This document shows positions 1 through 64,000 of a DNA stretch of 64,000 nucleotides, one piece after another. The notes under the pieces were generated by a model. That model did no database searches and had not been told where the DNA came from. It saw only the letters and a list, made by a program, of their open reading frames with translations. The stretch covers positions 186,001 through 250,000 of the forward strand of contig NW_026853905.1 in assembly GCF_026571515.1 (NCBI RefSeq). The letters are read 5' to 3'. Position numbers and translations under genes: made by a program. The stretch is from Ruditapes philippinarum (taxonomy: Eukaryota). The first letter of the stretch is position 1; each line of letters starts with the position of its first letter.

Positions 1-983
1 AAAACTTCTTGCAATTCAGTCAAATATGTTTCACGTTCGTTTTGGAAGGAAAACAGTTGCTTCAGCTATCAGAGCACGCTAACTTTGACTTCTAAATTTA
101 TTATTTTCTACGGATTTCGCGATTTATATAAACCTGTGCAGAACTTTTGTAGAGGGCAATCCAGTGACGCCAGTGGTCAAATATCTAAGAATGAGATGTA
201 CATTTTTTTCTGCTTCAGAAAATCTTGCATTATAGACGCCTTACCCAAATGACCCTTCTTTATACTGATGGTCCTTTTTGCAATACATGGTATTTTGACA
301 GACTTTGTTGCCCAAATCTTGGCTCATAAAATGAACCCGTGTTTCGACATGATGACATTTGCTAAATACTGCATTTTAATTTGCATTCTGTTTAAATAAC
401 AACTAAGCGCATTGTACGCTCATTTGTTAGCAAATCTAGCACAGATGTTTCTAATTTAAAATCACGTTTGAGAATGGTATCAGCTGCTCCTAATGAGATT
501 CCAACGATACAAGCTACATGCCTAGTTGTGTATCTTGCATTTGTTCCACTTTGTCTTTACACCCTATGTCAAGAAAACAACGATTTTTAATATAAGGTCG
601 TTTTTCAATGGCATTACAAACTATTTTGTACATGTGTATACGAGTAGACAATGTATAAAAACACAGCTAATGTGAAAGGTTTTAAATGAACGAGTTATCT
701 AAAAATGTTTTTTAAAGTCTGCTTAAGGCCCCAACAGACGGTAGGATTTAATTGTACAACATTAATTAGAGATATGATGTACAATTTTCAAAGCAATACA
801 ACACTTGCATTCAGACCGTAACTCTGCATAGTAGAAATTATCAGGTTTCCCTAACAAACAGTTCCCTCCCAATTGATCCCTTACATAATTTACTCACTAA
901 AAATATTATTTCTCCATGAGTAATGATAGAAACATCTCCATTTTTTTAAAGTCTTTAATTGTCAAAGGGCGAGATTAATGTGC

Positions 984-1047
984 AGCCTGACCGAAACTCG
1001 AACCTGGGACCCTTGGAATACCGTACTGTGACTCTACTGACTGAGCC
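984..1047 (-). mobile_element. tRNA-like SINE head remnant
   Basis: Reverse complement gctcagtcagtagag...cccaggttcgagtttcggtcaggc has A-box and B-box but does not fold as a full cloverleaf. Confidence 0.45.
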
Positions 1048-2273
1048 TTTTACAAACTACCTCCCCTGATTAGTGAACAGTTCAATACGAGTAATTTGGG
1101 ATTCGAACATACCACAACTTTGGGTCTCCTGAAGCGTTTATCAACATCATTTTGACTCCATCTTACTACTATGTTTACAGGTTAGCCCTAATTGTTCTGG
1201 AATTTCATTCATTAAACACATTATCAGGGGATAATTGGGAAATATGTCACCTGTCATCGTGGGAGGTCTATACAACAAGTATTAAGAGATAGAACATGTC
1301 CTATCCTGTAAATCTAGTATTAAGTTGTATGAATTCAAGAAATAGTAGCCTTCACACATTAAGATTTGCTTGTACATCTTAGTTTTAATTGGTGTTGTAC
1401 CTCAAAATCCTACCCTCTGTTGAGGCCTTTAATATGTCGAACGGCCACTTTTTGACCAAAGGATCTTGACTTATACCAATATAGTAGAAGTCCACTAATC
1501 AATTCAACACGACAAATGTCTAAACTGTAGAACATGTTCTTTATAAAAGCAAGATTTACATGTTTCATATATATGTTAGCTAAGTAACACAGAGTAGAAC
1601 AAATTCCAACAACATGGCGAGATAATGATTTATCTAATTTTTAAAGGACTTCAAGGTGTTGTTACATACCAAATATATTTACATATTTATATTTACTAAA
1701 AATATTCCTTCCTAAATGGTTAAAGAGATACTGTTTAAAGAAATAATGGATTAGATAGATGATGTATTGTTCAATCTAGCACAAAGGTTTACTTGTGAGC
1801 TGGACTTAAAAGAAGTTTTAGAAACACAATATGAAATCTTGGATATTTTAATTGCATTTGTATCAAAATATATACATATATAAAATATCTTTCTTTCAAA
1901 AATCAAGTGAGCATTAAAGGCATTCAAATAAATTCCTTTCCTGACATGAACAAGCTTCAGTTATATTGGTATCTTTTCTGCAATAAATGGTGCTTTTCTA
2001 CTTTTTTTTATTTAAATCCTTAGCACATGTGTGTCAAATAGACAAGACAAACTGGCTACACAGGAAGGATTTTGATGATTACTCCTTGATCGCAGACTCC
2101 CCTTGTTTCCCAAACAGGGAGTATGTAAAACTGATAAAGTATGGCTATATTGGCCCAATAAAAGGCTTTAACACTGTATACCATGACTGGAACTGCCAGT
2201 CAAAGAAAGGTGTCAGTGTTTCGTTTATTTATATTTAGTTGACTTATGATTAAATATAAAACTATTACAATTC

Positions 2274-4217
2274 AAACAAGACCTGTGGATAGGACAGCAT
2301 GCTCAGCTATTCTCTGTGCTTGGTAGTAAAATAAGTGCCTGGATAATGTAAGAATTAGAATCAACAAGAGGAAGATTTCATTTACAAAAATACAAACAAT
2401 GTACATGACATTCATTCCAGAAATACAAAAAATGTACATGACTTAGTTATGAGTCTTGGATTTTGACCATAGACTTTTGTTAAGTTCACAAAGGGCCTTA
2501 TTTTATTCAAAATCCTTACCAGAGATATGAGTCTTAGAAAATGACCTTGAATTGTAATTCAAAAAGCATGAATCAAGTTTCAAGTGAATACAATCACAAG
2601 CTTTATGACAGATAAAATGTTGCAAGCAAAACATTAACCAAGAATTTATCTAAATTCACAAAACAATAAACCAGTCAAAATCCATGTCAGAGTTATGGGC
2701 TTGGACACTGTCAATTATGAACCCAAAGACCTGTAAATGAAGTTTCAAGTGAATACCTTCAATAGATATGAAGACTGATGTTGCATAGAAAACTTTAACC
2801 AAGAATTTCTTAATAAAAAGGGCTACAAAAATCCATGTTAGAGCTAAGTGTCTTGAAATAAACCTACAATTATGATCCCACAGACATGCATTTACTTTCA
2901 AGAGAATACTTTCAGTACATGGAGTTTTAAAGATTGGTGTTGCACAAAAACAAGATTTCATTTGTGGGAAAATGCTATGCCATCGCATTAATACAACACT
3001 AAATAGAAGCAGAAGTAGATTGTTTTTGTTTCTACACAATTGAACTTCGCCATTATACAGTAGTGTCTAGTGAATTTAGGGGTCAGGGTAATATTTCACT
3101 ATGTCAAATAACAGACAATGTGCAGATGCTTTTAACGTTCACATACAAAGGCCATATAGTATAATTGACTCAAAACAAAATTATTCTTACTAGATAAAAA
3201 TTTAGGTATTTACTGTATTACATAAGTTTAAACTTTGGAATACAGATATATATATAAGTTAATTGTCTTACATACTATCTTTTCAAATAAGCATTATTTC
3301 TGAAAACATAAAAAACAATTATGCTTTAAAATCATCATTATATACATGGTGTGAATCATAATGTCCTTACAATGTGCTAAAATCATTTCATCAATATCCC
3401 TGCAAAGCTTGCTAGAGGTCATGACCTCAAACCTTTGAAAAGCAAAAATCTCTTGCTAGAGGACAACAACTTTAGACAAACTCCCAGCTATTGAATCTTT
3501 TTTTAGAAAAATTGCATCACATGATTGCACACATTTCTGAAAGACATTCCATCATGAGTTATTTCCTTTTCACTATTTAACTATTATTTCAAGAAAATCA
3601 AAGGCCTGGGGCAGGGCTAATTTTGACCCTAAAGCTATAATTTGAATAATTTTAATAGAGGTTCACTAGACAATGTTTCATGCCTAATATCTAAGCTCTA
3701 GCCCTTGTAGTTTTGAAGAAATAGATTTTTAAGAATTTTACCTTATACATATAATGACCAGGTCGGGCTAATTTTGACCCTTGGGCTATAATATGAACAA
3801 TCTTGGTAGAGGTTCACAAGACAATGCCTTGTGCAAAATATCTAAGCTATAGGCCTTGTGGGTCTTTACAAGAAGATTTTTTAATTGTTTTCTTTTAATT
3901 CCTCTTGGTTGCGATTGCAACCAGCTTTCTGCATAGAATCAATTTTTTTTCTTTGAACAACTTTGGAAGCCCTTCATCCAAGAAACAATCCTGCTAAGTT
4001 TGGTTGTAATAAGACTAACTAGTATTTAGGAGAAGATTTTTTAATTTCACTTTATAATCTATATACATGTAATTTCACATACACACACATAGGTGAATGG
4101 CTATATGCCACTGCAATCAAAACTTCAACCAAAGTGTTACACTGACATCAAGACAAACACCAATGCATAGGTAAGTATGATAGTCGTATCATTTATTGAA
4201 AAGTCAAGCAAAAAAAA
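2274..4217 (-). mobile_element. Old degraded HINE-like sequence, probably with a second repeat family nested at ~3400-4040
   Basis: Minus-strand 3' end agaatagctgagcatgctgtcctatccacaggtcttgtt at ~2274-2313; 5'-end-like ttttgcttgacttttc at ~4200-4217; decayed units with aagtttcaagtgaata and ttaaccaagaatt; two copies of gggctaattttgaccc...tagaggttcac at ~3615 and ~3765. Confidence 0.5.
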
Positions 4218-4796
4218 GCAATTTTTGTTTGATCGCATAATGCAAAATGGGATCAAGTCACTTCACAGAAAAGTCTAACATCTTTTAATGATCAAAGTTT
4301 GTTTTTTTGTGTTTTTTTTGTTGCAAGTTTGCTTCACTTTCCAAAATAGCATTGATAACAAGGCACAGGTATTGATACATTGATACCATCAATATCAGAT
4401 GGTCACAAACTACACTAAATAACAAAATCGTAGGTGAGCTAACTTTAAATAGGCAGATATAGGTCTGTGATATTCATTTGTCAATACTTGTTTACACAGC
4501 TTAACTGCATAACTGAAAAACGATTAATGAGATCTCTTCATTTGTTAAACAAGTGATTTTTCATTAATTAATTAATTGATAATAAATAATTTGATGAAAT
4601 TAATTGATATCAGCATAAAAACACTTTAATTGCTAGTTAACTGACACCATTTTATAATTTGCTTTGTAATAAATGTTGCTTTTGGAATGCTGTCACAACT
4701 TACAATTCTTGGCATTCATTTGTACAAACAGTGTTCAAATTACATTAAGAAATGCTGTTGTTAGCAAAATGCTGTCATAATAAACCTATAATCAGG

Positions 4797-5390
4797 AATT
4801 GCTGTCAGACTAATCATAAACTAATATGTTAATGTCAAACAAATCATGAACTTATATGTTGCTGTCAGACTCATCATGAACTTATGTGTTGCTGTCAGAT
4901 TTATCATGAAATAATATGTTGCTGTCACAGTCAGACTCGTTGTGAACAAATTTGTTTCTATCAGTTTTATCATGAACTAACATGTTGCTGTCAGACTCAT
5001 CATGAACTAAAATGTTGCTGTCAGACTCATCATGAACTAATATGTTGCTGTCAGACTCATTGTGAACTAATATGTTTCTATCAGTTTTATCATGAACTAA
5101 CATGTTGCTGTCATACTCATCATGAACTAATATGTTGCTGTCAGACTTATCACGAACTAATATGTTGCTGTCAGACTTATCATGAACTAATATGTTGCTG
5201 TCAGTCTTATCATGAACTAATATGTTGCTGTCAGTCTTATCATGAAATAATATGTTGCTGTCAGACTTATAATGAACTAATATGTTGCTGTCAGTCTTAT
5301 CATGAACTAATATGTTGCTGTCAGTCTTATCATGAAATAATATGTTGCTGTCAGACTTATCACAAGATAATATGTTGCTGTCAGGCTGAT
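4797..5390. repeat. 30-bp minisatellite (~19 units) immediately 3' of CCDC97
   Basis: Unit catgaactaatatgttgctgtcagac(t/c)(c/t)at is repeated in phase, with one 6-bp insertion near 4927. Degenerate copies continue to ~5700. Confidence 0.95.
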
Positions 5391-5682
5391 AATATTTATA
5401 AGAATAAACCCATCATCAAAACTTACAGCTATCATTAAAAGTTGCAGTCAGGCTGATCATGAACTCTTGTTGTTATAGGAATAAATCTATTACCACAAAT
5501 TGCTGTCATCATCAAAAATTACCAACAGACTAATCATAAAACTATTCTGTTGCTGCTGATAATGAACTACATGTAATATGTCGTTTTAAGAATAAATCAA
5601 TTATCAAAACTTGCAGGCATCATGAAAGTTGCTGATGATCATAATATATAATGTTGCGATGAAAATACACCTATATTTATTT

Positions 5683-8535
5683 TCACGAGTTACTGTCAGA
5701 ATTTATACTCTCTGGATCTTCATCATCAAAATATTTTTCTTCAGCATCAGCATTTAAAACTTTCAGATCATCATATGTATCATTAGTGTCCACTTTACTG
5801 AAACAAATAAATGAAAAATACATGTACATCATATGAAGTCAACAGCATGCCTAAGCACTCAATAATCTGTTTTAAATGAATCCTATCTCAATATGATCTT
5901 GTTGTGTTATCTTATTCATTAGAAGTCAACTTGTCACCCTTGTAGTAAACTGCTAGTGTAAAATAGGTAAAATTGTTTGATATCATCAGTTCAAATTAAA
6001 TAATTTAAACTACAAACTATTACCAGAAATTATCAGAAATTTTACTACATTTGTAGCTGGCATGTATTGTATATCTATTTGTTTATCAAGGCAATGGTAC
6101 AGTATATTAAGAGCAGATGCTAATTAAACATACCTGTAATCAAAGGTTTTATCTTCACCTTGTAAGAATTTTTCCTGCATAATGGTAAGGAATTCTGCTT
6201 TTAACTCTCTCTTCTGTTGTTCAGGAATTTTAGGTTTTTCTTCATCATCATCGTCATCATCATCATTAAAATCCCCAGTTTCTAAAATAAAGCAATACAA
6301 TAAATCAATCAAATCCGTTTTATGGATTCATCAGCTAATGGGTTGAGAATACAAAAATGTAAATTCATATTTCATGCATATATATCTGTATATACCTATA
6401 ATATATAATAAATGACACTAAGCTAACAGAGCTTCTGTTAATAAACTGGAGATAAGACATTGAAATAATGTTTATTATAAATTTTTATCCCATTTAATTA
6501 ATAGATTTTATGTATATATAGACAAGTAACTGTAAGTTTCTTAGACTAAACTAACAACTTTTTTATAGGAATATTTTCAAATATCATTAGAATATTTTAA
6601 AATATTTCCCTAAAATTATTTGAGGAATATGCTGGTCCAAGATCACTCACATGAGAACTATAACATTAGAATGTCACAAGTTTGTTAATGTCTTTTGTCA
6701 GCCTATGGATCATATTCAAGGTTATCCATGTTCAAATGTTCAAAGTGGAACATTTACCCCCAAAATAGTCTTAACAATTATTTACAGTAAGACATGTTGA
6801 AGTACAAAATTAGGCAATGCTCAGTATCATTCCTCAAAAAAAAAAACTTGATTTAAACTGGAAGTCATTGTATATGTTGATCAACAAGCCATGGTCATAT
6901 TCACTTTATTTTACATATACATGTAAAGCAATTGTTCTTGATTTCAAATTTTATGAGTGTAGCTTAAAATTCTTGACATAGACATTTTTTGCATTATTTG
7001 TTGTTTTTATAATACTAAAGGACTGGGAGAGGTAAAGTGATTACAATAGCTGAACCTTGGACACATTGTTCCCTAGAAAGCTTTAAAATATACCATTTTT
7101 AGAAATTGTATTGGTTTCAAGCTCCATTTCCTGTTCTTCATCGCTATCCTCTTCTTCCTCTTCCTCTTGACCTTCCTGACAAATATATGGTCAAAAACTT
7201 CATATGTTTTGAACAAGTTTGATAAAAGGTCTATCATATGAACTAATATAACATTTCCATATATTGAAATTAGACAAACACATTCTAAGTTAAAGTTAAA
7301 AGATAAACATTTTACTTTAGATTGCAAGGGAAACCACAATCTGCATGAAAAATTATTTTTTGAAAATCCATAAAATAAACAAAATGGTATACAAGCTGTC
7401 AGATGTTTAAAGAAAGATGTGTGCAGCTGAATGGGCTAAGTTGTTAGACTTATTGTAAAATTCTGACTAGCATAAAAGAAGGATGCTATGCTAATGGCAT
7501 GCATAAATTAATAATATATTTCAAATAATGTTCTTGCAATACCAAAGTAGAGATCGTCTTGACAGTATTATCATTAAAAATGTTAACAGTATTTTCATCA
7601 AGGCCATAAACATTCTAACAAATTTATCCATTAACATTTGGGCTACACTGATGGATGAAGACCCAATAGTAAAGATGCCTTTTCATTTCATACACAAGTG
7701 ACCTGATAAAAAAAAATATGATTATACATGTACATGTATATGCAATTAGATTTATTTTGAAAATACACTTTAAACATTAATTTTGCTATAACTTGCATAC
7801 CTCTTTATCTTTAGACTGACCAAATCGTACATTTTCATCTAACTGATCTATGTGCTTCAGTAAAATAGATGAAAATGTCAGGTCTGTTTTATCAACTTGC
7901 CCTTGAATTTCTTTTTGTGTGAGGTATTGTCCAACCATTTGCTCATATAAATATGGTTCTCTAAATTTCATTTCTTCATCACTGAAGTACTCTCCTTTTG
8001 ATATCAACTCCTTCATTGCTTCATACCTTCGGTTTTTCACTATATTCTTTTGAAAACTTTTGTTTTTATTTTTCATAACTTGTTTCATATAGAAATCTAT
8101 TTCATAAACATCTTTTGAATCCATAAAATATTCCAAATCTTCAAGTTCTAAATGATTCCAAAACTTTGAAAGAAATGTCACTTTGTTAGAATCAAGAATA
8201 TTTTGTGCAATTTCAATTTTTTCTTCAAGATTTAAATCAGGTTCTCCGCGTTGCTGATGTTTAAAGTGAGCATCAGAAAGTGCCACTCGAGCTAACATCT
8301 TAGTTCTCACGTAAGATAAATCTGGCATGTTGATTGAACTGGAAGGTTGATTTGCAATGTCAGTTTGCTGTGAGCTTTTATCAGGAATGCCGGAATCTAA
8401 GGCCAAATCTGGTTGGTTATAATGTTCTGTTTGATCCATTTCTTCCGAGATATCATTCAGAACATCTCTATTCTTGCTATCTTTTTCAGAAGATTCCGTC
8501 AATACTCTTTCATTCTGAAAACGTGCTTCAGCCAT
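5683..8535 (-). CDS. CCDC97: Coiled-coil domain-containing protein 97 (DUF2052 family), 4 coding exons, ~359 aa
   Basis: Exons 8535-7801, 7175-7094, 6281-6134, 5797-5683, all GT-AG with consistent phases (1080 nt). Motifs NRRYEAMKELISKGEYFSDEEMKFREPYLYEQMVGQY, EFLTIMQEKFLQGEDKTFDYSKVD and DAEEKYFDDED match the CCDC97 family. The ATG is preceded by an acceptor-like ttttacag at ~8541, implying an unlocated upstream non-coding exon. Confidence 0.92.
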
Positions 8536-8596
8536 TCTCTCTGTAAAAAGTGTGTACTGTTTAAAAAAAACAACAGGAAAACAAGGTTTATTTCAA

Positions 8597-9546
8597 GGAA
8601 GTGGCTAGCCGTACATGACTCACGTACAGCTAGCCAAAAGTTCTAGCCGTACGTGAGTCACGTACGACTAGCAAGGACACACTGTATTGGCTAGCCGTAC
8701 GGCATTTTCAAAATTATATGGAGTGTCCGAGTTTAAATGTAAGTTATTTAAGATTGTATGTAAGTAGAAGAAGAATGTTAACAATTTTCTAAATGCATGA
8801 TGTGTAAAGAGTAGCAAAATAGCTTGTATTGTTACAGAACTGGACATTGTGGTTGTTCCACAGTGTGTCCTAGTAAAGCTCCATAGCGTTACGGCGACTA
8901 TGTGACCTTTTCGTAGTAATGGTATATAGGAAAAAAATTATTTTTTTTTTCAAATTTTTTTTCTTACATTCAACCCAAAATAGTTGTTTTGATGTTTTTT
9001 TTTGTTTTTTGTTTTTTTTAACTTCAATTTTTTTTTTATATGGGCACCAAGACTGGACTAGCACCTGTGGCTTGACCGGCATAAACTATCACAAGCCTGT
9101 AACGTCTAATATATTGGACTATGATAAAGGCTAATTAATTGATTACATGCTTTTACATGTATGTTCGATATTTATCTACTGTATTTGAAAATTATACAAT
9201 TATTTTTGCTTTTCACCGTTTTTTTCTTCAATGTTCTTTTTATTTATTCCACTCTGATCATTATTTATTCGATCCATGTGCTTAATTAACAAAAATTCAT
9301 CTTTCAAAAAAATAAAACAACAAATCATAATCATGAGGCACAAAATAACTTCCTGCCTTTAACACTCGTAAGAGGGGTTGGCAGTATCCAGAGATAGATA
9401 GATAACATATGCATGTTCGACTTCCATATAATTTTGAAAAGTGCCGTACGGCTAGACAATACAGTGAGTCCTGGCTAGTCGTACGTGACTCACGTACGAC
9501 TAGAACTTTTGGCTAGCCGTACGGGTCCGCACGGCCAGCCACTTCC
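8597..9546. mobile_element. Non-autonomous Mutator-like (MULE) element, ~125-bp TIRs, 9-bp TSD
   Basis: TIRs ggaagtggctagccgtac...caaaattatatgga and tccatataattttg...gcacggccagccacttcc. Perfect TSD TTATTTCAA at 8588-8596 and 9547-9555. Confidence 0.9.
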
Positions 9547-9789
9547 TTATTTCAACCAAAGGAAACATTTCTTTACAAGTGATCGTGAAAATAGGTGAAA
9601 CTACAGAAAAAAGAATAATACAGTAAATCTCGACAAGTATCAGTCTGTGCCTAAGATGCAAACAATTTAAATTAACATATTGCAACATGAAATCATCTTT
9701 CAACACCGTGACAACATTAAATTAGACGAATATCAGTAACTTTTTGTCTTTATTTACTATTTTTATGAAATGGCATCGTCGTAAAATAA

Positions 9790-9890
9790 TATCCAATGAA
9801 ATTGAGCTTTACAAATATGGTTGACCAATGAAAAGTTGCGTTTCATCTGAAAACCCAACCGGTGTTTACTTCCGGTTCAGATGTGTCAAA
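9790..9890. promoter_or_regulatory. Candidate core of the CCDC97/WDR92 bidirectional promoter
   Basis: CCAAT boxes at 9793 and 9825 and an ETS/GABP-type ACTTCCGG at 9868-9875, in the main non-transposon segment between the two divergent genes. Confidence 0.55.
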
Positions 9891-9891
9891 G

Positions 9892-11369
9892 GAAACAGGA
9901 CGTTTCGGCCCCAAACCAAATCGGCCCCAGTCGAAAAATCGGCCCCTGGACGTTTCGGCCCTTTTCCGCGAGACGTTTCGGCCCCACTATAGTATATTGC
10001 TTGTTGATTAACAAAATACAATTAAACAATTTTGACACTTTAATTCTTTAAATAATTATTTATTATCTTTTGATCTCTTGAACCATTTAGATGTACGTTA
10101 ATGTTTTTAAAGGTGTAACAAACAATAAAGGCAGGTTACTTAATTTAAAACTATTTATAATGTAGCTAAATTTATATACTATGCGAATCTAAGTCGCGAC
10201 GCGTAAATAAAAGTTCATACAGCATGTTCAATCTATAATTAGTTTAACTCACGATTTTTTCCCGTATTTAGTTGGTTTACTACTAGATAGAAGTATTTTA
10301 AGTATTTACACGCGCACGAGAATCTCATTTTACGCGCGGGAGGTATAAACAGAAACCTTGTGTAGCTGATTCAATTTATATTTAAATGACCAGTCTTTTT
10401 CTTGTAGTTTATATTTAAATGATCAGTCTTTTTTCTTGTATCAAAAGTAAAATATTATCAATTAAGTATTAATCATAATTGATAATCATGTACTCTTCTG
10501 TAAACCATGTTCTCTTTGTATATTATACTCTGTATGCTAAAAACAATGTAAAATGTTTAATGTTGAATAAACTATTATTGTATTGTATTGTATAATTTAT
10601 AAAACTAACCACTAAAACTTCTGGATTAAGAATGTTAATTACAATTATTACTTAGAAAACATTATCTTTTGATCTTAATTAAACTATACGTACTTTTTTC
10701 AAGGTGTAACTAATTAACTGTTTATAGCTTTATGCTAATTGGCGGTAAGTAATATCAGAGAAAACTTCAAAAGATATGAAAAAAACTGTTTGCTATAATC
10801 TCATGATAATATTTTTAATTATTATTGCTATTAGATAATGATAGATCAAGTAAAGTTGTTTAATTGTAAAATTGCAAAAAAGTTATTTATAAAAAACAGT
10901 GTCTAATTACATTTGTTTCGTTGCAAGTAAAATTGTTTAACTGTACGTTCTGTACTTGTATTTTCGTACCCATCAAACTCGTCACCGTTCAATAGTTGTT
11001 GATGATAATTTAATGGCTCTCTCATGTGTTGTTTTGTGTCTTGCTTCTTAATCTTTCAAATAAAATATAACTATATATGTTGTAAATAATTGTTTGTTTG
11101 TGTATTATATTTTTTCAAATAAAGTTTATGTTCTGTTCTGTTTGTATTGATTACATTTCCCCTACTACTATTATTATCTAGTTTTTATACAAAATGATTA
11201 AATATATATATTAATTGATTCATTTAATCATTGAAATGCTATAAATATATCGGTTTAAAATACAGTACATATTCTGGGGCCGATTTGGTAAAGGGCCGAA
11301 ACGTCCGGGGCCGAAACGTCTTGGGTAGTTTGGGGCCGATACGTCTTGGGGCCGAAACGTCTCGAAATC
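9892..11369. mobile_element. Non-autonomous foldback/Mutator-like DNA transposon with subterminal repeat arrays
   Basis: Left end has repeated gacgtttcggcccc; right end has the inverse ggggccgaaacgtc. Direct repeat GTGTCAAAG at 9883-9891 and 11370-11378 (8-9 bp TSD). Interior is AT-rich with no ORF. Confidence 0.88.
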
Positions 11370-11471
11370 GTGTCAAAGCTTGTTGTAGTTAGGGAAGCGA
11401 TTTTTCTAGAATATTGAAGTATTTCGACCAGTTAACACTTCAGAGTTTGTAGTTTCATTGAACACACAAAT

Positions 11472-14400
11472 ATGGATAAGCCACAAATTATTCTCCATGT
11501 ACAACACTCCTTAAATTACACAATCTTTGACTCAAAGTGGATTCCATGCAGTACAAAATTTGTGGCATTAGGAAATTATGCTCGTGGATCTGGTGCCTTA
11601 CAAATATATGATCTTTCACATGGAAGTCTTAATTTAGTCAAAGAGGTATACATATTCATACTTTATTTTTGTCTTAATTTTGTAAGTGCACATTCCATCA
11701 TTCTGATTCATTAAAAGCATTAATATGAAATTAGGTGATACCTTATACAAGTGACATTTACTGAAGTTAACTTGATAATACTGTATAGGAGGAGCTTACA
11801 AGCCATCTTGGCTTAAATGCTCAGAAGAAGGAGAAGGTAGGTAAAGGTTAGATTGCCATGTACAATGTAGGCTACATACATGTGAACTTTTTTCAATGAT
11901 CAAGTGGGAGATTTTTCTTCAAAAAGAGGGAGATTTAAGAATTTGCAATAAACAAAGAATGAAGAAGGAAGTTCTGACATCAAAAATAGGGAGATTTTTT
12001 TAATTTGTGAAAATACCCCTTATTTTAAGACAAATCTTTGAAAATATGGCTGAAAAAAGTGGGAGTCTCCCGCCTAAAGTTCACATGTATGAGGCTATAT
12101 GCCATGGCGCAGAAAGCTCTTGATTTAATATCAAGCATAACATGCTAAGTATACATGTAAACCAGAACTTTCTTGCTCTTTGTAAATGAATAAATGTAGT
12201 ATTTTTTACGTAAACAGAAACAAATAAATTGGTGGTGATCAACCTATCATCGGAATGTTCCGAATATTTCTGAAGATCTCCTCACAGTGATTTGATGTAG
12301 CGAAGCAAAGGGTTGTCACTCCATCCGAGTTTTGAAAATCCAATCCGCCATTTTTGTTAATCTCTAATCACAGTTGTTTTAACATTATTTTTGATGTGTT
12401 GATTTTGCGAAATGTATATGTAAAAGTTACTTTTTATTCAAGAAGTCAAAGCAGTCACTGGCTTTGACTTGCCCGGCTGTAGACTACACTTGTATATTTT
12501 AAGGAAATCAAATGTAAACAATTGAAAAAAATTATAGATTTCTATACCTATCAGTGAAATTTTAAGTGTCATTTATGTGCGCCGCCAAAAAATGTACCAT
12601 TTAGGGGAATGCCCCAGATCTAACGTCTGGAATGTACAGAGAAAACTGGAAATTAACATTTAGCCAGATTTCAGAATTGGTGAATTGTATGATTTTTATA
12701 CTATTTCAGGCAGAAAAATCAAAAGCATTTAAATGTGGAACATTTGGTGCATCAAGTCTTCAACAAAGGTATCTTGCAACTGGTGACTTTGATGGAAAAA
12801 TGGCAATATGGTATGTGTGAAACAAAAAAAAAAATATTTTGTTATTTATGTATCAACTGAAAAAGCTTAAAAAGCTTCATACAACAAAAAACATGTTTTG
12901 TCAGTCATTTGAATTTCATTGACTGAATGATAATTTAAAAAGAACTTACTTTTTGATTTGCTTTTTATATTGCGGCGTTTTTGCTGTTGTTGATCAATTA
13001 GATAAAATGGTATTGGCATCTATACTAAATATATCAGTAGCTTTGGTTTCACCTAAAATGGATTTTATTTGAAAGCATAAGATATATTATATGTTTATTA
13101 TTTATTAAACTTTAAACTTATTAAATCTTATTATCATGAAAGAAATGAATGCAGAATATATGCTATAAAACTTTTTTTACCTTTGAAAGAATATGAACCA
13201 GTACACTGATATCAAAAATGCATAATTAATATTTCCAAAGATATAAAACACTGTTCATTGCTATTTCCTTTACAGACTTTTGTGAAATATAGTTACATGT
13301 AATGGTACATATATTGTAAAAAGCTATGTGTTAACTTAAAGTGACAAAGTGCCTATCCAAAAGTATATAGTGAGTGAACATGTGAAAGTCAAAATTAGTT
13401 TATGTGTTGTCATAATTCCTTTTGATTTTATAGTTTACTTTGCATTAACACTAGATATCTTGGTGGTTCAATGAAATTTCTATAAATATCCATCACAACA
13501 TACCTATAAGGTTCAATTTATAAAAGGAGTTGGGCAGTCTTTTTATATTTTATGCAGATTTATATTTTACCCAATATCAAACACCATTATAACTTTAAAT
13601 TATATTGTCAATTAAACACAACTCGACAATGCAAAAATGAGCATAATGTTACTTTAAGATTAAAGAGAAAGTCATCTTCATTGATAAAACAATTAATGAT
13701 TTAAATAAGTTTTATTGGTATTTATGTTTCATTAAATACTTTGTTCATTGATAAAGGATTAATATAGAAGTAACAAATGATGCTGCATTATATCATAATG
13801 TTTCTTTATTTTAGGAATTTAGAGGCACTAGAAGCTCCAGTATATTCAGTAAAGGGTCACAGTGAAATAATCAACTGTATAGATGGTGTAGGGGGTCTTG
13901 GTATTGGAGAAGGAGCCCCAGAAATTGTAACAGGAAGCAGAGATGGTATGTACTATCTGAGCCGCGTCACGACAAAACCAACATAATGCGTTTGCGACCA
14001 GCATGGATCCAGACCAGCCTGCGCGTCCACACAGTTTGATCAGGATCCATGCTGTTCGCTTACCAACTCTATTACAAGTAGAGAAACTGATAGCAAATAG
14101 CATGGATCCTGATCAGACTGCGCATCCACGGATGCACAGGCTGGTCTGGATCCAGGCTGGTCGCAAACCCATTAAGTTGCTTTTGTCGTGACGCGGCTCA
14201 ATTTTGTTTTTCCGGTAATACTAAACTACTGTTGGAGCTGGTGTTGTAATTTGGGCATGGGCAAGTTCACATATAGTTTCATTATGATTGAAAGGCACCA
14301 AGTTTCGAAGCTAATAACTGAGTGCTTTATACCGAAAACTTAAAAATCATTTCAAGTTTTTCCTCATAAGTGAGAATTGAAGAGAGCATTTAAGGTGTAT

Positions 14401-17400
14401 GCTATAGTTATCTATCAAGGCAGTGTCATTCACTCAGTGCCCCATTTCTTGTATAGTTGCTGTCATTTGTATAATCTCAGAAAGTACTATACACCAACAT
14501 TCAATTAATATTGGAGACAGTTTACACTATGTAACCAAAATAAAATACTCACAATTGTTCGAAATATTGTGTGAAATAAATGTAAGACTAAAAATTATTT
14601 CAAAGAAGGTGTTTTCAGTTATATGCATGTTAAAGGAGTTACATATAAACATATAGGCATGAAAACCGTATAATTCTATTCATATGCTGCTTAGAATATA
14701 TTTATTATATTCTTACATTATGCAAAATAAAGAGAAATTCTATTATGTGGTTTTCAATCTGCTATGTGTCTATATGTTACTGTAGAATATGCTTTTAACC
14801 TTTCAATAAGATGATAGCCTTTCCTTAAGATGATGAATGCCTTTATTCAGGATAAAAGATGGGCAAGTCCATTTATAGGTATTTAGAGTGGGATGGGAAT
14901 GATTAAAGATAGAGAGAAACATAAACAACTAAATTTATATAAAGACACATATTTTTGTGAAATTGATATATGTAGGAACATTTAAAAGGACCTTCAAATG
15001 CATCTGTGTTTGTAATTTTATGCTACACATTAAAGCCAATTTACTAAAGGGTTTGCCAAAAAATGTACACACCTTGTCCTGTTTGCAATCTTAAATCCAT
15101 TTTGTTTAAAAATTAGAAAAATTGACCAAATCTTACCAAGACAAAAATATACTATGTGTCAGGGTGAACTTAAGTAGTTAGTTTAATATCTAGTCATAGA
15201 ATGTTAAGTTATATGTATGTGTTATTGTTACAGGTAGTGTGAAGGTGTGGGATCCAAGACAGAAAAATGACCCAGTAGCTACAATGGAGCCAGGGGAGGG
15301 TGAGGCAAAGAGGGATTGTTGGACAGTAGCTTTTGGTAAGTAACAAAGGCCTCTACCGAATCAATAGTTTTATTTCTTCAATAGTTCAGTGCTAAGGTTG
15401 AATCATTAAAACAAAAGTTAAAACAAAAAAGTAACCATTATTTTGAATAACATACTTAAAAAGTCTCAATAGTTGTTACATCATATTGACAGCCTTGGTA
15501 TGTAATTATTTACATGCTGACAAAAATAAAAAATACATCAGATCCACACTTTTTTACATATGAAAATACCTGAATTTCATAATAAGTTCTCTTGTTCTGT
15601 TTCAACAACAGAACAATAGATACAATACTTCTATCTTAGTAAACATATTTTGAATTTTGAATAAAATGTTTTTTATTTTGTTTACAGGCAATGCCTACAC
15701 ACCTCATGAAAGATGTGTATGTGCAGGATACGATAATGGGGATATAAAACTGTTTGATCTAAAAACCATGTCACTTAGATGGGAAACTAATGTCAAAAAT
15801 GGGGTGAGTATAATATAAACAATGTACTGAAATATTATTAGGCTTGTATTATAAAGAATTAGAAAAAAATGATGAAAAATAATGATAATATGACTTATTT
15901 TTAATCTGAAGTTAAATCACTCAATGAGTTAAAGTGGTCACTTTAGATTCCTGACAAATTTGTTATTTTCCATATCATCATTATCATTGAAAAATCATCT
16001 TATTATTTGAAACTCATTTAAGACATTTACGGAGCTCATATTTTTTTGGCTTTTTTAATTAATGGTTTCGGCATTTATTTATTTCTTATCACCATAAAAC
16101 CATTACATTTCATATCTCTACAAAACGTGATATGTTTAATGGTATATGTTTAACAGGTTTGTGATGTGGAGTTTGACAGAAAAGATATTAACATGAACAA
16201 ACTGGTGGCAACTACGCTAGAATCTAAGTTTCATGTTTATGATACTAGGACTCAGCATCCCACAAAAGGTTTTGCCTCTGTTACTGAAAAGGTGACTTGA
16301 TATGTTTTATTACATTTCTTATTGTTTTTATAGCAAAAGATGAAAATGAAGAATTTGATTAAAGAAATTTGATTTTAGCATGAATTGTTAGGAAAATTAT
16401 TGATATGTATATGTAGTTTTTTACAACTGAAGTACAAAAATATCAAACAACATCAAAATATATATGTATTGAAAAAAATTGTATTTCTCAGTACCTGTCA
16501 CACGTTTGAGTTTCATTTGCCATGTTCATGATATCAAACAGTTATAAGAAGTCAAAATTTTCCAATTCAAATATATTTACTAGAGCCAGATACTCACACA
16601 CAGGTCTGCAATTTTCAAATATGTTTAATTTTTTTCATTTATTGAATAGGCCCACAAGTCAACAGTTTGGGCAGTAAAACATTTACCTCAGAATAGAGAT
16701 ATTTTTATGACATGTGGAGGCAATGGGACGGTCAATTTATGGAAATAGTAAGTACCTCACATATATATAATGCATATAAATATATATGTTTTTTGGTTTT
16801 CCTTCTAAAAAATAGAAACAGGGTATCATCATTATAGAGCTAGGACATTGTGCACTGCTGTGCACCTAACCAAGGTGACCAACTTCAGATTTTCATCTTG
16901 ATATCCCTAAAATTTGTAATGGACAGTACCACAGATTGTAGTTGGATAGTTCTATTTTAAGAAATTCAGGAGGTTACATCCCTAAAACTATCAAAGCAGA
17001 GCATGGTAATATACAATGCAAACTGAGTAGGTTTAGGATAAACCATTGATTTCACTGCATTTTTTGTGAAATTAGTAGATTTATTTCAGATTTTTTGACC
17101 ACAGAAAAAGTTGGGATTAGATTATCTTGATTTTCAAACCACAAAAATTCTGCCCAGTATTAAAAGCTACAAATAGTTTCAAAAATATACTAAGCTTAAG
17201 GAGCTGTAATGTAAAATAATATGAAATAATATAAATTGTGTTTTTTCAGCAATTACCCAGTAAACAGAGTAGCGAAAGACGGTGATGAGATAGAAATTGG
17301 CGTCCCAGGAACTGTATCACTTATTCAGAATACAGTTCTCTCTACGCAACCAATCAGCTCATTTGATTGGAGTCCTGATAAGGAAGGCCTTGCTGTGTGC

Positions 17401-17460
17401 ACATCTTTTGATCAAATGTTACGTATATGTATTGTTACAAAACTCAAAACTATTGGATAA
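11472..17460 (+). CDS. WDR92: WD repeat protein 92 / dynein axonemal assembly factor 10 (Monad), 8 exons, ~355 aa
   Basis: Exons 11472-11645, 12710-12810, 13815-13945, 15234-15335, 15688-15803, 16157-16291, 16650-16747, 17250-17460 (1068 nt, phases consistent). Diagnostic peptides: [87 protein letters not shown]. Confidence 0.96.
11875..12091. mobile_element. MITE with 16-bp TIR and 6-bp TSD in WDR92 intron 1
   Basis: TIR CATACATGTGAACTTT / AAAGTTCACATGTATG. TSD AGGCTA at 11869-11874 and 12092-12097. Internal gggagat repeats. Confidence 0.8.
13958..14200. mobile_element. Foldback MITE (GAG...CTC ends, Sola2-like) in WDR92 intron 3
   Basis: tgagccgcgtcacgacaaaa...ttttgtcgtgacgcggctca. Inverted complementarity runs ~100 bp inward, with nested ggatcc-containing repeats. 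TSD is imperfect. Confidence 0.85.
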
Positions 17461-18064
17461 CACTGCTGTTATTTATTGGACTGTTGCCAAATTAACAAAA
17501 TAGAGAGTGAATATTACCCTTGAGAGTTAAGACCTTGGAAGAGGTTGAAAATTGATCTGAATAATGAAGAAACTTTGAAAGTCAGATTCTTTCTGGCAGT
17601 ATCTATGTAATGGAATGCTAGTTTGAACTGTGTTTACTGATTTTCTGTGAAATCCAAAGCTTAAAAAAATGTGGCATTAAGATTTATTTATAAATCTGTT
17701 GCAAATATATGTGCATAAATATACATGTGCAAGAATATGACTGGCACTGTAAATTTGTATTGTATTACCTAATACAGAAGGGTTTTATGGAATACTAGTT
17801 ATCAACAATAAGAGATGTTAAAACTGTTGGTCTTGTCATGTAAAAGGTTTAACTGTATTGAGGCATTATATCTTTGATTCATCTGCTTGTTTAGAATGGA
17901 TGGTGTATTTTTTAGTACATGAAAATTTCACATTTTCAAGATATTCTTTTTTCCCATTCAGATAAAACTGATTTAATAAAATTATTGCATATTAATCAAT
18001 CTTGGCACTTGCTGTAACAGCTTCATTATGTAATTTTACTCCAACTTACATTGTTGTGACATGA

Positions 18065-19313
18065 TTTTTAGCTCGACTATTCGATAAGAATAAGTAGAGC
18101 TATTGCAGTCACCCGAGCGTCGGCGTCGGCGTAACCACTTATGTTAAAGTTTTTGTAATAGTTCAAATATTTTCAAAGTCCATTGACATGTGGCTTTGAA
18201 ACTTTGCACACTTGTTCACCATCATGACCCCAACCTGTAGACAGGAGGAGGTAACTCTATCAAGCATTTTGACAGAATTATGCCCCTTTTTCGACTTAGA
18301 ATTTACGTTAAAGTTTTTGTAATAGTTCAAATATTTTCAAAGTCCATTGACATATGGCTTTGAAACTTTGCACACTTGTTCACCATCATGACCCCAACCT
18401 GTAGACAGGAGGAGGTAACTCTATCAAGCATTTTGACAGAATTATGCCCCTTTTTCGACTTAGAATTTACGTTAAAGTTTTTGTAATAGTTCAAATATTT
18501 TCAAAGTCCATTGACATATGGCTTTGAAACTTTGCACACTTGTTCACCATCATGACCCCAACCTGTAGACAGGAGGAGGTAACTCTATCAAGTATTTTTG
18601 ACAGAATTATGCCCCTTTTTCGACTTAGAATTTACGTTAAAGTTTTTGTAATAGTTCAAATATTTTCAAAGTCCATTGACATATGGCTTTGAAACTTTGC
18701 ACACTTGTTGACCATCATGACCCCAACCTGTAGACAGGAGGAGGTAACTCTATCAAGCATTTTGACAGAATTATGCCCCTTTTTCGACTTAGAATCTACG
18801 TTAAAGTTTTTGTAATAGTTCAAATATTTTCAAAGTCCATAGACATATGGCTTTGAAACTTTGCACACTTGTTCAACATCATGACCCCAACCTGTAGACA
18901 GCAGGAGGTAACTCTATTAAGCATTTTGACAGAATTATGCCCCTTTTTCGACTTAGAATTTACGTTAAAGTTTTTTGTAATAGTTCAAATATTTTCAAAG
19001 TCCATTGACATATGGCTTTGAAACTTTGCACGCTTGTTCAACATCATGACCCCAACCTGTAAACAGGAGGAGGTAACTCTATCAAGCATTTTGACAGAAT
19101 TATGCCCCTTTTTCGACTTAGAATTTACGTTAAAGTTTTTGTAATAGTTCAAATATTTTCAAAGTCCATTGACATATGGCTTTGAAACTTTGCACGCTTG
19201 TTCACCATCATGACCCCAACCTGTAAACAGGAGGAGGTAACTGTATCAGGCATTTTTTTTACTATCAAGCACTAAGAATAGTCGAGCATGCTGTCCTACC
19301 GACAGCTCTTGTT
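18065..19313 (+). mobile_element. HINE/pearl-like non-autonomous Helentron carrying ~6.7 x 164-bp tandem array
   Basis: T-run, subTIR gctcgactattc (18071), (cggcgt)n microsatellite, units starting 18143/18307/18471/18636/18800/18964/19129, 3' subTIR gaatagtcgagc (19276), hairpin gctgtc-ctacc-gacagc, end tcttgtt. Confidence 0.88.
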
Positions 19314-21112
19314 GTGATATGTAAATATATATGTTTGTGTTTTCACAAGTTAAGAATGTGTTCAGGAGTTTACTATGCTGTTTCATATGTAAAAAAGTTC
19401 ATTCATAAAACAAATCACATCTTTTATTATTAAAGTATGAAGAACAAAGATAATCTTGCTTTTGTTTTTAGTTAGTCACCGTATATATATGTGGAGTAAC
19501 AGAGTTGACTGATTCACTGTTCTATTTCTACTAGTCATGGTTTGCTTAGGAAATATATATCAATTTTGAGTGCATTATAATAGGAGCTCAATTGCAGAGG
19601 AATATAATTATGAAGGCAGATATATGCCTGATCACCTGAATGTTTAATTACAAAGCATTTGAACAAAAAAACCCTGCATTATAATACTATTATGTAAGAA
19701 AAATTAGTATCTATTTCCATTTCTTACATGCAAATAAAAAAGATAATTGATAAAAATATGTTGAACTACATTTAGCGTAGTAGAAGTCATTTGGTTTATT
19801 GACGTCATATCCGACATTATATAGCATTTGTTGTTTTTATGCTGTGAAATTACAGTTTAATAATGCACCTCATTACCCTATCTGTTTGACAGGGGAATAG
19901 TGTGAAGCATGTTAGAATATGATTTGAAGAATCATGCATATTTAAGTTATTTAAATAATATTTATTACGTTAAAAAAATTATGTATGTCTTGCAATAATA
20001 CTGATATGAATTGTTGCTGAAAACAGATGTGTTTCCGATATTGTCAGCAGATGTGAAGTTTGTACAAATATGGTAAGACAGAGCTACCTTAAAATGTGCT
20101 TTAAATTATTTTCATCTGCTTACTTGTGCAATGAAGGGCCCCTGAAGCATACCTTCACCAATGAAACTGGCAAGGCACTACATCATATCCACAGTATTAC
20201 TTTATCCCAACAAGCACTGAAGAATGAACTTATACTTTTAGCTGAGCAGGAACATGTTTATATATTCCATTATTCCTTTTCATGTGCCAAAAAGCAATTA
20301 TATTGTGTTGTGAAGTGAAACCCTACTGACAATTATTAACTTAAAATGTCAATTTAATGGGCAAAAAGATTGACCCAATTCTTTTAATGTTAAATGATTG
20401 ACCCAGTTCTGTTAATGTTGGCAGTTATTTTGTTATCCTTTCAAACTAGGGCCACAAATATTTGGGCATTTCTGTTAAATCTCAGATTTTCTCCTTCTGT
20501 TGTATATTTGATTATGAGTATTTCTTGAACAATTTTATCCGAAAAATGACTTAAAAATTTAAAGTGTGATTCTAACAGAGGCAATAGAAGCCACATAAAT
20601 TACAATCATTTATGCTGTTTTCTTCATTTAATTTGAGGAATTCTAAAAAATTAATGTAACAAAATGTACACATATCATATAAACTGGGTATATGTACACT
20701 AACTGCTGTTCTACAGAAATAAGAAACTTCGACGGGAGTGATAGCAACAATAGAATGTTTCTAATTTCTGTAGAACAGCTGCGGATGAATTAACTAACAT
20801 ACTTTGTGTCAAGGTTTATTTGGCCTCATTAATATTCACTTTATTACATCATAACTATTTTAAAGAACGCGGTTTTATGAAGCACTATGAAAAATAGAAG
20901 GCTTCTTTGAACAGAATTTCATATAGTATCAACTTTGTTCTTCTATGAAAATTAACGCACAACATTTTTAGGAAATACAGCATTTTCATTGGATGACAAA
21001 TAAGATGGACACTAAAATATATCTCCAAAAATATTAAAAATTTATAGATGTCTTTTCAGTTTCTATACAAATGAGCTGTCATTGAGGCCAAAGTTTTTAG
21101 CCAAGTAAGCTG

Positions 21113-21355
21113 CCTTTGTGGCTAAGTGGTTGTGTTGCTGATTTCAAATATCACTTGCCCCTCAACACTGTGCCGGGTTTGAATCCTGTCAGGGACTTTG
21201 GCTTCTTTTACATGAGGAGGAAATACAGCTTGCTTAAGGAAGGTTGATGGTTTTTACTCAAATGCCTTCTTCTGCCTGAAATAATGCAGAAAGGGGCACC
21301 TGTGGTCTTCCTCCACCATCAAAGCACAACTTTACAGTGTTGGTGTGACTTTAAA
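21113..21355 (+). mobile_element. tRNA-derived SINE
   Basis: A-box-like gtggctaagtggtt and B-box-like ggtttgaatcc, followed by a body (tgcctgaaataatgca...cacctg...cctccacca) that recurs at ~52350, ~53312 and inverted at ~45650. Confidence 0.7.
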
Positions 21356-22145
21356 TCTATTTAAAACTAACAAGATAGACAAAATAGGAAAGTACAATGC
21401 TTTTGTGCCATAGATTTGTGAGTTTTGATCCTCAATGTTGTACATGTCTTCTGTGCATAATTTTGCAACAGACATCAGGTCTTTTGCCATTGCCAAACTA
21501 CATGTACTGTTTAAAAGGTGATTTAAGTGGGCAAGTTTAAAATGACTTGTAGAAAGAACAAATACTGGTAAGTAAAGTTCAAAGTAAACGTTTGTTGGGA
21601 TTTGACAGAAGTTTTTGCTGGCACTAAAACCAAAATCTTTACAAGTAAAAGGTCATTTCAAGTACAAATACAAATCGAAAGGAAACAAGTAAAATGCAAG
21701 GATTCAAAATTTTCATAAACTTTTATTGCAAAATGCTATTTTAAATTTTTTATAGATACATGTACAATGAATAGGTAACATTCTAGAGCATAAAGTTATA
21801 ATCTTTATCAATGAAATTACAGAATAGAAGAGAACTTAAAAATGCATACACCATATAAAAGTGTTTATTAAACGGAATGTCCAGGTACTGCTGTAAAATA
21901 CACCATACACAACAAGACTTTGTCAAAACAGAATAATCATGTAAGCTCTAACAAAATCTATGAATAAATAAATGTTCAAAAAATAAAATAACAGTGCACA
22001 ATTTTTATCACAGACTTTTCATACAAATAGTAGTTCACATACAATATTGAACAGTAGTTGATTTTGCTTTATAAACACAGTTTTCCCAACATTATCAATG
22101 AATAAAATGTCATATTTTTTTCTATAATATGCCAAAAGTTGATCT

Positions 22146-25100
22146 CTAGTCTACTTGTGGATTTTGTTGGAACAAATACTCAGCCTGAAAAAATAGATAC
22201 AGAAATATATATCGACATGTGTATAAAAGACATAAATAAGAAATAACATTTTTTAAAAGTGTAAAAATAACCTTGAAATCATACTAGCTTGTCAAAAGGC
22301 TTTTCTGACAAAGTAATTTTAAACATTCATTTTTGAACCCCTTTTCAAGTTCAATTAAGGAAAAGATGGATAATCATGTTAGAATGAAATTATATAAACT
22401 CTCTGACAGGAAGATGAAGATACATTTATTTATTAAAGGGACTCCACCTAAGTTTTTTGACATGAAAAGACAGGAATTTTTTTTTCGAAACTTTAACAGT
22501 ATTTGATGTAGGTCTGGATTAATAACTTGTGTGCAAATTTTCAAATTATCCCCTCGATCAGTTTTCCAAGAATAATCACTTTAATTGTGCAAAATGACCA
22601 AGAAATGAAAAATGTTGCTTTTCACTCAAACTTGACTAAAAAATCGTGCAAAAAAAAAAGATTTTTAATTTTACTCTGAATATTTTTCTTTGTAAACGAA
22701 TGCATATTCTTCCATATTAAGTGAAACACTTGCTCTATGCAAGAAATTAAAATTTTATGTTTTTAGGCTTTTTGACCTCAGTGGAGTTTGTTAAAACTGT
22801 ACTTGCTATTACATGTATCTCTAAGAGAAAATGATTAAAATTGAGTAGCTCACAATAAAATGTCTGATTGGGCTAGCTTTATTTGGTTGTTTACAAATAA
22901 TACAGGTTTTACTAGTACTATGAACTTACTAGGAAATCAATGGCGTCATCTGGTCTGGTTTTACAACATTCAATGAGGCCCTGGGTGAGGGTAGGCATCA
23001 CATGTTTCATGAGATAATTCCTCAATGGTATTGACTGGGCCTCCAGCAGTTCATACTCCTCACGTTTTACTTCATTCAATCTTTGTGTCTGTAAAAATAG
23101 TGGGATTAAATGTAAACAACAACAAAACATCATTGGTGAGGACATTAAAAAGATAATTTGAGGTTATCTCTTTGAGTTTCTGTTAATGATATTTCAATTT
23201 ATTTGAATAAAATTACATAAAAGTAGGGTCATATGTGTGCTAAATGAAGTATTTCACTGCTGCCAGTGGTGAAATACTTCATTTAGCACACATATGACCC
23301 TAATTTTTAATTAAGACTTAAATAGCCAGAAAAAAAATAATAACAATATTCTTATTTAAAGTGATACAAAACTCAACAAATTATTTACCCATTCTTCTTG
23401 TCTCTTCTTTCTCTCTTGTGCTTCTTCTAATTCTTTTCTCTCTTTCTCTTGTTTTTGCTCAGCTTCTTTCTTTTGTCTTTCTTCTTCTTCCAGTTTCTTC
23501 ATTTGTTCAAGCTCCTCAGGTGTAGGTCCTGGAAGACAGAAATATTTTAGTTTTAATGATTTACGAATCCTTTTTGGATGAAATATGCCTCTTCAACCAC
23601 CTTTTGAAAGAATATGTGCTTGGTTTGAAGATTACACTTCTTAAGAAGTGAAATACTGACAAAGAAAGACAACCTCTGTGCCTTGATATTTCAAAAATGA
23701 ACTGGCATCAACAAAGAATCATTAAGCTTCAGTATGTGATTGTATTGAAGGTGGAGGTCTGATTATAAACAACTTCCAAAAAATTACTGACAGAGACCTG
23801 AAGTACCACTCAAGTATTTCTAAACACAGATCAATGTCTTGGAGGTGTCAAGATATTCCAAGAAGCCCCAAGGAAAGAACAACTCATTTTTCAAAGTTGG
23901 TAAACAAAGATTTTGTTCATGAAAGAATAAGCCTTGAAGAATTATCATATTGTTTAGCTTCCTAGATTTGTATAGTGATTTGCATGGGTTAAAAAAAATC
24001 ATTTATCTTTATATTTTGGCCTAAAATTACAGGTATTCCATGATGAGAATTAACATTAAAAACAGATTTCTAGCTTAAATATGACAGCAACAACGCCACG
24101 TTGCTTATCAAACTTGTTTTTATAAGGAGTGACATGTAAATATGAATCAATTTTTGGTTTCCTATAAGACACAGCACTTGCAAATATGATTAACTTCTTA
24201 CCATAATTTCTGGCTTTTCCAATGATTTTCTTTATTTTTTCTACTGTATCCTTCATCATATGGGAGCTATCTTTCACAACATCTGAAATAAAACACAAAA
24301 TTATAAACATTTATTCAAAATGCATACAGCCCCGCTGTCTTATAGATTATCAAAATGATTAAGCTTAACATTTTTGTCATTCACATTTAGAAAGTACTGA
24401 AGAAGATGATTTTGATAACAATATATATTACTGTTATTGGTAAAGCAAACATAATTTTCTCAATATCTCTTCTAATTAAGAGATTTGTCCACCAGCTTAA
24501 AATGAAATTCAATTTTCTGTATGCCATTGTATAAAGAATTTTGCTAACTCAAACAAGTGTGAGGGCTTGAATGGTAACTATGTACCATACTTATATGAAA
24601 CATCTGAAAACTAAATGTTTTCTTATCAATATTTGTAATATATAAAATCATTAAAATCAATATATACCAATATCTTCAGGATGTATCTCCAACTCATCAA
24701 AATAATTAAGGACAGTTTCTTCCTCTGTATTAGCGTTCCTGTAAGCCTCGAGTCTCCTCACAAGACCCTCCTCCGTGTTATGAGTGTTGACCACCTCACT
24801 CTCGGGAAGGTTCATCACACGATGTTTCAGAAATTCATCATTAGCTTTAAGACTGATGACGTGGTCAGGCATTATAAGACGGTTATAGTTAGTTGGCTTG
24901 GCTGACTCCTCAGGCTCCTCATCATCCTCAGCTGTAACATAAATAAAAGCATGATATAAAAATAGAAATGTCATATCAAAGTCAAAGTGCGATATCAAAA
25001 AAATAAGTTAATATCAAAACATAATCTGATATCAAATAACAAGATAAAGAGATATGAAAAAAACATAAGACTATACTACACAAGCTTGATAACATAATGT

Positions 25101-28100
25101 AAAGAAATGTTTAAAGCAATAACTTCCGTAAACTTCCCTCAACATTTTATTATAATATGCCTATTGGTACATTCTTGTTAGAATATATACTTTGTTTGGT
25201 AGTAAATCAAAACTACTAGTATTAATTTTTAACCTACATTTTAACAAACATAACTGCAAATTCAATTACTGGTAAAAGAATCAAAGTTATGGTACACAAT
25301 GTTTTTGTTCAATTGTGAATATGAACGAAAAGAATTCTTTAGCAAGTCATAAATACATTGAACAGTAGAATATTCATAAGAATCTTACATGCAAAGAGCT
25401 CTTTTGCTTGTTCCATAGTCTTTGGAAAACCATCCAGGATAAACCCTTGGTTCTGACACGGCATTGATAAAAGTTTGTCTCTGAAAAATTTGAGGACATA
25501 TGTATCCTCTATACGTCCATTGTTATTTTCCTTGCCCTCATTGATTGAGTCGAGAAGTTCTTGAGCATCTTGGGCTTTTCCTTCATCTTCTTCCTGATCT
25601 TCAGAATCAGCACGACGAGATGTGGTTGTCTGAAGGAAGACATATAACTGTACATAAGATAACTGCATTCATTATTATAGAAACAACTTAACACAATGAT
25701 CTAAAATCTGTATTGGTATTATATATTACTTCATGTTTAAGTCATTACTGTTTTGGAAATTGGGGAGAGGTATAAAAAAAAGATTCTTCATACAAAATGC
25801 TGAAAATTCCATTCATGAAGTTTATTACGCTGTACATTCAAATGGACAATGATGTTAACTTCAACTCTGTTATCAATGAAACTAGATATTCTAGTATCTG
25901 AGTAAATATTATCTTTACAACAAATTTAGTATATAATCATACCAAGTCATCTATAGCCTGATCAATGACGTCTTTAATCTTGATGTGATGTAATTTGTAA
26001 TGCTCACACAACTGTTTCACAACTGTTGACTTTCCACTGGCTGGTGGTCCCAATACACACACTCTCAATGGCTGAAATAAATAAACAAAATATGATGTAT
26101 TCTATAACAATGTAGTTTTAATGCCATTTGTCACTCCAATACTGAAGGGACAGATAGAATTTCTATATTTTTTAATATGAAAGAGGGGGTAATTTTAACA
26201 TAGAAGAAATCCCAAGTTATAGAACTTGGCCTGGGAAGAGATCATAATGTGTTTGATACATGTATAAAATTTCATTGTAAGTTTGAGTCACTGGCTTCAA
26301 CTCATAGGTAAATTATATTTTAAGCCATCTGTATAATTATAGTCAAAGTCGTTAATATTGCTTGTTTTAGTATTGTATATATAAGTTGGATTTTTACTTA
26401 GCAAAACCAGACTTATGGCACAGTTAACATATATTAAAGTGAACTGAAACTTCAGACATAAAAAAGAGCATATTTTTATACAGTTTTATGCTTATTACAG
26501 TGTAAACTGACCCAATGATATTCATCAACGGGTTTTAACTAATCAAGGATATTACACAATGAGCATGGCAACTTAATACAATTTGAATAAAATATAGAAA
26601 TATGAAATACATTGTACTTACATGTAGGTTCCTGGTATCTTTGTATTCTTTGATAATAGCTTGTATATTCTCCACCATACCAGCCTCTGACACCCAACTG
26701 ATTCTCATGTTTTCTTTGACATTCACTGCATCCATACGTAGGTTAACCAGTAACATGTCAAAATCATTTTGCTGAAATGTTCATTATAATGAAAAATTAT
26801 CATTTTCCTATGCTATTTTGACGACAAATAAGAAAATTCTTTATGACAACAATATCACTTTGTATGTTGTTTCATTTCATTAGACAAAATTGTAATGCAA
26901 CACAAGCTGGTTCACCATTTAAAGGAAACTACTCACGTTAACAGTACTTTATGTAAAGCTTGCTTCACAGGTGCAAAACAAAAATCAAACCACTTGGTCT
27001 GCTGTTTCAAAATTAAGATAATTATGTTTTGTTGATATTTTTGTGTGTTTTTCTCTTTCTCTCAATTTTTTTTTTTAATTTCTCTGCTGTTTACTAATAT
27101 TAAATTTTTGTCAATACCTCAATTTCCTTATTCAAAAGTGCTTCTTCTTTGGTAATATTCTTCACTTTGTCTGTGCCCAGGCTTCCACTAACACTCTACA
27201 AAACAAGTCAAAAGATATATAACAACTGCAATTAATCATTTTTTTGTACCCATAAAAATTGTAAAGCAGAAAAATGAAAAGATGATGGAACAAAAGATTG
27301 TATTATTTATTTACAAAACATCAAACACATTACAGACGATCATGCTCTAAGATTTAACATGAATAAGTACTTCATTTCATTTCTCTCAAAAAAGCTTTTC
27401 ATATGAGTTTATATATTTATCCTCAATTTTGGAAGAATGAGTATTACAGTTTGTAGAGGATCTATGTATAATGTATGGTAAGTATGGTAAAACTGTTACC
27501 TTGACAATTTCTTCTAGGGTACTGTTTGAGTCATCTTTAGCAATGAGATACCGCACCTTGGGTCGACTGTCAGCAATATTCTGGATCACTCTGTTTATTG
27601 TAAATATGTATATATCATAAACTTTGAAACACATTATATATAATGGTACAAATGTTACAAACTGTAAGTCAAAAACACTGCATAAAAATCCTTAGAAATA
27701 TCAAGTTCAATTTAAAATATTATAAATGTTCAACTTTGCTTTACATGTATATACAAAAAGAATATCACTTACGCAGCTAGATCTTTAATGTGGATTGTGG
27801 GTACAACATTCTGTCCATTTCCAAAGCACAGGAGCTCTGGGGCATTGTGCCAGGCAGACTGAAAATCAAATTGCAAAAAATGGATGGTAAGTTTATAAAT
27901 AAAAGATTCTTGTGTTAAAATGTGTTAAATGTCATCATCAAATGTATATATAGTAAAAAATTCACATTCTACCTATTGAATTACATGTATTTACACTATT
28001 AAATTTTATAAAATCTGATTAATCAATTTTGTTATTTCTTTCTCTGATAATTTTGAGTAACATTTCAACTTTTGTCCAAGCATTGTGGACTTCAGACTTA

Positions 28101-31100
28101 AGTCACATACAGTATTTATTCCGATCAGACTACATGGTCAAATATGCAGGACAGCCCTTTACTGTTGACATAAACCTGCAATTAATAAATTTTACACTCT
28201 AGTCTGTAATAATTTGCATGTTACACTCTAAATAATGATGTTACCTTGAAGAGATAATGGAAAATCTGCTCCTCAGCACCATATGTGAGACCAGATGCTA
28301 CCACATAAGTTACCAGCTTGCTTTTGTTCTGAAATTATAATATTTAAGTTACATATATTATACATGTGATTAAAAAATATCTAAATCACCATTTTCATCT
28401 CACTTTTCACTTGATTGTTAAGTTATCATTTGTATTACTTTTAAGGGTAAAAAATAGATCCATAAATCATCATAAACATTTGTTTATTTCTGTTGGCACA
28501 TCTAACATAGCACATGTACAATGCAGAAAGATAAATGAATCTACAGATGGAATCATTCATTATATTGATGATAATGAAGATGATTTACATTACCCATGCA
28601 TAAAAATTGAATATACATGACAAGGTTACAGTTACATAAGTGTGTGAGTGTCTCATTTTCAAAACAAAAAAATTATACATGCTTTATATCACAGGCTAGG
28701 GCAGTTGCATACTTGAAATAAACAATACATCTCATCAATATTGAATAAAATGTGCATATCACTCATGTGTGTTGTATAATTATAAAATATATACAACAAG
28801 TTTACAATATATCATTATAAACATATAGATAGTTTTCCTCCTGTACGTGCATTATATAAACATGCTAAGTATGTGATACAATATACAGCTTACTATATAA
28901 TCTTCAACAGGTGTAGAAGAGGCACTACTCCCATCCTAGTATAATTTAATCAGTTCAATATTGATTATTCAATCTCCCCTTATCAAGTTACAAGACTGTT
29001 ATTAAATATGAATTTTAAACAATATCAGGGTTACGCTGATTCTAGGCACTTCAAATAACCAGAACTGTGACAGGAAGTAACACAGTTGGCAAAAAATTCT
29101 TCTCCATGATTATGGATAGGATCCCTTAAAACAGTAGTCAATAAATGAGATTCATTAAGTCTAAATTTCATTTCGTTGATTTACCAGTACATTACAAAGC
29201 CAGATGAAATAATGAGGTGGAAAATAGGAACCCATATTACATTTAACTGATCGATCTTTTAATTAAAAATTAAATTTAACAAAAAAATTGATCAACCTAA
29301 GCCAATAGAAAATAGCAAGTCTAAGCCTTTAAAATACTTAATCTCTAGGATATGCCTGATACTTACAGTCTTTCCCAGCTTAATAACTGTTTTCTCAGCA
29401 CTGATGTGTTCCTTGAAATTAGGATGTGGTTTTCTTCTTCTGTAATCATCCTCAGTGAATGGGATTTCTGGATCATCCTATCGTAAAAATATGCTTATTA
29501 TTCAATGTACTGCATTACTTTATCGGTTAACATGATCTACTCTTACAATTTATTCTATCTTCTCATTGTGTCTGCATTACTTCATAAAACAAACATAAGC
29601 ATTTACCACAACCGCTAAAAGTTCAATACTTTCAGTATTACTAAAGCATTTTCTGTGAATGACTTAAATTTAAAGAATTAAGTTGATTATGTAAAGTGGT
29701 ATACTTATATCGTAGTGCTATAAAGATTGGTGACCTATAAGCGAATATCTCATTTTTCATTGTTGATTTTTGGATTATAGATTAGTTTATCAACTTACAG
29801 GGTCCAATGGCTTGCTTTTGGCCCATGTCATCACAGAGGATATGAGGATAAACATTTTGGGCTTCTCAATTTTTTCCAGATCAGAATGAAGTTCTGAAAG
29901 TAGAAGATAACTGTAAATTAGATATTAATCCTATGATATAGCAATCTACATCCAACAATAACAAGAGCTGTCCGTAAGACAGCGCGCTCGACTTTTTTAT
30001 TGCTTGCCAATAAAAAAAGTTTTTGCAGTAAAAGGCAATACAAGAATCTCTGTATTTTTAAAGTGAACTAGTTGTTTGATACCCTTGAATATTACAGCAA
30101 TGTTTATATGACATAATTTATGGTAAAGTGAACAAGTGGATAGGAATGAATTTTTTTAGATTTTTTAAGTTTTTTATTGCTTGCCTATAATACAAAACAT
30201 TGACAGTTAAGGGCCATAATTCAAATAAAATCTTTGACAGAATTACCTTCTCCTGGACATGTTTGGGAATCATGATTGTAAACAAGTATTCCAACTTTCA
30301 AATTAATATCTCAAACAGTTCAGTCAAAAAGTGGACTGGTACTAAAAACTTAACCAAGATTCTAAGTCGATAAAAGGCCTTAATTTTTAAAACAAATCCT
30401 TGACAGAGTTACCTTCTCTTGCGTACAGATGGGGGTAATGATGTGAAATAGCATTAAAAGTTTCAAAGCAATATCTCAAAGGGTTAAGGCAATAAGTGGA
30501 TTTTACCCATATTCAATGTATTTTCTAAGTCAAAAAGGGGCATAATTCTGTCAAAAACCTTGACAGAGTTATGTCCTCTTGTCTGTTGATGAAGGTCGTG
30601 ATGGTAAACAAGTATGGTCAGTTTCAAAGCAATACCTCCAATGGTTTTGAAATAAAGTGAGGTGGTACAAAAAACTTAACCAAGCTCAATACACTTTCTA
30701 AGTCAAAAAAGGGCCATAATTCTGTCAAAAACCTTGACAGAGTTTATGTACTCTTGTCTGTAGATGGAGGTTATGATGGTGAACAAGTATGGTAAGTTTC
30801 AAAGCCATACTTGTAATACTTCTGAAATAAAGTGGGGTGGTACGAAAAACTTAACCAAGGTGTGACGCCGACGCCGACGCCGGGGCGAGTAGGATAGCTC
30901 CCCTTTTCATAGAAAAGTCGAGCTAAAAATCTTTCAACATTTTGAAAAAAAATATAACATTTATATAACATACATATATTTTTGTATTGTTTCTTTATTT
31001 TATTTTCTTGAACTAAAGTAACAAGACACTTGAATATAAATATGTTTAATTCAAATAATACACCTGGTACTTTCTATAATTTGCTTAATCTAATGAATAA

Positions 31101-32720
31101 AAAAATCAAAGCAAAACAGCCCAATAAAATCTTACATATATTTCAGAAGAGTATTATGAAAAGAACGGTCATTAAAATATTTTTACCTGACACAGCCCAA
31201 ACAGCCTCATCAATCTGGTCAGGGTCCTCTGTGATATCATAAACAATAACATCACATTCAACAAGGAACTCATACAGCTGATCTTTGTTGTCAAACTGTA
31301 ACAAGAATAAAGTCAATGTGTAAGCATACAACATTTTTTTTTATCATTATAGTACTATTGTGATAATATCATTAAATTATAATTTAAATTTTTAAATACT
31401 AATTATCATGCTACACTTTAACAACTTAATAATAACAACAAAACAATAACTAAATAAACAATTTTGTCTCAAAAGATTTTTGTCTGAATATATTAATATA
31501 TCATTCAATTAACATAGCTAAAGGAAATACTTACATTAACAAGTTCTTTCACATAATCTGGTTTCTGTACATTTGGTCCCTTTTCTTTGGTTGTTCCAAC
31601 AATTTCATAGCATCCTTCTTTTGGAGGAGGGATGAAACTGTCTGTAGACTTGGCATCATCTTCTTCCTCAGGCTCTTCAAGGGAAGCCCCAACAACACAA
31701 CGGGATAAATACTGCAATGTAAAATAGATTGATATATGGAAATGAAGTGTTTCCGCTACTCTGCATTTCTTGCATTTTTGACGCAATAATTTCATGAATG
31801 AGACATTGAAATTTGCAAAGCTTGTTTTCTATGATGCAGTCATAATCTACCGTAATTGGATTTCTTTTCATTAAGTTATTTCTCCTATTATTTGCACCAT
31901 CCTGTTTAAATTGGCAATTATTATTTGAGTATACAAAATTTATTTATTTCCGGTAACTGCATGTATGTATAAATTGCTAACTGATTCTTTGTCATTATCG
32001 GCACAATTTCTGTCCGACTTTTAACTGTTAGACATGTTCAGTCTGGGTAAACAAGCGTGCATGCAGACGCTTTTCTCACAATGGCAAACACACTGCGAAG
32101 GATTATTGGCTTTAATAATGAAAATATCTGAGTTTCTGCAATAAACACTAGTCTGACAGGTTAAATGTTTTAATGCAAATAAGCTTTGGTTCTTCCTTAG
32201 AATTTTTTTGTTTGCAACCGCAAAAAGTGAGAAATTGAAGTTAATATTGAAGTTTATGTGAAATCCAACAGTTCTGACTTTGAGATTGACTTCTGTAGTT
32301 TTTACTTTTTTATTAAATTTGACCCTTTATAATTTCAAATATTTTTTATACAGAGGGTCACAAATGACCCACATAAAACTAGTCTGGCAGATTAAACACT
32401 GAAAAAGCATCATAAAGAATTTCATAATGAATTATTTCATAGCCCTTTTGTTTGCATAATGCATATTAGTATACTATTATGACATGTAAGCCCAGGTCTA
32501 CACTTAGATCAGAAAAACAATGTCGCGAAATGCAATGACAAAACCGAAAGTTAGAAATAATTTCTTACGTTTAATTGTTAATTTCAATTTTTTTGAAAAA
32601 TGAAATATCACATTGACGATGCATTACCTTGGATAAATTTTTCCCTTGAAACTGGTCTACTTGGTTAACAAATAACCGTTTACTTTTTGGTTTATCTCCA
32701 TCGTCTTGCGTGCTCGCCAT
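22146..32720 (-). CDS. AK7: Adenylate kinase 7 (N-terminal NAD-binding-like fold, P-loop AK domain, coiled coil, C-terminal Dpy-30 motif), 17 exons, ~708 aa
   Basis: Exons 32720-32628, 31711-31535, 31295-31187, 29893-29799, 29477-29367, 28328-28245, 27858-27773, 27590-27500, 27195-27118, 26771-26622, 26071-25943, 25629-25389, 24931-24668, 24282-24202, 23528-23389, 23088-22930, 22184-22146 (2127 nt). P-loop [43 protein letters not shown], Dpy-30 [38 protein letters not shown]. Confidence 0.96.
22433..22794. mobile_element. Degenerate TTAA-flanked MITE (Kolobok-like) in the last AK7 intron
   Basis: ttaa-agggactccac ... gtggagtttg-ttaa; short, imperfect TIR. Confidence 0.4.
23224..23302. repeat. 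Perfect 34-bp inverted repeat with 11-nt loop in AK7 intron 15
   Basis: tagggtcatatgtgtgctaaatgaagtatttcac (23224-23257) and its exact reverse complement (23269-23302). Confidence 0.97.
29960..30929 (-). mobile_element. HINE-like element in AK7 intron 3 with diverged ~170-bp units; twin of 55169-56000
   Basis: On the minus strand: tttttagctcgacttttc, (cggcgt)n, units with tgaaactt and ttatggcccttt, aaaagtcgagc, hairpin gctgtc-ttacg-gacagc, tcttgtt. Confidence 0.88.
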
Positions 32721-32790
32721 TTTGTCTGTTTACGTTGCGTTGCTAAGGTACATTCGGTAAGTTCCGTAGTTTCCGGAAACTCGCGACTTC
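32716..32790. promoter_or_regulatory. AK7/FAM89 bidirectional promoter region with X-box-like, ETS-like and YY1-like motifs
   Basis: cgccatttt over the AK7 ATG, GTTGCTAAGGTAC (RFX X-box-like) at 32739-32751, palindrome tttccggaaa at 32770-32779, ctcgcga at ~32780. Only 189 bp separate the two ATGs. Confidence 0.55.
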
Positions 32791-32909
32791 ATGATCAGGG
32801 TCAAAGAACGCTCAAACGCTTGAATCATTATGGCTGACAAAAGTTTTCAAAGTTTTAGAAAATGAATTTAAATACGTTTTTTAACATCTGACATTTATTT
32901 TTAACAGAA

Positions 32910-35900
32910 ATGTCTGAAATAAACGGTCTACCTCCTTTGCCTCAATGTTTTGACGGCTTGATTAAGGTCGAAAGGACCGTCTCTGAGACCAGTCTGGGTG
33001 AAATACGTGAGGGAACTAGCCATTGCCTCAACATATTAGATAAAAATCAGAATGAAAATACGGGAACACGTAAAGATATAGCCGAAACAGATGACGATGA
33101 CAACGTACTTGAGGACTCAGTGTCCCCTAATTTTGATGACACGCCATTTTCTAAATTAAATACTGCATTACGGAGGCTGAAAAATGAAATGGTAATTTTT
33201 TGTGAGATTAGCATAATTAATATCATGAAAGGTGTTAGCTTAAGGTCTTCAGCATACCCGTTTATATACTATGACATGACGTGAACGCTGAAGACAGACC
33301 CGTACGGAAAGTCCACCAATAATCGTGCCAGGAATCATGAAGTGAACACTGAAGCGAAAGTTCACCAATAATAGTGCCAGGAATCTGACACGCTTGTATT
33401 CATTCATTGAACATGCCCAGGGCTCATCCGGAAGGGCGATTCAGGCGATAACTTCGCCGTGTATATTCCAATTTCGCTCTCCCGATTGATCAAAGAGAAG
33501 TCAACATCGCCGATAAAATCTTAATTCCCAAATAGTAATTACTTAGCGATGTAAAGAGCAGAGATTGTATCCGCCCATATGACGACCGCTAATTATCATT
33601 ATCCAATCAGAGCGTCGCTTTATACTACCCTTCTACCTGTAAGCAAAGCGATAGACCGCCTACTCTAAACAGTAAATAATGAGAGCATCGGCCCGAAACG
33701 GTATAATTGCGTGATAGTTTTGCGAGTTTAATACGGGATTTGGCGGTAATTATAGATTGTTTTTCCCCGATTATCTAAACACGTGCAATCTTCCCTAATT
33801 GATATACACGATGCACTTTGATGGTGGGTTTTTAACCCGAGTAAAGGCGATGTGCAATGGATTTTTCACGGCTATCACAAAACTGTTAGTCAATTAAAAA
33901 TAATCAATGTCATTAATGTTGAGCCACAGGATTAAAAACTTAATAATAGTTTTGAATGATTTCAGTCTGTTAACATCAATTTTTACTGTAAAATTGTTAT
34001 GTCGCTCATGTCATGGCTACAAGGCGAAATGCCGAAACCGAGCAACTTAAGAAAGTTACTGATTCTGAATGATAGTTACACCTACGCGAAAATTTAAGAA
34101 AGCCAATTTGCAAAAATCTTGCGATTGGTATGTTGTAGCGGTGGGGGTGTTTGGCATTGTTCTCTTTGTAGAAATGCCAAATTTGACACAGTTTACGCAC
34201 ATGGGCACGACATCCTGGCGAAACTACATATCGGTCGTATATCATGTAACCTATATCATGTAACGTATATAACAACAGTATTTGTCAGGAAAGAAGTGTT
34301 CTTTTTGTTTCAATATATATATTTGTTTTAATGTCGTAAATATGACGCTCAGATTAAGATTTATCAATATTGTAAATTTTAAAAAGCATTATTTATAAAG
34401 ATATTACCGAATTTAACATTTCATGAAAATAAAGGGAGGTAATTAGAAATTAATTTTCTACAATTTCTCAGTCAAATTTTTCAATAAGAAATGAATGTAT
34501 GCAATTTTAGTAATCAAATATAATGTGCACAAATGTTTGCAGTACATATTTTACATATTATTTGATGTTTGAAAATTGTTTTATAAGCATAATTATATGC
34601 ATATAAATTTGACATTACAACATTCAGGAATCTGAAAGAAATTTCTGTCACCAAAACAGAATACTCATAGAACAGATATTATTAATCATTATCCAATGTG
34701 ACCTCAGTGAGGAAAGTGAAAAATATAAAATTGATTTTATCATCATATCTATTTCTTACACATTATCATCAACAAATCTACATGAAAAGATATAAACACA
34801 TATTTAGAGAAAGCTTATAAATAGCTGATCAATAGATATCAAAAATAAACTTTTTTATTCATATTTGCAGCTCAAAACATTTAGATGCCATTGCCAGATC
34901 TACTATTAATTAATCTACTATTAATTAATACTACTATTAATTAATCTACTATTAATTAATAAACTTGAGGAATATTATATGTGATGTTAATTGTGTTTAT
35001 GTTATAATTAAAGGATGTATAGCCATGCATGTTAATGCATACACATTGGGTTGTTTCCATTCTCCCTAATTTTCGCGAGGAAGTCACTTCTCCCTAAAAT
35101 TTCCCCCCAGGATGAGCCCTGATGCCATGAATTAAGTGAAGCATACCTTGATAAAACTATGTATAATCAGTTGATAAGCCAAGGATGGACACATTAAAAT
35201 CTTATTACAAAGATAAACTACCTTATAGTTTCCGACAGGTAAAAAATTCAGCACTTGGCTGCCATATTGCCAAAATGTTTGACCATGTGATTATGAGATT
35301 GGCCTTTAAGGGTAAATTTGCGCAGACAGTTAAGAAAACAGAACCCATGTGCTTCCAACTTTTTTATAAATTACTTTTTTAAAAAGATATTGAAAAAGGT
35401 GATTTACTGACTTTTAGATTCAATATAATGATATTTGGGACTAAAAAATTTAAGAAAAACTAAATAAAAGCGTTATCTTGAATTATAAATATTGAAATAA
35501 TGTAAACAATGATTTTCTAAATATTGTACATGACTCTACTCTAATTGGTTCCCGCCAATGACGTCATACGAGGTCTCATGAAGCTCCTAAATGTCATGGC
35601 CGACTCTAGTCCGCATACAGTCAGCGTAATTGATGTTTCACAGTTAAATAGGCAATTTAAAAGATAATGAGTATTAATATTTTGATACTTTAAATGGTAT
35701 AGAACAATATTAAAATAATTGTTTTATCGCAAAATGCACAACTGTCATTTTTACTTTAGGCACAGGAAATAGATCGGCAGCACTGTTGCTGGTTTGAATC
35801 AATTTAAATGGTTAAAATCAGAGAACATCTTTCAGTTCTTCAAAAAGTCATAAGTCTAAAATATATATATATTTTGTGACTTGTCTCAGTCAAAAATGTA

Positions 35901-36707
35901 TGCAATTAGAGCTTTTATTTTGAATTTGTTTTGTAAACAATTTCTCCGTTGGACATGTTATGATGTCATCGTATCAACATGAAGTCAGTGATAACTAATT
36001 AACTTTTAATAGAATGAATATGGTCAAACCAGTCTAATCTGGTGTCTCTGGATCGGGAAATACTCGCACAAATTTCTATGATAACATAAATTTCTCTAAA
36101 TTATTATGATGTACTGTCAATGAACACCTGTAAAATGTCACGGCCATGTGGACTCAATACAAAAACTGTTACACATTGGTAAAGCAAGCTAATGTTGCAG
36201 AATACCAGTTTAAAACAAAACAAAATTAGCCGCCAACTATTTTGACCTTTGAATGTCACAATATTTGCCTCAAATTTGATAATGATTACTGTTTTATAAA
36301 ACCCAAAATTCTAAAACGCTCTGTTGATAAAATGTTATGATCAGAAAAGCTGTCTCTTTATAACATTAACAATATTAGAAGTAAACAATTTCCTGATTTT
36401 TTTCTTTTTGCAGGCTGGATTAAGAAAATTGGATGTCACATTGTTATATCAGTTGTGGACATTACACGAGGCTATTCAAGAATATAAAGCAGTAATGCAG
36501 GACCAGTATTCGGACATGGGCTCCGAATACTCTTGGGGTGGTCTCAGCAGTAGAGCATGCTCTATTACCAGTATTGATTCATGTGACTTCAACGAGGATT
36601 ATACCTTGCAGTCAAACCCCTCAATCATCAGCTCGTTACAGGGGAGCACTACCAGTCTGATCCAGCAAATAGAAGAGTTGAAAGTCAGGGCCGAAACAGA
36701 ATTTTAA
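32910..36707 (+). CDS. FAM89A: FAM89/LURAP-domain (leucine repeat adapter) protein, 2 coding exons, ~191 aa
   Basis: Exons 32910-33191 and 36414-36707 join in phase 0. N-terminal GLPPLP motif and LNTALRRLKNEM|AGLRKLDVTLLYQLWTLHEAIQEYK are typical of FAM89A/B. The A/B paralog assignment is not meaningful in an invertebrate. Confidence 0.85.
33418..35121. mobile_element. Non-autonomous hAT-like element with 5-bp TSD (hAT5-like) in the FAM89 intron
   Basis: TIR CAGGGCTCATCC / GGATGAGCCCTG. TSD ATGCC at 33413-33417 and 35122-35126. Internal 15-bp tandem atctactattaatta x4 near 34897-34960. Confidence 0.85.
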
Positions 36708-38139
36708 GGCTAAGAAACCATTATTATAGTAGCGGCTATTTAGGAAAACAGTTCCAGTCAACAATATCAGTATTCGGTATATACTGGTAAAAGGTTTTAT
36801 TACTTAAATTAGACTTATATCTACCATATATAATATTCTAGTAGATAAGAATTTTATGCTTTGTAAACAATAGAAAAACTTCAGAACACATGGCAAAGGG
36901 GGGATTTTCCAAGCTAATCGCTGGATTATTCTCCCTGAAATTGTTGGGGGGAAAAAAACATTTGCCAAGTTCCAGATAAAATTTGTTGTGACGTTTTTCC
37001 TTGAATTTTGATTAAAGTTTTGTTTTTGATAAATATTCTATGAGTCAGGTAGATGTTAAAAAAAAGACATTTTATTGTAGTATCTGTTTAAGTTTAAACA
37101 ATTTTTTGTTCAATTTTAGTATCACTCTTGTATTCTTTTCACAGGGTTTAGAGTTTTCTTTTCTTCTTTTTTTGTCAATGTATATATGTTTTTGACTTTT
37201 ACTTGCTAGATTTTCATTCGATTTTTTTTAAGGTAACTGTAAAGTCTTGCATCTAAACACAATAATATGAGTATCTAAGAAATAGTCAAATTAATATGTG
37301 ACAATAGATTCATATAGTTTTTATTTAAAACCCCAGTTTTTATTTAAAACCCCACTAACTAAAAAATATTTAGAGACAAGACAATGACCAAACAAACAAA
37401 ATATTTCTTAAATAACCAAATAGCTTACAGCAAAATAAACTGGGAACAATTGGTTTTATGTCTGAATGTATTTTACTAACAACTGTGATAGAATTTTTTG
37501 GTCTTGGTGCAAAATGGTTGTATCTCCTTTTTATCACATGACATCAATTGTTTACACAGGAAAGTGCTTACAGATTTATTCTTTTATATAACATTTGTAA
37601 AATATAATATTCACATAATGCCGCCATGATTTGTCAGTGATTCTTTGCAATTCACCAATTAAATTCAAATTTTATGTCAATTTATATATGGGAACTGATA
37701 AGATTTTTAAAAAAGGAAAATTGAAGTTCTATTTTGGTAGTTTTTTTTATATATATATATATATTTTCAGGGCATATTTGCCTGTAAACTTCTAAGAAAT
37801 ATTGAACTGTTTTGACTTGCTAAGATGAAACAGGTTATGTGATCATACATGAATATAACTCTTAAATGTCATGTATAGCACAGATATTTAGCTCCATGGT
37901 ATCTGGTACATGTAGTTTTTAAACATTTCAAATTTATCTAATTTCCCAAAAAGCTGCTTACCCCCTCCCCCAAAATTTAAGCAGGGGGATTAGGGTGGGG
38001 GGCTTTTTCAAAATAGCTGGAACTGACCCTGATTTTCTATATGGAAATTTCTATTTTGTCATCTGTCTGATGGTATCAGTTCATGCAGAAGTTCTATACA
38101 GAAATTATGTTATCTGTGGACCAAAATAATCTTAAGTAC

Positions 38140-39240
38140 TTTTATTAACCAGGTTTTCCGAAGGAAAAAACTGGTTATTAGATTGAGGTATGTCGGCGTG
38201 CGGGAGGACGGGCGGGCGTAAACAATTTCTTCTGTGCTCAACTCCTCCTACATTTCTCTACAGATTTTGACCAAACTTTCACAGAACCTTTGTCATCAAG
38301 TGCCCTGGCGCATATTGTCCGGGTTTTGTGATTGGATAATATTTGACCTAGTTATGGCCCTTTGTTTTTTTCCTTATACAGAATATATAGTGAACTATTT
38401 CTTCTGTATGCAACTCCTCCTACATTTCTCAACGTATTTTGACCAAACTTTCACAGAACTTTTGTCATCAAGTGCCCTGGCCCATATTGTCGGGGTTTTG
38501 TGATTGGATAATGTTTGACCTAATTATGGCCCTTTGTTTTTTTTTCCTGATATAGAATATATATTGAACAATTTCTTCTGTGCGCAAATCCTACATTTCT
38601 CAACGGATTTTAACCAAACTTTCACAGAAGGTTTGTCATTAAGTGCCCTGGGGCATATAGTCAAGGTTTTGTGATTGTATAATATTTGACCTAATTATGG
38701 CCCTTTGTTTTTGTTTCCTTATACAGAATATATAGTGAACAATTCATTTGTGCTCAACTCCTCCTACATTTCTCCACAGATTTTGACCAAACTTTCACAG
38801 AAGCTTTGTTACCAAGTGACCTGGCGCATATTGTCGGGGTTTTGTGATTAGATAATATTTGACCTAATTATGACCCTTTGTTTTTTTTCCTTACACAGAA
38901 TATATAGTGAACAATTTCTTCTGTACGCAACTCCTCCTACATTTCTTAACGGATTTTGTTCAAACTTTCACAGAAGCTTTGTCATCAAGTGCCCTGGCGT
39001 GTATTGTCGGGGTTTTGTGATTGGATAATTTTTGACCTTATTATGGCCCTTTGTTTTTTTTTCCTTATACAGAATATATAGTGAATTCTTCTTCTGTGTG
39101 CAATTCCTCCTACATTATTCATGATTTACATTGCACATAGTTACAATTTGTTGCTTGTATTTGTATTTCAACTACAACATATTTATCTACAATGGTGATA
39201 ATAGAAAACCTGGTTTCATGGCATTGCCATGTTTCTTGTT
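38140..39240 (+). mobile_element. HINE-like element with ~5 x 172-bp tandem array
   Basis: subTIR aaccaggttttc / gaaaacctggtt, 5' stem-loop, (ggcg)n, units containing caaactttcacag and ttatggccctttg, 3' hairpin catggca-t-tgccatg, end tcttgtt. Confidence 0.88.
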
Positions 39241-40074
39241 GTGAATTTATATAAACAGGTGTTGTTAATTCAGACAAACATTTGTTGTCAATTCATATAA
39301 ACGTTTATGAAACTTGATAAGAAAAGATAATGTATGGCATGCTTCAGAACATTTTTCTGAACCTGTTTAATAAATTTTTACATGAATTAACAACAAATGC
39401 CTTGTCATATAAATGATAAATCTAACAGGAGATAAAACTGTTTTGCACCAAGCATAGTTTTTTTTGTCTTCCAGACATTTTCATTTGTTTTATTGAATCA
39501 TAAGTTATGATACTTGTTTTAATGCTAATGATTTCAATTTTTTTGATAAAACTTGAACATTTTGTGTGTTATGACTTTTATTTTCAGTTTTACTGTATTT
39601 TTAAAGCATATTTTGTTAAATGCATTTATTTCTCTAATCCCAGAAGCATTTAAAATGTATATCTTATTTGCTAGATATTTAATGGATTTTCAGCAATATC
39701 ATATCATCTTGGTGTTGAAAATAATATGCAATAACATGAGGTAGAAGTATGGATCAAGACTAGGGTACATATAATCTGACTGATTCTGTACTGTTGAATG
39801 TAGATTTAATATTGAGATCCCTTACAATAACAAATGGACATTTACAAACTCACAGCTAGACAAGTTAATGTAACAGCCTAACAGGTTAGACAAGATCAAG
39901 GGTTAATGAGTTATTTGGAGTTTGTTGAATTAATAGGTTTTGACAGGCACAAATCAGTGCTTCCACTACTTACAAGGTAATTGCAACATACAAATGTACA
40001 TTTAAATGAGCATTTATTGTTGAAGATTGGTGCTATGGTTGTCAGATGCTATGTATTGTATTGTATGCATGTCA

Positions 40075-40337
40075 TTAGCTCAACTATTCAAAGAATTGTG
40101 AGGGGTCTTATTCTCTTGTTGGCATCAACAACATGCTTTGGTTAAGATTTTGCATGCAAGTTGGTATCTCCAAAACTAATGAAGGAATGGGCTGAAACTT
40201 CACACACTTTTGCTATTTGAAAAGTAAATATTTTACATGATGGACACAGGTCTCTTGAGTTACCTTTTTACAGAGTTATGCCTCTTTTCTTACTGTCAAG
40301 CACTGAGAATAGTCAAGCACTCTGTCATCTCATGTTT
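40075..40337 (+). mobile_element. Degenerate single-unit HINE related to 18065-19313
   Basis: agctcaactattc ... tgaaacttcacacactt ... agagttatgcctc ... tcaagcactgagaatagtcaagc. Confidence 0.6.
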
Positions 40338-40719
40338 AATATATGATTAGTATTCATTATCATACATTTTGATGTTTTTATGTGAAAAAAAAACAACAAA
40401 ACATTTTTAAGCTTTACTGACCAATTATATATCCCTTGAGGCATTTATTATTTACAAATTGTTTTATATTGGTGATTTATTTATCTATTTGGACCAAATG
40501 TTTTATAATTTGTGTATTTTTGGCTCTTAAACATTACATAGGCTTCAGCTGTAGTCATTTCATCGATGGATATTCCAGGGCTAATTATTTTGAAAATTTG
40601 ATGAGCAACCTTTAAGCAGTTCATTTTTTCCTGCATTTTGTTTTTGTGTCTCGTCATTATTCAACATTTGTATCAGACATATTGTGTATGATTCATTTTG
40701 TATCTTTTAAATATTTAGT

Positions 40720-41043
40720 ACATAGAGGATATTGAATGGGTGTAAATTCATTACTGAATTTTTGAATGAGAGAGCAAAATATTACTTTATTCAACGAGTT
40801 CAAACAATTCAGTAATGAACCTACACGAATATAATATTCTATTTATCACATACCCAAAAAGGAGACTGCTTAAAGTGCAAAAGAATCTATTTTTCTCAGA
40901 CATGTCTGTTGTGTAACGCTAACATTTAGCGTGTCTTTACACAATGTTTGTATAACGCAAATGATATTGTGTCAAAATGTATGCACAGCAGTGCAATACT
41001 ATTTTCACAGAGTTGCAAAATCGGCACGGGTATGTGATAAATA
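40720..41043. repeat. Element with two adjacent inverted-repeat pairs
   Basis: ttcattactgaatt 40747-40760 pairs with aattcagtaatgaa 40806-40819; tatttatcacataccc 40840-40855 pairs with gggtatgtgataaata 41028-41043. Confidence 0.7.
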
Positions 41044-41331
41044 AAATTAATTACCTAGTCACTGCATATATATACATGTATTTGAGGGGATATTGTTTTA
41101 CTCAGCATTTTACTTTGGGTTAATTGTATCCATTTGCCAAGATAGTGAGTCAGTAAGTATGTATGTACATAAGTCTAGGCAGTGAAGAAATAATAGCATA
41201 TTACATTAAAGCCAATGATAAACATATTCAGTTTTATACTGATTTGTCTGTTAATGTTACTCTATTAAAAGTCCATTAAAGATCGTTTTATCTGGTTGTC
41301 TAGGTAGCATTTTAGGGTTGGTTGTGTGTTG

Positions 41332-42776
41332 TTTTTTGTGCCCCCACATTAGTGGCGGGCATTTAGATTTACCCTTGTCCGTCCGTCCTTCCGTCCGTCC
41401 GTCTGTCCGTCCGTCCTTCCGTCCGTCCGTCCGTTCACTTTTGTGTCGCACGTAACTCAAAAAGTATTTGGCCTATAGTCATGAAACTTTACAGGAATGT
41501 TGATCAGCATGTGTAGTTGTGCACCTGGGTATTTTGGTCTGGATATTTTTAGTATTTTCAGAGTTATTGCCCTTGACTTAGTAAAATTTGGCAATTTTCA
41601 ACTTGTGTCGCATGTAACTCCAAAAGTATTTGACCTAGAGTCATGAAACTTTACAGGAATGTTGATCAGCATGTGTAGTTGTGCACCTGGGTATTTTCGT
41701 CTGGATATTTTTAGTATTTTCAGAGTTATTGCCCTTGACTTAGTAAATTTGGCAATTTTCAACTTGTGTCGCATGTAACACCAAAAGTATTTGACCTACA
41801 GTCATGAAACTTTACAGGAATGTTGATCAGCATGTGTAGTTGTGCACCTAGATATTTTGTCTAGATATTTTTAGTATTTTCAGAGTTATTGCCCTTGACT
41901 TAGTAAAATTTTGCAATTTTCAACTTGTGTCGCATGTAACTCAAAAAGTATTTGACCTAGAGTCATGAAACTTTACAGGAATGTTGATCAGCATGTGTAG
42001 TTGTGCACCTGGGTATTTTCGTCTGGATATTTTTAGTATTTTCAGAGTTATTGCCCTTGAGTTAGTAAAATTTTGCAATTTTCAACTTGTGTCGCATGTA
42101 ACTCAAAAAGTATTTGACCTAGAGTCATGAAACTTTACAGGAATGTTGATCAGCATGTGTAGTTGTGCACCTGGGTATTTTCGTGTGCATATTTTTAGTA
42201 TTTTTAGAGTTATTGCCCTTGACTTAGTAAAATTTTGCAATTTTTAACTTGTGTCGCACATAACTCAAAAAGTATTTGACCTAGAGTCATGAAACTTTAC
42301 AGGAATGTTGATCAGCATGTGCAGTTGTGCACCTGGGTATTTTTCGTCTGGATATTTTTAGTATTTTCAGAGTTATTGCCCTTGACTTAGTAAAATTTTG
42401 CAATTTTCAACATGTGTCGCACATAACTCAAAAAGTATTTGACGTAGAGTCATGTAACTTTACAGGAATATTGATCAGCATGTGCAGTTGTGCACCAGGT
42501 ATTTTCGTCTGGATTTATTTAGTATTTTTAGAGTTATTGCCCTTCACGTAGAAAATTTTTGCAATTTTCAACTTGTGTCGCAAGTTTCTCAAAAAGGATT
42601 TGACATAGTCAATAAACCTTATAGGCAGGTTGCTCAGCATATTTTAGATTTGCACCTGGGGTTTGGCTTGTGGATTTATCCAGTATTTGTAGAGTTATTT
42701 CCCTTGACTTAGTAAAAAGATTGACAGAACAGTGTCGCGGTGGGGGCACCCGTGTCCTATGGACACATTTCTAGTT
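41332..42776 (+). mobile_element. HINE/pearl-like element with 8 x ~162-bp tandem array
   Basis: subTIR gtgcccccac / gtgggggcac, (gtcc)n microsatellite, units starting ~41441/41603/41764/41925/42087/42249/42412/42573, 3' hairpin gtgtcc-tat-ggacac, end tctagtt. Confidence 0.9.
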
Positions 42777-45649
42777 TGTTGTTGTTTTTTTTAATAAAAT
42801 AGATAGACTGAAGATACCTAAGCTCAATTGACAAAGAAATGTAGTTTTGTATTGAGACTAACTTAAAAATTGATACCTTAATTTTTTTACAGTGCCATTA
42901 TTCTGTTAAAGTTATGAATGTTTATCTTTCTCTTCAGTGAATGTAAGTGCGACTTTCCTGAAATTTACTTATTGCCAATGTTTTTATGATACTGTTACCA
43001 TTAAAGTCTATAGTTATATAGAAAAAAAAAAGAAATTGTATTTAAGAAAGAAAAGGTGTATGCCTCTTTGAAGGATTAGACAATTGAATGAAGGGGACAG
43101 GGTGATATTGTAAAGACTGTAATATTCGGTCTTGAAACTGTCATCAGTTATAACAGGGTACAATCATATATCTATTTAAAACACATATCTATAATATTAT
43201 ATAGTATTTTATGATCTGATGTAATGTGAATGATCTTGAAATAGAGTATTTATTGCATAATTGTGTTTAGTTAACATATCTAAAGTGTTTTACAAACTTA
43301 TATTATACATAACTGGATACAACGAAAGACTTTCTGCAGTCTGGCTGCACATTTTTCTCACCCTGTGATGTTAATTGCCCGATATATATTAGCATTTTGG
43401 TTTTGAAATCCCTTAAAATAACATTTTGTTTACAAATTAATGTGTTTGTGTTTATTAGGAAGATAAACAATTCTAAACTTTGGCTGGTTCAAATTCAGTA
43501 TCACAAATTAACTCTTCTGATACGACATAGTTATTAAGTTTTAAGTACAAAAGTATAGGATAAGAGAGTAACACTGTTAGTAATTGTACTAAATAGTAAT
43601 TTTTTAATCACACTTTTTTACGGATTGAGAATTTGTTAGTATTTTTAAGGCTTTTTTTAACAACTTTGGCCAAAATTTTCTTTATGTTATCTGTTGTAGA
43701 TGTTGTGTTGTATACAGCTCGACTAGGTTAATTCTATACATGTCTTTTACACAGACTATTTTCTTCCGTTTTGTGGATGAATTATGTGTTGGTGATTAGT
43801 TTATACTTATTTTATAAAGCTTGTTTCTGAAGAAAATATATTTTAGCTCAAGAGTAATAATATAGATACTATATATATTATGTTCTTATTTAGTATAATT
43901 ATTTATCAAAAGCTTTAATGATTAGTGGAACTAATTTTTTCAGGCGTAGACTTATTATTCTGGTTGTAAATAGGTGCTCCGCAACATGGAGTAATTTACC
44001 CACTCCTTGTTTAGTAAAAACCAGTGCATTTATGAACAAGAAATTGAGATTAATTTGCATTATTACCTCATTAGGGTATGATCAACGAAATTTCAGAATT
44101 TATGTTAAGTTTTTGTCTTTAAATTATTAAATCCCCAGAAATCAAACTTGGCATAAAGAATCAAAACTATTTTTTATGTATTTTATACTTGCATAAAGCT
44201 GTGGGATACAAAATATGATTTTATTTTAAAGAGGGTTTTAATGTTTGTAATTGTGAATTTAATATGAAATGTAAAAACTGTATACCGATCAGCCCTTAAA
44301 CTACTACATTGGAAAGTAATTTGCCTTTGCCACCAGTGCAGAGTTAGACCAGTCTGCATGCCCTTGCAGTCTGACTATGCTTGACAAACTTTAAATTTTT
44401 TCATCATGATATCCATGAAATGGACAGTTCAAAGAATGGAACCTAGACATGCCTATTTAAGAAATTCAGCAGGTTAAGGGTTAAGCAGTAAAAAGTTAAG
44501 CAGTAAAAAAACACTAGAAATGATAATTAGTCCTATGGCACCAATCTTTGTAGTCTGAGCAAATTCTAGACTGTAAGCTGATGAGACTTTTTATATTCTT
44601 ATTTTAATTAGCTATGGGCATTAGTTCAAAGCACAGAAACACAAATCATCTGACATGCAGGTGTTTTCAATCCTCTTGTTGAATAATGGAGCTGAAGTTT
44701 TTTTCTACTGGTTCTATACTGGGACCAATGCATATTCTAACTTAAGTTTTTAATAAGTTTTTGTCAACACTAAATACTTTTACAAAATCATATTACAAGG
44801 GCCCAGAATTAGGCAACACCTAAGGTTCTTCATAGGGTTTGGATTAAATAAAATAGGTTTGCATTGAATTGTGCAACAGCCACATGTGCAACCAAATTTC
44901 ATTACTAACAAATTAAATGTAAACAACAATAAATTGCAATGTGGATGACATGCATGTATATCATTTAATACTAAAGGTAAAACACACAAAAAACTCCTTC
45001 GTGGTTCTTTATATTGATCATGTGACCAGTGTTTGTTTGTTAAGTTTAGCCATTATTTTTTGCTAGAATATCGCAAAGGTGTTATAAGTTATACATAAGC
45101 TATAGAACTGAAAATGAGGGCAAATACAGAATTTTTATTTCTATTATGATTCAGTGGGATTAATATTATGATAAGTATTAAGTACACATTTATACATTAT
45201 TTAAGATACCGGTTATTTGGGATTATTTTAATTTGTATCCATTTATATTGTTGTGTTATAGATAATTTAAGATAATGTGGCTGTCATAATTCATGATGTA
45301 ACATATTATATTATTACTAAGATTAGGTAGTTAAAATAGATTAAAAAAAAAAAGTTTCAAAAACTGATTTATGCAAAAATTGAAATGAATTACCAGTGTA
45401 TACACGTTTAAGTAAAATTAAATAACAGCCACATTGTCTTAAGTGATTAGTAATTGGTGTTAAAGGTTGTGTTCAGTGTTGTATCACTAGTTTAGTGGAC
45501 CATGACAAGTGCCTTATGTATAAACTGTTGTTGTTATTATATTGATATTATTAGATGGTTATTATACTTGAATCTTTGTTATTTTTTTCTTAAATCCTAC
45601 AATCCTATTGAAATGTTATATTGTAATGGTCAGATGGCAAGTTTTGAGT

Positions 45650-45815
45650 GTACCCCCAGTGACCTTTCATTATTTTAGGCACAAACAGGCACTTGACTAG
45701 AATCATAGACAGTCAGTAAGCTTGCTAGCTTCGTCATATGAAATAATTAAACTTCCCTAGGAGGAATCAAACCCACAGCAATGATTCTGTCAGAAACCTT
45801 AACCACTGAGACCCC
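45650..45815 (-). mobile_element. Degenerate SINE, same family as 21113
   Basis: Reverse complement gives cagtggttaaggt...gtgggtttgattcc...tgtgcctaaaataatgaaagg. Confidence 0.5.
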
Positions 45816-46079
45816 TCCCTGCCTAACCGCTGAGTTTCAAAGTCTGGGGTTAACATGTATTGTTTTAATCCTATGGGCAAGAACTCAACCTGAAAATATC
45901 AATATTGGCATTAAATAATTTTGTACTCCAAAGCTAATGGAAGAAAATTATAACTTTAAAAAAATGTTGCCCTATGAAAATAAAATTGACCAAGTGGTTT
46001 AAGAATAAGCAATCTCATATTGGTAAGCTCATCATTAGCACATTGTGCTTTGGTGCTTAAAATGTTGAGTGTTATACTG

Positions 46080-46189
46080 CCACACAATTATGTGCTTTAA
46101 ATATTGAAAGGATGTGAAATGAAACAGAGTCAATCCACACAGTTATGTGCTTTAAATATTAAAAGGATGTGAAATGAAACAGAGTCAAT
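46080..46189. repeat. 55-bp tandem duplication
   Basis: ccacaca(a/g)ttatgtgctttaaatatt(g/a)aaaggatgtgaaatgaaacagagtcaat x2. Confidence 0.9.
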
Positions 46190-47573
46190 AGTATATATGT
46201 AAAATATAATTTATTTGAACACAGTTTAATTAAAAAAGAACACAAAATATGGTAATCAAAACAAAACATTCACACATTTGCCATAACCTTCATTTCATAG
46301 GCCTCTTATTATTTTGACAGTTTTTCCATAATATTTATCTATATACATCAGATCAGTCAGATAGCACTCGAATGTTGTCAGTTCTTTATAGTAAAAGCCT
46401 TAAAAATTCAGAAATTGTAAAATAAATCATTTAGTCATGGTCAGTGGATTTTAATTACAAACCAGAATGCAAGTGCAAATGCCTTCTAGGTTTAATGAAA
46501 TCAAAATCCTTGCAAGGGTTATGGATCATAAACAGTGATCTACAATTTTATTCCTAAGACATCATTCTGTAACATTTCATGTGGTTAATGAAGATAAAAA
46601 CAAACAGACAAACACTAATGTGAGTCAATTAAATGCACTCTGAATATCCTAGATACATGTAAAATGAATCAATTTCTTTGGCAAAAAAAAATTCTATCTT
46701 CTATGTTCTGTTCTGTTCAAAGAACACTCTTCTTGAACATGTGACTTTGAAAAAAAATGTCACTTTAGATTTAATGCCCTAATCTGTGTATACATGATGA
46801 TACGTTACAACAGACTACCTCATCATACTACATCATAGTTACCGTAACCCAGTATGTTCTTTAGCATGTTTGGTAAGTGCTGAAATTTAGCAATTTGTCA
46901 ATATAACCTGCAAACATTTTAACTATTTAAGAATTTCTTCATGAATATCAGAAATGAAAATTATATGGCAGTAATATAATTAAAATGTCTAATCTTCAAT
47001 GTGAAAAATATTTACTTCATTTTTCAAAGATATTCCATGAAATTCTTATTCTTTGTTTTCACACTTATATCCAACAATGGCATATTATGCAAATTTTTAA
47101 AGTTATATTTTGTTTTAAAAAGAAAAACACAATAAAGTTATTCTTTCATAAACAAAACTTTTTATAAGTATATTCCTGTTATTTTCAAACCTTACAAAAA
47201 ATTTAAACACAATAATTTCTTAAAATATAATACATGTATATACTAAATATTAATGTATGACTTTATACTGACTGGTTTGAAATTCATTTCCTTAATTAAA
47301 TTAAAATATACTGTATAAAAAAATTAAATCTTCAAATAGCAAAAAGCAATGAGGTATATTTAATCATGAATGATTTCTACGCAATGAAGATATGTGCCTT
47401 GATCTTACTCTGACACTACTATAGCGAGGGGCAAGTTACTAGCACTAAACAAAGGCAACAAATCTTAACATTCTAACTGTTGACAGACACAAATATTGTA
47501 ACCTACATGATGACTTCATAGTCATTGCATTAACAATGTTCTTTTTTCTCACATAAAATGAACTCTTGTTATA

Positions 47574-49678
47574 TTAAATTGATGCTTCTGACTTCAATGA
47601 TCCCTGGCTGTCTGACAAACTGTTATCTACTGGAGAATGTAACTGAAATATAAACAAATCATTTAACTACAGAACATGTGTGTACATTCGTGTTTCATCA
47701 TATTATTATCAGATTAGATTTACATTTATTCTTCAAAACTATCTTTTACTAAGCTTTTAAGTAATCAAAGTTATTGATTGGACAAGGATTTTACATAGTG
47801 TTACTTTGACCTTGACCTCCAAAATCATTTACTGGGCATGACCATCCTTCCTTATTATTATGAAGACAGCACACCTAATGTAATCAAGTCACTGAGCAGA
47901 TATTGATGTGAGTAACAGACCAGCAGACATTTGTCATACCAAAATACAACCGAAGTTAATATCAGGTGTATAAAATACATGTATAAGGTTTATTTTGACA
48001 TTAAAATCTTTTAAAAATAGCTTTTAGTATTTAGTAACCTGGCATGTATATAGTAAAGTGACATGTGTCAAAGTACAAGACTACATTCATGTTTAAATTC
48101 TATATCACATCCATAACATCTGAACATGATCGGCACTGTTCCCTCTACAGTCGGTCAATACAATGTATTTTCAAATTTTCATTAAAAATGATAGTTAACA
48201 TTTTTTTCTACATTGAATGATGGCCATTTTAGAATTTAAGTGTAGTAAGGGTTTATAAACTTACAGCTTTTGCTATATCAATCCAAGTTAATGCCTGGTG
48301 TAACCTGTCACCATGACTTGGCTCTCTATCTAGATTCCAGTAGTTGAATGAATCAAAACTTCCAGTAGCTGTAAGTTCACGCTCATCATCTTCAGTAACT
48401 GACTTCTTTGACTCATTAAAAATTACACCTGATGTATAAATGGAAACAATAGTGTTGGTCAGGCCACCGCAAAATATTTCTTGGATCTCATTAGTTTAAG
48501 ATTAGGAGATTTAATATTGATCACGTATGAGATAATCATGAATAAAAGTAATTATTACAAGTGAGATGACAAAAACTACCGAATTTCTCACCTGTCAATT
48601 TTTCTTCTTCTTGCCAATTTCAATACTGGACCAGATTTTTTACAAGGTCAAAAAGTACCTTACATCCACAATTTCAATAAAATGCCTGATTATGGGTATA
48701 TGAATAGATTAAATATAGAAAATATTATTAGAAGTCAAATAATCAATATTACAATTTCATTCAAATAGTTTATTTAGGTCTCATCACACATATACCATTC
48801 CCAACAGAACTGTATGATGAAAATCATATTTACATATATATAATACATGCCTTACTTTAAATGTATTATTTCATTATTTTTTATAAAATATTAAACAAGT
48901 TATGTTGCTAATTTTCACAGGGCTGAAAAAGCATTGGAAATTGACATAATTCACATATATAATTATATGTCCATTTTAGTCGATTTCAATTCTGTGTTTA
49001 AATGGTAAACACCTTTAAATGTAAATATTTTCTTTACCTGTATACCCAGAGGGAACTTCAAATTTAGTTCCATGAAGAGGTCTTCCTCTCAAACTTGCTG
49101 TCATTTCTGTAATAAAATGAAACAGAAAATTTTCTTATTTAAAAAAAAAAAAATCTAATTTATATGAATTAATAATAAACTTATGCATTTATTTAACAAT
49201 TAAATACTTCAACAACAATGTATTAATATACATAAAAATGGGAAGGAACTCTCAGCTTATTTGCAAATGTGCAGACGGTTCTACCCAAAAATAGGGAGAG
49301 AACCGCCAGGGAGGAAACGTCAGGAGAGGAACTGGTTACTAAGGGAGAGAATAATCTGACTACCAGCATATTTGACTTCTTGAAAAACCTTTCAAAATTT
49401 CTCGGAAACCATGCTACAATTCATAGAACGAATTGTTGATAATAAAATATTTTGTTATTGTGGAGGAGACATTTAACACAGGATTGTCTGCTCTCAATCT
49501 GGTCGCGAAAAGTAGTGAAAAAAAGTTAAATCTTACTATTCTCTGACTTTTTTCGGATGTTTGTTTCAAAGTAAGATTTAACATTTGCAGAACCGTTGTA
49601 CTGTATTTCAGCTGGCATAAAATGCAACTCAGAAGATATTTCTTTCGTCAAATTTGGTACTTTCAACAAAGTTGTCAT
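47574..49678 (-). CDS. RNASEH2C: Ribonuclease H2 subunit C, 4 exons, ~147 aa (not in the ORF track)
   Basis: Exons 49678-49537, 49106-49038, 48428-48265, 47642-47574 (444 nt). Translation MTTLLKVPNLTKEISSELHFMPAEIQYNGSANVKSYFETNIRKKSENKMTASLRGRPLHGTKFEVPSGYTGVIF...TGSFDSFNYWNLDREPSHGDRLHQALTWIDIAKALHSPV carries the RNase H2C motifs LH.MP, SLRGR.L.G, FxYWNLD and ALTW. Confidence 0.92.
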
Positions 49679-49837
49679 TTTTCCCGGGAACAAGCGTTTA
49701 ACTTTCTCAGACTCATTTTTGTTACAATGAAAACAATTGGTTTACCAAATGAACATCGCAGATTGACAGCCAATCACAATTCGGAACACAATTTGTATAA
49801 GTACACGTGAGTTCAATGTCAACACCGGCCTGTCAAA
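49679..49837. promoter_or_regulatory. Compact bidirectional promoter, RNASEH2C / orphan TM gene
   Basis: 159 bp between divergent ATGs. ATTGG at 49736, CCAAT at 49770, E-box CACGTG at 49804-49809. Confidence 0.6.
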
Positions 49838-51570
49838 ATGAGAAGGTATCGTTACGGTGATCCAAAATCAGCTAAAGCTAGGAATCGTGTTATTAGTCAA
49901 ATACTTAAATTTTTTGTCGGATGGAATCTATTGGGATATTGTGTTTGGAAATACATGAAAAGTACTGTTTCTGAAAAACATCCAGAGTTTGGAGACAAAT
50001 CAAACTGTGAGTATCCTGCAATCTGTATATAATTTTGTACATAGATCTCTACATCTTGTAGAAAAGGAAATAACCTACTGTACTGTAGCATCCATATGTC
50101 TGAGTTCAAGTCAACGGAGAGAGTGTACCTTATCTCTGTCTTACCTGGGACAGAATAACTTATTTGTCTGTCCTTACCTGCTTACCTTGAAGTCCAAATT
50201 TCTAGAGATATCAACAAGAAATTATTTCTCTGAGTCCAAAACCTTTTGGGGGAGCATCAATGGGTTTGACAGGCTCTTGTTTATAAAGCGGAATCATATG
50301 AGGCTGTTGGTAAATTTATCCGTGCTGATTGTATTGACTTTCACTCCAACAATGTGGTCACTACTGATGGCATGATGCCTGTGAGGATATGGACCTGGTT
50401 AACTAGAGTGGGATTTGTAGTGAGAAATAAATCATCAAGTAGAGAGATTGACCATTTGGGTGAGGTTGGCATAGTTCTTATTAGTTGAAGGTTTCTATGA
50501 CCTGTATATAGGTATAATTATAGAAGGGAGGGTGTTCACAAAACTGGGATGGACTGGAAGTGTCCCAGTCCATCTTTGGAAGGTTCAAGTCCCCACCACC
50601 CAGATATTTGTGAATCTTTTTTTGATCTTTTCAAGCGGTTTTGAGAATTTCAGAAAGCTTTCTGGGTCTAGTTCTTGAGGCTTGTAGTACCCTCCAATGA
50701 CTTATCAACTACGGTAAATCTAACTTATTTTTACCGATAGTTCTTTACATTGTGATTAACTAAGTTCATTTACTAATATAATGTACAGTGTCATGTCAAA
50801 GGTCTACAGTCTTTCAGTTATATTCATACTGGAGAGTGTATGCATTGATTTTAATTTGAATGTCCAATCAATTCAATGAGCAGTCAGACTGTCAGTTTAA
50901 ATATATAAGAGAATGTATATAAGACATAACTTTATATAAGAAATAGTTTTTTTTTTCAAATAGAAAGATACTTATCATGAGTCTTAATTATATAGCTTGA
51001 AGGGAAAAAGTTCTGTCATTAAGACAAACCATATTTGAAGTTACCTTTAAAGAGCCATGTATATTAAAGCATGGATTAGGACAGTTAGTTTCTTACTTAA
51101 TCTTTTTAATCAATGTTGTCATCATATGCAAATGCACATAATCACATTCCTATAAGTTTCCAATTATATGATATGTACACGTATGTAGTAAAAGCACAAG
51201 GTGCTGAGCAAAATAACATACCGTAGTGGCGTAGTCATAGTTCTATTGATAATTTGATATATGATGAAATTATTATCTATAAAGGCTACCAAACATTGTA
51301 TTTTCTTTAAAAATATTTATCTATAAGTTTAAGACACCATTAATTATCTTAAGATATATTGAAGGTCATTTGTCTATTAATTTTCTTTCAGCTGAACAAG
51401 TAAGGTTTATTATGACAGGAGAGCAGACAAACGTTAAAAAATATCGTGTGAAAATAGGGGGAGATAACTGGTTTAGTGTTAAAAAAGTAGAAGATGAGTC
51501 GGCACCTGAAAACAGTAACACAAGTCCAGAAGCTACAAAGTCGGAAAACTTGAACCCTTCAGATAGCTGA
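49838..51570 (+). CDS. Uncharacterised small single-pass membrane protein, 2 exons, ~115 aa
   Basis: Exon 1 49838-50006 (donor gtgagt, phase 1) joins exon 2 51392-51570 (ttttctttcag acceptor) in frame. Basic N-terminus, then a hydrophobic stretch ILKFFVGWNLLGYCVW. Sits head-to-head with RNASEH2C across a 159-bp CCAAT/E-box region. Confidence 0.7.
50290..50702 (-). mobile_element. Decayed LINE (CR1/L2-like) APE endonuclease fragment
   Basis: Minus-strand translation across frameshifts: VIGGYYKPQELDPESFLKFSKPLEKIKKRFTNIWV/GGDLNLPKMDW ... DDLFLTTNPTLVNQVHILTGI/SDHIV. Confidence 0.75.
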
Positions 51571-51607
51571 TAAAAAATGGATAAAAAAAGGTTAATTAAT
51601 ATGTTTC

Positions 51608-52010
51608 ATTTTAACTAGGTTTTCAAAAAAAATCTGGCTTAACTTTATGCAAGATACAAGATTGGTGAAAATTTCTTTGTGTGCATCACCATACATTTCT
51701 CAAGGAATTTCAAAGAACTATTACCATCAATACCTTTGTGCATATTGTAAGAGTTTTGTGTCTTAAACATTTTTGGCAGAATCATAGCCCTCTTGAGTTT
51801 TTTCTCACATAGGCAGTATAGAAGAATATTCTAATGTATGCAACTTATTCTACATTTCCTTAAGGATTTCAAGCAAACTTTCAGAGGACAATGTTACCCA
51901 AAATTTGTCTTTTGTACTATTTGTACATGTATGAAAATATACTCACTTTGCAACTTGATCCTCTCAACATTTCTGAGACGATTTTAAGTTCAACCAAACT
52001 TTTACAGAAC
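51608..52010 (+). mobile_element. Degenerate copy of the 38140 HINE family
   Basis: ttttaactaggttttc start and decayed units (tacatttctcaagga, gcatattgt, caaactttca). Confidence 0.5.
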
Positions 52011-53311
52011 TGTGGGACATTTGCTGTCACTTGTTTATTAATAAAAGAGAAGCAATTCCACTTATTGCAGCGCTGTAAATTACACCTGCACTCAACTACA
52101 TTATTATTTAGTATTCTTAATTAAAGAAAAAAGCATTATAAGAATTTTTGTTCAATGTAAGTCGTTGAAATTTGTTTTTAATCCTTCGACCTTGATGAAA
52201 CAAGGGGAAAAAATTATTATACTTTTGCTATTCTACAGTTTTTAATGAATGATTCATGTCCTAGACCTAGGGTTTTCAGGTTAGTATTGGTCTGTTTTTA
52301 GTTAGATACTAATCCCTTGCAGGTGCATAGGTAGATTTAGTACCTATGTTGTTATGGTTGCTGATTTCAAATTACTTGCCTCCTACTATATTGTGTTGAA
52401 TCTTGCAAGGAACTTTGGATTCTTTCATAACAGAAAGTCAGTGATTCCACTCCTGAACCCGCTTATGTCTGAAATAATGAAAAGCTATTGTTTTATACAG
52501 TTGATATCATAGTACTTTCAGAAATGAAAACTTTATATACTTCTTGTTTTTCAGTGTTTGGAGCCATTGTGTACTACATTATCAAAAGATACTGAGGTGG
52601 AGATATCTGTGGATACCAAGTCTATAAGACAATATAGGCTGAACTGACTGAAGACAGTCCAAAGTTTTGAACAGTTGCTTAAAGCTACATATTCTAAACA
52701 GTTGCTTAAAGCAAACAGAATTTAAAGATGTCTTTATTTAAAAGAGGGTACACATGAAGACAGGGCAATACATAAAGGTGATTTATGCAAAGAAAGTAAT
52801 GTTACATATGTGATAGTACTAGTAGATAGTTTATTACTGCAAAGCAGCATTCTGCTGGTTGATTAGTGTAAGGCCTCGGAAAGTTCTATGAACTGTGATT
52901 TTAGTGTTTTTGTGAGCAGTTCGGACTATACAAAAGTAGTCGGCAGATTAAATTGATGTACGGGAGGTCGCAAAATCTTAATTATGTCAGTAGGCTATGT
53001 GTGAGGATAGATACTTCTTAAAGACTTGAACCTCAAAAAACAATATGTGGTAAACAATGCTGGCATGGTGCTCAAGACTAAAAATTCATACAATTATGTA
53101 TGTTCTGGTTTGAATTATGTTAATTTAATATTTTGATAAGACAGTTGAAGCTGTGCTTAAGAAAACAAGTGATTGCAGAGGTCATGTCAGACATCCATTT
53201 AAAAGGATACATCAGTGTTCTTAGAGGTATAAAACTGACTTCCATGGTCAAACAGTGACCCCAGCGAGCCAAGTGTAATGGATCAGCAAAGTTCAAGTCT
53301 TTAAAATGGCA

Positions 53312-53530
53312 GGGTCTTCTTGGCCAAGTGGTTAAGGTTGCTGACTTAAATCACTTGCCCCTCACTTCTGTGGGTTTGAATCCCATCTCAGACTTCAGAT
53401 CATTCTTTCCAAGTGAGGAAGCTATGAGTATCAAGGGTTTAAGGAAGGTTGAAGGTTCAACTCTGGTGCCAGATTGTGCCTGAAATAATGCACAAAGTAG
53501 CACCTGAATCTGAGGTCTGCCTCCACCAGT
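53312..53530 (+). mobile_element. tRNA-derived SINE, same family as 21113
   Basis: tggccaagtggttaagg...tcacttgcccctca...gggtttgaatccc...tgcctgaaataatgcac...cctccacca. Confidence 0.72.
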
Positions 53531-53649
53531 TATGTATGACCTAGGCAGTGTTATAAAGGATTTACTTATAGCTGTTTTACAATGCAAAGTATAAATTTCA
53601 GATAAGTTTACTTTAACCTTTTACCCCATGAGCAATAAGATTACTTTAA

Positions 53650-54277
53650 CCCTTTACCCCATGAGCATATTGCGAAAAATGGCCGTTTTCATTGAAAAGC
53701 CTCCTGTAACAAGTTCAAACTGCTATGAAACTATGAAAAATGCTTCAATACTGGTGAAACTTGGCCCAAATGTTGACTACACCATAGCCTGCCTCTGTAA
53801 CAGCATGCTCAATCGTAAATTTCCTGTTACCATGGCAATGGGGGGATGTCTCAAAATTGCCAAAAATCACTATTTTGCATTGTTTTTTTCCATCAAAACT
53901 GATTTCAAAGTGCTTCAATTAACTTCTCAATGAATTGAGATAGAGTAAAAGGCTTTTCAGCGTCGGTTACTAGTTACCCTAAGATCGACCTGAGGCCATT
54001 TTTAGCCTGTCACATGTCCAAAATTTTCTTGGCGATGAGGGGGACTCCGCCCCACTTCAAACCCCCCAAACAGAAGGGGGCTCATCCCCCTTCTGGCAAC
54101 CCCCTGATGTAACATTTGGATGGGGGACGGCGCCGAAAAAGTGGTCACTTTTTTAACAACATTTCTCAAACGAAAACCAGTGTTTGGGGCCTAAATAGGG
54201 CATTTCTTTACTGTTTGAGGCCTAAAAAGGGGGGGGGGGCAAAAAGCCGTCAAAACACGCTTATTTGAGGGAAAAGG
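53650..54277. mobile_element. piggyBac-like non-autonomous element (TTAA-flanked) with duplicated left end
   Basis: TTAA 53646-53649 then ccctttacccc...; right end gagggaaaagg then TTAA 54278-54281. A 33-bp copy of the left junction lies immediately upstream. Confidence 0.6.
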
Positions 54278-55168
54278 TTAATTATTAATGTATGTTTTTT
54301 TAAATATGACTGATTATTCCATTATACCATTTTGAATATTTGACAAAAAACTTTTAAATTTTGCTTCATGTAGGGTGCCATGGTGCCCTTGGGTACTAGT
54401 TACTTATAGAGCATAAATAAATGAAATAGGCTTTCATTAGGCCTTTTTTAACTATGGTAGTCTTTATGTAGACTTTTTCCATCTAGAGTATTTCGTCATA
54501 CCTTTTTCATTTGATTATTTGTTAATGACATATTTATTTTGAATGTTTCATGATTTTTATGAATTTGTTTTGTTTTATTGTGAAAAATATTGTTGCTTGT
54601 TTTGATTACATCATGATCATGAAGTGAATTAGTTTGTTTTTTAAGCTATGAAATTTATATTGAAATTTCTCTCAGAATAAAATAAATCTGGTGTATGATC
54701 AGATAATTTTTGCTTCAGTTATTGTTGTATATTGTGCAGGTGGTTATCTCCCTTATGCTAATATGTTGTACATGCCAAAAATAATTTCATGTTCAAACAA
54801 GACCTGTTGCAAGGGATGGCACATTTGACTTTTTATGCTCCCAAAAGGGAGAGCATATAGTCGCCGCCTTGTCGTACCAATGGGTAACAGTAAATTCTCT
54901 TTGATCCTATTCATTCCATTTTTACTTGTGTGTCTTTTTCTAAGCCTTGTGTGACTAAAAATGGCTAAAAAGATCAAAGGAAAGCCACATAAGTACCATT
55001 TCGTAAGTATGTCCGTCCGTCTGTCCATTGTTGTCTTGTCCGGAGCATAACTTGAAAACCCTTGGAGATAATTTGTTTTAACTTCACACAGTGGCAGAAG
55101 GCATTGAGGTGGAGTGCAGTGACAAAGAACCATAACTCTATTATGCCCCATTTTTGAATTATCTTCCC

Positions 55169-56000
55169 TTTTTAGCTCGACTTTTCTATGAAAAGGGGAG
55201 CTATCCTACTCGCCCCGGCGTCGGCGTCGGCGTCACACCTTGGTTAAGTTTTTCGTACCACCCCACTTTATTTCAGAAGTATTACAAGTATGGCTTTGAA
55301 ACTTACCATACTTGTTCACCATCATAACCTCCATCTACAGACAAGAGTACATAACTCTGTCAAGGTTTTTGACAGAATTATGGCCCTTTTTTGACTTAGA
55401 AAGTGTATTGAGCTTGGTTAAGTTTTTTGTACCACCTCACTTTATTTCAAAACCATTGGAGGTATTGCTTTGAAACTGACCATACTTGTTTACCATCACG
55501 ACCTTCATCAACAGACAAGAGGACATAACTCTGTCAAGGTTTTTGACAGAAATTATGCCCCTTTTTGACTTAGAAAATACATTGAATATGGGTAAAATCC
55601 ACTTATTGCCTTAACCCTTTGAGATATTGCTTTGAAACTTTTAATGCTATTTCACATCATTACCCCCATCTGTACGCAAGAGAAGGTAACTCTGTCAAGG
55701 ATTTGTTTTAAAAATTAAGGCCTTTTATCGACTTAGAATTAAATTTATTTAAGGCTCAACTCAGTTTTTTTTTCTTTCTTACCAGCCCTCTTTTGACTTA
55801 AACATTTCAAAACTTTGCTGCAGTGTTCAAGGGTATCACACCAATTCAGTAAAATAATTTCACTAAAATATTTCTTAATGCTCATGGCCATTGTTCACTT
55901 TAAAAATACAGAGATTCTTGTATTGCCTTTTACTGCAAAAACTTTTTTTATTGGCAAGCAATAAAAAAGTCGAGCGCGCTGTCTTACGGACAGCTCTTGT
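55169..56000 (+). mobile_element. Nested HINE, twin of 29960-30929
   Basis: Interrupts the host unit between ttatcttccc and ataaaaatcttgtcc. Has its own subTIRs gctcgactttt / aaaagtcgagc and 3' hairpin. Confidence 0.88.
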
Positions 56001-56158
56001 ATAAAAATCTTGTCCGTGACATAACTCTAAAACTATCAGAGATATCAACATGAAACTTTGCTACTTTTAAGGTAGACAGGTCACAATGGGTAGATGGGCA
56101 GTGCACAAAAACTTTTAACTCTGCCTTGCCTAATTTTGGAGTAATTGCCCTTTGTTCA

Positions 56159-57075
56159 TTTTTATGCTCCCCGAAAAATTTCGTGGGGAGCATATAGTCG
56201 GCGCCTTATCCGTCTGCCCGTCCGTCCGTCTGTTGTCTTGTCCGGAGCATAACTTGAAAACCCTTGGAGATAATGTGTTGAAACTTCATACAGTGGTAGA
56301 GGGCATTGAGTGGGGGTGCAGTGTCAAAGAATCATAACTCTATTTTGCCCGGTTTTTGAATTATCTCCCCTTATAGAAAAATCTTGTCCGGGGCATAACT
56401 CTAAAACTATAAGAGATATCAACATGAAATTTTGTAGGTGAATAGATCTCAATGGGTAGATGTGCAGTGCATAAGAACAATAACTCTTTTTTATCCTAAT
56501 TTGGAGTTATTGCCCTTTGTTAATTTTAACACTTTGAACTTTGTCCGGAACATAACTCTAAAACTATAAAGAGATATCAAGATGAAACATTGTAGGTAGA
56601 TAGATCTCATTGAGTAGAGGTGCAGTGCAAAAAACCATAATTCTGTTAAGCCTCATTTTGAATTATCTCCCCTTTTAAGAAAAAATCTTGTCCAGGAACA
56701 TAGCTGTAAAACTATAAGAGATATCAACATGAAACTTTGTAGGTAGATATATCTCAATGGGTAGATGTGCAGTGCACAAGAATCATAACTCTGCCATGCC
56801 TAATTCTGGAGTTATTGCCCTTTGTTTATTTTTACTTTTTGAAGTTGTCGGGGACATAACTCAGAAATCATAAGAGATATCATCAAGAAACTTTGTAGGT
56901 TGATAGATCACATTGATTAGAAGTGCAGTGCAAAGGCCAGTAACTCTGCCTTGAATAAAATTTTGGAATTATTGAACTTTTTCCAGGGACATAACTCTGA
57001 AACTACAAGAGGTGTACTTTCCTGTGTCCAAAACCTATTCGGGGAGCATCACCTGGCTCAAACCGGGCTCTTGTT
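56159..57075 (+). mobile_element. Nested family-A HINE inside a family-A host
   Basis: Starts tttttatgctccccgaaaaatttcgtggggagcat, ends ggggagcatcacctggctcaaaccgggctcttgtt. Interrupts the host unit between ttgccctttgttca and atactttgaactttgtcc. Confidence 0.85.
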
Positions 57076-58999
57076 ATACTTTGAACTTTGTCCGGAACAT
57101 AACTCTAAGATTATAAAAGATATCAAAATGAAACTTTGTAGGTAGGTAGATCTCATTGGGTAGAAATGCAGTGCAAAAGAACCATAACTCTGTTTTGCCC
57201 CATTTTTGCATTATCTCCCCTTTCAGAAAAATCTTGTCCGGGACATTACTCTTAAACTGTAAGAGAATATCACCATGAAACTTTGCTACTTAGGTAGATA
57301 GGTGTCAATTGGTAGATGTGAAGTGCAAAAAACCATAACTCTGTTCATCTCCATTTTTGAATTACCTCCCCTTTTAGAAAAATCTTGTCCAGGACATTAT
57401 ATTAAAACTATCAGAGATATCAACATGAAACTTTATAGGTGGATAGATCTCAATAGGTAGATGTGCAGTGCACAAGAACCGTAACTCTGCCTTGCCTAAG
57501 TTATTGCCCTTTGTTTAGTTTTACACCTCGAACTTTGTCCGGGACTTAATTCAAAATTATAAGATATATCAACATGAAACTTTGTAGGTAGATAGATCTC
57601 AATAGGTAGATGTGCAGTGCACAAGAACCGTAACTCTGCCTTGCCTAAGTTATTGCCCTTTGTTTAGTTTTACACCTCTAACTTTGTCCGGGACTTAATT
57701 CAAAATTATAAGAGATATCAACATGAAACTTTGTAGGTAGATAGATCTTATTGGGTAGAAGTGCTGTGCAAAAGAACCATAACTCTGCTCTATCCCGTTT
57801 TTGAATTATCTCTCCTTTTAGAAAAAAACTTGTCAGGGACATAACTCTAAAACTATAAGAGATATCAACATGAAACTTTGTAGGAAGATAGATCTCATTT
57901 GGTAGATGTGCAGTGCACAAGAACAGCAACTCTGCCTTGCCTAACTTTGGACTTACTGCCCTTTGGTAATTTTTACATTTTGAACTTTGTCGGAGACTTA
58001 ACTCTGAAACCATAAACGGTATCAATAAGAAACTTTGTAGGTAGATAGATCTCATTGATTAGAAGTCCAGTGCAAAGAACAGTAACTCTGCCTTACCTAA
58101 TTTTGGAATTATTGCACTTTGAACGCTGTCCAGAGATATAACTTAACTACAAGAGGTGTACTTTCCTGTGTCCAAAACCTATTAGGGGAGCATCAGCCGG
58201 TTCAAACCGGGCTTTTGTTTATACTGGCTAGTAAATAACTCTTAACCAGGAAAATAATTTTATCATGAACATATTGTTTAAATAATATTAGTGGAAAATT
58301 TAAAGTGTCTGAACTGTATTGTACATCTGTGACATAGCATGAATGTTATTATTAAAAAATATATATTAATAATTATTGTATAACATTATTATTTATTGTA
58401 TTACAAACCTTCCATTATAGATTTATTCACTTCAAACTCAATACTGCAGAAACAGAGCTTAGCACAGCTGAGCTTGATATGCATGAAATATCATTATGAA
58501 ATAGCTGACAGAAAATCTATAGAGTATACTTAGCATAGTTTAGCGTGATAAAACTTAACATAATCACTGACAGAAAATTCAAAACAAAATCATAATTGGC
58601 ATTTAAATTATCATTTAATATTAATAACAGACAATGTCAAAAAATAATGAAAGAAATCAAGTAAAGGATTGATTGTCAGCTTTGCTTTTAAAGCTTGCAT
58701 TACCAAGTGAAATGGAATGTAACAGTTTTCTTAAAAAAATCCACTACTGACAATTGTTGTTCCAAAAATTAAACAAACTGATGTACATTTTAAATGTACC
58801 TGGAGCTATAATTATCACATTTCATATTTTCTTTAACCCTTCATTCTGCTGTCATGTCGTTATGTCATGTTTTAATTGTATTGAATTTATCATATATACT
58901 AGTCATTTGCATGTGCAATCAATTTTTAGACTGCTACAGGGTGAAAATAAGTTATATTGTTTAAGAATGAGTCTTTAGTTAGCACATTGTTTTATGACA

Positions 59000-60953
59000 T
59001 TAAGAACAAGCAGCTTTCTGATGGAATAATCCAAGTTGGTTCACTATTATAAACATCAGTATTGCACCAAGAGCTGACCCGGCCTGGGTAACTATACCAC
59101 ACCATAGAAGCGCCGATCTACCTCTCAGCCGAAGCACTGTTGCGATGCTAACCTTGGCAAATGACATCAGACCACAAAATAAAACAAACGCTATCACCTG
59201 TAAAAAACAAAAATATATACATGTATAATGAAGTTTTGATTATTATGATTTGGATTGATCTCCTAATAAGAAATATATGTACATGAAGACTTGAAATTTG
59301 TTTAAAAGATTTGTTGAGAATGAATTTGAATTATCTCTTAAAATGTTTGGTGCATTTTTATATCTACAAAGATTTTTCTAAAGACCTAATGATATTCCCA
59401 TCTCTCACAATGCTGTATTGTTCATGTTGCTTATATACTTTACACTACCATTGCTTCTTCAACTCTTGCAAATCTGATTTTTATCAGGTTCATATAAAAA
59501 ACAAAAAAAATTAACGCAAGCCTGCAAAGGATCACAGCTAACACTATTCATTAAGATGCATTCAGTAAATGGATTGAATATTTATCCCTTACTATAGTCC
59601 ATCTTTCAATGTAATATTTTTAGGGAAAATTAAAAAATACAGACTAAATACTAGACCAGTGCAGAACATGATCAGATGACACAGATCAATGAGCTGACTG
59701 TTATTGGTCTGAACTCACAGGTTGCATAGGCAGATTCAGTTCAATGCCACCAGCAGGGTAAACAATAATGTTAAATTTTGATTAAAATGACAGGCAGAAA
59801 ATCATAGTTTACTACTCACTATGGTAGCTGCACCGATATCTTCTCCTGCCATTGGTGGTGTTGGACTGCTGGCAGCTATGACCAGAAGATATATACCAAT
59901 ACAAAAACCAGTAATTGTTACCCCACCTATAGCACACATTGACAAAACTGGCAAGAAAAATGCCACAAGGCATGATAGTGGATTGGCTATATTTGATAAT
60001 GTTACAGAGAGGTGGAACGCCTCATTCCCGTAGGGTATTGTTGCATATGATGATATAGATGGTAAAACGCCATTGGTTAATGCACTAATAAATCCGATTT
60101 GGACCAAAAGAAGAAGAAATTTATGTCTGCTTATAACCACTGACTGGTTTGTAATTGTGACGTCACACTGAAGTTCACTTTCCTCATTCCTGAACTCACT
60201 ATAACTGTATGACGCCGAGTCAGCATTTATAAACCTACATTCACTAGAAATATCTGTATTGACAGAAGCGTGCTCCTTTTTACAATATGGTAGATAATGC
60301 AGGAGTGAGAAAGCTAGCCCACAAATAACCATTATTGAGAACAGGAAGTAGAAAAAATCCTCAACAGGAAAATGTGGAGGAGAATATTCAGCAACAATTT
60401 CTGTTTCGTTTGTTGTAAGGTTGACTGTTTTATTTACACATATTGTTTTCCCCACACCTTGACCTATTGCAAGTAGACTAGGTACTAGGCCACTTAACCC
60501 TTCTCCTATGTACAGAGCGGAGATGTATTGCAGTTTGAACTTTGACATGTATGGTAAAAACACCACAGATGATGTGCAGTCAACTAAAGAAAGAAGAAAG
60601 GTTGAAAAAAGTAGTCCTGTGCTGTGTTTAACTCCGCCTATGTAACTTGTATCCTTCCAGAAAAACACCAATAGTAAACAAGCTGTCATTCCCATGACAA
60701 CGATGATGAACACTCCATGTTTCTCATTGAATTTTTCTGGTGCAGCTTTGTTCACAAGTGTGTAAAGCAAAGGTCCAATATTAGCAATTTGGGTAATTAT
60801 TGTGATGTATGATGGGAGGTTCCAGCCTTCTGCTGATTGGTCGACTAAGATAGGTAGCTCCACCCACATTCCATTGACCGCCACCCATGATCCCAGTCCA
60901 AACAAGATGACCAGGATGTAGACTGGTATCTTAACATCAGGAAAACAGCTCAT
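59000..60953 (-). CDS. SLC52A3: Solute carrier family 52 riboflavin transporter, 2 coding exons, ~443 aa
   Basis: Exons 60953-59820 and 59197-59000 (phase 0). Motifs FGLGSWVAVNGMWVELPILV, EGWNLPSY, QIANIGPL, VDCTSSVVFLPYM, GEGLSGLVPS, NGVLPSISSYA, LLWCGIVTQAGSALGA. Acceptor near 61010 implies an upstream 5' UTR exon. The family is secure; the paralog number is not. Confidence 0.93.
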
Positions 60954-63780
60954 CTTTATACTGCTATATATATCTCTGTCAACCACATCAAACTTAGGTA
61001 ACAGTCTGTCTGAATGAAAAAAAAGGTAAAATAAATAAAGTAGTCCATTATTATCATCATCATAAACTGGATAACTAAGTATCTTGGGAAAGCGAGTCAG
61101 TACCATGCACAGCATGCTTAGATTAAGAAAATGCAATTTTTCAGACCTAATTTTCCTCATTAGTTGAAAATAAACAATACTCACACAGATATGCATATCA
61201 AAAAAAAATAGAAAAGGAAAAAAAAAAACATTACAGTAATCATGAATATTTTAAGTTATAAATTGTAAATATCTGATATTTACAAAGTATGTTGGAGTAT
61301 TTATGTTAATACACTTTATAAACTTTATAAACATACATATGAAATTTCAACAGGAGTTTTTATGTACATAATGTGTATAATGTATCTGTGACACAAAAAT
61401 TATTTCAACCTTTTAAAGTTTAAATACCTTTAAAACCACCATGTGAAATTAGATAAATAACTTAATTTTAAAAATAAGCAACTGCTAATAATGTATGTAT
61501 AAATATCTTAAATGTAAAACTTCTTTAGTGCATAAAGTTCAAATAAGGAACTTAAACAAAATCTCAAAATTGTAGTGTAAAGATATATTAACCATTAGTC
61601 ACTCAACAGTTCATACATACAATTATATTGATATATTTTTTTACGTCTGGGTACCTCTTGATTTAAATCTTAAACTATTAAAAAATCAAAAACATTATAC
61701 CTTATGTTAAACTCCATTGCTGCTGTGGTGTTTTATATAATTTCACAGTATATTTATATAACATGTACAATATCCATAGTTCAATGAATAAGGCTATTTT
61801 TAGAACACAATTATGACAAATGTAAAATGGGGAATGTTTGTGAGGACAATTTTTTTTATCAAATAGATCAGGAAGAAAACGTGACCCTATTCATCAGCAC
61901 TGGTTTATCTTATGTTGGTAACAGGTCTCTAGGTTATGAAATACATGTATATATCTATGATAACATATTTAAATTGATTGGTTAATTATGTCACAGCTGT
62001 CCATTAACTTTATTGTTTAATGTGATGACAAGTCAGAAAACAATACCTTTTTATTGTCATCATATAATATATTATTGTAGAATCAGTATCATGATAAGAT
62101 AAAATGTTTTAAAGGCACATAAAGCCTAATAAAATGAATACTTTTTTTCTTGTTGTGAGATAGGCAAAAATGTGTTTTATGAATGTTGTAGATAATTATA
62201 TGAGATACCTATCATCAGAAAAGAAAAATGGATGTGAAATACTCTGTTATAACGGCAGAATTTAGATAATGTTTAAAATTATTGCCACGAAAGGTGGTAT
62301 TGTTAAGTTTATATTGAATTTTCTTGCGTACACAAATTTATCTCAACAAATTGTACCTTAGTTTACAGTAATTGGAGATAATACAGTTAAAGCAAACATG
62401 AATCATTCAGGGGTTAACTGTTATATGTTAATATTGGCAGGTCATTTATCTCTCAGTCATTCACAGCCCTCTTTCTTTTACTTTGTGACAATTGTAACAA
62501 AATGTGAAATGTGAACAATTAAGGGGAGAAAGGACTTTAATTTTTTCTTGCATGGTTTAATCAATGATGTCTGCTCAGTCTGACTATATTACAAATGCAA
62601 AATAATAAAAGCAAAAAATTAAAGCTATCCTTTGCAAGAATGCGCTGTGTGATGAGATCAGTGTTTATTCTCTTACATATAATGGACAGTTTGAGGAGTT
62701 TCTCTGTGACATAAAACATGTTCTCTATTGTTTTAAAAAAACACAAATGTATCAATCCATGCATTCCATGCAAAAATTGAAAATTACTTGCCTCCATTGT
62801 TAACTTACTGGACACTAATTTTGAAATAACTTCCTTTTTGAGTGGGAAAAAGGAAATACATGAAGTTAAAAAAACATGATATCCATGCTTTACTGTCTTA
62901 TTTTATGTTAATGTCCAGGAATGTTAAAATATCACTATTGGTTATATGTTTGGGACTATATAATGCATATGGGAATAATTATAAATTAAAAGTAAAAGTA
63001 TCTGTCACTTTGTCTTTACATTCAGTGATTATTGTTTTCCCCATCATAATTATGATTACATCTTTACAGTTTTTCATTATTTAACTGATAAAAAACTGCT
63101 GTTTTTTTTTTAAAAAACAATGAAATCAAACCAGTTCAACTGGCTACAGTTTAAATGAAGGGGAATAATCTTAATGAAATGACAGCAATTCATCACAAAT
63201 CTACGATTATTGCACATGATCTTATGCGTTTATTTTTCTTTGTTAATAACATTGTACCAGAAATGAAGAAGTGTCTATTTCTGTAAAATATATACTTGTA
63301 TATACATGATCACTTTTATTGGAATATTGAAAGAAAGATAATTATGTTTTGATATTGCTTAATGTTACTAATGTTCCTTATAATGGACCTTTCAGGTTTT
63401 TCGTAGCGGAACATTTAGCCACACCTTTTCCATTCATTGCTAGGTCAACTGCTCACAAACAGTATCACAAACATAAGCATGTGCTCTTTTGTGCAAACCA
63501 GGTCAACCAGTGACTATGTATTATCTCAGAGTAGCGATTGGATAACAAGTTAGCCAATTTACATAAAACTGTAAACACCAGAAAGGTCCATTCATTAAGC
63601 CATCAACAGTGTATGTTTCATCAACTTAAGATAAATGCATGGATCCTTGGCATCTGACATTTTTAAGGATGCCACTGTTTCTGAGCCATGATTGTTTAGT
63701 ATGTTTCTGAGAGTAAAATCACACACACATTATACAAACTAATGTTAAAGTTTTCCTGTTTACAGACAGTCACTTAAAAC

Positions 63781-64000
63781 TAGGGCTGGGAACGAATAAG
63801 GAATTTGATGTTCGAATATTCGTTTTCCATATTCGAATATATTCGAATATTCGTTTTTACAACATTTGTACCAATATTTCTCTTTGACGTATACGTATCC
63901 GATATTGATTGCGTCGAATACTGTACAATTTTAATATGTTTGGGATAATCGACGATTAAAAATAACTACGTAAAAGTTTTTTATTTTATATATTGTAAAT
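63781..64000 (+). mobile_element. Left end of a hAT-like MITE, truncated by the window edge
   Basis: tagggctggg terminus followed by a subterminal array of attcgaat(attcg) repeats. Confidence 0.55.

What the first reader, a model, noticed from the sequence alone, without database searches (positions are those of the whole stretch)
18065..58219. At least five families of satellite-carrying HINE/pearl-like elements share one architecture and a nucleosome-sized unit
Seen: elements at 18065, 29960/55169, 38140, 41332 and 54830/56159 mostly have different subTIR sequences but the same order of parts: T-run, 5' subTIR with a partner IR forming a stem-loop, GC-rich microsatellite (cggcgt, ggcg or gtcc), tandem array, 3' subTIR, 6-7 bp hairpin, TCT(T/A)GTT-like end, and no TSD. 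Units are ~150-172 bp and, despite divergence, all keep two boxes, (g/c)aaactt and ttat(t/g)gccc(c)tt. Established: this layout matches DINE-1/HINE non-autonomous Helentrons and bivalve pearl/BIV160-type satellites. Inference: conserved boxes and unit length across families point to a shared binding protein or nucleosome-phasing constraint, i.e. a mobile satellite-seeding system. These elements cover roughly 8 kb of this gene-dense window.
Basis: partly seen in the sequence, partly recalled or inferred. Interest (0 to 1): 0.7.

Follow-up and report, generated by a model that had tools for sequence, protein, structure and literature searches.

The report
Clam Helentron satellites share fixed-register module
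These are clam versions of a known kind of satellite-carrying jumping DNA, but the same repeats also sit at the front of full-length, enzyme-coding transposons and keep short sequence boxes at fixed distances across very divergent families, so they are likely a protein-docking module of the transposon rather than captured junk.

Summary
In detail: seven elements with five unit types cover 8.2 kb. They are HINEs (non-autonomous Helentrons) in a venerid-like clam. The layout, the 140-180 bp units, two conserved blocks and the nucleosome/protein idea are already published for oyster Cg_HINE, pearl, DTC84 and BIV160/Cg170.

Two things go further. (1) Of 30 Rep loci fetched, 10 full-length Helentrons have matched termini around microsatellite + array + Rep-helicase ORF. 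Two carry the exact 12-bp subTIRs of window families A and C; the oyster study found no partner. (2) Twenty non-redundant unit families align without gaps on one scaffold (-30 TAACT, -20 A, -8 A, box A). Box B sits 80-81 bp after box A in 13 of 13 representatives that have it; unit length (139-174 bp) varies elsewhere.

The units are homologues, not convergent. Box B is not universal, and nucleosome phasing has only weak support. Best reading: a host-protein docking module native to Helentrons. Function is untested. The scan noted this module before on other DNA of this genome (e1-9924666).

The parts
18065..19313 (+). HINE family A: T-run, subTIR GCTCGACTATTC with IR, (GGCGTC)n, 6.8 x 164-bp units (18139-19256), 3' subTIR 19276-19287, hairpin 19290-19306, TCTTGTT
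   Evidence: 25 of 41 listed matches cover most of the 131-base 5' query; same 12-bp subTIR as the full-length Helentron on G000:C3192
29960..30929 (-). HINE family B, young copy: four ordered, diverged units (161-175 bp) and an A+T-rich 3' spacer
   Evidence: 99.65% identical to the 55169 copy over 572 bp and 100% over the last 108 bp; 40 of 40 scored 5' ends 100% identical
38140..39240 (+). HINE family C: subTIR AACCAGGTTTTC, (GGCG)n, 5.2 x 171-173-bp units
   Evidence: same subTIR as the full-length Helentron on G000:C3781, which carries a different 145-bp unit; 11 of 12 bases match oyster Cg_HINE_5
41332..42777 (+). HINE family D: subTIR GTGCCCCCAC, (GTCC)14, 7.9 x 162-bp units, TCTAGTT end
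54830..58220 (+). HINE family E host element: 146-158-bp units, interrupted by two nested HINEs; 132-bp spacer at 54875-55006 before the microsatellite
55169..56000 (+). HINE family B copy nested in the T-run of box B of the first E unit; internal-deletion variant
   Evidence: the host unit resumes on the far side with no duplication
56159..57075 (+). HINE family E copy nested in a T-run about 8 bp after box B of a host E unit
18168..18288 (+). Example of the fixed-register module in the first A unit: -30 position, -8 A, box A GAAACTT at 18198, box B TTATGCCCCTT at 18278
40073..40330 (+).
51610..51890 (+). Decayed family-C-like element, 67-74% identity to C units
3593..3893 (-). Remnant units of the 165-bp family F, which resembles oyster Cg170 by eye

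Best explanation
The seven elements are non-autonomous Helentrons (HINEs) whose satellite arrays are the same kind of array that full-length, Rep-helicase-coding Helentrons of this genome carry behind their 5' end, and each unit is likely a docking module for host DNA-binding protein(s) that would help the element mobilise in cis. Shown: the HINE anatomy; insertion into T-runs without duplication; the array inside full-length Helentrons, 1.1-5.9 kb before the ORF and on the same strand; one gap-free scaffold shared by 20 unit families. Inferred: HINEs arise by internal deletion and are moved by Rep-helicase through the subTIRs and 3' hairpin. Termini and units are swapped as modules. The scaffold is kept by selection on the transposon. 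Untested: which protein binds, and whether it acts on nicking/replication or on transcription.
For: Ten of 30 Rep loci have matched termini around microsatellite + 4-11 units + ORF, with no antisense units; 9 of these 10 have no second subTIR between array and ORF. They fall in six lineages: 34-48% identity between five of them, 68% for the closest pair. The C3192 element encodes OTU, DUF6570, Rep, PIF1 and endonuclease domains with the Helentron motif EFQxRGSPHxH and has family A's 12-bp subTIR. Scaffold: -8 A, +1 A, +3 A, +5 T and +6 T are invariant in 20 of 20 families; 21 columns outside box A are at least 65% conserved against 0.6 in shuffles, while other columns are near saturation (0.31 against 0.27). 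Box A to box B is 80-82 bp in 30 of 44 pairs in 774 kb of unselected DNA, while box B to box A is spread over 72-90 bp. All 33 terminus pairs found (some nested or sharing a 3' end) hold at least one unit. Motif columns are more conserved within families in 2 of 8 tests at p<0.001 and 1 at p=0.048. Oyster CgiSat08 keeps the -30/-27/-26/-20/-15/-8 positions and box A, counted by eye.
Against: There are no binding, chromatin or transposition data. Five of 8 within-family tests are not significant, and box B columns are less conserved than other columns within families E, F2 and D in the ungapped test. Three of 31 window units break the 79-82 bp spacing (74, 74, 85). One intact 2016-aa Helentron (C14040) has no such array within 10 kb, and about 10 other Rep loci, mostly broken, show none. 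The 5'-end caller needed a microsatellite, which biases towards this layout. The first unit lies only 130-310 bp from the 5' end, so HINEs could keep it by position alone. No autonomous partner was found for families D or E, and the A and C partners carry different units from the window's HINEs. Scaffold anchoring on box A is partly circular, and one family with a 2-bp slip was dropped before counting.
Confidence: 0.55

Rival explanations
1. The units are promoter/enhancer monomers for the transposase gene only (like the 5' monomers of mouse L1, recalled) and ride along passively in HINEs.
For: The arrays always lie upstream of the ORF on its strand. One contig of a guessed-RNA run shows a GT-AG intron between array and ORF in the C3192 type, so a transcript starts within about 700 bp of the array or further upstream. 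RGGTCA direct repeats, nuclear-receptor-like by recall, sit at +68 to +76 in 8 of 25 families.
Against: It is one contig at depth 8. Raw RNA reads show no start site, and coverage of the region is near zero. Every HINE sampled keeps units although it has no ORF.
Confidence: 0.2
2. One reading: each unit positions a nucleosome, and boxes A and B, 80-81 bp apart, lie side by side on adjacent DNA gyres for a gyre-spanning factor.
For: The spacing is 80-81 bp in 13 of 13 box-B families. About 80 bp is the gyre-spanning distance shown for T-box factors (10.1101/240598, passages). The rigid block is about 135 bp plus a variable 4-39 bp. WW and SS power at 10-11 bp has p=0.02.
Against: 139-147 bp units leave no linker. 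AA/TT/TA periodicity is not significant (p=0.21), and the strongest SS period is about 24 bp. Twelve of 25 families lack box B. An oyster repeat (CgiSat10) has the two boxes 84 bp apart, counted by eye.
Confidence: 0.15
3. Neutral descent or capture: one old repeat was picked up, copied and homogenised, and the boxes are only what survives.
For: There is residual identity outside the boxes (35% against 26%). Capture of tandem repeats by Helitrons is the view in PMC7492417 and PMC12628747.
Against: Near-saturated substitution with no net length change over about 110 bp; invariant single bases in 20 families; persistence across Rep lineages 34-48% identical and in oyster.
Confidence: 0.08
4. Box B is kept because it is the preferred insertion target of these elements.
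For: Both nested insertions in the window, and one full-length Helentron (C4213), sit at or just after box B. 4 of 76 unbiased insertions lie within 25 bp of box B against about 0.8 expected (p about 0.01, one match doubtful).
Against: Only 1 of 76 lies directly at box B (p about 0.1). The 5 of 8 signal came from a query that included the CCC flank.
Confidence: 0.02

Closest known systems
Cg_HINE_1-13 of Crassostrea gigas (PMC7492417; text parts 1-4 of 7 and supplementary file 1 read)
   Same: 5' subTIR + IR + microsatellite, 140-180 bp central repeats in fixed orientation, 3' subTIR + palindrome, TT targets, no TSD, 11 families, termini/unit swapping, two conserved segments shared by some clusters. 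The terminus types match: C to Cg_HINE_5, A/B to _7, D/E to _8 (by eye).
   Different: The paper calls most families unrelated and of independent origin, and could not relate any of 10 autonomous Helentrons to them (though its Table S4 shows a 98.7% match of the CL6 left flank to Helitron-27_CGi). It reports no fixed-register scaffold.
HINE / DINE-1 and Helentrons (PMC4067079; passages)
   Same: subTIRs, 3' palindrome, T-rich target, HINEs as deletion derivatives, Rep motif 2 with S between G and P, family defined by 11 or more identical subTIR bases.
   Different: The passages seen do not describe satellite arrays as a regular part of autonomous elements.
pearl (CvA/CvE/CvG), DTC84, BIV160/Cg170 (PMC3879986 Discussion and passages; PMC5139131 and PMC8268682 passages and supplement hits; Gaffney 2003 and Plohl 2010 not seen)
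   Same: About 160-bp core repeats with one or two blocks of reduced variability; protein-binding and nucleosome-length hypotheses already stated. The genome's family F resembles Cg170 and shares the oyster Box 1 terminus (by eye).
   Different: The five window units are not the Cg170 type itself. No direct alignment to BIV160, CvA or DTC84 could be run.
Heli2Xen of Xenopus laevis (PMC12001565; passages)
   Same: An autonomous Helitron2 bounded by 166-bp minisatellite arrays that also fill its non-autonomous copies.
   Different: One autonomous copy with arrays at both ends; no cross-family scaffold in the passages seen. Here six lineages carry 5' arrays.
Caenorhabditis Helitron internal repeats (PMC6927752, search listing only; 10.64898/2026.08.08.743475, abstract only)
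   Same: Helitron-borne sequences act as host factor sites (HSF-1) or as chromatin-shaping periodic DNA.
   Different: Canonical Helitrons with different repeats; no shared sequence was tested.

Membership tests
HINE (non-autonomous Helentron) | Subterminal inverted repeats near both ends | tested here: met
   10-12 bp 5'/3' subTIR pairs in families A-E
HINE (non-autonomous Helentron) | 5' IR forming a stem-loop with the subTIR; microsatellite | tested here: met
   7 of 7 fold at -6.3 to -10.6 kcal/mol; microsatellites seen
HINE (non-autonomous Helentron) | 3' palindrome/hairpin close to the end | tested here: met
   5-7 bp stems in 6 of 7; the 56159 copy has a mismatched stem
HINE (non-autonomous Helentron) | Insertion into TT/T-rich sites without target duplication | tested here: met
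   Two nested insertions compared with intact host units; T on both sides of all 29 family-B loci whose 3' end was found, of 30. No allelic empty site was seen in other samples.
HINE (non-autonomous Helentron) | No coding capacity; interspersed multi-copy | tested here: met
   Only short frames up to 150 aa overlap the elements (these were not scanned against Pfam); 40 or more dispersed matches per family
HINE (non-autonomous Helentron) | Autonomous Helentron partner sharing 11 or more subTIR bases | tested here: met
   Met for A (12/12) and B (11/12) with C3192, and for C (12/12) with C3781. Not found for D or E among 30 of 94 Rep hits.
Helentron (autonomous partners) | Rep motif 2 with RGSPH, PIF1 helicase, C-terminal endonuclease in one ORF | tested here: met
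   Motif in 9 of the 10 longest-ORF loci; full domain string checked for C3192 only
HINE (non-autonomous Helentron) | Rolling-circle mobilisation by the partner | not testable with these tools
   Inferred from structure and from identical young copies
BIV160/Cg170/CvA satellite family | Whole-monomer similarity and its two conserved blocks | tested here: inconclusive
   Only a by-eye comparison with Cg170 in a supplement: family F matches, families A-E share only the box A scaffold.
Nucleosome-positioning satellite | 10-bp A/T periodicity and phased nucleosomes | tested here: inconclusive
   WW p=0.02, AA/TT/TA p=0.21; no chromatin data

The most novel reading that the evidence does not exclude
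Bivalve 140-180 bp satellites (pearl, Cg_HINE, Cg170/BIV160 types) are one ancient superfamily of Helentron control monomers. Each unit is a nucleosome-core-sized rigid block whose boxes dock a host factor, one gyre apart in the box-B class, and which the transposon needs to move. The famous 'nucleosomal' length and long persistence of these satellites would then be a transposon adaptation, with HINEs seeding host-factor arrays over about 6% of the genome.
Probability: 0.25. Interest if true: 0.75.

Novelty: new member of a known kind. Interest (0 to 1): 0.45.

Why it matters
The elements themselves are ordinary for bivalves. What matters is that two open points become testable. The oyster study left the autonomous partner of array-carrying HINEs unresolved; here intact partners with the same subTIRs, and with arrays of their own, are in hand. 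The conserved blocks of bivalve satellites have been put down to unknown protein binding without experiment; a base-level, fixed-register scaffold shared by 20 families says which bases and spacings to mutate. Units cover about 6% of 774 kb of unselected DNA, so a bound host factor would have very many sites.

Tried and rejected
Box B as insertion target: suggested, where the query included flank bases; an unbiased retest was not significant at the site itself (1 of 76).

Convergent origin of the boxes in unrelated families: rejected by residual identity.

Coding role of units: unit lengths are not multiples of three as a rule.

Transcription start at the array: RNA reads pile up on the unit on both strands from many related copies and no start site is called. 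No listed holder was on record as RNA.

Allelic empty site for the 29960 copy: none seen; flank coverage was patchy.

Autonomous partners for D and E: none among 30 of 94 Rep hits.

Direct alignment with BIV160, CvA, DTC84 and Cg_HINE monomers: not run. The monomers are figures or lie in files not readable here (PMC11136912 supplement unreadable; PMC7492417 spreadsheet not opened). These may bear on the novelty claim.

Rows dropped before scaffold counts: 7 of 29 clusters (3 ORF-internal repeats, 2 unrelated repeats, 1 hybrid, 1 E-like duplicate), then 1 for a 2-bp slip and 4 as redundant.

Look-up of earlier findings by sequence gave nothing.
Full report
Setting. The window is G000:C2392:186001-250000 in a 1.41-Gb assembly, 32% G+C. 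A riboflavin-transporter gene at 59003-61250 is 83% identical to its closest named homologue, from Mercenaria mercenaria, and 64% to Mya and Dreissena. The host is therefore likely a venerid-like clam.

Observation. Self-BLAST and TRF find the arrays, and reading the sequence confirms the order T-run, subTIR, IR, microsatellite, array, 3' subTIR, hairpin, TCT(T/A)GTT-like end. The elements cover 8,155 bp. Elements 55169 (family B) and 56159 (family E) are nested in units of the 54830 element; on removing them the host unit resumes with no duplicated target. Each family is dispersed: all five 5'-end searches returned 40 or more matches from 86-2,031 candidates. Family B is young: 40 of 40 scored 5' ends are identical, and copies differ by internal deletions of an ordered array. 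A and B are sister subfamilies.

What is already known. PMC7492417 (parts 1-4 of 7 and supplementary file 1) describes 11 oyster families with exactly this layout, 140-180 bp monomers, TT targets, no TSD and two conserved segments shared among some clusters. Its Table S2 subTIRs and microsatellites match the window's terminus types by eye: C to Cg_HINE_5, A/B to _7, D/E to _8. PMC3879986 (Discussion) and PMC8268682 (passages) already state the protein-binding and nucleosome-length hypotheses. PMC5139131 (passages) notes two conserved motifs in BIV160/Cg170. So the finding as written is a known system in another bivalve.

Autonomous partners. A Pfam PF14214 search gave 94 matches, many in open frames of 1,900-2,640 aa. 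I fetched up to 20 kb around 30 of them. Ten have a 5' subTIR, microsatellite and 4-11 units, then the ORF 1.1-5.9 kb after the last unit, then the matching 3' subTIR; none has antisense units, and 9 of 10 have no second subTIR before the ORF. Four more have the 5' module but no 3' end was found. Against this: one intact ORF (C14040) and about ten mostly broken loci show no such array, two are cut by contig ends, three have complete HINEs inserted upstream, and the 5'-end caller needed a microsatellite. The ten fall in six lineages, 34-48% identical in the Rep-helicase core apart from one pair at 68%. The C3192 element (2,397 aa; OTU, DUF6570, Rep, PIF1, endonuclease) has family A's 12-bp subTIR, the same microsatellite and a box A/box B unit. 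The C3781 element has family C's subTIR with an unrelated-looking 145-bp unit. Termini and units are swapped across families. The oyster paper could not relate any autonomous element to its HINEs and discussed capture of repeats, as a 2025 review still does (PMC12628747, passages). One precedent exists: a Xenopus Helitron2 bounded by 166-bp arrays (PMC12001565, passages).

The unit scaffold. In the window, box A to box B is 79-82 bp in 28 of 31 units while box B to the next box A is 65-94 bp. In 774 kb of unselected DNA, 30 of 44 pairs are at 80-82 bp. From 1.8 Mb of loci, 172 arrays of 135-182 bp fall into 29 clusters, and the strand relative to the microsatellite agrees wherever it could be compared. 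A profile from the five window families alone finds 11 of 20 other representatives at z above 3.5. After refinement, 20 non-redundant families align without gaps. Positions -8 A, +1 A, +3 A, +5 T and +6 T are invariant; 21 columns outside box A reach 65% against 0.6 in shuffles; other columns are at 0.31 against 0.27 expected. Thirteen of 25 representatives have box B, all at +80 or +81; eight others have RGGTCA at +68 to +76, mostly as direct repeats (nuclear-receptor likeness is recalled). Inter-box identity among ten box-B families is 35% against 26% shuffled, so the units are homologues. Within families, motif columns beat other A/T columns clearly in 2 of 8 tests and marginally in 1. By eye, oyster CgiSat08 keeps the scaffold, Cg170 resembles family F, and CgiSat10 has both boxes 84 bp apart.

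Mechanism. Shown: anatomy, T-run insertion, arrays inside autonomous elements, fixed register. From established Helentron biology (PMC4067079, passages): HINEs are deletion derivatives moved by the Rep-helicase. Inferred: saturation without net indels across such distant lineages means selection on spacing, and constancy across different subTIRs and Reps points to a host reader. All 33 terminus pairs sampled keep at least one unit, which favours a need in cis over a promoter-only role, though position next to the 5' end could explain it. A single spliced contig between array and ORF keeps the promoter reading alive. The 80-81 bp spacing equals the gyre-spanning distance reported for T-box factors (10.1101/240598, passages), but periodicity is weak and 139-147 bp units leave no linker, so nucleosome phasing stays a minority reading. 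Box B as a target site was tested and not supported.

Novelty. The elements are new members of a known kind. Seven searches listed no paper that describes a fixed-register scaffold across bivalve HINE units or autonomous bivalve Helentrons carrying the arrays. The library lacks most subscription journals and Repbase, where Helitron-27_CGi may already show the link. PMC11136912 and PMC8905726 (passages) added nothing on this. I reached the autonomous link and the fixed spacing before looking at the scan's notes; note e1-9924666 reports the same module from another piece of this genome and is not independent support.

Verdict. Observation confirmed; interpretation partly supported; interest 0.45.

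Noticed in passing
window 54875-55006: A 132-bp spacer splits the 5' region of the host E element. About 70% similar spacers occur at the same place in two other HINE families (L126, L214).
   Followed up: partly
L103:1995-, 147-bp array: A hybrid unit: first half from the 168-bp F5 family, second half from family D, joined at or just after box A. This suggests recombination at the box.
   Followed up: no
L214-L215 (G000:C4213): An 11-kb full-length Helentron is inserted exactly in box B of a 167-bp HINE array; its 3' end is followed at once by another HINE of the host family.
   Followed up: partly
L006/L028 (G000:C1657:438222): A family B copy inserted into box B of its own family's first unit.
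   Followed up: yes
L208-L227, N-terminal part of the Rep ORFs: Most Helentron ORFs carry in-frame coding tandem repeats (63, 69, 93, 114, 177 bp) before the Rep domain.
   Followed up: no
window 4799-5393: A 30-bp minisatellite, 19 copies, open in one frame on each strand (201 and 176 aa), with no Pfam match for the + frame.
   Followed up: no
window 8595-8722 and 9423-9548: A 129-bp inverted repeat (90%) about 700 bp apart, next to the CCDC97-like ORF.
   Followed up: no
window 7789-8592, 24660-25668, 59003-61250, 11436-11711, 36315-36704: Host gene pieces: CCDC97-like, adenylate-kinase domain exons and SLC52 riboflavin transporter (all on -), with weak DUF1899 and LURAP hits on +.
   Followed up: partly
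L224:5513-5915: A GT-AG intron in the region between array and ORF of the C3192 Helentron, seen in one contig of a guessed-RNA run.
   Followed up: partly
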